This document shows, in pieces, positions 1-64,000 of a stretch of 64,000 bases of DNA (the stretch's first letter is position 1; every line of letters begins with the position of its first letter). The stretch covers positions 12,874,784 to 12,938,783 of the forward strand of contig CM121341.1 in NCBI GenBank assembly GCA_051530055.1, read 5' to 3'. The position numbers were made by a program, and so were the translations under genes. The notes under the pieces were generated by a model that made no database searches, was not told the origin of the DNA, and saw nothing but the letters and a program-made list of their open reading frames with translations. Origin of the DNA: Neoechinorhynchus agilis (Eukaryota > Animalia > Acanthocephala).

Positions 1-447
1 ATCAAAACAACATTGTCGGTTATTTATGTTTTAATAAAATCAAAATTTTGGGCTAAAATTTTAACTCAAAATTAAACGAAAAATTAGACCTGACACAATT
101 TAAAAAAATCTTAAAAATTGCCAAACGTAACTGTACAAGAGCGTTGAGGCTTCAACTGAGTTATAAAAGACAATATTGTATTTGGAAAACATGGGCAATT
201 GCGACCTTAACCTTTTTTAGTTGCGGTCGTCCACCCGAACAGCGGCCTATATTCGGTGAGGCCCTTCTACAAAATGCGTCCTTTTTAAGACAAAAAGAGA
301 AGATGGAACTGGTCAGGAGGATGAATTACTGGTTGCAAGTATTATAAACAAACGAATAACATAACTTCCATGTTTGAAAATTAACCGCTCTCACGTGTGT
401 TTGTATTGTATTATATAACCATCGAAACTAACTGAGATCTGTGGTTC

Positions 448-756
448 TCAGTTAAAGTTCTCAATCCATTTGATGCAATAGATAAGATCACCCTCAAACG
501 TTGACTTATCATACGGTATCCAGGGAAACACTGATTCAGGGAAATCATCGCCATAATCTTTCTTCAGATGAACGTATTCTTTGTACTTAGGATTACCTTC
601 AACGATTGCTTCCATATCCTTAAATTTGTCATCCGAATCCGGGTCCGCATAATACTTCACATCCATCCGTCTAATCTCCGCATCTCTTTTCATTTGATGT
701 CTTAAACTGTCATTTCCTCCGACTATCCGGTCTCCGAATACCGAGGAAACGCCCAA
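448..756 (-). pseudogene. Orphan-family gene fragment (GDRIVGGNDSLRHQ family), 5' part replaced by a CRE insertion
   Basis: Shares a 46-nt identical stretch (tcggagaccggatagtcggaggaaatgacagtttaagacatcaaat) with the 62854-63090 ORF; homology stops near 750 where CRE sequence begins. Confidence 0.45.
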
Positions 757-759
757 CGC

Positions 760-3060
760 AACCGGGCCGCCAGGGGCCCGTCAAATCACGTTATGGGAAT
801 CTGGTCAAATCCCGCGATCGCTTCAACCGGCGACACCAGAAAATCCGTCGACGGTCCCTGATGAAGCCGGCAGCCTTCCTTCCGCTGCTGATCTCGTGCT
901 TGTTCTTACCAGGAACATTCTGAAACGGATCCCAAAGGGCGCAGGATATCTAGCAGCTAACGGATTCACCACACTTCTGCTGGACTGCTTCGAGCAAAAT
1001 TCAGTCCTGATATACACGGCTCTTTGCTTTCCCCAGACTTGTACTTTCCGCTGGCGACAGTTCGGAGAAATCCCTCACTGCGGTAATCAAAAGACGCTTC
1101 GTTTCCTTCGAGAAAAGTTTCTCGGGCACTCGTCGTTTAGCAAAGGAGGATCCCAAACAACGTGTGAGTGAGACTAACTGCCATCGAACATCGACGAGAT
1201 CGCTTGCTGAGCGCGTATCGTCAAAACGCGCCGATGGAGATGTTCGGGGAGCCCTCATAGACACTCCATTTCGACAGTTGAACTGAGAATGGCCATATCC
1301 TTCATCAATGGCTCTGGCTATGGCCTCGATGGGATTCGTCCTCAGCACCTAAAGGGTATGATGTCGTTCTCAGTTGGAGATGCAGGGCTCTCCCTTGCTA
1401 CCCATCTTTGTCGACTAGTCGACCTTTTCATCGAAAAAAATTTACATCCACGGGTAATTGAGTTACTTTTGGCGCATCTTTGCGCGCTTTGAACAAAAAG
1501 ACTGGTGAGATTCGTCCTATCGCCGCTGGCTCTGCTCTACGTCGGCTCGCGGGTAAAATCCTTTGCAAGCGTATTGCAGAAGAGGTAGGGCAGCAACTTC
1601 GCCCAGTACACCCCGCGGGTTCGAAGCAATTGTCAGAGCACTCCGCCAGTTCATCACCAATAGTTCAACGCCGTGTGTGATTTTGAAATACGACTTTACA
1701 AATGCCTTCAATTCCATTCACCGTACCGCTCTGTTTGAGGCACTCAAAAGTCACGCGCCAGAAGCTTTTCCTTATTTTCTCAACGCATACGTGGCCCCGA
1801 CTCCTTTGCTGTTCAACGACCACCTCATTTGTCCGAAAGAGGAATACATCAGGGAAACCCACTCGGTCCAATCGCTTTCTCTCTTGCAGCGAATCCAATA
1901 GCGCACTCTCTCCAATCCAGCTTTAACGCTTGGTATCTGGATGACGCTACGCTCGGAGCTGATCCCTCCGTAGGACTGCGAGATTGGGCGTTGAGCTTAA
2001 TGCAGGGAAATGCGAATTGTTGGTAATGAACATCGAAGACGAGTCAGCCCAGAGCGAAATCATCAAAGGGTTTAGAAATCCCCGGTTTAGAATTGATCAC
2101 GCTAGACAGGCTGAATCTTCTAGAGAGCTGCGTTTTTGATCCTAATGTTGAAAAAGAAATCGACCATCTACTACTGAACATCACGATGCTGTGCGATAGA
2201 GTCCGGGAACTTTCGTCACACGAGGCTCTATCCCTGATCGAGAATACCCTCTTCATCCAGAAACTGCTGTATAAACTGCGCACGGCTTCCTTCCTCAAGC
2301 ACGTCGATAAGTTGAAACAAGCTCGATGACGTTGTGAAGGCGTATCTCGAGCACACTTTAAATATCCAGCTATCAGACGAGGCCTGGCGACAAGCTTCAT
2401 TGCCTGTACCGTCCGGTGGCTTGAGTACTCGAGAAACAGTAGATGTGTCGTTGCCCGCGTTTTGAGGATCATTTGAAGGGAGTCGGAATCTGGTAAACCG
2501 TATATTAGGACCCAAGTTCTGTGTTTTCGCGACGAGGTCGACCGGGCTAGATTGCTGGCAGTCTCTACAAGAGAATCGGGAGCATGGTTAGAAGCCCTAC
2601 CCATTGCATCAGTGGGAACACTCCTCGTAGACGAAGCAGTTCGGATCGGAGTGTCCCTCAGATTAGGTCTACAGATTTGTGTTGAACATGGTTGCCGGTG
2701 TGGAATGATCTTGGATCCACTGGGAAGACATGATCTTGTTTGCAACAAATCAGGGGATCGTTTCTCACGGCATTCTGAATTGAACGACGTAATTTCGCGT
2801 GCCCTAAATACGGTGAACGCCCCAACCATTTTAGAGCCAAGCAACCTGTGCAGGTTAGATGGTCGTCTTCCGGATGGTGTCACCGTATTCCCGTGGAGAA
2901 AAGGCAAATGTCTTCTCTGGGACGTCACGTGTGTAGATACGTTAGCGGCAAGTAATAGGAGGTCTGTGGTGCAGTCCCAAGGGGGAGCAGCCACTGCCGC
3001 GGAGGACCGAAAGGTGGCGAAATATAAAGAATTAGGTAGTACTCAAGTTTTTGTCGTGTT
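760..3060 (+). mobile_element. Degenerate CRE-clade non-LTR retrotransposon (RT plus restriction-like endonuclease)
   Basis: Frameshifted fragments: LKRIPKGA, GIRPIA, DFxNAFNS, QGNPLGP, AWYLDDATL, CRCG zinc knuckle, RHSELND, PDGVTVFPW..GK.LLWDVTCVD. Confidence 0.88.
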
Positions 3061-3918
3061 GACCATATCAATATGTATATCGACTCTTATCAGTCGATAG
3101 AATTTCCTATTTTCGGTTTCACGGAGACGGGTTTCTTTGAACAACTCTGTGATACCAAACTTCGGTCCTTATTTCCAAACAAAAACTAAACGATGCTAAC
3201 GGTTCGCGCAGTCACGCATTCACACTGTTAGCGTATTATGCAACTGAGGTGCATATTAATATTGTGTTTTTATTATGATAATATACTACAATCTCATTGT
3301 TTCACCTACGAAGGTCATCTCGCAGTTGTTGCAATGGATGCGGTATACCACATCAGATCTCGTGTTTTGCTGAGGTTTTCTTTTAAAGATGCCCGCAATA
3401 GTCGACGAACGGGGCATTTTGAATTTCCAAGTCTGTCCTGCGTATCAGATTAGAAGATTGCGGTGAACGTTTTTAGGTTGTCGGACATATAAAAGTTTTT
3501 TAACATCTTTTGATGAAGGCGCTAAAGAAGATATAGTTTAATATATCCTTTATGCAATGAAGTAGATTACGAACAGAGGAGAAACTGTTGCTAGGGAAAG
3601 GAAGAAGTGGCTGACTTTGAAAAATCCCTGTATATTCCGAAATTTGGAATCATCGCATAAGATTATTTCTTTATTGTCCGAGGATTTAACCTCCGATTGG
3701 ATATTAAAGCGACTAAAGCAATCAGGACACTATTAAAGAACTTTCGCATTTAATAGGTTTAACATCCAAACAAAAAACCCAGCGCCTTCATTGGGTCCAA
3801 AAACGGTCGATTGTTCTTAATGTTTTTATATAGCAGCGAAATTAAAAGTAATTTTTTAGTGTTGAAAGCGTATTTAAGATCGCATGATGATGAACTTACG
3901 GATTTTAAATTTTTGCTG

Positions 3919-4165
3919 TTAAGCAGTACAATGGGACGAATCCCACCTTCCTTTTTCGCGAGGGCACACAAAGATGCGCCGAAAAAATAGCTCAATTGTT
4001 TTCGGAATCAACTCTCTCCCTACAAATTGGTCGACTAAGCGTGCCAATGCATCTTCAAGGGACTGAGCAGTGTCATCTACTGAAAAGGAAGTCATATCCT
4101 TTAGGTGTTGGGGCAGCAGCCCGTCAAGCCCGTGAGCTGATCCGGTGGCTTTACCCGGCAACTGA
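3919..4165 (-). mobile_element. CRE RT fragment
   Basis: GSAHGLDGLLPQHLKDM and FFGASLCALAKKEGGIRPI match the other CRE copies in the window. Confidence 0.78.
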
Positions 4166-4833
4166 GTGTCTTCGGGTCAAGGCAGGCTTTAAGATTCGGT
4201 CACCTCGGTTAAGTCTGATGTGGTTGATTTAATTTTAAGCACGGAAACTACGACGAAATACAATCAAAATTTAAATCGATACATAATCATTGTAACCTGG
4301 CTAAATAACACTCATCACGCACATTAATAAACATCGCCTTTTTTGTAAAAAAACAGTGATTATTGTTGTGCAATAACATTTCAAGTATCCGTCCATCACT
4401 GTAGAATTCTTCCGTGTCGAGTTTTAGTTTCTTCCGTGTTTCCTTCGCGAGAATCAATTTGTACTACCCTGACTTGTGGTGAGCAAAATTACGCGGTTAA
4501 AAATCATTTTATTCTTCGCGAAATATTCCGAGGGGGGGAAATTTCGCCTTATCAATTTGTTATTTTACCTTTTTTGGATGATTGATAAGGCGAGATTTCC
4601 TCTTTTAAAGTAACCGGATGATTATCTTCACTACACAAGTCAAAAATTTGTAAATCGGATGTATTTTCTCTCGATATTTATATGTGCGCGCTTGACACGA
4701 AAGAACATGGCGTGACATTCGGAACAAATTTCTAAAGGAATCACTTTTCTGGTTCTTTTTCAAAAGAAACATTTTTTGTGTGTACTTTTAGAGGATATGG
4801 CGGTTTTTAGTTATGCGTTTGTCAAAGCTTTAG

Positions 4834-7158
4834 ATGCGTGAATCGAGTGTGAATCGGCGTTCGTCTGTGATGCCGATGGACGCAGTGGACTTGTTTGTCC
4901 GCGACGGAGACGCATCCCGTCGTGCAACTCCTCTTCCGTCATCGTCCAGATCGCGGCAGCATTTCCATCAACAACAGTCGTATCGTTATCCGAATGGCAA
5001 CAATAACCAACATCGCCGGTTTCCGTTTCGCTACGACAATCGCAATAATCGCCCTCTCCATCCGCCCATAAGATTTGGCCGGGCCCCTCCATTCTATCAC
5101 AATGATCGTCAACTCATATACCCTCGAGTGACGTATCATTGTATTTTATGCAACATGTCCTGTACAAGTGAAGATGTCTTTGAGTCTCATGTGATCGGAC
5201 AGAAGCATTTAAAGAAACTTAAAAGGAAACGAGAACTCCAACAACAAGGAGTCATCGAAAAAGTACATCAATCTGAACTCTATTGTAAGCTTTGTAATGT
5301 CGAACTCACCAATCATGATCATATGGCAATGCATATGAACGGCCGTAAACACAAACAAAACGCCAGGAAAGCCGGTGAACAAGTGAACGTTGAACTGGAC
5401 TGCGATCTGGATGCGTTTGCTATTCCGGACGATAAGAAGAAAGATATTCCGCCTATGCCTGCCGGTCAAACTCAGGTTTTCGATCGGTATTGCAAACATT
5501 GCGATAAATTCCTGTCGGGGAAGTCCCAAGTCCTTTTGCATATTAAGAGTCATAAACATCGTATGAAGGTAGGTGAAGAAATCCCGGCTAAAAAGAAAAA
5601 GGATAAGCGACTCGACGAGCTCGCCGCTGCCCGAAAAACGGCACTCGATGCTGCCAAAAGAAATATGAGACAACGAAGACCGCAACCGAGTTATCCTAAT
5701 CCAATGATCGCTCCACTACTTAAGGCATTTACGCCCTTCACTGCAACGGACATCTTTGGAGCAAGTGGTGGACAAGACTCGGACGTTGGTTTCGGTGCGT
5801 TCGGCCCAGATGAAACTGCTGAACCAATGCAATTCCCGCCGTTTGAGGCTTTTTGTGGAGATATTCATCGGGCTTTTGGTCTTATTGATGAAGACGGTGA
5901 ATATGACTTTGGTGCTACCGCTTATATGACCGAAAACGTTTCCAATTTGCCCCTTGTTCACATCCCGCAAGAACAACCTAAGGGGCTCGACTCGGTAAAA
6001 CCGTTGTTCGAGATTCCTGAAGAAGAGGCGGACGAAGAAGAGTGTGATGTGAAAGACGAAAGCGAACCTGATACCGGAGAAGAAGTGGAGAATGAGGAAA
6101 AAGAAGCAAACGAGAATTCGTATCAACAAAATGTTCAAGAGGTAGCAAAGGAAATGCAAACGGAAAATAGGAAAAGACCGGCAGTTGAACCGATGGAATC
6201 GTCTATCAAACGAAGACAATCGTCGCCTCCTCATTTGCGTACGAAAAAATCTCCCATCGAACAGTCAAAACGGGCTAATCGTCGATCACCATCTTCAAGA
6301 CACAGACGAAGCTCCCCAGAAGTCCTTCGTCGTCGAACCCCAGAAGTTCGTCGTCGATCGCCTGATTTGAGCACTCGCTCTTCTGAAGTCCGTCGTCGAT
6401 CTCCAGAAGTTCGTCGTCGATCGCCTGACTTGAACACTCGCTCTTCTGAAATCCGTCGTCGATCTCCAGAAGTTCACCGTCGATCGCCTGACTTGAACAC
6501 TCGCTCTTCTGAAGTTCACCGTCGATCGCCCGACTTGAACACTCGCTCTTCTGAAGTCCGTCGTCGATCTCCAGAGGTCCGTCGTCGTTCTCCTGACTTG
6601 AATCACCATTCGCCAGGTCGGCGCTCTCCTCGACCACGACGTTTTTCGCCTTCCTTGTCATCGAGGAAGCATCGATCGCCACCAAGTTCATCTGACCACA
6701 AACCACAAAGATTCCATAAAAGTCCATCTCCTCCCCGTCACTCTAAACACGAAACTCGTGATATTCTCGATGAGCCTCCACTTCTCAGGCAGTATCGATT
6801 GCAGAAGCAGAAAGAGGTTGAACAAAAAAAGAAGAGTCCGCCTCCAAAAGTGGATGATCCGCCGCTTCTGGCCAAATATAGGCCTGAGAAAGGAAAAACG
6901 GAAAAGGAAGATCGCCGTCGTAGTCGGTCTCACTCAAGTGAGGACCGTATTACTCGAAATCTTAAGGTTCTTGCTGCTTCTGGGAGCAGCGATATACGTC
7001 CACCGCTGCGATTAACAAATGTTGTTGACCGAGAAGATAGCACTAAATCGCCAAGAAGTCGCCATAAGAAAGATGTGCGTCGGGATGATCGCCGCGGTCA
7101 TCGTGACCACGATAGACGACGAGATGATCGATCCTCTGATCGTTCAAGGCGTCGATAA
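4834..7158 (+). CDS. Matrin/U1-type zinc-finger RNA-binding protein with acidic region and long RS-rich tail (774 aa, intronless)
   Basis: Three C-x2-C-x12-H-x5-H fingers (YHCILC..HVIGQKH, LYCKLC..HMNGRKH, RYCKHC..HIKSHKH) plus RRRSP repeats. Confidence 0.85.
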   Translation: MRESSVNRRSSVMPMDAVDLFVRDGDASRRATPLPSSSRSRQHFHQQQSYRYPNGNNNQHRRFPFRYDNRNNRPLHPPIRFGRAPPFYHNDRQLIYPRVTYHCILCNMSCTSEDVFESHVIGQKHLKKLKRKRELQQQGVIEKVHQSELYCKLCNVELTNHDHMAMHMNGRKHKQNARKAGEQVNVELDCDLDAFAIPDDKKKDIPPMPAGQTQVFDRYCKHCDKFLSGKSQVLLHIKSHKHRMKVGEEIPAKKKKDKRLDELAAARKTALDAAKRNMRQRRPQPSYPNPMIAPLLKAFTPFTATDIFGASGGQDSDVGFGAFGPDETAEPMQFPPFEAFCGDIHRAFGLIDEDGEYDFGATAYMTENVSNLPLVHIPQEQPKGLDSVKPLFEIPEEEADEEECDVKDESEPDTGEEVENEEKEANENSYQQNVQEVAKEMQTENRKRPAVEPMESSIKRRQSSPPHLRTKKSPIEQSKRANRRSPSSRHRRSSPEVLRRRTPEVRRRSPDLSTRSSEVRRRSPEVRRRSPDLNTRSSEIRRRSPEVHRRSPDLNTRSSEVHRRSPDLNTRSSEVRRRSPEVRRRSPDLNHHSPGRRSPRPRRFSPSLSSRKHRSPPSSSDHKPQRFHKSPSPPRHSKHETRDILDEPPLLRQYRLQKQKEVEQKKKSPPPKVDDPPLLAKYRPEKGKTEKEDRRRSRSHSSEDRITRNLKVLAASGSSDIRPPLRLTNVVDREDSTKSPRSRHKKDVRRDDRRGHRDHDRRRDDRSSDRSRRR
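6317..6602 (+). repeat. Coding minisatellite (21/42-bp units encoding EVRRRSP and DLNTRSS)
   Basis: Repeated gaagt(c/t)cgtcgtcgatc and cctgacttgaacactcgctcttct units. Confidence 0.9.
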
Positions 7159-7507
7159 AAACAAAAGCTTAATAAAGCCATCTCACATTTACGTGGATAG
7201 GTGGGAGGGAATGTAGGTGCAGATGCGAGATTGCTTTTATATGGGGGATGGGAGAATGGTGGGTGGGGGGTGTAAATTGCGTTTTTTAAAGCGACATTCT
7301 TCATTTAGGCATCCATAGGTGTTAAAGTTATTGTAGCTTTAAAATGTAATACAGGTGCCTAATTGTGATTATAGAAAATTTGTAGTTTTTCTTCTAATCC
7401 ATCTTGACGATCGCCGTTTTTTTCTCAAAAATATCGCAAATCGCACGCGCACACAAACCCCCCATTCCCTGGTCACCATTTGATTCTATACTCTGAATCC
7501 GTTTCAG

Positions 7508-8632
7508 ATGACGACTTCGTTTCTCTCAAGTGACCATACGACTACTCATCCTGTAACATATCTCGCTGAACTCGGAACGCTATTTTCCACCATACCGACC
7601 TACGTCGTGACAGATTCTCATCCCCGACAATGCCCCATTTACACTGTCCGAGCGCAATTTTGCGGACTCGAGAAATCAGCATCTAGCTCTAACAAAAAAC
7701 AAGCCAAATTTCTTGCTGCCAACGCATTATTGATATCGTTGTCAGTGGATCAAAGTCCATTGTTGGCATCATTAAGAAATGCACAATTCTCCGGTGACTT
7801 AATGGCCAAAGTGAAATTAAAGCTAAACCAGTATGCTGAATTGGCGACTGCTTTTTCTGACATGAATCACGTTTCTATCCAAAATCCTATTGAGGAACTA
7901 TATTTGCTAATGAGGATGGCTAATAAGGACGTTAAACGGAAACGGAGTTTCGATGTGTATAACGACGAAACATCGTGCTAAAATAGTGTTCGATATTCAA
8001 TTGAGGATCTGTTTGAGCGATCGCATGATTGGCGGTGTTGTCTTCGATACGAATGTCGTTTGTCAATTGGACAAGAAGGTGTCTATACCGTAAGTGCACT
8101 GGGAAATTCAAAGAAAATGAGTAAACGAAATGCAGCAATGAAAGCGATTGACTCTATTCGTAATGTGAACAATGATCTACGGTCAGATGAACGACTTCGT
8201 GCTTATATGGAATCATTGAACCTCGCAGAATATGACTCTATAAGAGATACATGCGATTCAAGCTCGACAATAAAATCGCAGAAATCGAGCACCGGTGATC
8301 TTTTATGTGCCCTTAAATGTCACTCGTGGCTCCAGTTGAAAAATCTAGATCCAACGAACTTTGACACTTATCGCTCATGCACACTGGACGCTCCGAATTG
8401 GAAGGCTCTGATGGAATCAATACTTGCTGAAATCAGCATTGATTTTCGCATAAACGAGGCTTTATGTGACGAAGAAGACTGTGGGATTTTCTTATGTCTA
8501 GACTCAAAACCGCAAATGACCTTTTACGGATTCGGGAAAAGTTATGATGCTGCATGTGACAATGCCGCTTTTGAATGTCTTTATCTTCTTAACTACGCAG
8601 GATTCGGTATTGAGGATGCAGGTTTTTCATAG
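7508..8632 (+). CDS. Double-stranded RNA-binding protein (TARBP2/PACT/Loquacious-like), two exons
   Basis: dsRBD1 (HPVTYLAEL..SSNKKQAKFLAA), dsRBD2 (NPIEEL..GNSKKMSKRNAAMKA) and a third degenerate dsRBD (FYGFGKSYDAACDNAAFECL). The two ORFs are in one frame, separated by TAA at 7979-7981 inside a short insert. Confidence 0.8.
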
Positions 8633-9436
8633 AATACCGATTCCGCGTGTGTAGAGAAATGGGATCGAAAACAAACATAGGAAGTGTAAAAGTTAAGACC
8701 TTCTCAGAAGACGCATAATTCGTATAAATTATGGGTGAAACTGTTAGGTTTTACGTTTCGCATAAGCAGATATTTTAAGACTCTTTTTCGTGTATTTTTG
8801 ATTAATTTCACTAAGGCCTATGAAGGAAAGGAAGGAGAAAACTCACTGTGGAGTCCTGCCTCCTCGGGAGGTATCTGAGGATCTGGAGGGAAGTACGAAA
8901 ACTCTTTACCGCGTATGGTTTTAGAGTTGAAGTGATTTCATGTCCTTCCCTTGCCCGGATCGTTGGGCAGCGTGCCAGATAGGAAAATAAGCAGAGAAAG
9001 GGATTTTCTAGAATACTTAAATAATATAACCGGCTAGCCAGAAGACAAGAGAATTCTACATTTATCCCGAGGTAGAAAACTGGCTGAATTTGTTGTGCAT
9101 TCTGTAGTTGTGTCGAAGTGGTCTATTTGATTTCCTTTCCTTTGCTAACAATGCTCGAGAAGGGGGCTGAGGCCTTGGAAATTCGCAATGAAGATTTCAA
9201 TAATAAAGCTCGAGTGTGTAACAATTTGCCATTAAGAGGACTTAAGGAAATGCACAATTAAAAAAAGGTAAAATGATAAAATTTAAAGTTTTTACCGGCA
9301 AACCGGTTTTGTTTTTGTCATCATTAAATTTTTAGTTTGCCCCTTCTTGTCCGGCTTATTTTTAGGCATAAAGCCAAACCAATTACATCAGAGAAGTGAT
9401 ACAACCGCATAGTCTCTAATGTCGGTTAAGAGTTTG

Positions 9437-9535
9437 TACATTCCTCCGGATCCTCAGATACCTCTACCGCTGAAGGGAGGAAACTCACTGATAAGTCCCG
9501 CCTCCTGGAGGTATCTGAGGATCCGGATGAATGTA
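9437..9535. repeat. 28-bp inverted repeat element (MITE-like); partial second copy at about 8831-8913
   Basis: tacattcctccggatcctcagatacctc (9437-9464) pairs with gaggtatctgaggatccggatgaatgta (9508-9535), 27/28. Confidence 0.8.
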
Positions 9536-9763
9536 CCAACTCTTAACCGTGCATTAGAGACTATGTGGTTATATCACTTCTCTGATGTAATTGGTTTGGG
9601 TTTATGCCTAAAAATAAGCTGGACAAGAAGGAACAAACTAAAAATTTAATGATAACGACAAAATTGATTTTAGTGTTTGACGAAGTAAGGAAATAAGTTT
9701 CATCCATCTAAAATTAAAAAAAGAAAGTAAAATTACAGAATTGATTTTAGTGCTTGTTTTTAT

Positions 9764-10005
9764 GTGGCGGTGAACATTTAAAAGAATTTATTAATTCCAT
9801 TATGCTTGGGAGGCACAATCGTGTACGTGAAAAGGCTTAATTGTCGTTCGACCTAACAAAAACGGGATTTTTTATGTGAAAGATTTATGAAAGTCGCAAC
9901 ATCAATAAAAAAGAAGGAACCTTTTTCGATGAGATAATAGAAAAAATCCCCCATCCCAACCTCCGCAAACGAATGGAATAAATTCTTTAAATTTTTCACC
10001 GCCAC
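9764..10005. mobile_element. MITE family A (TIR GTGGCGGTGAAAAATTAA..GAATTTATT)
   Basis: Left TIR at 9764 and reverse-complement TIR ending at 10005; relatives at 11788, 14146 and 44791. Confidence 0.7.
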
Positions 10006-10287
10006 CTGAAAAACGAGCATTTATTGTTTGTTTGGTATTTATAGAATCAAAATGAGCGTAAAACGACGCGTTCAAAACCATATTGCTCGTCCAAAACAAA
10101 AGCACGTCGTTATCTTCGAAACAATCGGCACTATAAAAGGCGTTGTTGAATCATCGTAAGTTTTTACTTGTTCGCTAGTAGCGCTTTTTCTCTCAAGAAC
10201 CCGACGTCATTTCTTATCTATATTTTCTTTCGTTCCTGTGGCGCTCTTTACCGTTTCCCATTTAATCTTCTTACAAAAAGCTTCGAT

Positions 10288-11448
10288 ATGCAGATGGAAC
10301 CAGTGCATCACGAGGACGGCTATTTCGTTTCCGGTCATAAGGAACGAGTGTTTACCCACAGTTTCCGAGGAGGTCTACAGCAACCGCCATTTTACGGTAG
10401 ACGACGGAGTGTTGGTCCGGTCTATGGATGGCGTACGATGGACGATTACAGGAACACTAGGACGAATCAAGTAGCTTACTACGGAGGGCCGCGACAAACC
10501 AGTTTAAGCGGCTTTCAATTCCAACAACCGAGAAACCGTCGAGTGACCACCGATCAACGAAGTCGTGTCTTTAGTCAAGGAAGCGATTTAAGAAATCAAC
10601 AGTTTCTGGAAGCTCGACCGCGTAGACGACGCCGATTGCGTCAACAACGTGGACCTCCTCCTACTCATCAAGCAAGGAGGAGAAAGCAGTCTATTGGGAG
10701 TCAGACGAATCCAGTTCCACCAACGCCACAACGCCCACAGCAACAACAACGTCGCTTCATTTGTCAACATTGCCGTGCCGCGTTCAATAGCGCCAAAGCC
10801 ATTACTTTACATCTAAAAGATCATCAAGAAGGTGAGAAAAAGGAAGGAAGTTCAATGACCTACGTCACCAACGAGGTCAATCTTCACAAATGTCCATTCT
10901 GCCCGTTCGCGTTTATGAGCGGAGGTGAGTTAAATCGGCATAAAGCACGATGCCGTGCTAGTCAACAGTTTTCATTTGACCTTAAATTGATCCATCCTGG
11001 CAATGAAAACTATTTGGTTTCTTGTCCTTTGTGTCGCAGCGTAACCAATTTAGCCCATGGACTCAAACGTCACATGGAACTCGCCCATCCTTTGGCTAGA
11101 GTCTCAGTATCGTACGAATGCGGTATTTGTCATAAAATCTTCGATGGGAAATCAGCGTCAAGTGTGATGGACGAAGAATCGAACTCTGAAACGGAACTGG
11201 CTTTAGATGCGGTCATTGCTCACATGGCTGTTGATCACACTGAACAACAAATTGAAGAACTTAAAAAAGAACGATCTATTCAGTTTATTGATGAACAGTT
11301 GAAGACCTATGAACGCGTTAGAGAGGCTAGAAGAAGTAGACGAAGAAGCGGTGGACGTCAAAATGAAGTAGTTACGAACGTTCTTGAAGATTTGCTCAAT
11401 TCTGTTCAGACGAACGAGCAAAACGTAGAGGTTGCTCGTAAAGAATGA
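10288..11448 (+). CDS. C2H2 zinc-finger ORF, possibly the N-terminal part of an R2/NeSL-type non-LTR element
   Basis: FICQHC..HLKDH, HKCPFC..HKARC, CPLC..GLKRHMELAHP..YECGICHKIF. A weak PNITVRDI-like pre-RT motif follows near 11575; no intact RT. Confidence 0.55.
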   Translation: MQMEPVHHEDGYFVSGHKERVFTHSFRGGLQQPPFYGRRRSVGPVYGWRTMDDYRNTRTNQVAYYGGPRQTSLSGFQFQQPRNRRVTTDQRSRVFSQGSDLRNQQFLEARPRRRRRLRQQRGPPPTHQARRRKQSIGSQTNPVPPTPQRPQQQQRRFICQHCRAAFNSAKAITLHLKDHQEGEKKEGSSMTYVTNEVNLHKCPFCPFAFMSGGELNRHKARCRASQQFSFDLKLIHPGNENYLVSCPLCRSVTNLAHGLKRHMELAHPLARVSVSYECGICHKIFDGKSASSVMDEESNSETELALDAVIAHMAVDHTEQQIEELKKERSIQFIDEQLKTYERVREARRSRRRSGGRQNEVVTNVLEDLLNSVQTNEQNVEVARKE

Positions 11449-11787
11449 AGCGACCTCTTTTGTGGGGTGTATGGCAGCCATATTTAACCGTTGTTTTGAT
11501 CTCCAAACGCGGATTATATCTAGTCCGCCCTTAACTCCATACACCGAGAGAGAAAATTGACAATATCCTCTATTCCCAATATCACCGTGCGCGATATTCA
11601 AATCTGTGTTTTTTTTATTCGAACGCAGAAATAAAACGAACTCGCGATCCCGGTTTTGGTTGGTTATGATGGTCAATATCATAGCGTACTAAAATTTCTG
11701 CAAACGTTTAGTACACTATGATCGTATCAAGGCTCACTATTCAAATCGGTGAAAATATTGAATTTAGCGATTGATTCTGATGTTTTT

Positions 11788-11915
11788 GTGGCGGTGAAAA
11801 ATTAATAGAATTTATTGAGTCCAATTGCACGCCTCTTGATCAAGGTTATTCAAAAGTGGAATCAATAAATTTGTTTTAATTTTTCAGCGCCATAAACAAG
11901 CAGTACATTCTTTTC
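11788..11915. mobile_element. MITE family A copy
   Basis: Near-identical reverse complement of 44770-44893; internally palindromic. Confidence 0.8.
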
Positions 11916-12029
11916 TTGTAGCTTTTTTCCAAGTCTCGATGCATCCTCATTCGGCGAAATATTTCTAAATTCAATATCACCAAGAAAAGATTTTCTCTGT
12001 TCAATTGTTCTCTTATTTTGCATCAGTCA

Positions 12030-14100
12030 TTTAATCGAGTAAAATTGTTCTTTAAAAATATTCACCACCGACGGACACCGATGTCTGCACCACAGATCGC
12101 TCGGAACCTGGATGCTAGACCACAATATGAAGACGGAAACTTGCCCGCCCAAAACGAACCAAGTGAAGATAACAACGTCAATGTGATTGTTTCAACTTCG
12201 TCAGCCAAGGGTACCACACGACCGAGCTTCTCAATAGGATTCTGTGATGTTTGTGATAATATTTTCTCCCTGACGAAAGCAGGAGTTCTTAGGGTCCATG
12301 GACCCCGTAATTCACGCTGCGGCGGTTCCGGTTCACCCCCTAAGTCCATTGATGGCTTGCGCCAGAATCCTATCACCAGTGCAAAATGAAATTCCATTTG
12401 TAGGAATATTGCGCGAGTTCTGCTAAGGAACGTTCTGAAAAGAATTCCAAGGGGCTCGCGATATCAAGCCGCAAAAATTCTCATCTTTATTGACAGACTG
12501 CATCGAGACTAAGTCAGAGTTGTCTTGGATGCGTCTCCCACTCTGGTGTTGTTTCTGAGGGATCTCTGACCACAAAAATAATAGAGCGAATACGTTCTTT
12601 TGACGAAAATTTTACTCAATGCCCTTCGAAAGCATTCGAGTTACGTAAGGATTGTGCCCAGCTTTAACGCCTGGTACCTGGACGATGCCACGCTCGGAGG
12701 TAACCTCTGTTGCACCGCGCGATTTAGAGACACTCGTGAAGGAGACGACGAAAATTTTTAATTGAATCGAATGCTGCGAAATGCGAGATTTTAGTGATAA
12801 AAGTGGAAGATGACGCGTCCAGGCAAACTATCGTGAAAGATTTTCAGAACCTGGCCCCCTGGATAGAATTGATCACTCAAGACCAGTTGAGTCTTCTAGG
12901 AAGTTGCATTTTTGGTTCTAATGTTGAAGCAGAGATTGCTAATCTTCAAACGCAACTTTCGGTGCTGTGCGAACGAGTATCAAGAAAACCCTCTTCATTC
13001 CATAATTGCTATCCTTTTTTAGACATAACTATAAGCTGGCAAAATTAAACGAGACGTGAAAGCCTCTCGAGAAAATTTTAAATACTCAACTGAAGGACGA
13101 GTGTTGGCATCAAGCGTCCTTGCTTGTTTCGTCCGGCGGTTTGGGCATCCGCAAAGCAGCTGATATTTCTATGCCAGCTTATTTGGGATCGCATGAAACA
13201 AGCCGTAAAGTAGTTAAATCCGTTCTTGGCGAGAATTCCACTTTGGATGAAGATTTCGTGGAGGCGCTTAATCTTTGGTGTGGAAATTCAGGCAGCGAGC
13301 AAGTATCCGTCAATGGTTGCAGACAATCAGTTTGGGACTTAGCCTTGGTAGCGATAATTCATAACTCTTTAATTTCAGATTCTTGTGACCAAGTGAACCG
13401 AACTCCATTGGCAGCAACCTCTACAAGAGAATCGAGTGTATGTCTCAACGCTATCCCAGTCGCTTCTGTGGTTACCCGTCTCTCAGGCGAGACAGTAAAG
13501 ATTGCAGTGTTCCCGAGACTTGGGGTACCGATGTGTACATCCCATCGCTGCCGTTGTGGAGCGACCGTGGAACCATCGGGACGCTATGGTCTCGTTTGTC
13601 AGTAATTTGGCGGGAGGTACTCACGGCTCGCCGAAGTAACCGCAATTCTTAGCCGTGCCCTGAATACTGTGAATGCGCCCAACATCTTAGAGCCGAGCAA
13701 TCTTTGCCGACACGATGGCCGCCGTATACCGGACGGTGTCACAGTATTCCCGTAGCGAAAAGGCAAATGACTTCTAATGGGACACCACGTCCTTAGACAC
13801 GCTTGCAGGCAACAGCAACATAAAATTTGCAACTATTAAACCAGGGAGAGCAGCTTTCGCCACTGATGAACGCAAGAAGATCAAATACAGGGACTTGAGT
13901 CGAAATCATTATATCGTTCCCTTTGGCGTCGAAACGCGCAGGTCGTTTTGGCGCAGGACCTGGTCAAGCAATTATCTAAGAGATTGAGACTAATCACTGG
14001 CCATCCGAGATCAGGAGAATTCCTCCTACAAAGCATAAGCCTTGCTGTTGCCACACTATTACACCAGGACGGCAGTTGAGTGATCCAGAGCGGTGGTGTT
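12030..14100 (+). mobile_element. Internally deleted CRE-clade retrotransposon
   Basis: N-terminal CDVC..GVLRVHGPRNSRCGGSG finger, LKRIPRG, AWYLDDATL, SSGGLGIR, CRCG, PDGVTVF and HYIVPFGVET; 3' end gagtgatccagagcggtggtg shared with the 33600-34560 copy. Confidence 0.85.
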
Positions 14101-15100
14101 AATGATTTCATGTCGGAAAGAAAAATTTATTTTCATGTCTTTTATGTGGCGGTGAAAAAATTAAAAGAATTTATTGATTCCAATCGTGCGTTTGCAGACA
14201 CAATCTTATAAACGCCTTTTGATCAAGGTTATTCGGAACGTACAAAATTGTACCTCAAAAAAACACCCAAAGGATTTTCTTTATTCATTATTTTGGGTTA
14301 CTCGGAATTTTTGCACATTTCCGACGCTTCGGAAGAATAATTTTTCTGTAGTTATTTAAACTTGACAAAGTAGTGTTTTAGTTGAAAAGATTGTATTTTG
14401 CGCTCGAGATAACGGAAAATCGTATCGTAGTCTGGGTAATGGAGGTGACGGTCGTTGTCGTCGTTTGAAACGTCTACACACATTTACAGAATGGATCCGT
14501 TTGATGAAGATAGTTTTGGATTAGACGCTGATTGGTCGTTGATTGGAAAATACTTTCAATTAATTGAGCAGTATCAGGTTTGATTGGGATCTATTGGGTT
14601 CTTTAGTCCATCGTGGTTCATAGGTATTGGATCTTAGCTGGAAAGATAAAAACGGAGATTGAATTCCTGAATGAATTGCGATTTCGTGTCTGACATTTAT
14701 GCGAACTTGTAATTCAAAACTTTAAACATGTTGTGGCTGTAGTTTGATTGGTTGTTTAAATGAAAAAAAATCGACGCCATTTATTTGAACCTGCACTTGG
14801 AAAAACGATGCAATGTTTTCTATGATATTAATGTGTTGTTCAAAACTTTTAATGAAGACATCATTTTATGCTTCTATGCTTCATTTGTAAAGCTCTAATT
14901 TTACGGACGGTGGTGATTGCACGTTTTGTACTTTATTATGTTATGATTAAAAAAGGAATGATGATTCTTAAAAAACTTATCTTCTATATTAATCATTACT
15001 TTAAGCGATGATATTTGTAAACCTAATCAAAAAGCTGATCAACTCTCGTGTTGTCAATTCCTTGTTGCGCTCCTAAAACCCAATCACTTAAATAAACACA

Positions 15101-15553
15101 TCATTTTAAAAGTACAATGTCAGTTTTTATATATTTTTTGGCTGCATAAACAGCTATTTCGATGGTTTGCATTACGGTCATTGCAATGAGCAGCATTGTC
15201 ACACTGACAGCTTCATTGATTCGTTCACTTTTAAATTTAAAATCGTATGATAAGTACGCGACTGTTATAGCTGCGGCCATAAGAACATTTTCACAAGCAA
15301 AGGCGACAAACATGATAATAAGTGACCATTTGGGTGCTTGGGGCTTTTTAACTCCATAGGCAGTGAGTGATAAGATCGTCGTTATAAGATAGACTAAAGA
15401 AATCGCTGATATCGTTCTTGTGTATGGTCCAAGGTAAATGTGAGCGGTTAAGAGTGCTTGAATTATCGCCCCGTTTGTTCGTAAAAACGCAGAAATTATC
15501 AATGTCCATTTAAGAACTCCATTCCGGGTTGGTGTAGAGAAGTTTATTTCCAT
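15101..15553 (-). CDS. Small four-transmembrane protein of unknown family (150 aa)
   Basis: ATG-initiated intact ORF with four hydrophobic segments. Confidence 0.6.
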   Translation of the reverse strand: MEINFSTPTRNGVLKWTLIISAFLRTNGAIIQALLTAHIYLGPYTRTISAISLVYLITTILSLTAYGVKKPQAPKWSLIIMFVAFACENVLMAAAITVAYLSYDFKFKSERINEAVSVTMLLIAMTVMQTIEIAVYAAKKYIKTDIVLLK

Positions 15554-15703
15554 TACAAAGCGACGAGCAACTAAAGAGAGTCGACACGGACTTAAGACAC
15601 CTTAAGCTTATTTACTGGTCCGTGCTACATTTTACTAGAGGACCGTATGCCTAAATGGGTTGCAACTTTTGCATACGAGGATTGCCTAGAGAATAATCAG
15701 GTT

Positions 15704-15800
15704 AGCTTTGGCCATCTTACGGCTTTTTTCAGGAATCTACAAAGGCACGTGAAGATGTCAAGTGTGTGTGTGCGTTAAAGTAGCAACATTGAAGTGTGGA
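15704..15800 (+). repeat. Dispersed ~97-bp repeat, second copy 62141-62240
   Basis: agctttggccatc(t/g)tacggcttttttcaggaatctacaaa(g/c)gcacgtgaagatgtcaagtg..gtgtggaaag occurs at both sites. Confidence 0.85.
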
Positions 15801-17217
15801 AAGCTCGTCCCGTTTGTTGAGCAGTTCACTAAAATCGTATAGCTGATGACCAGAAGTCTCCCTCGCATTGTCCGTGGGAAAACCATCCTTTCCCACTGGG
15901 TCCTTATGAGCTTAAAGTACATTCGTCCTATTTCAACATGCCTTCTAGTTTCACAATTATTACATCAGCTACTCGTGAAATCATTGATGTAGAACAAGGG
16001 AAAAAGACCACGATACAGAGTAGAGAGCGGAACGATTATGAGAAGCTATGCCGCGGTTTGATTTCGAGAAGCGAGTGATCACAATTCTTAGAGCTTAGGA
16101 CTGCAAGGAGAGACGTTTGCTTCATGTGCTGGAGGGTGTGGAAGTTCTTACTAATCTTTACAAGGATCCGAAACTTAATTCGAACCTAATTCGAGCTGAA
16201 CAAGATGTAATTGTACAAGTGAAAAGCTGATTAAGGGACATGTCGATTCATGCTTCATTGAGTGACAAAGGCGGTGACCTAAATTTGATCGATAAAGTGT
16301 AGAAGAAATCATGAGATGGAGGAATTAATGCGAGCGGAATCGAAGGACGATTGGGTAATTGAATCACACGAAGTTGAACAGCATCTTCGTGAATTGATAG
16401 TCGCAAGAGAATTGAAAGGAATGAGTGACTTCGTGCACGGATCGTTGCGGGTGTTCGTGGTATATCCAATGGTCAAAATACATAAGATACTGGTCGGTCC
16501 GGTAACATTGACAACATCGTCTTTGACTAAATGCAGCACAGATTATTTCGGCAGTCAATGGACCTGCGTACTGATTATCTCGATTTCTGGTGATGGCGAT
16601 TAGCCCACTGCTTCAGAAAGCGAGTTCTTATTTGCGGAATGTAGAAGACGCCAGACCATGTCTTTTGATTTTGTAGCGAACGTCGACAATGAGTGAGCGG
16701 TACGAGAACTCGATAAGCGGATGAACAAAATCGAAGAGAACTTAAAATGATGTGCTGTTCACCTACAGATAGCATTGTGAGGTAGATGCCATGGAGAGAA
16801 GGTTAAATTCTATGGAGCGAGACAAGCCACAGGGTTATCTGCCTTTCCTCAATTTGTATTTCGAATTTAATCAGGTCACGGATTTTAGTTGGTATCGCAA
16901 ACACCCGGATAAAACATTACTTCAAAAGAGTAAACCACGCCTCATCAATCTCACGTCTTAAATAACTTTAAAACAATGACTGATAATGAGAGGTTTTCTC
17001 GCGAAATATCTCCATCCTAATATTCAATGTTTTATCTGGGGTTTTATGATCACCACAACTTCAAATCTTTGTTAAGATATTTAATTTTAGCTTGAATGGC
17101 CGGAATGATAGATTGAGTGCAAATGAAGTGATTATTTTAAACAGATTTTTGGCCATTTTGTCAAGTTGTTACCAACTCAATATTGCCGTTTGGGAGATGT
17201 GGTGATCATAATTCCTG

Positions 17218-17955
17218 CAAAAACCTATTTTATTGAATTGAGATATTTTTCGAGAAAACCTCGCCTCGTCAATCTAACGCCTTCTCGCGAAATATCTCAA
17301 TAAAATATGTTTATCCTGGGTCTTATGATTACCACAACTGCAAAAACCTATTTTATTGAATTGAGATATTTTTCGAGAAAACCCAGCCTCATCAATCTCA
17401 CGCCTTCTCGCCGAAATACCTCAATAAAATATGTTTATCCTGGGTCTTATGATTACCACAACTGCAAAAACCTATTTTATTGAATTGAGATATTTTTCGA
17501 GAAAACCTCGCCTCGTCAATCTCACGCCTTCTCGCGAAATATCTCAATAAAATATGTTTATCCTGGGTCTTATGATTACCACAACTGCAAAAACCTATTT
17601 TATTGAATTGAGATATTTTTCGAGAAAACCCAGCCTCATCAATCTCACGCCTTCTCGCGAAATATCTCAATAAAATATGTTTATCCTGGGTCTTATGATT
17701 ACCACAACTGCAAAAACCTATTTTATTGAATTGAGATATTTTTCGAGAAAACCCAGCCTCATCAATCTCACGCCTTCTCGCGAAATATCTCAATAAAATA
17801 TGTTTATCCTGGGTCTTATGATTAACACAACTGCAAAAACCTATTTTATTGAATTGAGATATTTTTCGAGAAAACCTCGCCTCATCAATTTCACGTCCTT
17901 TCGCGAAATATCTCAATAAAATATGTTTATCCTGGTCTTACGATTACCACAACTT
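17218..17955. repeat. 123-bp tandem satellite, about 6 units, each containing a hairpin
   Basis: Unit starts caaaaacct at 17218, 17341, 17465, 17588, 17711 and 17834; each has ttgagatattt/aaatatctcaa and cgagaa/ttctcg arms. Degenerate units extend upstream to about 16900. Confidence 0.95.
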
Positions 17956-18244
17956 AATCCTCCCGAAACATTTTCTCTCAATGATTCAACGATTTCATCG
18001 GATAAAAGTTACTCCATTTTAAGCACAGACATAAATGTGATCACGCCAAATTAAATTTTGTCATATTCAGACTTAACGCTCTTCTCGTATCTAGAAGATA
18101 TTATCCTTATGTCATATATCATTGTCCCCGAGGTAAATTTGAACGAACGTGATTGTATTTGATAATAATATAATAGATCTTTAGGTGTCACTGTTGATGC
18201 TCACCGCTTAAAAATTTAGGGAAAGCTTTCCCGGCCTTGTTCTC

Positions 18245-18284
18245 AAATAAATAAATAATTAAATAAATAAATAAATAAATAAAT
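18245..18284 (+). repeat. (AAAT)n microsatellite
   Basis: aaataaataaataattaaataaataaataaataaataaat. Confidence 0.9.
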
Positions 18285-18529
18285 GAGTAACGACAACACC
18301 GGGGAAAGGATTCGCCAACGCACAATATTATCTTTATTTTGCATTTGAAGGAAACGCGCGAACGCAATATCTCTACTCAAAATATTTATTTCCGAGTTTC
18401 ATCGATTTTAAGAAATCACAGACCCGTTAGACCCAAGTTTTACCGAGACTTACACTTTCGATCCATCAACTAAGTGTGCATTTTCATTAATCTAGGATGT
18501 AAATTAATATAATATACTGGGATTTAATC

Positions 18530-21500
18530 AACTTTGTTAGCCGGCTCCATGTTCAAATGTTTTATTATAACGTCCACGCGGTTATTGCCTTATTTGAAAC
18601 TACTCAATTTAACCTTCAGGCTATTCTGCCACCACCGCCGTCAGCTCCGGCCGAAATCGATCAGACGACCAACCCCACATCAATCACCAGCACCGCTTCC
18701 TCTACGCAAGGCGACGAAGTACCCACCACCCCGAAGTCACCGCCCAAAGCCAAGCAATCAGACGATGGATATTGCGACGGATCAGATTCATCTCCCAGCC
18801 CTATACCTCCAAGAAGGCTCAGGACGATCTCAGCATCGGATAGGTTTTGTCGAAATTCCAAATTACATCACAATGTGTTCAAATCGCCTACAATCGACGC
18901 TGGTGACGCAGATAATTTGAACGCGCCACTCATCGATCATGGTCAACCTGAGAAGACCAACGCTGCCGGGCTCCCACACGTCTCTACTGGATTGTGTCTG
19001 GTTTGCCGTAAGTCTTTTAAATTAACCAATCTGGGGGTTTTGTTTGTCCATGGTCCCCGGGATCTCCGCTGTAGTGGGTCTGGTTCTCCGCCACAATAAA
19101 CCGAACCTTTTGTGCCTGAGATCCCCCAGATCGCCACTGATTCTATTTCGATACCTGATATCGTGCGGTTTCTGCCCAGGAACGTCCTGAAACGGATCCC
19201 TAAAGGCGCGCGATATCTGGTCGCCAAAGCATTTACGGGATTGGTTAACGATTGCCTGCAAACGAACTGTGCGCCATCATGGACACGGCTCTTCGCTTTC
19301 CGGCGCTTAGTCCTCTGCACCAGCGGTAATTCTGGGGTGTCTTTGACATCAACAATCAAGGAAAGGTTAGCCTCTTTTGAACAAATATTTAACGATTTTG
19401 AAAGGAATCTCCGCGAGGTTCGTAAGGGACGCACGAAGGAAGAGTTTCGCTGCCGTTTTTCAAAACGATCACTGACTGAGCGTGTCTCTTCGAAGCTTGC
19501 GGACGGGTATGTTCGGGGGGCTGTTCGGTTATTGTCATCCACCGACAGTTTCGCAAAAGGAGACAGCGAGACGCTACAAATACTCCGGTTGAAGCACCCA
19601 TGTAGTAGCGGAAGTTTTGAAATTCCATCTCCTCCCATACAAGACAGGACGCCCACTCAAATTTCAGAGATAAAAAAGGCCATCTCAACTTTTGCAAATG
19701 GTTCGGGTCACGGGCTTGACGGACTAAGGCCCCAGCACCTGAAGGACATGATGTCCTTTTCAACTGGTGAAGCAGCTCTCTCTAGGAAGTGCGTTTTCTC
19801 GAATAGTCGACCATCTGAATGGAGAGGACCTGAACCCCGTTGCAAGGGACCTATTTTTCGGAGCCTCATTGTGTGCCCTCACAAAAAAAGAAGGTGGGAT
19901 CCGTCCCATCGCCGTATCTTCGACAATACGCCGACTCGCAGGAAAAATTCTCTGCAAACGTATTACAGAGAAAACCGGACAGCAACTTCGTCCAGTCCAA
20001 CTGGGCTGCTGCACATCCTGCGGGGCGGAAGCTATTGTCCACTCGCGCCGAAACTTTGCTACGAGAAGCTCAGAGCCGTGCGTGATTCTTAAGTGCGATT
20101 TTCGGAACGCATTTAACTCTCTCAATAGAGAAACCATGCTCTGCGCAATTAGGGATCACGCACCAGAAGCCTTCCAGTATTTTCTCAATGCCTACGGGAC
20201 GGCGACTCCTTTGCTTTTCGAAGACCACCTCATTTGGTCCGAAATAGGAGTGCAGCAAGGAGATCCCCTAGGTCCAATCGCATTCTCCCTAACAGTAAAT
20301 CCAATAGCGCATTCTCTCCATTCCAGCTTCAACGCTTGGTACTTGGATGACGCTACGCTCGGAGGTGATCCCTCCGTTGTACTGCGCGATTTGGAGACGC
20401 TGATTAGGGAGACCTCGAAGATGGACATTGAGCTCAATGCTGGAAAATGTGAGCTCCTTGTATTGAATATTGGACTCGCCGCCAAAGTCAAAGAACTAAT
20501 GGCTGGGTTCGAGGCCGTAGCTCCAGGTCTGAAACTCGTGACTCGGGAGCAACTCAGCCTTCTGGGCAGTTGCGTCTTCGATTCAAATGTGGAAGATGAG
20601 ATCGGCCATATCATACCGAAACTTTCGTTGCTGTGCGATAGGGTGAGCGCTCTCTCGGCTCATGAAGCCTTGTTTCTCATAAAGAACGCGCTCTTCATCC
20701 CCAAATTATTGTGCAAGGTTCGCACAGCAACATTTTTCAAACATAAGGAAGGATTGGCTAAGCTCGACGGCAAGGTGAGGGCTTGTCTCGAGCGTTGAGG
20801 CGTGGCGACAAGCTTCTTTGCCTGTGTCATCTGGGGGATTGGGAATTCGGGCACTAGTGGACCTTGCTTTGCCGGCCTTTCTTGGATCGTTTGAGGGGAG
20901 CCTACCAGTCTCGAAGAACATTTTGAAGGAAAAGTTCTGTCTTGACCGGGATTTCGTGGTGGCGGTTGAGGAATGGTGCCAGCAGACAGGCGCTAACCAT
21001 GTTCCCGTGAATGGCCTCAGACAGTCGATCTGGGACGGACCTCTTGTCGCGAGAGCTCACAGCTCTCTACTTTCAGGTTCTCGCGATGGGGTCGTCCGAG
21101 CTAGACTGTTGGCAGTTTCAACACGAGAATTTGGGGCGTGGTTGAAGGCTGTTCCTCTGGCATCAGTGGGAACTCTTCTTACTGATGAGGTAGCGAGGAT
21201 CACAGTATCCTTAAGACTTGGTCTCCCGATATGCACGACCCATCGCTGTCGATGTGGGTCTTTGGTTGATGCTTTCGGGCGACACGGTCTCGTCTGCAGA
21301 AGGTCAGGAGGAAGGTTCTCACGCCATTCTGAAATCAATAACGCAATTTCTCGGGCGTTGAGAACGGCGAACTTCCCGAACATCCTGGAACCCACCCACC
21401 TTTGTCGACTAGACGGCCGTAGGCCCGATGGAATTTCGGTCTTGCCGTGGCGGGAGGGCAAATGCCTTCTTTGGGACGCCACGTTTGTGGACACCCTTGC

Positions 21501-21820
21501 AGCCAGCAACATCCCCTACTCCCTCGAAATCGCCGGTGGTGCCGCCATTGTAGCGGAATGGAGGAAAATACAGAAATATATTCAGTTATCGAGGGCTCAC
21601 TATTTTGTCCCCTTTGGGGTAGAGACGTATGGAGCGCTCGGAACTCTCTCTCTCTCTGCTCCAGGATCTCTCGAAGAAATTGAGAGAGGCAACCGGAGAC
21701 TCAAGAGCAGGCGTATTCCTTCGACAAAATATCTCGCTAGCAGTACAACGGGGCAATGCTCCCAGCGTGATGGCGACGGTCGAGGAAGGACAAAAACTGG
21801 AATTCGGCGGGAGGTGGTGA
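18530..21820 (+). mobile_element. Near full-length CRE-clade retrotransposon with frameshifts and stops
   Basis: Zn finger CLVCRKSF..VHGPRDLRC; RT (GLDGLRPQHLKD, DFRNAFNS, GVQQGDPLGP, WYLDDATL); CRCG..RH knuckle; RLE PDG..WD..D..YFVPFGVET..QRGNA. Confidence 0.92.
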
Positions 21821-21974
21821 GTGTGTTAATTGTCGAGAGATGAAGATTGATTGAATACATGTTGTCTTGCAAAAAAATTCTTTAATGTCCTTATCAAATT
21901 TAAAAAAGAAAATATATGATAAAAAATTAAGATGTTCTGTTCGAAAAGAGAATATGATAATTTCAAAAAAGAGC

Positions 21975-22244
21975 CCTGGAGGTTCAGCGGTCGTAGCTGA
22001 GGTCCGAAAACGTACAAAATACAGAGAGCTTTTAAGGACCTATTATTTCGTCCCTTTCGCCGTGGAAACGTATGGAGCCTTCGGACCGTCAGCGCTCACT
22101 CTCCTCGACGAATTGGGACGGAGGACGAAAAAGATGACGGGGGAACCGCGCTCTAGAAATTTTCTCGCTCAACGAATCGCAATTGCGATACAGCGAGGGA
22201 ACGCTGCCAGTATACTGGCAACGTCAAGAAGTTTACAGGAATAA
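21975..22244 (+). mobile_element. Second CRE 3' end (RLE C-terminus) from a different subfamily, head-to-tail with the previous copy
   Basis: KRTKYRELLRTYYFVPFAVETYGAFG..AQRIAIAIQRGNAASILAT. Confidence 0.85.
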
Positions 22245-22466
22245 ATTGTAATCGTTGTAAATTAATAAATTGTGGATTCAAATAAAAACTGTATGCAAAA
22301 AAATTAGAAAAGTAAAATTTTCATTAGTTGAACAAACAAGTGCAATTTTATCTGAACTTAAAAAAGCGAACTATTTCGTGTAGACTTCTCTTCGTTCATT
22401 ATGTTCAAACGCGACGGTATTTTGTTCAAATAGCTCAATTGATGATATCAATAAAGGCTCACAAGT

Positions 22467-22844
22467 TTATTTCCTTAAGCGCTTGTTGGTAGACAGCTCC
22501 TGAATGAAGTTTTTGAAATCGCTCCTTGATTGAGCTCCGTAAATTACACGGGGCGTTAATTCGCCCTTTTCATTGATTCCACGAAAAGCGGATGCAGCAT
22601 CCGTAACTCCATATTTCTCCGCTGTTCTTTTCAACGCACCAGTATTCACTCGGACGATCATCACTGGTTTGTTCACTTCCTTCACGGACCTTGTAAACCA
22701 CCGAGCGTAAAAATCAACTATTGTTAATCCATCGAAGTCTTCGATGGCACTTTTAAAATGATCCACACTCTCAATATCTACAATTCTGAAATTCTGTTCG
22801 AGATCCTTCTCTTCGTCCTGTTTCTTGGTAAATTCGCCGTTCAT
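22467..22844 (-). CDS. Thioredoxin-fold protein lacking the CxxC motif (redox-inactive or decaying)
   Basis: IESVDHFKSAI..GLTIVDFYARW..VRVN..AEKYGV resembles thioredoxin, but CGPC and about 10 residues are absent. Confidence 0.55.
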   Translation of the reverse strand: MNGEFTKKQDEEKDLEQNFRIVDIESVDHFKSAIEDFDGLTIVDFYARWFTRSVKEVNKPVMIVRVNTGALKRTAEKYGVTDAASAFRGINEKGELTPRVIYGAQSRSDFKNFIQELSTNKRLRK

Positions 22845-23164
22845 ATCGATCACTTGCTTTGTTTAACATACTTTTGAACTTGCGACGAGTTGCCCAGCAA
22901 CAAGCCAACATTCATAAGTGATGGAAAATTAGATTTTTTATGCTAGTGTTTTTTACGTCTTAGTTCTTGAAAATGTCATGAATCTACAAATACAAATATG
23001 TTCTTGAAGATTCATCTCATAATTTTGCACGGAAAAATGAACTTGCGAAAAATTGATCGAATTGACAATTTTTTATTTATAAATTGAACCATAAAAAAGG
23101 GATTTCGAACATGAATTTAATTACTAAAAGCGATGATGCCAGTTCCGCGGCCACGTCATGGACA

Positions 23165-23290
23165 TTGACAACGCCACCATTTGGCACGCAATGAAACCAA
23201 ATGGGGCAGTATAATTTTGGAGGCCATATTCATTGGCCAAGTGGAAACAATGGACGGAGGAATAAGGCGGACTTTAGGCTCAATCACAAA
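23165..23290 (+). mobile_element. Probable Penelope GIY-YIG C-terminal remnant; related remnant at about 36000-36265 (-)
   Basis: ETKWGSIILEAIFI; shares ggaggccatatt..ccaagt(g/t)gaaacaat..ggaataag with the reverse complement of about 36050-36110. Confidence 0.4.
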
Positions 23291-23463
23291 ACAGTGAATA
23301 TTGATCCATTCCCCACGTGCGGATTTTAGACCTTGATAAAATATTGGATTTCAAAATAAAATCATTTTAATTTCTTCGCCATAAAACAACGAATAGTAGT
23401 TTGAAATCGGTTAAAGACAAGAAAATACCATGAACCGATCAATAATCTTCAATTTAATATTTT

Positions 23464-24010
23464 TTATTCTAGTGGATGCACTGGATTCTCTTTGATGAAA
23501 TCCAAAACGAATTCCTCCGAAATTTGAAAATAAAATCTGAGTAACCTTTTCCCTATATCCTCGATGGTCTTTGAAACACGCCTGTTACGAGTTCCAAATA
23601 CAGGCAATCGACCCGAATGGAACCGCTGAAGATTATTGCAACGAAAGAACTTCTGAGCAAAGTTCCTAAGAATCTCGGCAGGGTCTTCGCCAAAGAATTC
23701 ATAATCAGGAATTATTCTGTTGGATCGAGCTTATCAATGATAGTAATGAATTTTCTGTAGTTTCCCGATATCGTCCTGCATTTCAATATATCGACTGTTA
23801 AATACCGCGACTATATCTCCGACATCATTCAATGAGACAAACGTTTAGAGGCTGAGAATATTGAGCTTATTTTGAGGATCATAATAAGGTTTGTGCTTTC
23901 CTTGAATTATATACGCAATGCGTTTTCAAGACTCGAATATATCTTTCATTTTAGGATCGAAAAGATAGGACTGAATTGTTAATAAGACGCATTGTTTGCA
24001 TATGAAGATG
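23464..24010 (-). pseudogene. MRPL13: Mitochondrial ribosomal protein L13 relic, not in the ORF track
   Basis: One frame reads YLFDPKMKDIFES*KRIAYIIQGKHKPYYDPQ[42-nt insert]NDVGDIVAVFNSRYI..HYYH**..DPAEILR..NNLQRF..RLPVF. This is colinear with uL13m motifs QGxHKPxY..NDCGDHVVxxNxR and DP..NLQRR..RLHLF. In-frame stops, no clear start. Confidence 0.7.
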
Positions 24011-24939
24011 GATAGTGGCGCTAATGTAAATGGAAAATGATCGTGTAGAGGAAGCGCCGCTATTACAAAGGCTAATTTAAAAAGAGCAACGAAAAATTGA
24101 ACTATATTGAATCGTACTTTTCGCCCTTTCTCTAATCTTTAATATTTCAATTTTTCGATGATTTCGTTGTATGAAATCAACTAGACTGGAATTCTCGGGA
24201 TTGTTTGTAAAGCGTTTACACTTTTTTGTAACAACTGTGACTACGAGCATTTTATTTTGACGCTCTTTAGTAGAAGTAAAGGTGAGTGCTTTTGGTTGTT
24301 TCTTGTGAAAATCGTGAAAAACGCCAATCGATATCATATTGTCAGTTTTCCATTCAGCTCACCAGTGGAGTCTGATGCTTTAAAAATTAACGAAAAACTC
24401 ATAGCGCATCAGCATATATTTGAAACTCTTTAGAACTACAAATGATTCTGTAGCAAGGATTTTTGTATTCTTTTATTTAAAAAGGTTTGATCTAACGTCG
24501 ACGCGGCGCAAAGCAACTTTGATAACGCGTTCACATCGAGAAATTCTTCTTTTAAGTTAGAACACAACGGAGCAAAATACTCCTTTATCAATGTTCAAGT
24601 TTTTAGTGTCACTATGAATACTTCCATCACTACGATCACCGGATTTACTTACCGTAACATCATGATTCGATTCGAAAGGTTCTCGATTAACAGCAATGTC
24701 CAAAAGACTATCGTCGGATTGGAGCTCAAACATGTGAGCAGAAACTCTTGGTACAATTTTCTTCATATTCACATTGAATAATCGTCGAGAAATCACGACG
24801 AATGGTTTATTGGTTCAAAATCCATTCGCCAGAAAATCTTGAGAAATTATGTAAACACGTTTTATTAATTTAAGAAAAGCACGATCCACACACTTCTCAG
24901 CATTTATCTTTGCTGAAGGAGTCTGGATGTCGGTTGTTG

Positions 24940-26720
24940 AGGGCAAGGGAGGTGGGACTTGTCTTTGAAGGAGTTTTAATGTGCGATCGGAGGCTTAGTA
25001 CATGAGATGACCGATTGGGAGTCTTTCCTTGTTCTCCGGTTATTAAGGAAAGATTGGGCTTGAGGGAAGAAAGATTTTTGGTAGAGGGTGGTACGAGCGG
25101 GGGGGGGATGAAAACGGGTGGGGTTCCAAGTGTTTACGAGGGAAGAGTATTTAGAGATGAGGGAAGAAAATTGTGGAGGGGGTTGAAGAAGACGGAGGGC
25201 GTTTTTGGAGAAAATGGAGTGGAGGTGGGCGTCGAGGGTAGGGAGTGAAGTCCCGCATATTCTCGCTGATCTCTTATGGAAGGTTTCGTGGGAATGGAGA
25301 GCATTGGCGGAAAGGGCGAGGAAAGTGTATGTAAGGATAGGGAGGATGGCAGAGAGATAAAAGTGGGCAAGGTGTTTAGGGGATACGCCGAGACGCCGTA
25401 GGAGTTTGAGAAGGTAAAGACGAGGGTTTGCTTTAGAGAGTGTAAATGAAATGTGGGCATCCTATTTAAGGTTTTCTTGTAAAATCAGGTTAGGTATTCG
25501 GAGAGAAGAGGAACGTTGGATGGGGAGAGGCGAGTGGATAAGATTGCGTTTGGAAATGTGGGGGGGCGAGGAAATGAGATGGTTGAGCTCGTCCATGGTT
25601 GTGGAGAGACAGAGAGAGGGAGATGCGATGGTAATGACTGTGAGGTCATCTGCATAGAGAAAATATTTGGTAGGGGGAGTGAGGGGATGAAGGTCATTTA
25701 GAAAAATGTCAAAGCGAAGAGGGGAAAATACGGCGCGGCGGCCAAAGGAAGCACATGATTGGAGGCGAAGGGAGTGATCCGCCGACTCAAACGCCCTGGA
25801 AATATCCAGATGCACGAGACGGGCGGTTGATGCTGGACTGCAATCTAAGCTGCGCACAAGCGTATCGTAGATGCAGAGGAGGGCATCAGAACAAGAGTAA
25901 TTGGACGGAAAGCGAATTGGTAAGGGGAGATGTTTTTTAAGGAAGAAGGGAAGTAGGCGGGTTTTAAAACATTTTTCTGAGATTTTAGAGAAAGGTGAGA
26001 GGATAGAGATGGGACGAAAGGATGTAAGGGAAATCGGTTTATCGTTTTTGGGTAGGGGGACGACACGGGTTTCCTTAAGACACGATGGGAAAGAGCCGAG
26101 TAGAAAGCTAAGGTTCGTTATGCGCGTTAGAGGATCGATAAGTTCCGGGATGATGAAACGAATGGCCCAATTTGGGATAGTCGAATTAGGGGAAGAATGG
26201 CGGGGCAAGCGTTTAAGGATCTCTAGGATTTCGAGAGGGGAAACTAAGGAAGGGCATGTATGAATGGGCAGGTCAGAAAGTGAGAAGGGAGGTTGGGACA
26301 ATGCATTAGGGGTTTGGGGATGACAGAGGTTTTTATTCGTGGAGTTAAGGATTGAGAGGAGAACAGATTTGGGGAAAGGTGCGAAGGGGGGGTGGATCTA
26401 CCAAGACCAGTGACATTTTTTATTTCACGCCACTAGTTTCGATTCCTCTCAATCCTTAACTCCACGAATAAAAACCTCTGTCATCCCCAAACCCCTAATG
26501 CATTGTCCCAACCTCCCTTCTCACTTTCTGACCTGCCCATGATTTGCGGGCTATACGGATGCGTTTGGTCAGTGTGGAGTGGAGGGAGGGGTAAGCGGGA
26601 TTGCCTGACCGTAAAGCTTTGGTTACCTGGATTTGAAGGGTTTTTAGAAAAGGCGAGAAGCATGGAGGGTCGCGGTTCGAGATTCGTATTGTTTTGCGAG
26701 AAAAGGAGGCCTTCATCGCA
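24940..26720 (-). mobile_element. Degenerate L2/CR1-like LINE, RT region
   Basis: FPSCLKETRVVPLPK..SFRPISILSPFSKISEK, LDISRAFES, YADDLT. Confidence 0.8.
26264..26540. repeat. Perfect 97-bp inverted duplication inside the LINE
   Basis: 26264-26360 is the reverse complement of 26444-26540. Confidence 0.9.
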
Positions 26721-26741
26721 TATTCTATTAGATTTAACAAA

Positions 26742-28620
26742 GAGCCCATTAAAAGAGGAAAACGATCTGAGGCTCGCATGGCAAGTCTTGAACTTGCCAG
26801 CCTCTATAATGAAAAGCAAAAGGCTTCGATAGAGGATGCAGTTTGCGGGATCGCATATAAGGAAGGTTTTGTTCGTACCTCCTTAGCATGGAGAGCGATA
26901 AACACTCTCACATGCAGATCCCAAAGACAGCCAACTTTGATTGAAGGTCCCTCCCCGGAAATCAGAAAAAAGAGAATCGCAAATTATTTTGCGGAAATTC
27001 TCAATTCGCCATTATCGTCTTTGGAAGTGAGTACTGCACTTCCAAAAGGCACAATCGTCCCAAGCACTGAGGCATATTTCACTGGACCGATTTTCGTGAA
27101 GGAAGCGATCGTTGCGGCGAAAATGATGCGTGCAGGACGTGCATCAGGCCCACATGGGATAATGGCAGAGGTTCTGAAGTTTGAATCGATTGCCAGAAAA
27201 ATCACACCGATAATGAATGGCATAATGAATAGTGGCTCAGTACCTCAAATCTGGAAAACGGCGCATTTAACAATGATCCCCAAGAAATGCTGCTCGACAA
27301 AGGTGGAGGACTACAGAGGTATATCCTTGATGTCCAACACGGCAAAACTTTTCAGCAGCATTTTGAGACGCCGAATTCAGCCAATCCTCGAACCGTTTCT
27401 AAGAATTGAACAGAACGGCTTCAGGAAAGGTCGAGGCACCACAGAGCACATATTGGCTTTGAGGAGGATCCTCGAGGAGGCACGAATTCATCAAACGGAT
27501 GTGACGCTGGTATTTGTTGATTTCCGTCGAGCTTTCGATTCGGTAAATCGAACGATGATTGGCGGTATCTTAAAGGAGTATGGAGTGCCGCCGATCATTG
27601 TCACATCCGCTATGGCATTATATAAAAACACAAGGTCCGCCGTCAAGACAGCTGACGGTTTGACAGAATACTTTTCCACCACTTCAGGTGTTCTGCAGGG
27701 CGACACATTGGCTCCTTTCCTCTTCATCTTGGTGCTTGATTGGGTAATGAGATGGGCACTACCGAATGATGAAGATGGATTTCTTCTGTTGAGGAAAAGA
27801 GGTCGCAGGTATCCTGAGATACGCGCCTCCTACATGGCATATGCCGACGACATCGTATTGATGTCCTCAACAGTCGAAGGAGCTCAACGCATGCTAAATA
27901 GACTGTGCGAGAGGGCGAGTATGATTGGTCTGACCATCAACTCGAAAAAGACGGAATTCTTGACGATTCCGCATGTCGCGCATACAGTCTCTGGCGAAGG
28001 GCCGAATGGCGTTGAGCAATTAAAACAGATAGAGCGGTATGTCTATCTGGGAGCTGTCGTTCCTGAGGTGAGTGCGGATGTCAGCCGACGGAGAGCTATA
28101 GCTTGGAGAGCAATGGGGCAACTTAAACCACTGTTTGACAGTGAGTCTTTGCCAGATGAACTCCGTTCGCAGCTGTTCAGGGCTCTAATTGAGAGCATTC
28201 TCTACTACAATGCAGAGACCTGGACACTGTCACCAACGGCGACGAGGCAGTTGGACCAAAATCATTCATCTCTCTTACGTGCGGCGTTCAAGGTCAGATG
28301 GTCAGATAAAGTGACCAAGAAAGCACTGTATAAGAGAGCCGGAGTCCAACCGCCCAGTGAATATTTGCGCCGCAGACGACTGCAGTTCACGGGCAATATA
28401 ATTCGGTCCGAGGCATCTTGCCCACAGGTCGTGCAACAGTTCCTTTTCTGGAAGCCAACGACATTGTATCATAAAGGCAAAGGGAACTGTCATACATACG
28501 ATGACCTGATTTTTAAGAGACGCGAATTGCCCGCATAACAGGACTGCTGTCGTGTATTTTAGATCCCTTGCGGAGTCTAATTCTATTTGACGGGCTTATA
28601 CCTACGGTGCAGCGTAGGAA
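26742..28620 (+). mobile_element. 5'-truncated RTE-like non-LTR retrotransposon with intact RT ORF (26694-28538)
   Basis: ASGPHGI, DYRGISLM, QNGFRKGR, FVDFRRAFDSV, GVLQGDTLAPFLF, AYADDIVL. Confidence 0.88.
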
Positions 28621-28929
28621 AGTACCGTTGCATACAATACAATTCGACGTGGCCGGCAAAGACCTCTTTTCTAAGATGTTGGGGGTGTTAAACATACAGT
28701 CTATTGACATTTCCCATAGAGTCACCTTTCTCATGAGGAATCCTCCTCAAGACTTGGATTCTGCTGACTCGCAAAATTGAGGATGAGTTAGAAATTAAAC
28801 TGGTCAAATATTTATTTAGACCAAATGCCACTTCCGCCTACGCCATCCTATGTTCAGCCACTATCAATGTCGCCGAGAGTTTAGCTAACTCCGGCAGGAG
28901 CTTCTTTTCATACAGGGTCACTTTCGACC

Positions 28930-31750
28930 GATATAAGCACTTTCTCTGTGACTATAATTTGATAATATGTCGGAGGTGTTCTAGATGGGGGCACCACGAA
29001 TCGGGCTGTGTATTCCCCTCTAAATGCATCATCCTGCTCTCACTCTGATTCTACCACTTGTGCAAGCTATGGCAAGAATCATCCGGCCTTTGCGCGCTCT
29101 TGCAAGTTCGCGCAAAAATACTGACGATTCCTTATCATCGAAGCAGCGGGTCTACTATAATAAAAATAATAGAGAAACCTATCCTCATCAAACTCCTCTC
29201 TCCGGACGGCTTTTCCTCTAAGGAGTTGAAGACTCAACCTCCCTCTAATGGTTACAACTCTAAGCTTCCCCCCAAACCTCTGGAAAAATCTTCTTTTGAA
29301 AGTTTAATATCTTCCCTCTCCAATTCTCCACTTGGTACCGGTAAAGAAATCTCCTTGCTTAAGGGAATCCTTTTTTGGATTCTTTACAAACTTGATAATT
29401 GCTCTGTATCGGACTCTTCCTCTAACACATCATCTATATTACCTAACCTAAACTCTCTAAAAAACTGGATTGATTGTGAACATTCTAAAAGGAATATTTC
29501 CCCATCTTCACTTGACTTGGAATCTATTAGGACTTTCCTGCCTCTAGGGCTTCGCGTCTTTCCGTTTTCTTACTCCTTGTATATTTGATAACTATGTTAA
29601 CATCTTATGTTTTCAAGAAACCGGCTTTTCTAAATTCTTTCTTTTTGATAATTATGATTCTCATATTCTTCTCCCTTGCTCCTCATCAACCAATCAGCAT
29701 ACTGGCTTCTCTGGAGGACTCCAAACATTTATTCTTAAATCTCACTATTCTAAACTTCTCTTTCAAACTAAAAATATCTCTTTTGCAATGCAAATTCTTT
29801 CTTTTAAGAATCCCTTCTATGGTACCTCATCCTTTTTCTCGCCTACTCTTATCATTTGCAACTTGTATATTCAACCGAGACATGTGGAAAAATTTATTAA
29901 ATCTTTTATACATATCCTCCGTTACTGGAATCCCGACTTTATTGTCGGTGATTTCAATAGTAATTTTTTAAATGGTTTTAGGCCCTTTTTCAAGTTTCAC
30001 AATTTTTTGCTCCCTAAATATTCTTCATTTCATACTGCTAAATCCAATAGACATACCTTCTTGGATAACGCAATTATTAAAAAGTCAATTCCAATTTTAT
30101 TCTATCCTGCTTCCCAACATCAGTCACAGAGATTATTAGGGCGTGACTTCATTCTTTTTAAATCTAATGCCATTTCTCTTAAGGACACTTTTGTTTTTAA
30201 TCCTCAAAGGTTATCGAAATTTAATAATGATCTCTTATCTTTTATGAACTCACATACTTCTATCTCCTTATCTGACTTTAATAATGCTATATTATCCTCT
30301 GTACATAAAAATTTAATTATTAAGTCTATGATCAAGCGACCCCCTGTTTGTCATGAAGCCAACATGTTTTATAAAAAGCTGTTATAGCTGATTTGTATAA
30401 TAACTCCCCACTTAAAAACTTCTTTATGAAAAATTTTTACACGGCTAAGTTTTATCATAAAGTTTCTTTGGACAAAAAGAAGCTGATCTCTCCTAAGCCT
30501 TTTGGTAAGGGCTTCTGGTCCTGTATTTTGAACAGGAGACCAGTTTGTTGGAAGGCAAACGCATCCAACTGGATTGCCTCTATATCTTATCCTGCAGTAA
30601 TCGAGTCTATTTTGATGGCGCATACTTTTAGTGCATGTTCTTCTCCTCCACTTCCTTTCTATAATAAAAAGTCCTCATGGAATTTCGAAGTAGAAGCTTT
30701 TTTAAAGGCTTGTAAATCAAACCCCTCTAAGGCTTATAATATAAGTGGTACTTCACCCAAAAAATTTACTGCTATCTCTTATGAAGTTCAATCGATTTTT
30801 TAATAGGCTTCGTTTATCGAAAATTGATTTTAATGATCTCCTGAACATTAATATTGTCAAGAAAATTTTTATTCCCAAGACGAAAGGACGCATTTTTAAC
30901 GCTACCCTCATTTGAATCATCTCCATACAGAACCCAATCGTCTCTTGCTTAGAAAGAGCGGTTAACGGGAAGCTGTATGACTTTTTAGTTTCTAGAAATC
31001 TTATACCTGACTTTTTTCATGGTTTTATTAGGGGTAAAGGTGTTACTTCGCTTTTATTCTCTCTTAATTCTATGAATGAAGCTATTAATTTACAAAAACT
31101 TCTCATTCAGTTCGATATTAATAAGGCTTTTGACGCCTTGGATCGCTCTTTCCTTAACGAGGCCTTAGTTAATCTTAAAGTTCCTCTAAATATTATCTAC
31201 AAAATCAACTATCTTATATAATCTAAGTCATTTTACTATGAGGTAGACCCTTCTCACACTAAATTTTTCTCTAGGTATGGCGTTCCTCAAGGCTCTCCCC
31301 TCTCGCCCAGCTTATTCTTAATTGTCCTCATATATATTTTTAAAAAATTAAAGAAATCTTCTTCCATATTTCCGCTAGTTTATACGGATGATATATTTCC
31401 ATTTTGTAAAGCTAGAACATCTTCAATCCTAACTAATAATATAGCTAATTATATGCATTCTTTGTCTTCGGAACTTAGGAAAGCAAATCTGGTTGTAAAT
31501 AGTAACAAAACTTTCTTTATTCCACTTACTAAAACCTTGGTCTCTAGGAAGCTCCTAAATAATGAATTAGCATCTAATTTAAATTTCCTTAATATCAACT
31601 TTAGATCACATTCCAGGATTTGAAGTGTAGAATTCCCTTGTAAGAATCATAGAATTTTTATTAACTCTTCCGTTAAAAGTCTATTGGCAAAAACAGTTAT
31701 CTTCATCAAAAGAGCAAAAAGGCTCTCCATCTCTTCTCTTTATATCTTTA
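28930..31750 (+). mobile_element. Decayed AT-rich APE-type LINE (gag-like knuckle, APE, RT)
   Basis: CAS.GKNHPAFARSC; IVGDFNS and TFLDNAI (APE); HGFIRGKG, QFDINKAFD, YGVPQGSPLSP, YTDD (RT). Confidence 0.75.
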
Positions 31751-31759
31751 AGGTTTTAA

Positions 31760-33260
31760 AAATCACATGTACACCAGTTTCGATTGGGAACAGACGAAAG
31801 ACGAGATGAGAGGAATAATTTGCGGGCTATACGAATGCGTTTTGTCAGTGTGGAGTGGAGGGAGGGGTAAGCGGGATTACTTGACCGGAAAGCTTTGGTG
31901 ACCTGCATTTGAAGGGTTTTTAGAAAAGGTGAGAACCATGGAAGGTCGCGGTTCAAGATTCGTACTGTTTTGCGATTAAAGGAGGCCTTCATCGCAGGTT
32001 CTATTAGATTTAACAAAGAGCAAATTGCAATCGAGGGGTCGGTGCCAAAGATGGTAGAGCGGTTTTGCGTGATAAGAGAATTGACATATACAGCAAAGGA
32101 TTGGGTATGATGATCACGTTTATCCCAGACAACGTAGGGGTCGGAAAAGGAATCATGGATTCGTGGGTGGACATCGTAGTAGGGGGTGATTTGAGTGTAG
32201 GGACCATAAGGGTGGGAACTGTGCATGCAGGATGAACTCGGGGAGAAAGATGATATTGGGAGTTGAAGAGGTGGTGGTAAGAGGTGAGGTACTTTGAGCA
32301 TCCAAGGCATTTTTCGCTTTTGAGGGTCGAAGCGAAAATTTCCAGATTTGGTAGGGTGCGGAATGAGTGGTGGCAAGGATGAGAGGGGTCTAGGAGGAGT
32401 TAATTTACGCAGCGAGGGATGCTTAGTGTAGTCGTTGAAAGATGGTAGGGATGTGTGCTTTTTACTGGAAAATCGAGGTACAGGAGAGAAGGTGGTAGGT
32501 TTTGATGGGTCTAATATTGAAACGTAATCGTGGAAGGATGGGAGGGGTTTATGGTTTTTTCTTGCAGTACGGGGTGCTAGAGAGGAGGTGGAGGATTTAG
32601 ATGAGGAAGAGGGGTTCGGTTTTAATGGCGGAGTAGAGTTAGACTTAGAGTGCAGGGACGAGGGAAAAGGTGTATGAGAGATGATAGGAACGGAATTTCA
32701 GGAGGGGAGAAGATTGTTGAAGAGAAGTCGAATTAGAATGTGGAGAGGAGTCTTGGAATGCGCCGACAGCAAAGGGTGGGTGGACAGTATTTAAAGAGTG
32801 GAGCGAGGGAGAAGAGGTGGTTTGGGGTGGGTAAACTGAAGATGGAAGGGGTTGGGGGGTTCGGGTTTGGGAGGAGTACTTATTGGGAAGGGGGGAACCG
32901 GAGAACACGGTTTGAGCAAGGCGGCAGTACAAAAACCGGAAATAAATTTCCGGCCTGCTGCCCAAGTATTTGTGACGAATATTTGAGTTGTAAACGGACA
33001 ATCGTCCATGTCACAGAGAACGAGCTTGGTGGTTGGGCGCTTTGGCCTCGGCATTGTTTGCAAGTGTTTATGACGTTAGATCGTGCGACGACGTTTATGC
33101 TCACAGATTTGATTGCAATTGTTTACGACGTTAGATCTTGTGACAGCGTTGATTGTCTGGCAAAGAAAATATTCGATGATGTGTGACGACGACGAGAGAG
33201 AGAACGTTGACGATTGACGAGAGAGAAGGTTAAACGTTGACGAGAGAAAAGAACGTTGAC
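31760..33260 (-). mobile_element. 5' half of an L2/CR1-like LINE (5'UTR, Cys-rich ORF1, APE remnant)
   Basis: 31821-32020 is nearly identical to 26542-26741; Cys-rich CKQC segment; short gacgagagaga..aacgttga repeats at 33185-33260. Confidence 0.7.
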
Positions 33261-33336
33261 CAGTCGATCATTGAATGTCGCTTTTACCAAAAACTCCTCA
33301 AAAATATTTTAAAACGTAACATTTTAAGCGGCCAAA

Positions 33337-33590
33337 TCATAGCAATCTATCTTTTTTGCCTTTGTAAAGAGACAATACTGATACTTTTCCGACCGAAACA
33401 ACCTTGAATCGAACACCAGGAATATCTCCAACGGCATAGCCCTTTCGACCGAATATAGCCACCATCACCTCGTCGTTTTCCTCGATAAAATTCAGACAAC
33501 CATCCCGAGGAACGAAAGCAGTGATTTTTCGTCCATTCTTTATGAACTGCAACTCTAACGCATTTTCTAATGGCAGAAACTATTCCTTTC
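33337..33590 (-). pseudogene. RPS23: 5'-truncated 40S ribosomal protein S23 pseudogene
   Basis: AIRKCVRV / [46 protein letters not shown]; 1-nt frameshift near 33551; N-terminus replaced by CRE sequence. Confidence 0.9.
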
Positions 33591-33599
33591 GCATGAGAC

Positions 33600-34560
33600 G
33601 CTCACAGCACATTTTTTAGACATAACGATAAGCTGGCAAAATTAGACGAGACGGTGAAAGTCTCTCTCGAGAAAATTTTAAATACTCAGCTGTCGGACGA
33701 GGCCAGGCGTCAAGCGTCCATGCCTGTATCGTCCGGCAGTTTAAGTATCCTAAAAGCAGCCGAAATTTCTCTGCCAGCTTATTTGGTATCGTATAAAGCT
33801 AACCGCATATAGTTTAGTCTTTTCTTGGCGAGAATCACACTTTGGATGAAAATTTCGTGGAGGCTCTAAATCTTTGGTGTGAAGATTCCAGTAATGAGCA
33901 TGTACCCGTCAGTCAGTTTGGGACTAACCCTGTTAATTTCAGATTCTCGTGACCTGGTGAACCGAACTTGGTTGGCAGCAACCTCTACAAGAGAATCGGG
34001 TGTATGTCTCAACGCTATCCCAATCGCTTCTGTGGTTACCCGTCTCTCAGGCGAGACAGTAAAGATTGCAGTGTCCCCGAGACTTGGGGTACCGATGTGC
34101 ACATCCCATCGCTGCCGTTGCGGAGCGACCGTGGATCCATCTGAACGCCATGATCTTGTCTGTCGGCAATCGGGCGGAAGGTACTTACGCCGAAGTGAAC
34201 GCAATTCTTAGTCGTGCCCTGTATACTGTTAATGCGCCTAACATCCTAGGGCCGAGCAATCTTTGCCGACTCGATGGCCGTAGACCGTACGGTGTCACAG
34301 TATTCCCGTGGCGAGAAGGCAAAGCCTTCTTTGGGACGCCACGTCCGTAGACCCGCTTGCGGGCAACAACAACATAAAATTCGCCACTATTAAACCAGGG
34401 AGAGCAGCTTTCGGCCCTAATCACTGGCCATCCGAGATCAGGAGAATTCCTCCTACAAAACATCAGTCTTGCTGTGCTACGGGGGGGACGAAGCATCGGA
34501 CCTTTCGACTATTGCACCAGGACGGCAGCTGAGTGATCCAGAGCGGTGGTGTGAATGATT
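33600..34560 (+). mobile_element. CRE 3' fragment
   Basis: Highly similar to 13020-14100 (CRCG, PSNLCRLDGRRPYGVTVFPW). Confidence 0.85.
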
Positions 34561-37125
34561 TCGGCTCCCAGATTTTGAAGGTTATATTAAATAAAAAAAA
34601 TCATCTTAGCCTATTAAAAACATCCACCACATTATTTGCCCGAGAATTTTGTAATTGTGAAAAATAGATTTTTTATGTATTTACTTTCACAAAATATTAA
34701 CGACGATTTTATCGTGCGAAAAACAATTAATCCATTTAATCTCTATTTTTCTTGAGCACATTGAAAGTAGCAAATCTTATGAGTGCGTTTAAAAGATCTA
34801 TCACCTTAAGACTTAATGGATCTAACGCCAAAAACAACAGCGATTTTGTTAAGTATTTGCACATTACCCCGAATAAAGAATATTTTGAAGCTAAAAAATG
34901 CTTCTTAGTTGACGAGTATTTAAAAATAAATTTGAATGTGGCAAAGTAAGTGATTTTTAAGTGGGAAATAAAGTCCTAAAACCTTCACTGATTCTTAATT
35001 ATTTCATGATGTTTGTAACGCAAATATAAACGATCTTGGGACAACTGAGAATCACGTTAACTCAGAAAACTGTTCGAATCTTATAACGAGTTTTGTCTAA
35101 ATTAAGAGTGCCTAAACCTACGTCGCGAAAAAGTCTTTGTTTTATACAGAAAACCCATTCTCGAACGCAGTAATGGTGTGTAAGCTTTAATTGAATCAAA
35201 GGGGCCAAGTAGTAATTAAATCACAAAGAATTTCTCTTGGAAAAACGTAGACGCACAATACCAAAAGACCATTTTTATCCTTGAGCCGCCCGGTGTAGTT
35301 GTAGATCAAAAGATTTTTGAAAGTAAGTAACATTTCTCTCTGAATTGTAAGTCTAATTAAGGAGTTTCTCTGTTGTTTTTGGCGTTTGTAGCCAGTTACA
35401 TTTTTTGAAACCCGAATAAACTTACTCATTGCGATAAACTCCCCTATGGATGATAGAGTTTGAATTGTTGTGGTCCCCGGATAATACATATTTTATTGAA
35501 TTTATGGTCGTTACTAAGCTTCATCAGTAATATAAAGCGATTTAGTTCTTTTTTATTGTGTGGCTCGCAATATAAAACCTTTTACCGCCGGAGTATGCTA
35601 TTTATAAGTCTTCACTCTGTAAATAACTTTTTTGCACTAAAGACGTTCTGAGAACCTCGTCCAGTTTATCGGCATTAATTTTTTTAGGTTCAAAACGTCT
35701 TACATCTCGACATTTTGATCAAAAAATTCTTTTTAGATGACCCGGATGAGGCGAAACTTCGTCTTTCGGAATATTTCTTAGCAATAAAATACGTTTTATC
35801 CGAAGGTGTTTATAATCAGCCCATTTCAAAGATGTCCTATTTCATTGTTATTTTGCGGTTGTTTATGAACACCCGAGGGGGACCATTGAAGACGAATGAA
35901 TATTTCAACTGATTGTATCATTCATTTAACTTATATAACTATCATTCGAATAAAATGCTCAATGAAATTTCCTATTACGTTTATGTAAATACATTTGTTT
36001 CGGTTCTTTAGAATTTGATTGGAATTATTTTCACTTAACCGGTGATTTGGCTTATTCCTTTCGATTGTTTCAACCTGGCGATTCAATATGGCCTCCATAA
36101 TAACACGATCCAATTTTGTTTCACTGCGCGCCTCCATGACTTGGCCTTGTTGTGCGAAATGGTTCTCCTCACAGCGTGTAAAAAATAAACGGCTGATTTT
36201 GGGACATAAGCTCTGGTCTGCGCTAAATACCCACGAACCGTTCGGTTCTCGACAAGGCGAGGCATGTTTTATTGACTAATGAAATCTAGAAATTAAGATC
36301 AAAGTTGTTTGTTGCTTTTCTAACTGAAACAATTTGACTATATTTCAAACTGATATCCGCGTAGAATTGATTTTGTATTAAAATCCTCCGAAAATGATGT
36401 TCTCACTAATGATAAAAATGCCATGTTTGCTGTCGCAAATCCTTTTAGTTTTTATTGGAGCTGCGAGAATACGCTTTTGAGTCATAGTGAAAAGCGACAA
36501 AGTGCGTTTTCGCTCTCTACAAAAAAGACAAATTTGATAAGTGCCACTAAAAAGTCATCATTTTCACATCAAACGTAAACCGAGAATTCCGTATAAGGTG
36601 GGGCGTGTAAGTGATCGATTGATACTTTTCGATGGTTCTTGATTTAATGACATCCGACAAAAGTCTAATAAAACGTCTAAAAAAGATCCCAAGCTCAGGG
36701 TGTGACAACGCCTCGATTCCCTCTGGCACCGGTGTCAATAACCCGGTTATGATTCTTCTTTTTAGTGGCGGGGACGCCATGCGAAAACTTTACCCACATG
36801 TCTCTTTTTTTGAAAGCATTAAGGCTGTGAAAAATTCTGAGAAATGAACGAACTGACAGTACTCCTCAATCAAATCGAGCAAGGCGTAGTAAGTGTTCAA
36901 AGAAAACAACGACCTTTTTCGACCCTACAGTTGATACATTCATATAAGACGAGCGAACTTAGTATTTCTATTAACTTCCATAAAAAATCACTAAGGACGT
37001 GAACGTCTTCCGGCAGTTTCCGTTTTTTTCGCATGGGTCTAATCAATGGAAATGTCATTTGTCTGCTTCTATCATATACACATTCCTCTAGCTTCTAGCT
37101 GACTTTTCACACACACGTCTTAGGT

Positions 37126-37710
37126 ATGTCAATGAGACAAATCTTAAAGAGAATAAGAAGAGGTAAAAAGATAGTCAGTGAAACCAAACAGCAGCAAGCA
37201 ACTATAATGTCATTGGACGAAGGGCAATGTAATGAAATGATGAAGGATTTAATAATTGCTTTTAAAATATTCGATAAGGACAACAATGGTCTTATAAGCA
37301 AGCAAGAACTTTTGGAAGCAATGGAGGCGTTCGGCGGAAATTTAAGTCGTAACGAAATCGATGAAATTTTTAGGAAAATCGATACAGACAAATCCGGTGA
37401 TATTGATTTCACTGAATTTATTCAGGCGATCGCGCTTCAGAAAAAAACGCAAACGATTTGGAAGCAAACTCCTCCTCATATGAGCAGCCAATCAGATACG
37501 GCCGCCGATCCAAAGTCGTTGTTTAACATTTTCGACAAGAACTCAGATGGATTTATTTCCCCGGATGAAATCAGAGAGGTTATGCTTATTGTTGGAGAAG
37601 AGCTTACAGAGGATGACATTACTGAAATGTTAAAAGTGGCAGATACAGACGGTGATGGACGAGTTAGTTACTCGGAATTCGCGAAAATAATCGATACGTG
37701 CAGAATATGA
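37126..37710 (+). CDS. Calmodulin-like four-EF-hand protein with basic N-terminal extension
   Basis: EF loops DKDNNGLISKQE, DTDKSGDIDFTE, DKNSDGFISPDE, DTDGDGRVSYSE. Confidence 0.9.
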   Translation: MSMRQILKRIRRGKKIVSETKQQQATIMSLDEGQCNEMMKDLIIAFKIFDKDNNGLISKQELLEAMEAFGGNLSRNEIDEIFRKIDTDKSGDIDFTEFIQAIALQKKTQTIWKQTPPHMSSQSDTAADPKSLFNIFDKNSDGFISPDEIREVMLIVGEELTEDDITEMLKVADTDGDGRVSYSEFAKIIDTCRI

Positions 37711-38269
37711 AGAAATAACAACTTTGCCATATCGAAATACGCGATGAAATCTTTTAAATCGTTCCAATAAAATAACGCCACTAATATGCGTGTATCGGAA
37801 ATTTACATAAAGATTACTTTTACCGTCAATTGAACACGAATTTTCTATTACAATAAATCAAATTCGTTTTAGATCAACATAATCGAGAAAAAGTCCGCCT
37901 CTTACACGACGGAACAATCTGTTCGAAGTGAGCAACATGAGACCATCACTAAAATCAGTTTTTGCTCACGAACATTCAGTTGGTCGAAAGGAAGGATGCA
38001 GCAGTCGTTTACAGGAGAAGGAGTGATTCGTCTGAATCTCTTGGGCAATTGATTGAACGTTAACCACGAGAATACTGGTCTACGACGGTCATCGAGTCGC
38101 CATACTCGGCTCTAGGAGGCGCATTCACAGTATTCAGAGAACGACTAAGAATTACGGCGCCAACTCAAGGAGAAAACCTCCAAGCTGACGAGTTCGTCCA
38201 TAGATACGGAAGAATGCACCAAGTAAATGTCAGAGAAAACTGGCAAGACGATTATGTTAAGCATAGTTG

Positions 38270-38370
38270 TTTTATGGCGAAGAAATTAACTTGATAAACG
38301 CGCATGAGGTTGTGCCTCCGAAAGCAATCGGATTTTAAAATAAAAAAATCATTTTAATTTTTCTACGCCA
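38270..38370. mobile_element. Short MITE family B (TIR TGGCG(A/T)AGAAATTAA); half copies at about 23345-23385 and 50120-50163
   Basis: tggcgaagaaattaa ... ttaatttttctacgcca. Confidence 0.6.
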
Positions 38371-38650
38371 AAAAAGTAACCGCTTTATGAATTGTTCAAT
38401 TCCTTCAAATATGTTAAACATGAAAATGTGTTCGTTTATACTTTGCTTTATGGATTTTGTCTAACTGGATGGTAGGTAGCTTTAGTGAGTTTTGATTAAC
38501 TTGATTACGGAAAATGTTCAAAGGCTCACAGCACATTATTCTTTTGTGGATGGGGGAGGGGTGATGATTATCGGTCTAATTCGCCAAATTGGCGAGAGTT
38601 GTTCTTTTTTTGCGAGTGATTCTATTCCTAATTGTGACACGTTGTAGACA

Positions 38651-39292
38651 ATGCCAAAGAAATTTAAAGGAGAAAATACAAAATCAAAAGAAGCACGGGA
38701 GCGAAAGGAGGAATTCAAGAAAAAGACTGTCATTGAACAGAAAGCTCGTGAAGAGGCGGATAATTGGCGTGACGATGATCGATTGATTCAAAAAAAGGCA
38801 AATCGCAAGGATGAGCGTGAATTGAAGGAACAAGAGAAACAAAGAAAGCGGCTGGAGTTACAGAAATTAAAGGAGGAAGAAGACGCTCGTTTAGAATCGA
38901 AGTTTAAGGAAGGTGCATTTACGAGAATGACTCGAGCTCAAATCCAAGCGACTTGGACTCGAGAATCGGGGAAATCTGTTCAACCAGTGGTTCTTACTGA
39001 AATTCCTCTTACGAATCCAAATAAGCCGAAAGATGAAGCAGCTGATGAAATTGAAGCGAGGGATATAAATGCTGCCATCAGCGCTATGGCTGATGTATCG
39101 CAAAGTACAGAAACACCCGATAGACACCCTGAGAAAAGAATGCGAGTTGCCTTTGCTAAATTCGAAGCCGATAATTTACCATCAGTGAAAGCACAGAATC
39201 CTAAATTGAGATTGACTCAATGGAAACAAATATTGTACAAACAATGGGCGACTTCTCCACAGAATCCAATGAATCAGAAAAAAGTTAGTTGA
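38651..39292 (+). CDS. CCDC124: Coiled-coil domain-containing protein 124 (Lso2-like)
   Basis: MPKKFKGENTK..ARERK..WRDDD and DRHPEKRMRVAF..FE..NP.LRLTQWKQ.L.KQW..SPQNPMNQ. Confidence 0.92.
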   Translation: MPKKFKGENTKSKEARERKEEFKKKTVIEQKAREEADNWRDDDRLIQKKANRKDERELKEQEKQRKRLELQKLKEEEDARLESKFKEGAFTRMTRAQIQATWTRESGKSVQPVVLTEIPLTNPNKPKDEAADEIEARDINAAISAMADVSQSTETPDRHPEKRMRVAFAKFEADNLPSVKAQNPKLRLTQWKQILYKQWATSPQNPMNQKKVS

Positions 39293-39590
39293 AATAAGAA
39301 AAGTGTTCTTACACGCACAAAAAAACAGTCCGAAATTCGCTCATTCTTTTTATCAATTAAAGTGGACAAAATAAAACAAAAAAATCGAAATTCGCTTTGT
39401 TTTCCTTCGGATTGATAGCCGTAGTTGGTGCTATAATACCAGAAAGATCTTCCTTAACAGCGGGAAAGTGAAACTAAGCTCCCGCGACTACTAATTATTC
39501 ACTAATTTTCATTTTATGGATGCATAATGCATAAATATTTACGCCCATTCTAGAAGACTCAAAACAATTTTACTTAATGGGGAAGACACT

Positions 39591-41807
39591 TTAATCAGAA
39601 TCAGACGAGTCCGCAGCGTACGTCCTTCGTCTTCCTCTCCGAATTCGCAAACTTGAGCGCCTAGGGGGCGACGGTAACCGTTTCCTAGATCTCGGCAACG
39701 AGAAACTTGGATCTTTATCATCTTCACCTAAATCTCTATGGGTTTCATCATTAGATTTTGAATTGTAAAGAACACTGTGTTCGGCAATGGTCATGGAAGC
39801 GAGATGCCGATGACTCGTTGGTGGAGATCCCGGTTCGGTCTTGATCTGATGAGTACGTAACAAAACTTCATTTTCAGTCGGTTCGGTTGACTGTTTATTA
39901 TTTAAGCGCAAAGTTTTCACTCTTTGAACCGGCTTTCTCCGTTGACTCGACAGTGGCTTTCTTTGTGAGGTCACTGTGCGTCCGGGCCCCATTGCTGAAT
40001 ACATTCCTTCTTGATCTTCTACACCGTAGTTTCCGCCCTCCTCGTCCGTGCTGCTCATATAACTCGCCTTCGCTCCTGCAACAATGTTAAGATGATCCTT
40101 TTTCATGTGATCCTTGGACGTCTTCATATGTAAGACGCACTTTCTGCAGAATTTGTACTTTGAGACGAACTGTCCGTTTTCTTGGTTGAAATGTACCATG
40201 AGATGCCTTAGAGCGTTTTCACAGTCCAAGTATAGAATTGTGTCTTGAGCAGCGTCAGTCTCAATGGATCCCTTTCTATTACTTCCCGCGTAAGTGGGTT
40301 TGAGTTCAACTGCCTCAAGGCAAAAAGGACAATAAAAAAGATCTTCACCTCGATGAAATACAGTAAAATGGAAAAGCATATCAGCATGGAAACTTGTTCT
40401 ATAGCCACAAACGTCGCAGCTATAAGGTAACTCCATTCCACAATGACATACGAATAAGACTCTCTCGACATGATAAGCACCATTTTTATCGAGAAAGACT
40501 TAATGGCTTAAATTAAGATGACAAGCTAACTCGAGAAGGCTTCGATGATTCTGCTCACAGATCCGGCATCTATACTGCTTCATGTCGTGTATGTGAGTTT
40601 TATCCAAGTGAAGAATGTACTCAAACGGAGTCTCGAAGGTCGGCTGGGATGGACAGTAAGCACAAGTTCGGTTGATCGCCGCGGCATACGGATCTGGACT
40701 CATTAATACGGTCAAATTCGGATCTATGAGTCTATCGTGAATCTGTTCCTCGGTCCAACTCACGACATCTTCAAGATGACCACACAAATGACCAGCCAAT
40801 GAAATGTTGTCCGTTATTCCAAAATCGCATATGCAACATTTAATCTTTGAAACGTTGAACCGATGAGCGACCGTAAGACACTGAGTCTTAGAACTCCATT
40901 TATTCGAATAGTATTTTTTTAGAATACCACGGTACGAAGCTTCCAATTGTGTCTCAAGACCTTCTTCTCGTGTCCGGATAATCCCTGGACGAAGCGCAGG
41001 AATCGCATTTGATCCCTCATAAGGATTATGGATTTTCTCTTGGAATGCCGATTCCAAAAAAGGAATACTTGCCTTGGGTCCTGGAATCGGTCTGCTGCTT
41101 TTAACCGGCTGACGAATTCGTTGTCCACAACATCGAAGACACGAATCCTTAAAGTAACCATGCTCGCAAATCGGCCGATTTAACGCCGTACAATCAAAAT
41201 GGAGGAACGCCGTCCGGTCCCGGATGGTTTGTCTGTTCCGGACAGCCTGATTTATGTTTTCAGCGCCATAAAGTCCTCCTTGAAGAGGGGGCAACGGACC
41301 TGACCATGGCTCGGATTTTATAGTTGAAAACGAAAAGTCCTGTCCACCGACAATAGAGATATTGTCTAAATTTGCAAGACCAACAGCCGGGTCTTCTAAA
41401 TAATGACTGCATCTCTTTTGGGTTTCAGAGAGTTCGTCATTTTCGCTTACCATTATCAAAGATCCAGTTCTACTCAATATTTCATCACTAACGTCATTAT
41501 TTATATCCATTAGAAGATCGACAAACTGCGAGTTGCATTCAAGAGTCCAATTGTGCTTATTGCAGCATTCAAACCGACAAGGAACAAAATCCGAATGAGG
41601 TTCTTTTTTCATACGAATCGAATCCTCAATCGAAAAATGATCAATGCAAATCAAAAACTTTAATTCCTCATCCAGCACAATTCCATAGGGCCAACACGCA
41701 CGGATCCATAATTCAGCCAATCGTCTTTCCTTCGGCAACGGAACAAGCCTGTCCCATTGTTTGTGTCGAGAACATGTTAGAACTATGCACCGGACTTCCC
41801 CATGCAT
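39591..41807 (-). CDS. THAP-domain plus ZNF280/POGZ-like C2H2 protein, two exons (41807-40503, 40442-39591)
   Basis: THAP: CIVLTC..LPK..W..ICIDHF. Joined fingers CRICEQ..HLNLSH|CGMELPYSCDVCGYRTSF..HF..H..FYCPFC follow the ZNF280 pattern H-x(KPGEMPYV)-C. Confidence 0.8.
40443..40502 (-). other. Candidate non-canonical stem-loop intron (60 nt; a 51-nt form is also possible)
   Basis: Begins with an in-frame TAA; 14-bp stem (40502-40489 with 40468-40455); flanked by a CATT direct repeat; no GT-AG solution keeps the finger histidines. Confidence 0.7.
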
Positions 41808-43156
41808 TCTCTATAATTCCTGATCTTAAAAAAGAACATAATGATCATACTTCTTTCAGGCACGAAATGCGTGACGTAATTAGATGTCCTAAGGAGAAAA
41901 GATACCCAAAGTTTTGCCATCCACCCCTCCGAGGATAAAGAAAAGAAAGAAAATAGAAATGCGTTGTTTACAAGTCTTCATCCGGTAAATCACTTTTTTT
42001 GAACTAAAGACGTTCTGAGAACCCCTTTGGGTTCATCACCAGTTTGTTACTTTGTTATTAAAAGACAACAAACTGATGATGATTAACAAGGACGAGGTTC
42101 GCAGAAATTGTTTACTGGATTGAAGACTTGTAAACAACACACACTCTCAGTTACCTCTTGACATATCGACATTGTGACGTAACATTTGGACCCCAAACGA
42201 TAAGATTCTTCCGTGTATCAGCCACATTTCCACAGTTTTGAGAATTAGAAAACTCGAGAAATTAATGATTTTTCTTTACACCAAAGTCTCAAACTTGATT
42301 AATCATGCGGCTGCGAAATTAAGTAGTATTTCACAAGAATACTTCTAGGTTACTAAACAAAGCTCCATGATTTCCAGAGTGCTCAATAATAAATTCAAAG
42401 TACTTCGCTTCATATTGTTTTGTGATGACAACCTCAAACGATCAAAATGGCCGTGGATGCGATTTAGATCAGAAAGAAACGACTTGATCGAGATGGATGT
42501 GCTTACGAAAGTCGTGTATTTCACGTCTTTTCGACTCTGTGAAACCTTTTTATTTTTGTATTTTTTGGTGATGAGAGACGATTAGTTATTGGAATTATTA
42601 CAACTTGAACAATTTGGACGAGACGGACGAAATATTTTTGAATTAACGGATTTATTCCTTGTTGAACGGATCAAACCCGAGAAGTATTTATGTTATTAAT
42701 GTTTCGTGTACAAAATCCACTGAGACATCTACAAAAATTGGTAAGGGAAATTTCAGCCTCGCAATCCCAATCAACGACTTGGTGCTGAAAGAAAGCCGAA
42801 CATTGCGCAGGGCGTTCGAGCGGGCACCAACTCCCCGAACCACGAGTACGGCGAACCCGTGCTCCTGAGCCTCCAATATTGTAGATGTCTGAATAAGTGG
42901 ATTTTGTCCACAAAATATTAAATAGTAAGAATATTTCTTGGAGTTTGATCCGCTCAACAAGAACATCTTTCCACCCGAACGTGGTCCTGCATGAAAAAAA
43001 ATAATATATTTAATCTCTATTTTTCGCTCATCACCAATGAAAAAAGAAGGGTTTGGAGATCTGACAAAACGACGCCTCTTATTAATAACAAAAAAGAGTG
43101 CTCGCCTGAGACTTTACGATTGCTTTCTCAACAAAAAAATGATGGTCTTCCTTTAG

Positions 43157-44311
43157 ATGGGTATTTTAGAGAAGATCCATGAGATCGAGCAAGAAATGGC
43201 TCGGACTCAGAAAAACAAAGCAACCGAATACCACTTGGGTCTTCTAAAAGCTAAATTGGCACGTTATCGTAGTCAATTGATAGAAGCAAGTACATCGAGT
43301 CAGAAATCGGCAGGAACGGGTTTTGACGTGATCCGAGCCGGTGATGCTCGTGTAGCGTTGGTGGGGTTTCCTTCGGTTGGAAAGTCCACTCTTCTTCAAG
43401 CACTGACGAACACGGAGTCCGCAGTGGCTGCTTACGAATTCACGACGTTAACGTGCGTTCCGGGAGTTCTCGACTACGCCGGAGCTCGAATTCAGTTGCT
43501 CGATTTACCCGGAATTATCGAGGGAGCTCACGAAGGACGAGGAAAAGGCAAGCAAGTGATCGCTGTTGCCCGTAACTCCGATATGGTCCTTATGATGCTC
43601 GACTCAACCAAGGCAGATTCTCAACAACGAGAAAAACTGGAGTATGAGCTAGAATCCGTTGGAATTAGGCTTAATAAAAAACCACCCCCGATATACTACA
43701 AAAAACGAGCTACCGGCGGTCTATCCATTAACGCGATGGTCCCTTTGACTAAATGTCCCAAAAATCTGGTTCAACAAATCCTTCACGAATACAAGATTTT
43801 TAACGCTGAGATTCTGTTCCGAGAAGATTGTACTCCTGATCAGTTGATCGATGTAGTGATTGGTAACCGCGTTTATATTCCCTGTCTCTATGTCTACAAC
43901 AAAATCGATGCGATTGCGATCGAAGAAGTCAATCGCTTATCATTAATTACGCTTCTTTTTAAAAATCTTATAGAAATGTAATTGCTGATTGTAGCCAGAC
44001 TAAAAGACTCGATTGTATGCAGTTGCAATCTTAAATTGAATTTTCCTTACGTCCTTCGAAAGACCTGGGAATATTTAGAGCTGATTAGAGTTTACACAAA
44101 GAAACGAGGGCATAAACCCGATTTGGTTGGTGCGAATATTGTTAGAAATGGAAGCCGAGTTCGCCATATTTGTCTTCTTATTCACAAATCAATGATTACC
44201 AATTTCAAATATGCGCTCGTCTGGGGAACAAGTGTCCGATTCAGCCCACAAAGAGTCGGAATCGCTCATAAACTCCATGATGAGGACGTTGTGCAGATCG
44301 TAGCGAGATAA
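43157..44311 (+). CDS. DRG2: Developmentally regulated GTP-binding protein 2, two exons
   Basis: MGILEKI..KATEYHLGLLKAKLA, GFPSVGKST, YEFTTLT, DLPGIIEG, YNKID, TGS domain KYALVWGTS..SPQRVG. Confidence 0.95.
43939..43992 (+). other. Candidate non-canonical stem-loop intron (54 nt)
   Basis: Removal restores EEVNRL-ARL; contains an in-frame TAA; 18-bp stem 43939-43956 with 43972-43989; ends AT..GT (junction can slide by about 1 nt). Confidence 0.8.
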
Positions 44312-44769
44312 GAGAGCGAGAAAAACAATATTGCGAATTTTTTTGTCGCTTTAGATGAAAGAAAATCAATCCGATGCATCGATTTAGCCTTGCACGAATC
44401 AACGAAATAAAAAAATGCGAAAGCAAACCCCGGCAATAACTATGTCCAGAATAAAAACGTCGCTAGTAATTTCGATATTATACGGTAATTAAGGGAAACG
44501 GTTTTAAGACATTCATTTCGTTGGCACGAAAATCAAGAATGCATCGTGAAAACTTTGCCATTTGCGTCGTATCCTTCATTGTACGATTTACGTTTCTTCC
44601 GTGATTATACCGCTCAATTAAATGACTGATGCAAAATAAGAGAACAATTGAACATGGTTGAACGAGTAAAATATTGTTAAGAATCATCGAGAAAATCTTT
44701 TCTTGGTGATATTGAATTTAGAAATATTTCGCCGAATGAGGATGCATCGAGACTTGGAAAAAAGCTACA

Positions 44770-44893
44770 AGAAAAGAATGTACTGCTTGTTTATGGCGGT
44801 GAAAAATTAAAACAAATTTATTGATTCCACTTTTGAATAACCTTGATCAAGAGGCGTGCAATTGGACTCAATAAATTCTATTAATTTTTTCAC
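44770..44893. mobile_element. MITE family A copy
   Basis: Reverse complement of 11788-11915. Confidence 0.8.
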
Positions 44894-45886
44894 TAACACA
44901 TAAAAACCCTCGGAATAATTAAAAAAAATTAAAAAGCAATTTTACTGAACTTTTTAATTGATTGTTACACACTGCCTTTTCTAATTTTGAGTTCGAAGGA
45001 CAGAACTATGATCAAATAGATGGGCTGGCAATGGGAAGCCCACTTTAGCCAGTTCTTGCTGAACTTTACATGAGACATTGGGAGGAGTCAAATTTGACCA
45101 AGTTAAGAGGTATAGAATTCTGGTGTCGATATGTAGACAACACCATTATCACATTGGACCAAGACAGAAGGACAGCTGTCCAACTTCAACAGGAACTAAA
45201 TGAAAAAGATTCCCATATTCAATGGACATGCGAAAAAGAAGATTGTGGTTTTTTACCATTTCTCGATGTACAAGTCAAAAGAAACTATGATAACACTTTC
45301 TCCACATCGGTCTATATCAAACAGGGTGTCCCGCATCGAATAGTACCTTGGATCTCAGCTCAACCACACAAATACAAATTATCGAGATTCCGATCACTAG
45401 TCATCAGAGCATACCGATATAGCTCGAACTTGAATTGCCTCAATAACGAACTCGATAGATTATGGAATATATTTAAAAGTGGTGGCTATCCAAAGAAATT
45501 AATGTTAAGAACATTGAAAGATACTCAACAAATGATCGGAAGGGAACCTACAAAAAATCGGGATATCGGATCTTCAACGAATGCAGACACACGATATATA
45601 GAAATTCCTTGCATAAATGATAGGTGGAATTACAATATAGAAACATTGGTCAAACAACTCGATATGAAGAAGGAATGTATTATGTATTCCAAAAGGGGAC
45701 AAACACTATATAGTTTGTTACAACCTAAAAGAGTGGACAATATAAACGAGTGCGTCTATAGGATCCCCTGCATGGACTTTGATCAATCGTATCTAGGACG
45801 AACGAACAATATAAAGAGACGGCTCAACGAACATCGCAGAATTGTGTCCAAAAGAATGGATACAAACTCTGCGATTGTACACCACG

Positions 45887-48800
45887 TGTGGTGGACACAA
45901 ACAGTTTTATTCAACTTGAAAATAACGGTATGTGTAAATGCGTACGTGCGAGTGGATTAGTAACCGGCTGAATTATGGCGACGGTCTCGTATAATTTTTA
46001 CATCATTCTCGCCCTCTTAGAGTTTTCACTGATATCGTTCTGGTCTTCGTCGAATTCGTGTAGATCTGCGGAGTTCCGGGGCACTCGTAGAAGGTTGACT
46101 CGGGAATATCTCAGTACGGCAATCAGTGGTACAGTTTTTTTTGTCTTCTAGTGGGACCTTCGTTTCGCAATCGTTTGGATCACCGGAACCCGGTCTTCGA
46201 CTGTCTTCGTCTGGACAATTGATGAGATTATCGTTAGTGCTATCACGTACTGGAAGTTTGGGAAGGTCCTTGGTCGAAACTGAACTTTCCGTACCATCTT
46301 CATATCGTATTCTTGCATGTGTTGAATTCGCTTCTATCAATTCAACTTCTCGCACTAGCGGTTCTGTTTTATTTCGCACGAAATTGCGTAATAATACTCG
46401 ACCTGGAGACAATAACCAGGACGGGAGTGACGAGCCATAAGATGATCGCCTCGCAAAGCTGAAAAATCGGTCGTGGGGAGTAGAGTTGGTTGTTCGTACG
46501 ATTAGAGGCCGAGCGGCGTGCAAGGCTTGAGGCAATACCTCCTCCCAATCCGATATGCGCAAACCGCGTGAATGGATAGTTAAGCTCAGGGATCTCCAAA
46601 TCGTGCCATTGAATCGCTCTACCTGAGCGTTGCCCGTAGGATGATACGAAGTAGTGCGGCTGCTGGCTATTCCGTTCGCCCTCAAGAACTGACTTACTTC
46701 GCTGCTCAAGAAAGCCGCTCCTCGATCGCTGTGGACATATCCAGGAGTCCCACACAGTGAAAAGATTGAAGTAAGGCATCGAATTACCGTCTGACTGTTG
46801 ATATTTTCACAAGGAATGGCAAACGAGAACCTAGAGTATTCATCGATTGCGGTAAATAGGTACTTGTTGGAAGAACGGGACGGAAGTGGGTCTTTAAAGT
46901 CAATCGATACCCTATCCATCGGCTTTAATGCCTGTATCAGTTGGGAGTCCACAGAGGGTCTGTAAAACTGCGGTTTCACAAAAGCGCACGTTCTGCAGTT
47001 CGAGCATATCGACCTGACCTCGGATGTAGAGAATGGTAAGTTCTTCGATCTGACAAAATGAAGTAACCTACTAACTCCAGGGTGGCAGAGTTGCTTGTGA
47101 ATCTCTTCTAAGTCAGTCAGGTCGATTGCATTGGCCCTCGATAACGCATTCGCAGCGATATTATCTTTGCCAGGGCGATAACGAATTTCGTAGCAGAGGT
47201 CAGAGAGCTCAATGCTCCAGCCTAGAATCTTGTCGTTCTCAATTTTGGTTCGTTGGCGACTGTCCATCATAAAAGCTACCGATTGTTGGTCAGTTATAAG
47301 CTGAAAACGTCTTCCATTCGGTAGAGGTCTCCATTTTCTGACAGCTTCGACGATTGCCATCGTCTCCTTTTCGACGGCAGGATATCGCATCTCGCACTTG
47401 TTGAGCGTCCAGGACATGAAGGCCACAGTTCTTCCGTTTTGGTTCAGTGTGCCCGAAACGGCAACATCAGGCGCGCCGGATTCGACGGTGAATGGGCTAT
47501 CCGCGTTAATAGCACCCAAGGACGCATTTCCCAACTCTTTCTTCAATTCTTTGAGAACTCTGATCTCATCGGTTTCCATCGGAAATTTACTACATTTGTA
47601 GAGTATTTGAGCTTTCGACGAAAATTCCTGGATCCACTTTGAGTAATAGGCCAACATTCCGAGCATTCGAGCTAGACTTTTTGAATCAGAAGGAATAGGC
47701 ATTTCAAATAAGGAACGCAGTCTTTCCGGATCGGGCCGAATCTTTCCATTGCAGATGTTGTAACCCATTAGATTGATAGATCGGACCGACGATATAGTTT
47801 TGGAATGATTCAAAGTCAACTTCCGTTTCTCGACAGCTTCCATAAAGAGCTTTACATTCGAGTCGCGTTCCTCCTGTGATTTACTTGCTTGCTACAGTAA
47901 CATTATCTAGATATGAAATCGTACACTCCAAATTCTCTTCTTTAATCATATTATCCATCGCCCTTTTAAATGCGGCGACACCGTTTGTAACGCCAAAAGG
48001 TATACGCGTAAATTGGTAAAGATTACCATTCGCTTCGAAAGCGGTGTACCGTCTTTCGGAAGCAGGTATGCCGATTTGATGATACGCACTTTTTAAGTCG
48101 AAGGTAGAAAATACGCGGTATTGAGCGATGGTATTAATAAGCTGCTGAAGGTTATGCAATGGGTAAGCGTTTAACGATGTAAATCTATTGATAGTCTGCG
48201 AATACTCAATAACTAATCGCTTCTTGTCTGAATTCGAGTCGTTTTTGACGACTACAATCTGGGATCTCCACGGAGATCGACTAGGTTCTATCACGCCTGC
48301 ATAAAGTAACCTTTTTACTTCACCATCGATAAAAGAACGGTCTTCAACGCTAAACATTCGCGATTTGGTCACAACAGGCTTAATATTCCGAAGGATCGAG
48401 TTAAACAATGGGGTTTCCAACATATCAGCTTTGATCAAGTTGCAACAGTCTGATAGGGGCCTGATTGTCAATTCATCTTTGGAACCATTATAGACAAAAC
48501 GAATGCTTCTGTGGAGTTTTTGAACTTCTAGACCGAGTATGACGTCCGTACAAGGGTCCTCCAACACACTGAATTTGACAGCCTGATAAGTTCGATTTTC
48601 CACAAGAATGTCGACGAGACATTTGCCTTTGATTCGAATCTGTTGACTTGTCGTAGCCAGCTTGACTATACCTTCCGATGCAATCGTTTTTAGTCACAGA
48701 TTCATGGCAACCTTGTCGCTAATAAAGTTGCTCGAACTACCTGAATCGATCATAGCAGATAACGGTAGCCCCTCAATGATCACGCCTATAAGGAACATTC

Positions 48801-49747
48801 GATTGATTGGATCTGCAAGCTCGTCGCTGGCACATAGAAACATAGTAGCGGAGGCGTCCTTCTACCGCTTTTCTAAGGGCTTGGATCGATATACTTTACC
48901 CCAATGGCCTATTTTTCCGCATTTCGAACACTTAGACTTTCTGGCAGGACAACGAGATCTTGTATTCAAATCAAAACCGCAAAACCAGCACTTTTTGACT
49001 TTATGGCGGCAGCTATTTCCATATCCTCCATTTCAGGCTTTTGGTGCGAAATCGATGGTGGAGCTTCAACATAAGCTGCAATAGGCGGCGCTTGACGGTC
49101 ATAAATTTCAGCGTTTCGCTGGCCGATCGCCTGGGTCAAACTTAGAGCATGATGTTCCAGAAGGCGTTGGCGAACTATGGGGGATGAAATCCCACTAACA
49201 AAAGCATCGCGAATGAGTTCTAGTTGGTATTGCTCAGCGGTCACGTCCGTTAACTGACAGTTTCGGCTTATGCAGTTTAGTTCTCGGAAGAACTCGTCGA
49301 TTGACTGAGATGGTTGCTGCTGGTACGTAGCCAACACATGTCTGGAAAAAATTGAATTCGCCTCCTTAATGTATGCTTTGTCCAAGATCGCAATCGCCTT
49401 ATCAAAATCTGGTTGGTCCGCTATCATTTCATATATGTTTAGACTGACGAAACGTATCAAACATTGAGGTTTGTCCGTACATTGATTTCCATATGCAGCT
49501 ACGAAGTTGTTAAACGTTTTCTTCCAATATTTGTATTCACGTTCAGACGAAGGAGCAGTCGGTTCGATCGTTAGTTTTTCCGGACAGAGAACTCTTTCCA
49601 TGATACGGGATTTTTTCAAGTTGAATAAATTGTGGTGGACACACAGTTTTATTCAACTTGAAAATAATGGTATGCGTACGTGCGAGCGGATTAGTAGGAG
49701 GCTGAATTATGGTGACGAGGAATTAGTCGCCTATAATTATTACGTCA
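45887..49747 (-). mobile_element. Complete Ty3/Gypsy LTR retrotransposon with broken ORFs
   Basis: TG..CA LTRs 45887-46005 and 49631-49747; 5-bp TSD CCACG (45882-45886, 49748-49752); gag with zinc knuckle, protease MIDSGS, RT YLDN, RNase H, integrase HPG..C..C and IDFK; purine tract next to the 3' LTR. Confidence 0.95.
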
Positions 49748-49956
49748 CCACGTGATTGAAAATGATCATCAGATCAATTTTGATGCCACTGAGATTCTAG
49801 CAAAATGTGACAGCCGTAGAGACAGAACAACGATGGAGGCCATTTTAAAACAAACAACGCGTACATTAACGCACAATAAAGCGGATTACAAACTCCACCT
49901 GCGCCTCCCACCTGATATACGTCCTAAAGGACAAATGGTTGTAAAATGACGTGTTT

Positions 49957-50008
49957 TAGATATCTGAAGAAGGCCCACGCTCAGGCCGAAAATTAATTAA
50001 ATTAATCT
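49957..50008 (+). ncRNA. Minimal hammerhead ribozyme core at the Penelope terminus (possibly degenerate)
   Basis: CTGAAGA-A-GGCC(cacgctca)GGCC-GAAA followed by palindromic aattaatt; flanking tagat/atcta could form stem I imperfectly. Confidence 0.6.
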
Positions 50009-50279
50009 ATAATTCTTTAGTTGCACGAAATATCAATTTAATCTTTTACGCGTGTATCAAGGTTGTTTGCAAGTGTTTACGATGTTAGCCTCGATAAAGG
50101 CGTACAAGATTGTGCGCCCAAATATCGAATTTTAAAATAAAATCATTTTAATTTTTCTACGCCCCGATTCTTCCCGACGCCTGCGTCGTCACATCAATTC
50201 AATCTCTACAAGTGCTTATCAGCGTGCTCATGAAGTCATCGGTAATCGCATCCACATCAACTCGATTGAAATTGGTTTT

Positions 50280-50450
50280 CACCGATGAGGAGCGCAAAAG
50301 GACAAAATACAGGGGCCTGAGTCGAAATCATTATTTTGTTCCCTTTGGCGTCGAGACGCTCGGGTCGTTTGGTACCGCGCCGCAGGACCTGGTCAAGCAA
50401 TTATCCACGAAATCCAAGTTCGGGAGAATTCCTCCTGCAAACGACCGCTA
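50280..50450 (+). mobile_element. CRE RLE 3' fragment
   Basis: EERKRTKYRGLSRNHYFVPFGVETLGSFG. Confidence 0.75.
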
Positions 50451-50622
50451 CATCCGTAGTTCCGACCATTACAAAAAGGACGACAGCTAAGTAATCCAAA
50501 GCTATGGCGTTAAATGCTTTTCGCACTCTTTTTGGTATATAAAAGCCTGACTTCTTAAGAATTCGTTTTCGACTGGATCTTCCCCAATCTTTGGTCAATG
50601 CTTTTAGACGTGAGTTGGTGAT

Positions 50623-51639
50623 ATGGATAGGCAGCTGAACAGAGTAAGTGAGCGCTTGATTTTTCCGGCGACAAAGTATCCGTCCTTGGCGAAAGGAGAC
50701 AGCCTAGGTGAAGTATTTCGACGGTCTCGTCTCTCACGACCTTCCCAATCAGAATGGAGCGAATCAGTGGTGATGGAGACTGGAGAAGCAGCGAAAGCAA
50801 TGCGCGATGAAGACGATGATCAGTTCTTTGAAGAGCTCAAATCGGTTATTTGCCCATCTTCATCAGAGGAAGAAGGAAAACTGATTGAAGATTACGAAGA
50901 ACAAGAAAGGAACGAAGTTGCTTACGAACATAAATCGCCACTTTTTTCGATTATCCAACTGTTTGCCATATCAACAACTATCGTACTATTGTCGATTTTG
51001 TTGATGTGGACATTTGTTCGCTCGTCTAGTCATCGATCTTACCTTACTGCTCAATCATATCCCCTTCCCGGTCCAATCGATACTTCTAACCTGCGACTTA
51101 AATTCCCGAAGCAGACCGATCGAACATGGCGTACGTTGGAATCGGCAATAAGACTTCTCCGTACTGGCGAACATAAAACGGCAGTCATACTTGTTGCAGG
51201 TTTGGATAAGTCTACAAATCATCGATTCGCTCGTGCGGTCAGCGATGACTTAACCGATTTTCAAAGAATGGACAACATCGTCGACATTAGTAACATGAAC
51301 TCACCTTCTAAACTAATGATCGATCAAGCACTTCAACGGGTTGTTCTTAAGAGTATCGTGGCTGTATTGACGAGTGTGGATCACTTGCAGGACCCTGTTC
51401 TTCTTTATCGGTACTGTGATCCGTATACACCGCTTTTTCAAAACCGAATTTACCTTATAGTCCTCGATCTTCCTTCTATCGATTATTCAGGTCTTCATTT
51501 CAAATCGAAAAATGAACAGCAGCTCATGGTCGAAGAGTTTCTATCTTTAAAGTGGATCAAAACCGACAAAGATGAAGAACTCATCTATCCCTTATTCGCC
51601 AGGATTGCCAATAGTCTCGTAGTTGTACATCCTGAGTAA
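50623..51639 (+). CDS. TOR1AIP: Torsin-1A-interacting protein (LAP1/LULL1)-like type II membrane protein
   Basis: Acidic N-terminus, one TM helix, luminal domain with LLYRYCD (LAP1 IFYKYCD) and terminal LFARIANSLVVVHPE (LAP1 LWSRISHLVLPVQP). Confidence 0.78.
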   Translation: MDRQLNRVSERLIFPATKYPSLAKGDSLGEVFRRSRLSRPSQSEWSESVVMETGEAAKAMRDEDDDQFFEELKSVICPSSSEEEGKLIEDYEEQERNEVAYEHKSPLFSIIQLFAISTTIVLLSILLMWTFVRSSSHRSYLTAQSYPLPGPIDTSNLRLKFPKQTDRTWRTLESAIRLLRTGEHKTAVILVAGLDKSTNHRFARAVSDDLTDFQRMDNIVDISNMNSPSKLMIDQALQRVVLKSIVAVLTSVDHLQDPVLLYRYCDPYTPLFQNRIYLIVLDLPSIDYSGLHFKSKNEQQLMVEEFLSLKWIKTDKDEELIYPLFARIANSLVVVHPE

Positions 51640-53699
51640 TCAAGAGTATGCCATAAAACAGTAGTGTTAAATAATAAAGCCTGAGTAATAGTCGTTGAAA
51701 TGGGTTGGGCGCTTGGAGGTTTTCACGTTTCTTCAATCAGCCAAATCGAAATTCTTGCAAAGATAGTGATGGTCAATGTTTGAAAATTAGCAATCGCGAT
51801 TGCTTAATCACTTAAATCAGTTTTCAGAAATGATTCGCAATTAAAACTAACCAACTCCAGATTCTCGTCTTTATGATTATACAAGAATTCGAATTAAAAA
51901 TTTGAAATATTTTAAGAGAATCATCTATGAGGATATTTGTTCCAAGATTCAATGTAAGCAGCAATTCACAATCCGCAAATGATAGTGTAAACGAAATATA
52001 CGAGCATAGTAAAAAATACCGATCATAATTCCAGTTATATCACAATAGGTTTATGTGTTATAATGAAAGGTATAGCTACGAACTAAGGATTATGGCCTTA
52101 TCAATCTAAAAAATTACGGTTTACATCTTTTACTTAAATTCTTTAAGTGGCCGAGAGTTCAATTTTCGCATTTTCGGATTCTACGCAGAAACCACGATAA
52201 ACAGGAGAGAGAGTTAAAATCTTGATGCTGAGCAGAATGATTTAGACAACCATTGCACAACGTCCAATGGTTGATGATGCATTATGTCACTGTCGATTGT
52301 TGCACTTATTTCAGCAAATCAGAATCTTAAAGGAGATGTATTCGTATATATGATATAGAACAGTCTTCGGAAAATTACAGAAGCAATTAGCGACTTTAAT
52401 TCTTTAGAAAATCATGTGTCGCTAGCAACACTCGTTTACCTCGGGTAAGCGGTAATATTCTTTATTTTTACGCTTTAATTGTTTTCCGTCTTAAGAGAAG
52501 CGCCTTCCAAAAAATTATTGCTTTTACGCAGCTTCCGTTTCAAATTTAAGTTTACAATATTTTATTCACGCGTCTAATTGCTTCCGAAATTAATTTTGAA
52601 ACAAAAAGAATGTGGTTTGTCTAGTTCTTTTCTATGCTTTCTAATTTCCGGTTTCGTAAAGTTTACTTCCGAAATTAATTGAACGGCGGGTTTAAGGTTT
52701 GAGAACTTTTCGCACTTTATGGTTCACAAATAATGGAAAGGCCTTCTCCAAAGACAAAAGAAGAAATTAGCACGCGGTCTAAGAATAAAATGAAAACTTT
52801 ATGAACAGAAGAACACTCGATATTATTTTTGTCATCTACACGAACTCGAAATTATCCTCTATGGGCGTGAATTTTCGATTTTTGTAGCCAATCAGAATTA
52901 AATTACCATCTTTGTCCTAACGCATTTCTCGGAATGTAGAAATATTTTTGAAATAAATATAGTCAATAATGCGTCTATTTTTTAAATGATAAATATGGAA
53001 AGGGTCTAATGAAATCATGTTGCTTTTCTGAATTTCAACGCTGAAAAATAAATATGTAATGGTGTTCCGTTGCTAAATTCCAAGATTTAATCATGGCGAC
53101 AACTGACTAAGATGTACCACTTTTTGTCTGTTTTTCACCTTTGGACGGCGAGGTTGATGTCTGTGGCTAATTCTTCACATCTTTAGAATTCAAACTGTCA
53201 TAAAAAATCATAAAATTCAATCATTACAATTGTCTTTCTTTTGGTAGTTTTTAACCCTGATTTAGATTCAATAATTTATATCCGATATTTCGTCCCATAA
53301 TTCCCACATTATCAAGGTTTGTCAGTGTATATTAATAATAAACAATGACAAACCTCGGGAAAATGTTGAAATTATCCGAGAAGTAAAATATCAGAAATAA
53401 ATTAGTGAATTTACACCCGGGCTTGGCAAAGCTACCAAAAGAAATTACTTTTCTTAGAAGATAATCCAAGATATTACGACTATGAACGCTTAAATTTTAG
53501 CATATAATTAAGAATTTCGCAAAACGCTAGAATCACCATTAAGCAAAAAGCATTGGTTTTAATGAAACAATCTGATTGGCTGGAATTCAAAAACCGGAAA
53601 TGACTGAAGTAAAACGGTTGAATTCGACTATGTTCGCTCTTAACCGTTCTTTACAGTTGCTCACTTATCTGAAAAAATTGTATTAAACAGAGAACAAAA

Positions 53700-54625
53700 A
53701 TGTACAATAGACGATTTACTGATTTTTCGATCGATCGATTGCTTGGACGCTCATTTTGCATGGACGATATTTTGGAGACCCCTATTCAAATACCATTCAA
53801 AGGAGGTCACTCTTCGTTTCAAACTCCATTACAAGGCATAAACGACGACAAATCGGACGAATCTGATCAAAAGCAATATGTTGAAGATAAGCTTGATTTA
53901 TTTTATGCTCCGCCCGCTTTAGGTGTTCTTAATATACATTTAGGGGCGAAAAGAAGAAAGATAAGTAAAAATTCGTTGCTAACGAAACACAAATACATTT
54001 GCGAAATATGTAACGGTGGATTTGATAGACCTTCTTTGCTAGCTCGGCATGTCAGAATTCATACGGGAGAAAAACCTTTTGCATGTTTTGATTGTCATAA
54101 AAGTTTCGCTACTACTTGTGCCTTGCGCGCTCATGCTAGAATCCACACTGGAATTAAACCGTTTGTATGTAAAATTTGCGGCAAAGCTTTTACAGCCGAC
54201 AGCAATCTTCATTATCATATGTTTACTCACAAAAGGGGAGAACTCCCACATAAATGTTTAGTTTGCCAAAAAGGATTCGCGACACCTTCAGAACTTAAAA
54301 ACCATCAACCATCGCATACAAACCAATGGCCTTTTAATTGCAAATGTGGAAAACATTTCGCAAAGCCGAATCTTTATAAACGCCATCTTATGAAGCATCT
54401 TGGTAAGTTTTTGTTTACTTTTAACTCACCAATACTTTATTTCCGTATTTTTCCATAGGTATGAAAGACGAAGAATGTCCTTTTTGCTCTAGAAAATTTA
54501 CTGTACCTTCGAAGTTGGAGGAGCACGTTAAATCAATACATGGAAAACAATATAATGGACAATACAAAGACGAACATTTTTCTTTAAACAACCTCATTGC
54601 TGCTTTTGACAAATCATCAAGTTGA
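53700..54625 (+). CDS. eh1-motif C2H2 zinc-finger transcription factor (6 fingers), two exons
   Basis: N-terminal FSIDRLL (eh1); tandem fingers with TGEKPF-type linkers; exon 2 GMKDEECPFC..HVKSIH. Confidence 0.88.
54403..54458 (+). other. Canonical GT-AG spliceosomal intron (56 nt)
   Basis: G|GTAAGT..actcac..ttccATAG|GT; splicing adds a sixth C2H2 finger in frame. Confidence 0.92.
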
Positions 54626-56142
54626 AAAATTCGTGTGAAAAATAAAATGCTTTTGTTTTTATAATTTCAAACCGGAAGTAACTCCATAATTCCCTCGTGT
54701 TAATTACAATCTGATCTGATTCGATCAGCATTCACTAACTAAAATCAGTTCCAAAATTAATTTACCGCACTGGTGCAAAAATATTTGGTAGACGAGTGGC
54801 AAAATAATTGCGGAAACCGGAAGTCGACGTTGATTAAAACCGTTTAGTTCACAATGAACATCACTGATTTTTTTTCGTTTCAGATATAATAATAGATAGT
54901 GCGCTGTTTAAAACGAATAAATCTTTAAATTGAATGATTGCGCAATTTTCGTAACTTCAAACGCTTTCCGTTTCCGGTTTTTGCCTTAATAAGATCTTAT
55001 AAAATTTTGATAACCTTCACATTTAAAACTGATTTTTCGTAGTCAGTAATCAACATTCAAATTTAATCCGTCGATTGGGTCTTCTGAAATAACGCGAAAT
55101 GTAAAGTTCCAATTCGTCTCAATAACAATCAAATTTCGTGTATACAACACTTCATCTCGCAATATCCTTCAGACTACGTTTCTCTATTTAAATTTATTAA
55201 TGTAGTTGAGGTATTAAGATTACTTGAAATAATGAATGACAACCTTCAGCAAATGGCACAAATACTTTAAATTTACTGTTCAATGAAGTATTAGGGCATT
55301 GCAGTTACAGGGATCGGGCACAAAGGGTGATAGAAATCCCGCAATCTTTCAAAAAACTAATTGTGATTTTTTACATTGAACATAATATTTTTGTAAGCTA
55401 AAAGAGACAGTAATTACGTTGAGAAATGCACTGGGAAACAATTGAATAATACTATTACGAAGTTCGGATTTCACAGCGCCTTTTAACCCAACCGATGTGA
55501 AATGTAACAATTTCAATCACAATAAAGCCTTGAATTAGTACAACGAAAAAGGTTTATTTCAATATTTTTCGTGGAGTCGTTTAAATTTGCCTATAAATTC
55601 TCTACTAAAACTGATAAATCATTTTATTTTTAAAACGCTTGAATTCTACCAATATGAAAAGTACAAAAATTAGAGGTCGCGTGTCGAAACCTGAGAGGGA
55701 TTATTAAAGAAGAATTTATATATTTCGACGAGATGTGGAGATTACAATGCCTCTCTGATAAAACATATTTTATTGCGAAAACTATTTTCTATCCGAGAAG
55801 AGAATTATGATCTCGACAAAATTACTACTGTGGGACTCAATCTCAAAGGTAATTCAAGACAAAATTATAAATATTAGCAAATATTTGGAGATTTTAGATA
55901 ATAATCCTGCTCGGATAAAACGCATTTATTGAAATATTTCATGATTGTTCGAAGCTTTTATGGCGACATATCTCAATAAATTATTTTCTATCCGGGGGGG
56001 GAGAATTATGACCGTGACATCTCCAAGAAAATATTAATTTAGACAAAGATTTGAGAAACGGGTATCCTCTTCTTGATGTTGAAATTCTTTCATAAAACTC
56101 GAAACCATCCTAACCTTTGTTATTCAGGATTGCATTTGACCG

Positions 56143-58245
56143 ATGGATAAAGACGACTTGGCTAAACTAGTGCCGATCAATTACATTGAACGGAGCGAAG
56201 ATGCATTAAGGCAGAGATTTTCTCCTATAAGACAGTTGTTAAGTACTCGTAAACTACCAATTGAAGGCTTCGACAAAGTGACTATTGATTATCTCGTTTC
56301 ACTTCTCTCTCAAATGGACAGTAACAATTATTTGAACATCGCCGGTGTCGGTGAGCGAGAAGGACGTATCGCTTCTCCTAAAGTATTTGACCGGGTTTAT
56401 GGAATGTGTCACGGAATCGGTCGTTCAGGCGATCTTTATGATGCTCAACCAAAAGCGTGTGGATCGAGTATCCTAGCGGCACTTACGAATCGCCTAGTGG
56501 TCGATGCTCTACAGGTTTCCGGATACAAACAAGCCCACGATGCATTTGTTGTTCCGATGGCTACCGGGATGACTCTTAATTTCTGTTTGCAATATCTAAG
56601 AAAATCGGCAATCAATGATGGCAGATCAGACGCAAACGTCGTCTTGTGGCCTAGAATCGACCAAAAGTCATGCATTATAGAGTAAATGGATCGGAGAGGT
56701 AGGTGGGCGAAAGGGAAAACAAAAATCTTTAATATTTATCTCGAAACTGAAATATTTTCGAATGATCTTTGTTCCCGTGCAAAGATTCGATGAGTCCTAT
56801 TTTTAATCACGAAACCTTTTGCACGAAAACCAAACGAACTTTTATTTTTTGACGAGATCAATGCTTTGTGCTTTATGGAACTAAAATTGATAGAGCTGCA
56901 AATCTTTTTCTTACTCTCCAAAGCGTTCACCATTATTACTTAAGCTTCCACGAATCCAGCCTTATTCTCTAGCATCAATTTCTTTAAAATTGTGGTGAAG
57001 ATACTTCGCCGTTTATAGTGTATTTTATTGAATTAAGAGATATTCCGAAAGGGGAAGCCTCGTCTAAATTAATCTAATCGACTGATTAATTTACAATGAC
57101 TCGTGAGGCGAGGCTTCCTCTTTCAGAATATTTCGTAACGAGAAAACTCACCGGCAATGACAAACCTTGAGAGGAAATGTCGAAACTATTCGAGAGGTGA
57201 AGTATCGGGGAAATACATCATCTGTGAGTTTAAATCCCCAGGGTAGACTTTTGCTTTACGGATAATCGCCAACTGTTTACTGAATTTTGCTGCGCTAAAA
57301 CACGATCCGTTCACCGAAAATCGATAACGCTATGCGGTCTAACGATAAAAGTGATTGAAAACGTAATAGAAAATGATCAAATCCGAACAGACGTCGATAA
57401 AGTAAAAGAAGTTATGCACTCAATTGGACGAGATAAGATTTTGTGTTTGATTTCGACCACAAGCTGCTTTGCCCCTCGAGCGGTGGACAAACTACTGGAA
57501 TTGGCCGAAATATGCCGGGATCATGAAATCGCTCATCTAATAAACAACGCGTACGGTGTTCAATCAGGGAAAATTGCTCATGACCTCGAAAACGCAGCTC
57601 GAGTAGGCCGTGTGGATTTCGTTGTTCAAAGCACAGACAAAAACTTTATGGTTCCTGTTGGTGGCTCAGTCGTATTTGCATATAGAGGTGATTTAAACGC
57701 CCTTCGAAAATCATATCCTGGTCGAGCATCAATGGCACCATCTCTGGATTTGTTTATAAATCAGCATTCTTCTTTTATTACTTTGCGACGAAAACTTGAA
57801 GAATGCTTATGTAACCCTTCTTAGTCTTGGCGTAAATGGGTACAAGTGTTTATTGCAAACGAGAAAAGAAATGTATCGAAAACTAAAAGATCGAGTTGAT
57901 GTTATAGCTGCCAAATATAATGAACGAGTTTTGAATACTCCTAATAATCCGATCTCAATGGCAATGACGCTTACGGGTTTCTCAAATAGACATGGCTTGG
58001 AGTCTGTTACTTCCATAGGATCGAAACTATTTAGCCGACATGTAACCGGATGTAGAGTTGTTCCTCTTGGCCAAGGAAAAATTACTAAAGTGGACGGAGT
58101 CGATTTCGTTAATTTCATGAGTCACCATGCCTCCTACCCTCACGCCTATCTGAATTTTGCGGCCGCGATCGGCATGAACGATACCGATATTGACCGATTC
58201 TGTAAGAAATTGGATGAAGTACTTTCTGAATATCGCAAGGAATAA
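56143..58245 (+). CDS. SEPSECS: O-phosphoseryl-tRNA(Sec) selenium transferase, three exons (56143-56676, 57318-57755, 57811-58245)
   Basis: GVGEREGR, HGIGRSGD..QPKA.GS, VPMATG, WPRIDQKSC, STTSCFAPR, NNAYGVQ, QSTDKNFMVPVGG, YPGRAS. Confidence 0.95.
56677..57317 (+). other. Candidate non-canonical intron (641 nt) with paired termini
   Basis: Removal gives DQKSCI-KSITLCG; gtaaatggatcg (56682-56693) pairs with cgatccgttcac (57303-57314); ends AT..GA. Confidence 0.7.
57040..57131. mobile_element. Palindromic MITE-like element nested in SEPSECS intron 1
   Basis: gaaaggggaagcctcgtct (57047-57065) pairs with gaggcgaggcttcctctttc (57105-57124). Confidence 0.65.
57756..57810 (+). other. Candidate non-canonical stem-loop intron (55 nt)
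   Basis: Removal fixes a frameshift and restores SLDLF-(V/I)TLLSLG; perfect agcattcttc/gaagaatgct stem. Confidence 0.8.
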
Positions 58246-59130
58246 TTTCCGATTTCGATGATTGAGCTGACTGCTTATACAAAAGAACGTTTTCTTTCCA
58301 AATCTACTGATTTAATTTATTTTAAGAAATGGTATCTTAAGTTAATGTAAAATTATATCCATTAACTTTACAATAATTTCCGATGGGAACGGGGAAACAT
58401 CTTTGTCCTCCTTTGCCTAGAGAATGCATTCAGCATTCCCTTTTTGAGAAATGATCCGGCACATTTTGTTACTTAACGGCCATCTCGATCTAAAAGTCTA
58501 ATTTTTTTACGCACAAAGAAATTGGATTTTCGAATTGCTAAGCTGATAGTTACATATAAAAGGTGGTCGTATTACTCCGACGGTCTATGTTTTTTAATAT
58601 TTAGATAGTCGCGTATTTAAGAAAATATCACATTCGAAAACTTAGTTGGAATTAATGATGCAAAATATAAACGTTCAAGAATTGCGTTGTCCTTTTGAAC
58701 CCGACTTCTATGATAGGTTATAAAAGGAAATACTAAGAATCCTTAATTTTTCATGTACATTTTTAAATTCCGACCGCACTTTCTAATTTTTGGAATGGTT
58801 TCATAGGTTTATTTATCAAAAACGATATTAAATTCTTGAATCTTGAAATTATTGAAAAAAATTAAATTTCGATGAGTGTTATCGAGATTTAGTTGAACCT
58901 TGTTCGAATTTCAAATATAGAATCAAAGTCATTCATAATGTGTATTTTAGAGTTCATTTCTTGAAAAAAAACTCCAAATCAGATTGCAGACTACATAAAT
59001 TAAAGCTATGACTACGCTTTCTCTTGCCGACATCTCGAAAACTTGTTTCGTAGCGCATTTAATAATCACAATACTTAATGGATATTGGTGAATATAATTC
59101 CTTTATAAAGAACCCTGTCTAAAATTGAAG

Positions 59131-60321
59131 ATGCAATGGACGCGCCACGTCGCAAAATCACTGCTCCAATGCTTGCGTCCGCAGAACAAACCACGAATTG
59201 CTAGTCGCTTTATCGCAGTAAAGTCCGTACATCAGTCAATGCGCCCAGTTGCATATTGGATGTTTGGTTGTGCTGGAATGTCCGCTGGTGCTATATTTTT
59301 GGGTGGAATAACCCGGTTAACCGAAAGTGGTCTGTCCATGACCAGTTGGCGATTTATTAAAGACATGAAGTTCCCTTACTCAGAAGAAGAATGGAATGAA
59401 GAGTTTGAAACTTACAAACAATTCCCAGAATGGGAATTATTGAACAAAGAGCGACAAATGACGCTTTCTCAGTTCAAGTTCATTTATTTTATGGAATATT
59501 TTCACAGAATATGGGGCCGCGGAACCGGCCTCGCGTTCCTTCTCCCGCTTGCCTACTTCTACCCTCGGATATCCACTCAAGGTGGTTCCCGGGCTAAGAT
59601 GGGATTAGCCGCGATGACTATTCTGATGGGATTTCAGGGATTTCTGGGATGGTACATGGTGAGAAGTGGACTGGAGTATGAAACTCTCCAAGACAATATT
59701 CCACGTGTTTCACAATACAGATTGACTGCTCACTTAACGGCTGCATTGGCGTTATATGGTTCTTTTCTGTGGACTGGAATTCATCTACTAAACCCCAAAT
59801 CGAATATTCTCTCATCCACTCGGCCTAGGTTGTTGATGAAGCTAACGTTGCTAAGTTTAGTATTGACCACAACCACGATCATATCTGGTGGATTTGTTGC
59901 GGGCATGGACGCTGGACTGGTGCATAATACTTACCCTGCGCCATGAAATCTTTTCTGTTAGATTTCATGGGATAAAATGTCCGGGCGGTGGATTCCCATT
60001 GATTATTGGTCACCTAAACTATCTATGTGGAAAAATTCATTCGAAAATCCATCCGCTGCTCAATTTAACCACAGAACTCTTGCAACATTTAGCTTGGCTG
60101 TCTTATCGGCGACAGGAATATTGGCTCGAAGAATTCCGATGCTTACGTTACCGGGGAATCTGATGCTTATCGCTACCACTGCTCAGTTCTCACTAGGCGT
60201 ATTCACTCTTCTTTACCAGGTTCCAATTTCGCTTGCATCAGCTCATCAAATGGGCTCAATTGCGTTGTTCTCCAGTGTTCTTTACCTTTTAGCCACTCTA
60301 CTTCGACTTCCGAAACCATAA
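59131..60321 (+). CDS. COX15: Heme A synthase COX15, two exons
   Basis: GGITRLTESGLSMTSW, FMEYFHRIWGR, QGFLGWYMVRSGL, VSQYRLTAH, SGGFVAGMDAGL, QFNHR, HQMGS. Confidence 0.95.
59938..59973 (+). other. Candidate non-canonical stem-loop intron (36 nt)
   Basis: Removal restores GLVHNTYP-KM; contains an in-frame TGA; perfect 11-bp stem ccatgaaatct/agatttcatgg. Confidence 0.72.
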
Positions 60322-60367
60322 ATTTATTAATTTGGCGTGAAAGTGATATGCTAGAATAAACCGAGTT

Positions 60368-60574
60368 TTAACGACTTTTCTGATCGAGTCTCCTCAAATA
60401 CCCAAACAAGCGATCAAATACATTTCGTCCTTGGGGTTTTTGCTGTGATCTTGCATTATGGGGGTATCCTATCGAATTGAACACTTCATCGTATTGAGGG
60501 TATATTCCCGATGGATAGCCATTAATCGATACGACTAGAATCGTGAAGATCATTACAAGCTTGGGTACTCGCAT
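60368..60574 (-). CDS. Small secreted peptide precursor candidate (68 aa)
   Basis: Signal-peptide-like MRVPKLVMIFTILVVSING; dibasic RR near the C-terminus; convergent with COX15. Confidence 0.5.
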   Translation of the reverse strand: MRVPKLVMIFTILVVSINGYPSGIYPQYDEVFNSIGYPHNARSQQKPQGRNVFDRLFGYLRRLDQKSR

Positions 60575-61137
60575 TTTAGAACAATGGACTTATTTTGTTT
60601 TAGTCTTACGCAACATGTGCTAGTTCGTTGGCATGGTGAACTAAGGGATAGTCTTACCTTTCGATTAAATTTGTTCTACTAAGGGCATTGAGTACAGTCG
60701 CCGAATATCTTGTTTTTCATGTCAATTCAGATAATCCTAAACGTAATTAACAAAGTTCATTTTGAACGCCTACGCAATGCTTCTTTATTTATAGGCAACA
60801 CGAGATTGGATATAATTTCTCCTTAAAATTGAAGCCTCTTTTTTTATCGACGTTTACTTTTTGACTCGAAGGCTCCAAAATGCTCGTCTTGTTAAACGGC
60901 TACTCTGCTAAAAATCAATATATTAAAAATCATATCGCTTTTGTAGCGACATTCGCTTCGAAATATAAAAACTAATGGAAAAATTCCATGAGTACTTTAT
61001 TTGACTTGGAATTTTCCGAGAGGAATTGAACGACGCTCAGGAACCATTAGCATTTTGAACAAATAATGTCTTTTCTATTGAGTGTTCGCTTTTAAAAATT
61101 CCAGTATTTAATTCTTCGGTATTAATGAACACGGCGG

Positions 61138-61845
61138 TTGCGATGGCAACGTGGTTTACTCTTAGTGAGTTCATTTCTCGTTGCGCATCGAATGTTTCGT
61201 CTATTACTCATCCTTGTGTTCGTCTGCTCACCTCACGTCTATGGAGATGGACCCATAAAACTTATTGATGGTTCAGACCTGAGGAATTTGAATTGGAAAG
61301 GAAGTAAAGCTATCAAAGTATCAAGTTGTTCTACCGAGCGACTTGGGATGAAAGCGAGAGTAAATCAAAAGGTACACCGGCCACTAGTTAGTTGGTATAA
61401 GCTAGTCCGAGGTCCTTACAAAGGAGGTGCACTCGGTGTTCATGACCTAATAGCCAGTTGTGGGCTTCAATACTTTTTCCAGCGAGATTACTTCGACGGT
61501 AGGATCAAACATGGAAACTGCTTAACTCGTTTAGGAATGAATCTTGAAAAGGATTTCGAAAAGGTGTATTTGTTAATCGCTAACAGCACCTATGAGCGGC
61601 GGGGTGCCAGTCTTAATCAAGAAAGTTCAGAAATATCGGAACTTGATTTGGATCGAACTCTGTATGCACAAGATGCAGTGTACTTTGCTGTTGAACATGT
61701 CCCAGTTAAATCACGAACATTCCTGCTTAACATATTCTATGTGAGTTGTAAATTTAAGCTACCACCGAAATATTCGAGTTCGCTCATTTCCACGATGTGT
61801 GCTCGGTTGCTCACTATGACAATGATTCTGATATGGATTGTTTAA
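61138..61845 (+). CDS. Uncharacterised, possibly secreted or membrane protein
   Basis: 235-aa open frame with hydrophobic N- and C-termini; no family recognised; possible GTGAGT donor at 61741. Confidence 0.45.
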   Translation: MRWQRGLLLVSSFLVAHRMFRLLLILVFVCSPHVYGDGPIKLIDGSDLRNLNWKGSKAIKVSSCSTERLGMKARVNQKVHRPLVSWYKLVRGPYKGGALGVHDLIASCGLQYFFQRDYFDGRIKHGNCLTRLGMNLEKDFEKVYLLIANSTYERRGASLNQESSEISELDLDRTLYAQDAVYFAVEHVPVKSRTFLLNIFYVSCKFKLPPKYSSSLISTMCARLLTMTMILIWIV

Positions 61846-62776
61846 AAACACAATTTGTGTGGTAGCGAATTAAATAAATTTTTAAGTTTTTTCTTCTCAA
61901 AATTTAGGAATGAAGGCATTCCTGAAGCATTCGCCAAATTAAAACATTAATGGGTTCTAAAAACGATTAATATCCCGGGCGTTTTCGTCATATTAATGAT
62001 CTAACTTGAACACTTTGATGCGTAAATGGATAAATATGACTGATGTACCAAATTTAAAGAATTTTAAATTCAAGTTTTGTAATTTCGAAAATGAACACTT
62101 GGACGGCTACTGTAATGATAAAGAAAAAGGTTTATTTTCGAGCTTTGGCCATCGTACGGCTTTTTTCAGGAATCTACAAACGCACGTGAAGATGTCAAGT
62201 GTGTTTGTGCGTTAAAGTAGCAACATTGAAGTGTGGAAAGTTCGTTCCGACTATGTGAATTAGGTTTGTGGTCTAGGATCCGCTGGTACCATCTATCGAC
62301 GAGACTACTTATATCCCGGACGGTTGAAAGGGAATGGTGTTTCCACGAAATTGGTATTGCAATTTTTACGATCATAAACGATCAATGTCGCATTGTGGCG
62401 CAGATTGAAGTTAAAAAACTTATCAAATAGCCAAAAAGTGACGGGGAAGAGTTTGAAGAAAGAGACGAACGCTGATTTCTTTTTCTTATTTTCGGGTTGG
62501 AAAATATCAGATCAGAAAATGTCGAGTTTAAGTTTTCGGAAAACCAAAAAATCGACGCTGAAGCACAGAAACTACTTTAAATTCAACGGGAAAATCCTTC
62601 GTAGACGCTTATTCGTATAGATATTTAAGTGATCACTTTTTTCCAAAAGATTCTTGTTGATTATTATTCTATTTTTGAGTTTTTCAGCGTTGTTGTCAAA
62701 ACATCTTGGGTATAAAAGGAGGCGATTCATCGTTCGCAAGCCAAACTTCTCTCTCGTTCTCCATCAAACCTTAAAA

Positions 62777-63090
62777 ATGATCGCTCTTCTTTGTTTGATC
62801 GCTTTCATTTCAATTGGATTCAGTAATGGAAATGAAAAAGTCAAGGCCGAGAATTGACATCGTCTGAGTACGATAAAATATTCGAGAATATTAAGGAAAT
62901 CATTCGAGATGAAGACAAATTTATTGACTTTCTAAAAAGGTGGGTCGGTGTCGGAGACCGGATAGTCGGAGGAAATGACAGTTTAAGACATCAAATAAGA
63001 AATGCGGATGATCGATATGCGAACAATGGAAAATTTACGAGCTCTCTTTATGATTGCGTCGAGAATCTTAAGAGCCAAATCCAAGGATGA
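62777..63090 (+). pseudogene. Secreted orphan-family gene (GDRIVGGNDSLRHQ) with an apparent 1-nt frameshift near 62855
   Basis: Signal peptide MIALLCLIAFISIGFSNG in one frame; mature part continues in another; paralogue at 448-756. Confidence 0.5.
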
Positions 63091-63204
63091 AAGATCTCTA
63101 TTAGTTTCGATGGTTGTATCCATCGATAGTCACAATAAATAGTTTTTCACTGATTTCGATTTTAAAGCAACTGACAAGGAAATGATTACGAACCATTAAA
63201 AGTG

Positions 63205-63560
63205 ATTTTGCCAGGATTTCACCGCCTCGTCTAATTTTGCCAGCTTATCCTTATGTCTAAAAAATGTGTTGTGCGCAGCTTATACAGCAATTTTGGAACA
63301 AAGAGGGTGTTCTTGATCATTAACAAAGCCTCGTGTGAAGATAATTCATCAACTCGTTCGCACAGTACCGAAAGTTGCGGACGAAGATTGACAATCTCGG
63401 TTTCAACACGAGAACAAAAAATACAGTTTACTAGAAGACTTAACCGGTCTGGAGTGATCAATTCTATCCCGGGGACCAGGTTCTGAAAATCTTTCACGAT
63501 AGTTTGCCTGGTCGCTCCACGTTCATCACTAAAATCTCGCATTTCGCAGATTTCAATTCA
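63205..63560 (-). mobile_element. CRE RT-thumb fragment
   Basis: Reverse complement of the 12770-13060 type sequence (RQTIVKDFQNL..LSSHEALLMIKNTLFVPKLLYKLR). Confidence 0.8.
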
Positions 63561-64000
63561 ATGAAAATTTTTTGCCATTTCAAGAGTGCTAAACAGCAAC
63601 AAAAATTAGCGAAATAGAGCAATATTTAATTTCACGTATTGCTCAAACGACTTAATGAGATTTGCCCTTTTTCACGTCTTCGTTATTTGCCTTTGATTGA
63701 TCACCGCCATCCGGGGTTTTATTTCCCCTACATTTCACCTCCCGTTTAATTCCGTCATTTTCAAACGGTTTGTCATTGCTTGTGGCAAAACTATCAAAAG
63801 AAAGTATCACAACATGGGCTTTAACGTGTTTTTATGTGGTTTATTAAACGACATAGATCACGCACTCTTAATCACGGGTATTTATTGCTACCGTGCCTTC
63901 TTCGTCGTTTTCCCCTCCATCCACTTGGATCATCAGGTGTAGGAGCGTAATAGGGACAATAATGCGGATACGACTGAAGTACACTTCCAACTTGACCGCT

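Follow-up and report, generated by a model that had tools for sequence, protein, structure and literature searches.

The window analysed here is a 64,000-nucleotide stretch of the genome of the parasitic acanthocephalan worm Neoechinorhynchus agilis (assembly GCA_051530055.1, contig CM121341.1, positions 12,874,784 to 12,938,783), in which the conserved genes DRG2, SEPSECS and COX15 are interrupted by inserts with paired ends that do not conform to GT-AG introns. These genes, together with weaker candidates and one ordinary intron that served as an internal control, are listed in Table 1.

Table 1. Interrupted genes, inserts, candidate inserts and control intron, numbered from the first nucleotide of the window.
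Feature	Position	Strand	Remarks
dsRBD gene, weak candidate	7981..8049	+	two same-frame ORFs parted by one TAA
MRPL13 insert, 42 nt	23827..23868	-	decayed gene fragment; flanks TA..TG
ZNF gene, candidate insert	40449..40508	-	48-nt hairpin opening at in-frame TAA; z -5.2
DRG2 gene	43157..44311	+	otherwise intronless
DRG2 insert, 54 nt	43940..43993	+	TA..TA-flanked: cgct[TA]TCATTAATTAC...GCTGATTG[TA]gcc
Ordinary GT-AG intron	54403..54458	+	GTAAGT...CCATAG; C2H2 zinc-finger gene; internal control
SEPSECS gene	56143..58245	+	three coding blocks joined by two inserts
SEPSECS insert 1, 641 nt	56677..57317	+	alternative register 56674-57314 (AT..AC); Pfam 114/115-116
SEPSECS insert 2, 55 nt	57759..57813	+	TA..TA flanks; frameshift; Pfam 263/264
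COX15 gene	59131..60321	+	two coding blocks joined by 36-nt insert
COX15 insert, 36 nt	59938..59973	+	Pfam 217/218 contiguous

The DRG2 insert carries an in-frame TAA, its ends pair over about 13-17 positions (hairpin z -2.9), and positions 76/77 of the Pfam profile MMR_HSR1_Xtn are contiguous across it; the annotated DRG2 model is shortened to 274 aa. The P. laevis orthologue of DRG2 has neither introns nor the insert, which in this one case, with P. laevis as the only comparison, suggests that the insert was gained in one lineage. In SEPSECS, the first insert lacks TA..TA flanks, is closed by a 12-bp terminal stem (GTAAATGGATCG/CGATCCGTTCAC; duplex -17.9 kcal/mol, z -2.1) and contains a nested inverted-repeat element at 57033-57138. 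The second has a perfect 10-bp stem (AGCATTCTTC/GAAGAATGCT; z -3.4) and is bypassed in the BRAKER annotation by a 73-nt GT-AG intron, with the gene split. The COX15 insert, in a gene annotated as two models, combines a perfect 11-bp stem (CCATGAAATCT/AGATTTCATGG; z -4.4) with in-frame TGA and TAG codons, and its flanks, TG..TA, are one mismatch away from TA..TA. Since the Pfam positions are gapless across the inserts of these three genes, exact removal is required, and in all alignment-keeping registers none of them has GT-AG ends, as the preliminary description of this DNA had asserted.

That description had named six inserts. Those in DRG2, SEPSECS and COX15 are exact by Pfam, whereas the junction of the ZNF candidate is not fixable by homology and MRPL13 is a truncated relic. 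The ZNF gene consists of two ORFs that share one frame and are parted by a single TAA; a 60-nt TA..TA-flanked removal preserves the frame and the H-x4-H zinc-finger end (HLNL/CH), and the annotation covers the upstream 435-aa ORF only. Removal of the MRPL13 insert gives a contiguous Ribosomal_L13 match (profile 25-64), although only a 5-bp stem is left there (hairpin z +0.5, i.e. no stem) and a search for the rest of the gene did not find it. In the dsRBD candidate, a 69-nt TA..TA removal yields ...ETSC/YECRLSIG..., Pfam does not tell the versions apart, and the fold is not significant. The window holds further relics beside MRPL13, namely a frameshifted RPS23 and a Trx-like gene with no active site. 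The claim that a normal GT-AG intron is also present was correct: the control intron is used in an annotated 289-aa model and lacks terminal pairing (z -0.15).

We found that inserts of this kind extend outside the window. Five further homology-supported cases (RBM39, PPIG-3, AP1M-C, ACSL and PPIL2) lie in four other loci, bringing the homology-supported inserts to nine, and two additional inserts outside the window were graded probable. Across the two chromosomes sampled, about a quarter of conserved multi-exon genes hold an insert, single-copy essential genes included, and 9 to 13 of about 35-45 sampled introns are non-GT-AG; ordinary GT-AG introns coexist with the inserts and form the majority. 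Every insert introduces a stop codon or a frameshift between flanking ORFs that are long, intact and conserved, and Pfam profile coordinates are contiguous across all nine. For ACSL, a junction set 3 nt past the stem makes the AMP-binding coordinates contiguous (302/303/304). The PPIL2 junction came not from homology but from a screen in which candidates had to carry TA..TA flanks and a terminal stem and to fuse the ORFs, and the resulting YVSLRTSLGNLNLELYAD gives the top Pro_isomerase score (152.6 bits, versus 150.8 and 146.3). Together, these data support the proposal, made earlier for the window and extended here, that the housekeeping genes of an animal carry a class of non-GT-AG inserts with pairing ends, putatively introns.

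We next consider what the inserts share. A direct TA..TA repeat flanks six of the nine homology-supported inserts exactly, one TA being left after removal, and RBM39 becomes the seventh if a conservative L-to-I change is allowed; among the cases beyond the window, TA..TA flanks match the homology-defined mRNA in PPIG-3, AP1M-C, ACSL and PPIL2. From this repeat, which the preliminary description had not noticed, we infer a DNA transposon that inserted at TA, duplicated its target site and ended in inverted repeats; with TA..TA at the junctions, the stems are most readily understood as such terminal inverted repeats, inherited from the element. The arms of RBM39 and PPIG-3 contain CAGTGCTGG and CAGTGAC, which we take to resemble Tc1-type repeat ends. 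The ends next to the TA are otherwise heterogeneous (TCATTA, AATCAG, AGTTCA, CTCAAC, AGCTGA, TGAGCC), and TA enrichment was not demonstrable statistically by crude genome-style scans. Comparison of 13 elements by blastn against about 150 kb (~0.3% of the genome) detected no repeated families except the element nested in SEPSECS insert 1; such an absence in the ~150 kb sampled is unusual for MITEs.

The terminal duplexes of seven non-GT-AG introns range from -11 to -23 kcal/mol (z -2.1 to -5.2); those of 13 GT-AG introns of N. agilis range from -0.3 to -9.6 kcal/mol, with z mostly above 0. In the window, paired ends had been reported for five of the six inserts, and we recovered stems in five (DRG2, both SEPSECS inserts, COX15 and ZNF) and none in MRPL13. 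The absence of a common primary sequence was likewise confirmed when the inserts were compared. By contrast, the rule that the stem ends exactly 3 nt before the junction, with T/R upstream and a purine downstream, is borne out in chosen registers only: the offset is in fact 1-5 nt, and the pattern arises because of the TA flanks. Nor is it established that structure is the conserved feature, since the stems can be read as inherited inverted repeats and may be just that, with no part in removal. At positions that are not Watson-Crick paired, G.U outnumbers A.C by 9:3 or 7:1, a weak hint of constraint on the stems at the RNA level.

Overall, we consider it probable that the inserts are decayed transposon insertions which behave as non-canonical introns and are taken out of the pre-mRNA, a situation with parallels in Fritillaria, Amoebophrya and euglenids. 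Old TA-targeting DNA transposons or MITEs, with a Tc1/mariner-like target site and terminal inverted repeats, would have inserted into coding exons of N. agilis and then decayed, gene function being kept if the cell cuts exactly the element plus one TA out of the pre-mRNA. In the transcript the inverted repeats would pair, the resulting stem would leave only a few nucleotides between the two TA junctions, and the unit so defined would be spliced out without GT-AG signals, alongside ordinary GT-AG introns. That removal takes place at the RNA level is what we infer, and the proportion of complete BUSCOs, higher in the published transcriptome (54.9%) than in the genome (47.1%; PMC12690905), counts in favour of the reading as a whole. 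For the machinery we see two candidates, which we do not rank: a major spliceosome that tolerates such ends, as in Fritillaria, and a structure-guided pathway of its own, as in Euglena.

A bolder proposal, for which we see perhaps one chance in a few, is that TA-bounded transposon relics are removed from essential genes of this animal by a non-spliceosomal route, either a structure-guided RNA endonuclease-ligase pathway of the Euglena type or precise, programmed somatic excision of DNA as in ciliates. The latter, taken alone, we judge unlikely: the TA-bounded elements would be precisely excised in expressing (somatic, polyploid) nuclei, leaving one TA, and the assembly would represent germline or embryonic DNA. 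The model for this is Paramecium, whose internal eliminated sequences are short, bounded by TA and located within coding sequence; they probably descend from Tc1/mariner elements, and a domesticated transposase cuts them from the DNA of a separate somatic nucleus with one TA left. The TA at both ends, the single retained TA and the short lengths (36-69 nt) of N. agilis inserts reproduce this pattern, whereas their ends do not match the ciliate terminal consensus TAYAGYNR. To our knowledge, no animal has nuclear dualism of the Paramecium kind, and we know of no report of ciliate-like elimination in Syndermata. Whole worms, egg-filled females among them, were the source of the sequenced DNA (PMC12690905), so that germline or embryonic reads may dominate; yet COX15, DRG2 and SEPSECS are presumably needed in the very germline and embryonic cells that would still carry the inserts, and the G.U bias fits an RNA stem better, if weakly.

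Slightly less plausible again is that nearby canonical or cryptic GT/GC-AG sites are used, the restored alignments are coincidental, and genes without such sites are truly truncated or split. Four of the nine inserts do offer an in-frame GT-AG alternative (COX15, 42 nt; AP1M-C, 70 nt; SEPSECS insert 2; PPIL2, 46 nt), and BRAKER used the last three; PPIG-3 opens with a perfect CAC/GTAAGT, and one ACSL register ends in AG. These alternatives nonetheless damage the conserved alignment, deleting VHNTYP in COX15 and KSVE in AP1M-C, and no frame-keeping GT-AG pair or otherwise fitting U2-type GT/GC-AG register is available in DRG2, SEPSECS insert 1, RBM39, PPIG-3 or ACSL, which the annotation truncates or splits. 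Only under non-canonical removal are the profile coordinates exactly contiguous. U12-type AT-AC introns are marked by a 5' /ATATCCTT (or GTATCCTT) and a TCCTTAAC branch site near the 3' end; SEPSECS insert 1 (ATTATAGAG...CAC) and RBM39 (ATATGAGCC...) lack both the 5' and the branch-site motif. We also rejected a tRNA-type endonuclease substrate, as the flanking exon ends do not pair into the outer helix of a bulge-helix-bulge, and inspection of the inserts revealed no IRE1-type twin stem-loops (7-nt loops, CNGNNGN).

It is improbable that the inserts are null mutations, polymorphic or fixed, in disrupted alleles or pseudogenes, or artefacts of assembly. The decayed relics of the window and the loss of many conserved genes from the genome (PMC12690905) give this some footing. 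Against it, the interrupted genes are otherwise undamaged over 360-470 codons, the inserts bear a biological signature in their TA duplications and inverted repeats, they recur at the frequency given above, in essential single-copy genes among others, and the MaSuRCA consensus was built from Illumina reads. Insert-free paralogues, which the preliminary description had named as one kind of counter-evidence, were sought for DRG2 and SEPSECS in searches that returned other annotated proteins of GCA_051530055.1, and none was among them. Finally, that ribosomes hop over inserts retained in the mRNA, in the manner known from phage T4 gene 60 and from the "byps" of Magnusiomyces mitochondria, is scarcely credible: the short inserts do bear a stop codon near a hairpin, but take-off and landing codons mismatch, inserts of 340-1320 nt would be much too long to bypass, and the genes are nuclear.

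Removal of transposon-derived introns would also bear on how this genome is read. In the published BRAKER annotation DRG2 is truncated and SEPSECS, COX15, RBM39, ACSL and PPIG are split into separate models, and the word "intron" does not occur in the genome paper (PMC12690905). Reported acanthocephalan "gene loss" and low BUSCO scores may thus be partly an annotation artefact. Public data for N. agilis comprise 74 RNA-seq libraries (PRJNA1223661), a Trinity transcriptome (Zenodo 10.5281/zenodo.17199078) and genomic reads. If our reading is true, N. agilis, a protostome parasite, would stand beside the larvacean tunicates as the second animal lineage, of independent origin, in which transposon-derived non-GT-AG introns form a sizeable class, and the coexistence of these with normal introns, as in Euglena, would make it a natural system for studying exact removal without a splice-site consensus.

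Among known elements, MITEs of the Stowaway or Tc1/mariner type duplicate a TA target site and end in inverted repeats. The N. agilis elements share both, and two of them have CAGTG-type cores, but they are much shorter than typical MITEs, form no multi-copy families in the ~150 kb sampled, and lie inside exons of essential genes. The introner-type introns of Amoebophrya (Farhat et al. 2021, PMC7789003) similarly have inverted repeats and short direct repeats at their borders and non-canonical splice sites; their direct repeats are variable and 3-5 nt long, instead of TA, and they form recognisable strain-specific families of a sort that we did not detect in the same sample of N. agilis. Like the N. 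agilis inserts, the nonconventional introns that euglenids have (Milanowski et al.; Nomura et al. 2025, PMC12501133) coexist with conventional ones, range from tens to thousands of nucleotides, and show variable borders with duplication-like repeats, end pairing that lies a few nucleotides away from the junctions and a purine opening the next exon, which in N. agilis is due to the TA. However, the Euglena signature 5'-N3-CDG...CH'G-N5-6/R (PMC12501133) is absent from N. agilis inserts, which have no CAG/CTG-type core and whose stems are offset by 0-8 nt at the 5' and 2-10 nt at the 3' side; moreover, Euglena is a protist in which circular excised RNA is known, and the N. agilis inserts are known here from DNA sequence.

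The "N" introns of Fritillaria borealis (Henriet et al. 2019; Soo et al. 2026, PMC13326754) occur in another animal and likewise have non-GT-AG ends and transposon-derived terminal inverted repeats, with a short direct repeat just upstream of the 5' junction that recurs at the 3' end of the intron (PMC13326754). That repeat is a YAY triplet in F. borealis and TA in N. agilis, and canonical GT-AG introns make up 5% in the former and the majority in the latter. Spliceosomal removal and a U2AF duplication have been shown for F. borealis, whereas our evidence for N. agilis is genomic. The contrast drawn earlier between these systems stands insofar as N. agilis has no AG/AC or AG/AT consensus, but it overstated the gap, since the logic of an inverted-repeat transposon whose duplicated target site supplies the junctions is the same: N. 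agilis inserts exhibit non-GT-AG termini, terminal inverted repeats capable of forming hairpins and, in six of nine cases exactly and in RBM39 besides, a target-site duplication that supplies the junction.

The coding blocks flanking each window insert were translated and scored separately against Pfam, and the profile coordinates proved contiguous across the inserts in DRG2 (76/77), SEPSECS (114/115-116 and 263/264) and COX15 (217/218), which places these four to within one residue and means that exact removal is needed. Every one of them contains stop codons or a frameshift, and no register yielding the same mRNA gives any of them GT-AG ends, the nucleotide registers being ambiguous by 1-3 nt. 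Of the nine homology-supported inserts found in the window and at other loci, four have an in-frame GT-AG alternative; that of COX15 is 42 nt long, but its use would lose the conserved VHNTYP. The preliminary description had claimed six non-GT-AG inserts in conserved proteins, and contiguity and the register check confirm the four in DRG2, SEPSECS and COX15. The other two are weaker cases. The ZNF junction, like that of a dsRBD gene, consists of two same-frame ORFs with a single TAA between them, which homology cannot fix; Pfam does not discriminate between versions of the dsRBD gene, and at ZNF the frame survives a TA..TA removal only if 54 or 60 nt are taken out, being lost in the 46-nt version limited to the bare hairpin. 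MRPL13 is a shortened relic, the remainder of which was not found by Pfam search. Its surroundings, rich in transposons, include a frameshifted RPS23 relic as well as a thioredoxin-like ORF without its active site, the latter either a decayed or a degenerate thioredoxin fold.

Four more N. agilis loci, retrieved via a LINE protein from the window and amounting to ~87 kb on two chromosomes, bring the share of the genome sampled to only ~0.3% and contain five further homology-supported inserts. In RBM39, GT is impossible upstream of the in-frame TGA. The sequence restored in AP1M matches that of human, and BRAKER took a 70-nt GT-AG intron instead, losing these residues. Inserts in the PPIG RS region and a DZF gene are probable further cases; both, together with PPIL2, surfaced in two scans for stems plus ORF fusion in which false positives dominated and TA enrichment could not be put into a usable statistic. 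The sampled genes also hold at least 21 ordinary short GT-AG introns (AP1M 5, Memo 5, PPIG 2, Ral 2, UAP1 at least 3, NPC1 at least 3, ZNF 1), so the non-GT-AG class is a substantial minority. The ZNF intron is the normal GT-AG intron already recognized in the preliminary description.

Coordinates and properties of the features discussed (window positions unless a stretch is named; L004, L005 and L008 are DNA stretches, P0335 and P0340 annotated gene models)
Feature	Position	Length	Observation
DRG2 insert	43940..43993 (+)		
SEPSECS-1 insert	56677..57317 (+)	641 nt	
SEPSECS-2 insert	57759..57813 (+)		
COX15 insert	59938..59973 (+)		
ZNF junction	40449..40508 (-)		
MRPL13 relic	23827..23868 (-)		
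dsRBD-gene junction	7981..8049 (+)		
RBM39 intron		1320 nt	gene split into two models; RRM_1 profile complete (1-70) once removed
PPIG cyclophilin intron (PPIG-3)		340 nt	perfect 10-bp terminal stem; FGHV/IEGIDIV once removed; Pro_isomerase contiguous
AP1M intron (AP1M-C)		52 nt	removal yields GRSNLKSV/ELEDVKF
ACSL intron		571 nt	gene split into two models; AMP-binding coordinates 302/303/304
PPIL2 intron		49 nt	
PPIG RS-region candidate		48 nt	removal joins ORFs of 222+486 codons
DZF-gene candidate		41 nt	14-bp stem; removal joins ORFs of 322+419 codons
GT-AG intron (ZNF)	54403-54458		
RPS23 relic	33340-33601 (-)		1-nt frameshift in SAIRKCVRV/QFIKNGRK; 36-nt deletion; N-terminus missing
Thioredoxin-like ORF	22470-22862 (-)		lacks WCGPC stretch (DFYARW/FTRSVKEV)
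Nested element, SEPSECS intron 1	57033-57138		inverted repeat; 33-nt arms, 85% complementary
Partial copies of nested element	35749-35792; L005 932-959, 1459-1486		
Palindromic MITE-like repeat	11785-11896; 44799-44893		two intergenic copies, opposite orientation
Neighbours of the MITE-like copies	11909-11990; 44696-44777		
Tandem arrays	~17200-17930; L005 3360-7005		units ~123 nt and ~121 nt; window array with internal inverted repeats and spurious 172-aa ORF
LINE copies, Penelope-like element with GIY-YIG domain, Ty3/gypsy element	18557-21843; 25462-28538; 45070-45960; 46026-49619		
Hairpins in exons of PPIL2 and Memo	L005 8512-8577; L005 11465-11518		perfect, 12 and 11 bp; non-interrupting
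Hairpin in zinc-finger ORF	10967-11011		perfect, 10 bp; 426-aa ORF 10168-11448, frame intact
First SEPSECS model	56143-56685 (L008 15521-16063)	543 nt	154 aa
Gene-LINE fusion models	L004 10001-13460 (P0335); L005 10001-11591 (P0340)		AP1M and Memo with LINE-derived peptide at C- or N-terminus

Terminal stems had been described for five of the six window inserts, and dinucleotide shuffling upholds them in DRG2 (z -2.9), SEPSECS-2 (-3.4), COX15 (-4.4) and the ZNF gap (-5.2), the MRPL13 insert scoring +0.5 and the ordinary ZNF intron -0.15. Pairing the outermost 28 nt of each end gave duplex energies of -11 to -23 kcal/mol for the seven tested non-GT-AG introns (z -2.1 to -5.2, p <=0.033) and of -0.3 to -9.6 kcal/mol, with mostly positive z, for 13 GT-AG introns, so that stems separate the two kinds. 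Nonetheless, perfect hairpins of at least 10 bp are only ~2.7-fold enriched across the window, and two lie within conserved exons elsewhere, meaning that a stem alone is not diagnostic; the evidential weight is in the coincidence of a stem with a homology-defined gap. The zinc-finger ORF hairpin was left uncounted because its TA..TA removal (52 nt) would break the frame.

With all equivalent registers of each insert written out, direct TA..TA repeats flank six of the nine homology-supported inserts (DRG2, SEPSECS-2, PPIG-3, AP1M-C, ACSL and PPIL2), and deleting the element plus one TA leaves exactly the conserved mRNA. RBM39 fits TA..TA given a conservative L-to-I change, COX15 is flanked by TG..TA and the MRPL13 relic by TA..TG, and SEPSECS-1 has no TA..TA repeat. 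In-frame TA..TA solutions exist for all four of the PPIG-RS, DZF, ZNF (60 nt, keeping H-x4-H) and dsRBD (69 nt) candidates. Per intron, one given dinucleotide would be repeated at a junction with a chance of ~1%, and at least five in seven would lie far beyond chance, by estimate rather than computed test. Stems start within 0-8 nt of the 5' TA and stop 0-8 nt short of the 3' TA, which is the anatomy of terminal inverted repeats adjoining a duplicated TA target site and is known from Tc1/mariner-type elements. The rule first noticed, T/R upstream, a stem ending about 3 nt before the junction and a purine next, is accounted for by this duplication, which had been overlooked. The TA/stem rule has predictive value, as the PPIL2 junction that it picks has the best Pro_isomerase score and the ACSL junction 3 nt after the stem gives contiguous profile coordinates. 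In P. laevis, DRG2 is intronless and the site empty, indicating that the insert was gained within one lineage. Blastn revealed no element families among the inserts, no motif is shared across the non-GT-AG introns, and crude extension of intergenic palindromes gave no clear TA flanks. Of all the sequence within the inserts, only the nested element of SEPSECS intron 1 proved to be repeated. Elsewhere in the window, LINE, Penelope-like and Ty3/gypsy elements sit between densely packed, mostly intron-poor genes, one LINE family occurring at least five times.

The DRG2 ORF of the window sits on CM121341.1 in assembly GCA_051530055.1. N. agilis is an eoacanthocephalan thorny-headed worm whose 46.2-Mb hybrid assembly, made from DNA of whole, partly egg-filled worms, carries an RNA-seq-based BRAKER2 annotation and low BUSCO completeness (genome 47.1%, transcriptome 54.9%; PMC12690905). 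The inserts trip its models: DRG2 ends at 274 aa, at a stop within the insert, and SEPSECS and COX15 are each annotated as two models (154 + 252 aa and 280 + 114 aa). The length of the first SEPSECS model implies a predicted 78-nt intron, probably false, as the stretch aligns to the SepSecS profile without a large gap. Models fusing AP1M or Memo, both real genes, to LINE-derived peptides are a second type of annotation error in this assembly. The genome paper has zero occurrences of "intron", "non-canonical" or "hairpin" and, with its supplement, no content on introns or splicing (PMC12690905); our searches of the literature brought up no account of non-canonical introns in Acanthocephala. Within the literature searched the feature is unreported; it is real and has direct consequences for acanthocephalan genome annotation and gene-loss claims.

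Removal from pre-mRNA is the reading we favour, in part because COX15, DRG2 and SEPSECS have to be expressed in the germline and in embryos too. The same requirement speaks against ciliate-type excision at the DNA level, which we consider improbable even though whole worms, some of them filled with eggs, were the source of the sequenced DNA. As to whether these are dead copies, which intact insert-free paralogues would have indicated, this assembly's annotated proteins returned no such paralogue of DRG2 or SEPSECS, and searches for N. agilis proteins spanning their junctions yielded only the shortened window model. DRG2, SEPSECS and COX15 show no defect besides the inserts and look functional, in which case the inserts must be removed. 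Also rejected were assembly artefact, U12 introns, translational bypassing, tRNA-type and IRE1-type substrates, and Microprocessor cleavage, for which stems of this length do not suffice; neither Rfam nor a tRNA scan gave a match in the window.

Pre-mRNA removal is further favoured by a stem bias towards G.U pairs over A.C mismatches (9:3, or 7:1 when scored symmetrically), a weak sign of sense-strand constraint, and by an architecture that matches the non-canonical introns of transposon origin in Fritillaria, Amoebophrya and euglenids. Removal would fall either to the major spliceosome or to a pathway distinct from it. On present sequence evidence, the class may best be filed among the non-canonical introns of transposon origin, as a variant that is flanked by TA and occurs in a second animal lineage, resembling Euglena in that the inserts coexist with strong-consensus GT-AG introns and lack a shared intron motif, and Fritillaria in that they occur in an animal.

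Follow-up and report, generated by a model that had tools for sequence, protein, structure and literature searches.

Introners, described from Micromonas, Aureococcus, and Polarella, are miniature transposons that become introns upon insertion, whereas mirtrons are introns of small size with a hairpin fold. In Paramecium, a piggyBac transposase that has been domesticated removes internal eliminated sequences, whose presumed ancestors are Tc1/mariner elements, from the DNA of a distinct somatic nucleus, with TA being obligatory at both ends. For the nonconventional introns of euglenids the removal mechanism is not known, and Fritillaria borealis is the only animal known to possess many non-canonical introns of transposon-derived type (PMC11282704). 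Inserts such as those described below are unreported in the acanthocephalan literature as searched, including by accession, and the word "intron" is absent from the Neoechinorhynchus agilis genome paper, from the rotiferan gene-loss paper using that genome, and from the Pomphorhynchus laevis genome paper.

The genome of N. agilis, an eoacanthocephalan parasite of fish, comprises 46.2 Mb and includes three large scaffolds, and was obtained as a MaSuRCA hybrid assembly of Illumina and Nanopore reads of 50 pooled worms, supplemented with reads of single females (PMC12690905). Its annotation was made with BRAKER2 guided by RNA-seq, which is deposited as 74 libraries under BioProject PRJNA1223661 (PMC12690905), and Trinity transcripts are held at Zenodo (10.5281/zenodo.17199078). 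The genome paper gives the share of metazoan BUSCO genes not found in this species as 44.7% and reads it as gene loss, and BUSCO completeness of the transcriptome compared to that of the genome is 54.9 vs 47.1% for the metazoan set and 71.0 vs 58.4% for the eukaryotic set (PMC12690905). A transcriptome score above that of the genome is in keeping with genes whose damage is confined to the DNA. The stretch analyzed here, hereafter the window, is 64 kb of contig CM121341.1 (19.4 Mb) in assembly GCA_051530055.1, and all coordinates below are positions in the window. It contains the gene for DRG2, for which a 274-aa product is recorded only in this assembly, at ~12.92 Mb of the contig.

A hairpin insert in the coding sequence of DRG2

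DRG2 occupies window positions 43157-44311 on the plus strand, in one frame whose translation is broken by a single internal stop. In an alignment with seven orthologues (A1), the N. agilis gene has exactly 18 additional codons, reading SLITLLFKNLIEM, the stop, and LLIV, which sit between the conserved ...EEVxRL (EEVNRL in N. agilis) and the invariant Ala of ARxP (ARLKD), a position at which none of the seven (0/7) has any residue. The nearest orthologue, that of P. laevis with 72% identity, is an unbroken and intronless ORF of 1,101 nt without the insert, and therefore the insert was acquired in the lineage of N. agilis, within an otherwise intronless gene. The features of the locus are as follows.

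43157..43939, plus strand: DRG2 coding part 5′ of the insert, encoding the G domain and running from Met1 to Leu261, from the translation and alignment A1
43938..43939, no strand: left copy of the TA direct repeat, resembling a target-site duplication, from the sequence
43939..43956, plus strand: left arm of the inverted repeat and hairpin, 18 nt, from the repeat search and folds
43940..43993, plus strand: DRG2 insert, 54 nt, 18 codons, from alignment A1 and the P. laevis ORF
43938-43991 and 43939-43992, plus strand: equivalent placements of the insert, from the TA repeat
43972..43989, plus strand: right arm of the inverted repeat and hairpin, 18 nt, from the repeat search; its reverse complement starts TACAATCAGCA
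43979..43981, plus strand: in-frame TAA within the right arm, terminating the annotated 274-aa product
43992..43993, no strand: right copy of the TA direct repeat
43994..44311, plus strand: DRG2 coding part 3′ of the insert (TGS domain) with the stop codon, in the same frame and with no further lesion, from the translation

As a TA stands before the insert and another forms its last two bases, the boundaries slide by 2 nt, and the position at which a preliminary description of this DNA had put the insert, 43939-43992, is one of three equivalent placements of the 54 nt. The same description had noted TA on both sides, an in-frame TAA that would remove the TGS domain, and an otherwise intact gene; each of these observations stands, with TA at 43938-39 and 43992-93, with the TAA at 43979-43981 lying upstream of PF02824, and with a single frame holding no other stop or frameshift from 43157 to 44311. 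The shortened product of 274 aa is thus without the TGS domain PF02824, and precise loss of one TA together with the element restores the orthologous DRG2 protein. The insert-free junction reads ...AATCGCTTA followed directly by GCCAGAC..., the 40-mer across it being ...GAAGTCAATCGCTTA joined to GCCAGACTAAAAGAC..., and this empty site matches the orthologous sequence exactly. The DRG2 insert is a real feature.

The insert carries a hairpin whose stem had been described as 18 bp with two mismatches and two G-U pairs, and the arms at 43939-43956 and 43972-43989 agree with this, comprising 14 Watson-Crick pairs, 2 G-U pairs, and 2 mismatches around a 15-nt loop. As RNA, the 56 nt of 43938-43993 fold at -10.0 kcal/mol (z = -2.9, equalled by 1 of 200 shuffles), and in an 81-nt context the fold reaches -15.8 kcal/mol (z = -3.0) with pairing that runs on into the flanking exon bases. 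Hairpins of at least 16 pairs are about four times commoner in the window than in its shuffles (33 vs 4-13); that a strong hairpin coincides exactly with an insertion defined by homology is not chance. A bulge-helix-bulge or IRE1-type site was rejected upon inspection of the fold, in which the 3′ cut lies outside the stem and 7-nt loops of the form CNGNNGN are absent, and Rfam and tRNA scans of the whole window returned no match.

Depending on the placement, the termini of the insert could be TA..TG, AT..GT, or TC..TA, with the 5′ exon ending in ...CGCTTA. The sole GT within reach is at 43928, and its combination with the AG at 43994, 43998, 44006, or 44022 gives introns of 67, 71, 79, or 95 nt, every one of which shifts the frame into stops; the earlier statement that the 67-nt GT..AG pair is out of frame is thereby confirmed for GT 43928 with AG 43994. 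A GC-AG option at 43935-43994 (60 nt) is in frame and would replace R-L-A, including the invariant Ala, with Pro, its donor being ATC followed by GCTTAT, so that the description of this option as having a very poor donor and costing conserved residues was also correct. Three established intron types were rejected at this site: a canonical U2 intron, given that all GT-AG options shift the frame and that the genome's own introns begin with GTAAG; a U12-type intron, as ATATCC is absent and the in-frame AT-AC options lose 3-13 conserved residues; and a mirtron, as there is no hairpin bounded by GT and AG and no Rfam match in the window. Two clear canonical introns lie within reach, both starting with GTAAG, ending in YAG, and unstructured (z = +0.65 and MFE 0), the first of which served as a control.

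54403..54458, plus strand: canonical intron of a zinc-finger gene, 56 nt, GTAAGT...TTTTTCCATAG, unstructured (z = +0.65)

The genuine introns of the N. agilis genome thus look quite unlike the hairpin inserts.

Sibling inserts in SepSecS and COX15

Within 16 kb, two further conserved genes contain an insert of similar kind, namely SepSecS (gene span 56143-58245) and COX15 (59104-60321).

57759..57813, plus strand: SepSecS insert, 55 nt, perfect 10-bp stem, frame-shifting (z = -3.4)
59938..59973, plus strand: COX15 insert, 36 nt, perfect 11-bp stem, two in-frame stops (z = -4.8)

The SepSecS insert is flanked by TA at 57757-58 and 57812-13, and subtraction of its 55 nt yields a gap-free alignment to human SepSecS (3hl2) across PSLDLFI/TLLSLG. 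COX15, the heme A synthase, is required for cytochrome oxidase, and in an alignment with seven animal orthologues (A2) its 12 additional codons separate, exactly, the invariant Pro of N-x-x-P from the invariant Lys that follows it. Here the flanks are TG on the left and TA on the right, which would fit a TA duplication in which one copy has mutated. In all three genes, the codons at either edge of the insert have kept their invariant residues, the 1.1-1.5 kb of coding sequence contain no further stop or frameshift, and no in-frame canonical splice sites exist that spare the conserved residues. Because the terminal dinucleotide pairs are not common to the three inserts, no splice rule emerges. 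Taken together, the SepSecS and COX15 inserts appear to make a non-canonical removal of the DRG2 insert from the message more plausible.

The deposited models stop or split at the inserts, giving 274 of 366 aa for DRG2, 280 + 114 for COX15, and 154 + 252 for SepSecS, and in the second SepSecS model the hairpin is spanned by a GT-AG intron of 73 nt, at the cost of the conserved LFITLLS. A rival reading is that spliceosomal use of cryptic sites rescues the genes in the form of slightly altered proteins, for which the DRG2 candidates would be CA...AG at 43941-43994 (changing Ala to Ser) and the GC...AG pair of 43935-43994. The AG at 43993-94 is preceded by TTGCTGATTGT, and in-frame GT-AG pairs are available both in SepSecS (57752-57824, 73 nt, the one used by the deposited model) and in COX15 (59920-59961, 42 nt). 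However, DRG2 has no in-frame GT-AG path at all, the donors lack the GTAAG of both bona fide introns, and invariant residues whose codons are intact in the DNA would be lost or changed, these being the Ala of DRG2, LFITLLS of SepSecS, and VHNTYP of COX15 including its invariant Asn and Pro. Cryptic splicing is accordingly held to be very improbable.

Scarcely credible is the reading that the inserts are small palindromic insertions created during assembly, or that they persist in the message and are read through, by A-to-I recoding of the UAA or by ribosomal bypass. In favor of these readings, MaSuRCA combined Illumina with noisy Nanopore reads in a hybrid assembly, and the TAA of DRG2 lies inside the stem, the double-stranded arm in which A-to-I editing would act. 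On the other hand, Illumina reads were included in that hybrid, exact TA duplications and the exact restoration of three frames mark real insertions, and the SepSecS insert changes the reading frame, a defect that recoding cannot repair. As for bypass, the take-off and landing codons differ in all three genes (TTA/GTA, ATA/GTA, and CCT/GAT), and no stop follows the would-be take-off codon, the next codon in DRG2 being TCA. Programmed translational bypass of the sort known from T4 gene 60 and the byps of Magnusiomyces was accordingly rejected for DRG2, SepSecS, and COX15, none of which has its features.

Whether the inserts are related to each other was judged from their ends. An 8-nt motif, AATCAGCA, occurs both in the reverse-complemented right end of the DRG2 insert, TACAATCAGCAATTAC, and in the left end of the SepSecS insert, TAAATCAGCATTCTTC, the common stretch being TA(C)AATCAGCA, which hints that the DRG2 and SepSecS elements may be related. 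TCTTT, which the inserts have in common on the sense strand, lacks significance (286 of 5,000 shuffles). Neither blastn-short nor a pattern search of either terminus with up to 3 mismatches found copies of the DRG2 insert in the 64-kb window, and the AATCAGCA end motif gave only chance-level extra matches and no related copy in the 75 kb examined, so no "family" is established. Inclusion of a further 5-6 kb at either end of the window added one more canonical intron and no further clear insert. In a homology-free scan, TA-flanked weak hairpins were not enriched (184 vs 211-241 in shuffles), and a like scan for frame-restoring deletions proved too noisy, with hundreds of matches that were mostly transposon debris.

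Two candidate inserts were seen elsewhere in the window, at 40458-40502 on the minus strand (z = -5.5) and at 7942-7981, neither of which is fixed by homology. A palindrome at 11808 and 44815 was rejected as being a portion of a longer repeat and not a discrete mini-element. An integrase ORF in the window had no record on exact look-up, and a protein search with the reverse transcriptase of the window gave no match above 53% identity.

Gene decay, excision from DNA, and removal from the message

That the genes are simply dead is a live alternative because many conserved genes are reported to have been lost in acanthocephalans (PMC12690905). On this account DRG2, SepSecS, and COX15 have suffered real insertional knock-outs, and are recent pseudogenes or segregating alleles in a parasite that sheds genes, with nothing removing the inserts. 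The transposon-like features, that is TA duplication and inverted ends, are what such lesions would bring; the deposited annotation has truncated or split products; the 274-aa DRG2 would retain the entire G domain; and beside the 44.7% of missing metazoan BUSCO genes, the long-read DNA comes from a 50-worm pool (PMC12690905), in which alleles could segregate.

The state of the genes speaks against this account. Identity of DRG2 to that of P. laevis is 75.5% upstream and 62.9% downstream of the insert, and intact DRG2 orthologues show a comparable fall from upstream to downstream (61% downstream vs 71% upstream, and 63.5 vs 78%), so the conservation of the downstream part is what a functional gene would show, with a normal ratio for its C-terminal part. 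The preliminary description had asked for a check that DRG2 is single-copy; no second N. agilis DRG2, and hence no back-up, occurs among the best 120 of 7,782 matches, in a database that does contain N. agilis proteins, as its own truncated COX15 product was returned. No full-length 100% match to DRG2 appeared among the matches listed, and exact-protein look-ups with DRG2 and with an EF-hand gene gave this genome as the only match. Furthermore, decay would have to strike three conserved genes in 16 kb with one such lesion each and no others, leave the codons at the insert edges encoding invariant residues, and include COX15 despite the need of cytochrome oxidase for it. The same termini are not found in the far larger non-coding share of the 75 kb, whereas neutral insertion predicts the opposite. 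Insertional knock-out is hence considered unlikely.

If the genes work, the inserts may be removed either from the DNA or from the RNA. The former would resemble Paramecium, in that a domesticated transposase would cut the inserts, as germline sequences, precisely out of the DNA from TA to TA in somatic or expressing nuclei, leaving the expressed copy of the gene intact. Two of the inserts have TA at both boundaries and the third has TA/TG, retention of one TA restores the frame, and sizes of 36-55 nt, inverted ends, and a right-end TACA recall the eliminated sequences derived from Tc1/mariner. However, a consensus made from whole worms (the 50-worm pool and single females) retains the inserts, which would not be expected after their loss from most nuclei, and the left boundary of the COX15 insert is TG instead of TA. 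Compared to the consensus TAYAGYNR, the DRG2 ends TATCATTA and TACAATCA fit only partly at positions 3-5, and the literature searched on DNA elimination contains no report for acanthocephalans. Excision at the DNA level is thus rated highly unlikely.

The reading we prefer, with a probability of roughly one half, is that the inserts are miniature inverted-repeat elements targeting TA that are cut precisely from the pre-mRNA. In its anatomy, the DRG2 insert appears to be a very small non-autonomous DNA transposon with a TA target, having the TA repeat, terminal inverted repeats, and no coding capacity; two marks of a miniature element of Tc1/mariner type, terminal inverted repeats and a TA duplication, are present. 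It can be envisaged that a 52-nt inverted-repeat element landed in a TA of the intronless DRG2 coding sequence, thereby duplicating the TA, and that it was tolerated through precise excision from the pre-mRNA. In the transcript, the terminal inverted repeats would fold, and the base of the hairpin would bring the two cut sites together, so that the insert would behave as a transposon-derived non-canonical intron, akin to hairpin "introners" or to nonconventional introns. Cutting might be carried out by the spliceosome with a relaxed choice of sites, or by a separate endonuclease and ligase. We infer removal at the level of pre-mRNA because like intervening sequences are documented in Amoebophrya, euglenids, and Fritillaria, because the whole-worm assembly keeps the inserts, and because the published transcriptome BUSCO exceeds that of the genome. 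The failure of the BRAKER models to bridge the inserts is weak counter-evidence, since AUGUSTUS models canonical sites only.

A bolder proposal is that acanthocephalans possess a dedicated pathway, independent of terminal dinucleotides, that excises short hairpins precisely, through an RNA endonuclease and ligase or through a ciliate-like TA-to-TA excision of DNA. We regard it as distinctly doubtful; if it were true, many of the "missing" conserved genes of acanthocephalans would be intact genes hidden behind inserts. As the annotation truncates DRG2 and splits COX15 and SepSecS, the acanthocephalan "massive gene loss" seen by BUSCO and annotation could therefore be in part an artefact of gene models that allow canonical introns only.

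Comparison with known systems

Among the systems outlined at the beginning, canonical introners and mirtrons are set apart by their GT-AG ends and their use of the normal spliceosome, whereas a usable GT-AG pair is missing from the DRG2 insert. Internal eliminated sequences are similarly short, single-copy, bounded by TA, and situated in coding sequence, their precise removal from TA to TA likewise restores the gene in Paramecium, and a Tc1/mariner ancestry is supposed for both; a difference is that one of the N. agilis siblings, that of COX15, has TG on one side.

The non-canonical introns of Fritillaria borealis, like the inserts of N. agilis, interrupt otherwise conserved genes, are specific to their lineage and derived from transposons, and have inverted ends that are not GT-AG (Henriet et al., 2019; PMC13326754; PMC11282704). 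In Fritillaria, however, the ends are mostly AG-AC or AG-AT, an exonic TAC stands before the intron, and a modified major spliceosome is at work, whereas the DRG2 insert has neither such ends nor the TAC. Should the message lose the inserts, N. agilis would join the larvacean tunicates as only the second animal lineage known to tolerate transposon-derived non-GT-AG intervening sequences in essential genes, and the first animal with tiny TA-repeat hairpin inserts like those of euglenids and Amoebophrya.

With the nonconventional introns of euglenids, the N. agilis inserts share non-canonical borders, the want of a polypyrimidine tract, paired ends, and junction repeats that look like target-site duplications, and for the euglenid introns, too, an origin from miniature inverted-repeat elements is supposed (PMC11282704). 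They differ in that euglenid introns reach kilobases in size, and in that Euglena introns show CAG/CTG pairing at +4..+6 and -8..-6 and pyrimidine/purine junctions, neither of which is present in the DRG2 insert in any of its three placements (PMC11282704).

In the introner elements of the dinoflagellate parasite Amoebophrya, inverted repeats at the ends (8-20 nt there, arms of 10-18 nt here) fold and draw the exon ends together, a short direct repeat lies at the boundary, the ends are not GT-AG, and no transposase is encoded inside, in all of which they are like the inserts of N. agilis (Farhat et al., 2021; PMC7789003). Their direct repeats are 3-5 nt in contrast to the 2-nt TA, some of them form repeated families whereas no family was seen in 75 kb of N. 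agilis, and they belong to a protist in which removal from RNA is documented (PMC7789003), whereas N. agilis is an animal and removal from its RNA is a proposal. Two traits of hairpin-type non-canonical introns, complementary ends that fold and a direct repeat at the boundary, are found in the DRG2 insert. Hence, although it follows the sequence rules of none of these systems, the DRG2 insert may be likened to the hairpin-type, transposon-derived non-canonical introns.

Intervening sequences of SepSecS and COX15

Three interruptions of these two genes lie in the window:
57759-57813, SepSecS hairpin insert, 55 nt, TA-flanked and frame-shifting
about 56674-57317, first intervening sequence of SepSecS, about 640 nt
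59938-59973, COX15 hairpin insert, 36 nt, with two in-frame stops

In the deposited SepSecS model the hairpin insert is spanned by a 73-nt GT-AG intron (57752-57824), with which the conserved residues LFITLLS would be lost. Across the first intervening sequence, homology to human SepSecS leads to the expectation of QKSC-x-KSITL, yet 28 surplus residues would remain after use of 56682-57241, the sole GT-AG pair that is in frame. The two ends of this sequence are complementary to each other (GGATCG/CGATCC), and a 106-nt hairpin (57033-57138) lies within it. The COX15 insert site has an invariant Pro on one side and Lys on the other, and the gene has been annotated as two products, of 280 and 114 aa.

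Candidate inserts and palindromic repeats

Two further hairpins are associated with stop codons that separate reading frames:
40458-40502, minus strand, candidate hairpin insert, -18.5 kcal/mol, z = -5.5
7942-7981, hairpin adjoining a lone TAA, candidate insert, z = -2.5

The former contains the single stop codon between two same-frame annotated genes of 435 and 281 aa, both zinc-finger-like, and may represent a fourth insert. Deletion of its 45 nt would join the two genes, while excision from TA to TA would remove 46 nt and be out of frame. At the latter, the TAA separates the same-frame ORFs 7484-7978 and 7982-8629, of which only the first is covered by the annotation. This first ORF gives a weak match to the dsRNA-binding domain (dsrm); the second gave no match in Pfam and looked similar by eye only.

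Short strong hairpins, defined as at least 16 pairs with a loop of up to 30 nt and counted over the whole window, number 33 compared with 4-13 in shuffled sequence, and are about four times commoner. Many of them lie in non-coding DNA, and palindromes are also carried by repeats:
42031-42084, 44664-44719, 53315-53355, 58486-58537, 58860-58894 and 62171-62213, non-coding short strong hairpins (examples)
17237-17917, tandem array with units of about 123 nt, each composed of two palindromic hairpins of 16-19 pairs
11780-11900 and 44787-44907, near-identical repeat copies in opposite orientation, the latter 500 nt downstream of DRG2

Both copies of the last repeat contain a 65-nt palindrome with the ends AATTTATTGA...TCAATAAATT, which was considered as a discrete mini-element and rejected, as it belongs to the longer repeat.

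Pseudogene-like and retroelement-like surroundings

Beyond the host genes, a large part of the window has the look of decayed retroelements, and a fragment of a ribosomal protein gene is also present:
33340-33579, minus strand, ribosomal protein S23 C-terminal fragment
600-3100, 12500-14100, 18500-22250, 26640-28540, 29000-31800, 33600-34500, 45050-49700 and 63230-63560, retroelement-like stretches

The S23 fragment, annotated as a 71-aa gene, has diverged residues and lacks the upstream part in frame; it resembles a piece of a processed pseudogene. Among the retroelement-like stretches, one LINE-like element is present as several decayed copies, and the reverse-transcriptase ORF at 26640-28540, the sole one compared with a database, has LINE-type homologues. 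Directly downstream of DRG2 lies a stretch that, on inspection by eye, resembles a reverse-transcriptase/integrase element.

Genome completeness and canonical introns

In N. agilis, BUSCO completeness is higher for the transcriptome than for the genome, both with the metazoa set (54.9% against 47.1%) and with the eukaryota set (71.0% against 58.4%) (PMC12690905). This genome paper nowhere mentions introns, and its gene-loss estimates may be inflated by genes broken through hairpin inserts. Two bona fide introns of the species were located, one in a second stretch with its own coordinates (L005):
54403-54458, window
15845-15894, minus strand, L005

These introns are 50-56 nt long, start with GTAAG, end with YAG and are unstructured, and the hairpin inserts contrast sharply with them.
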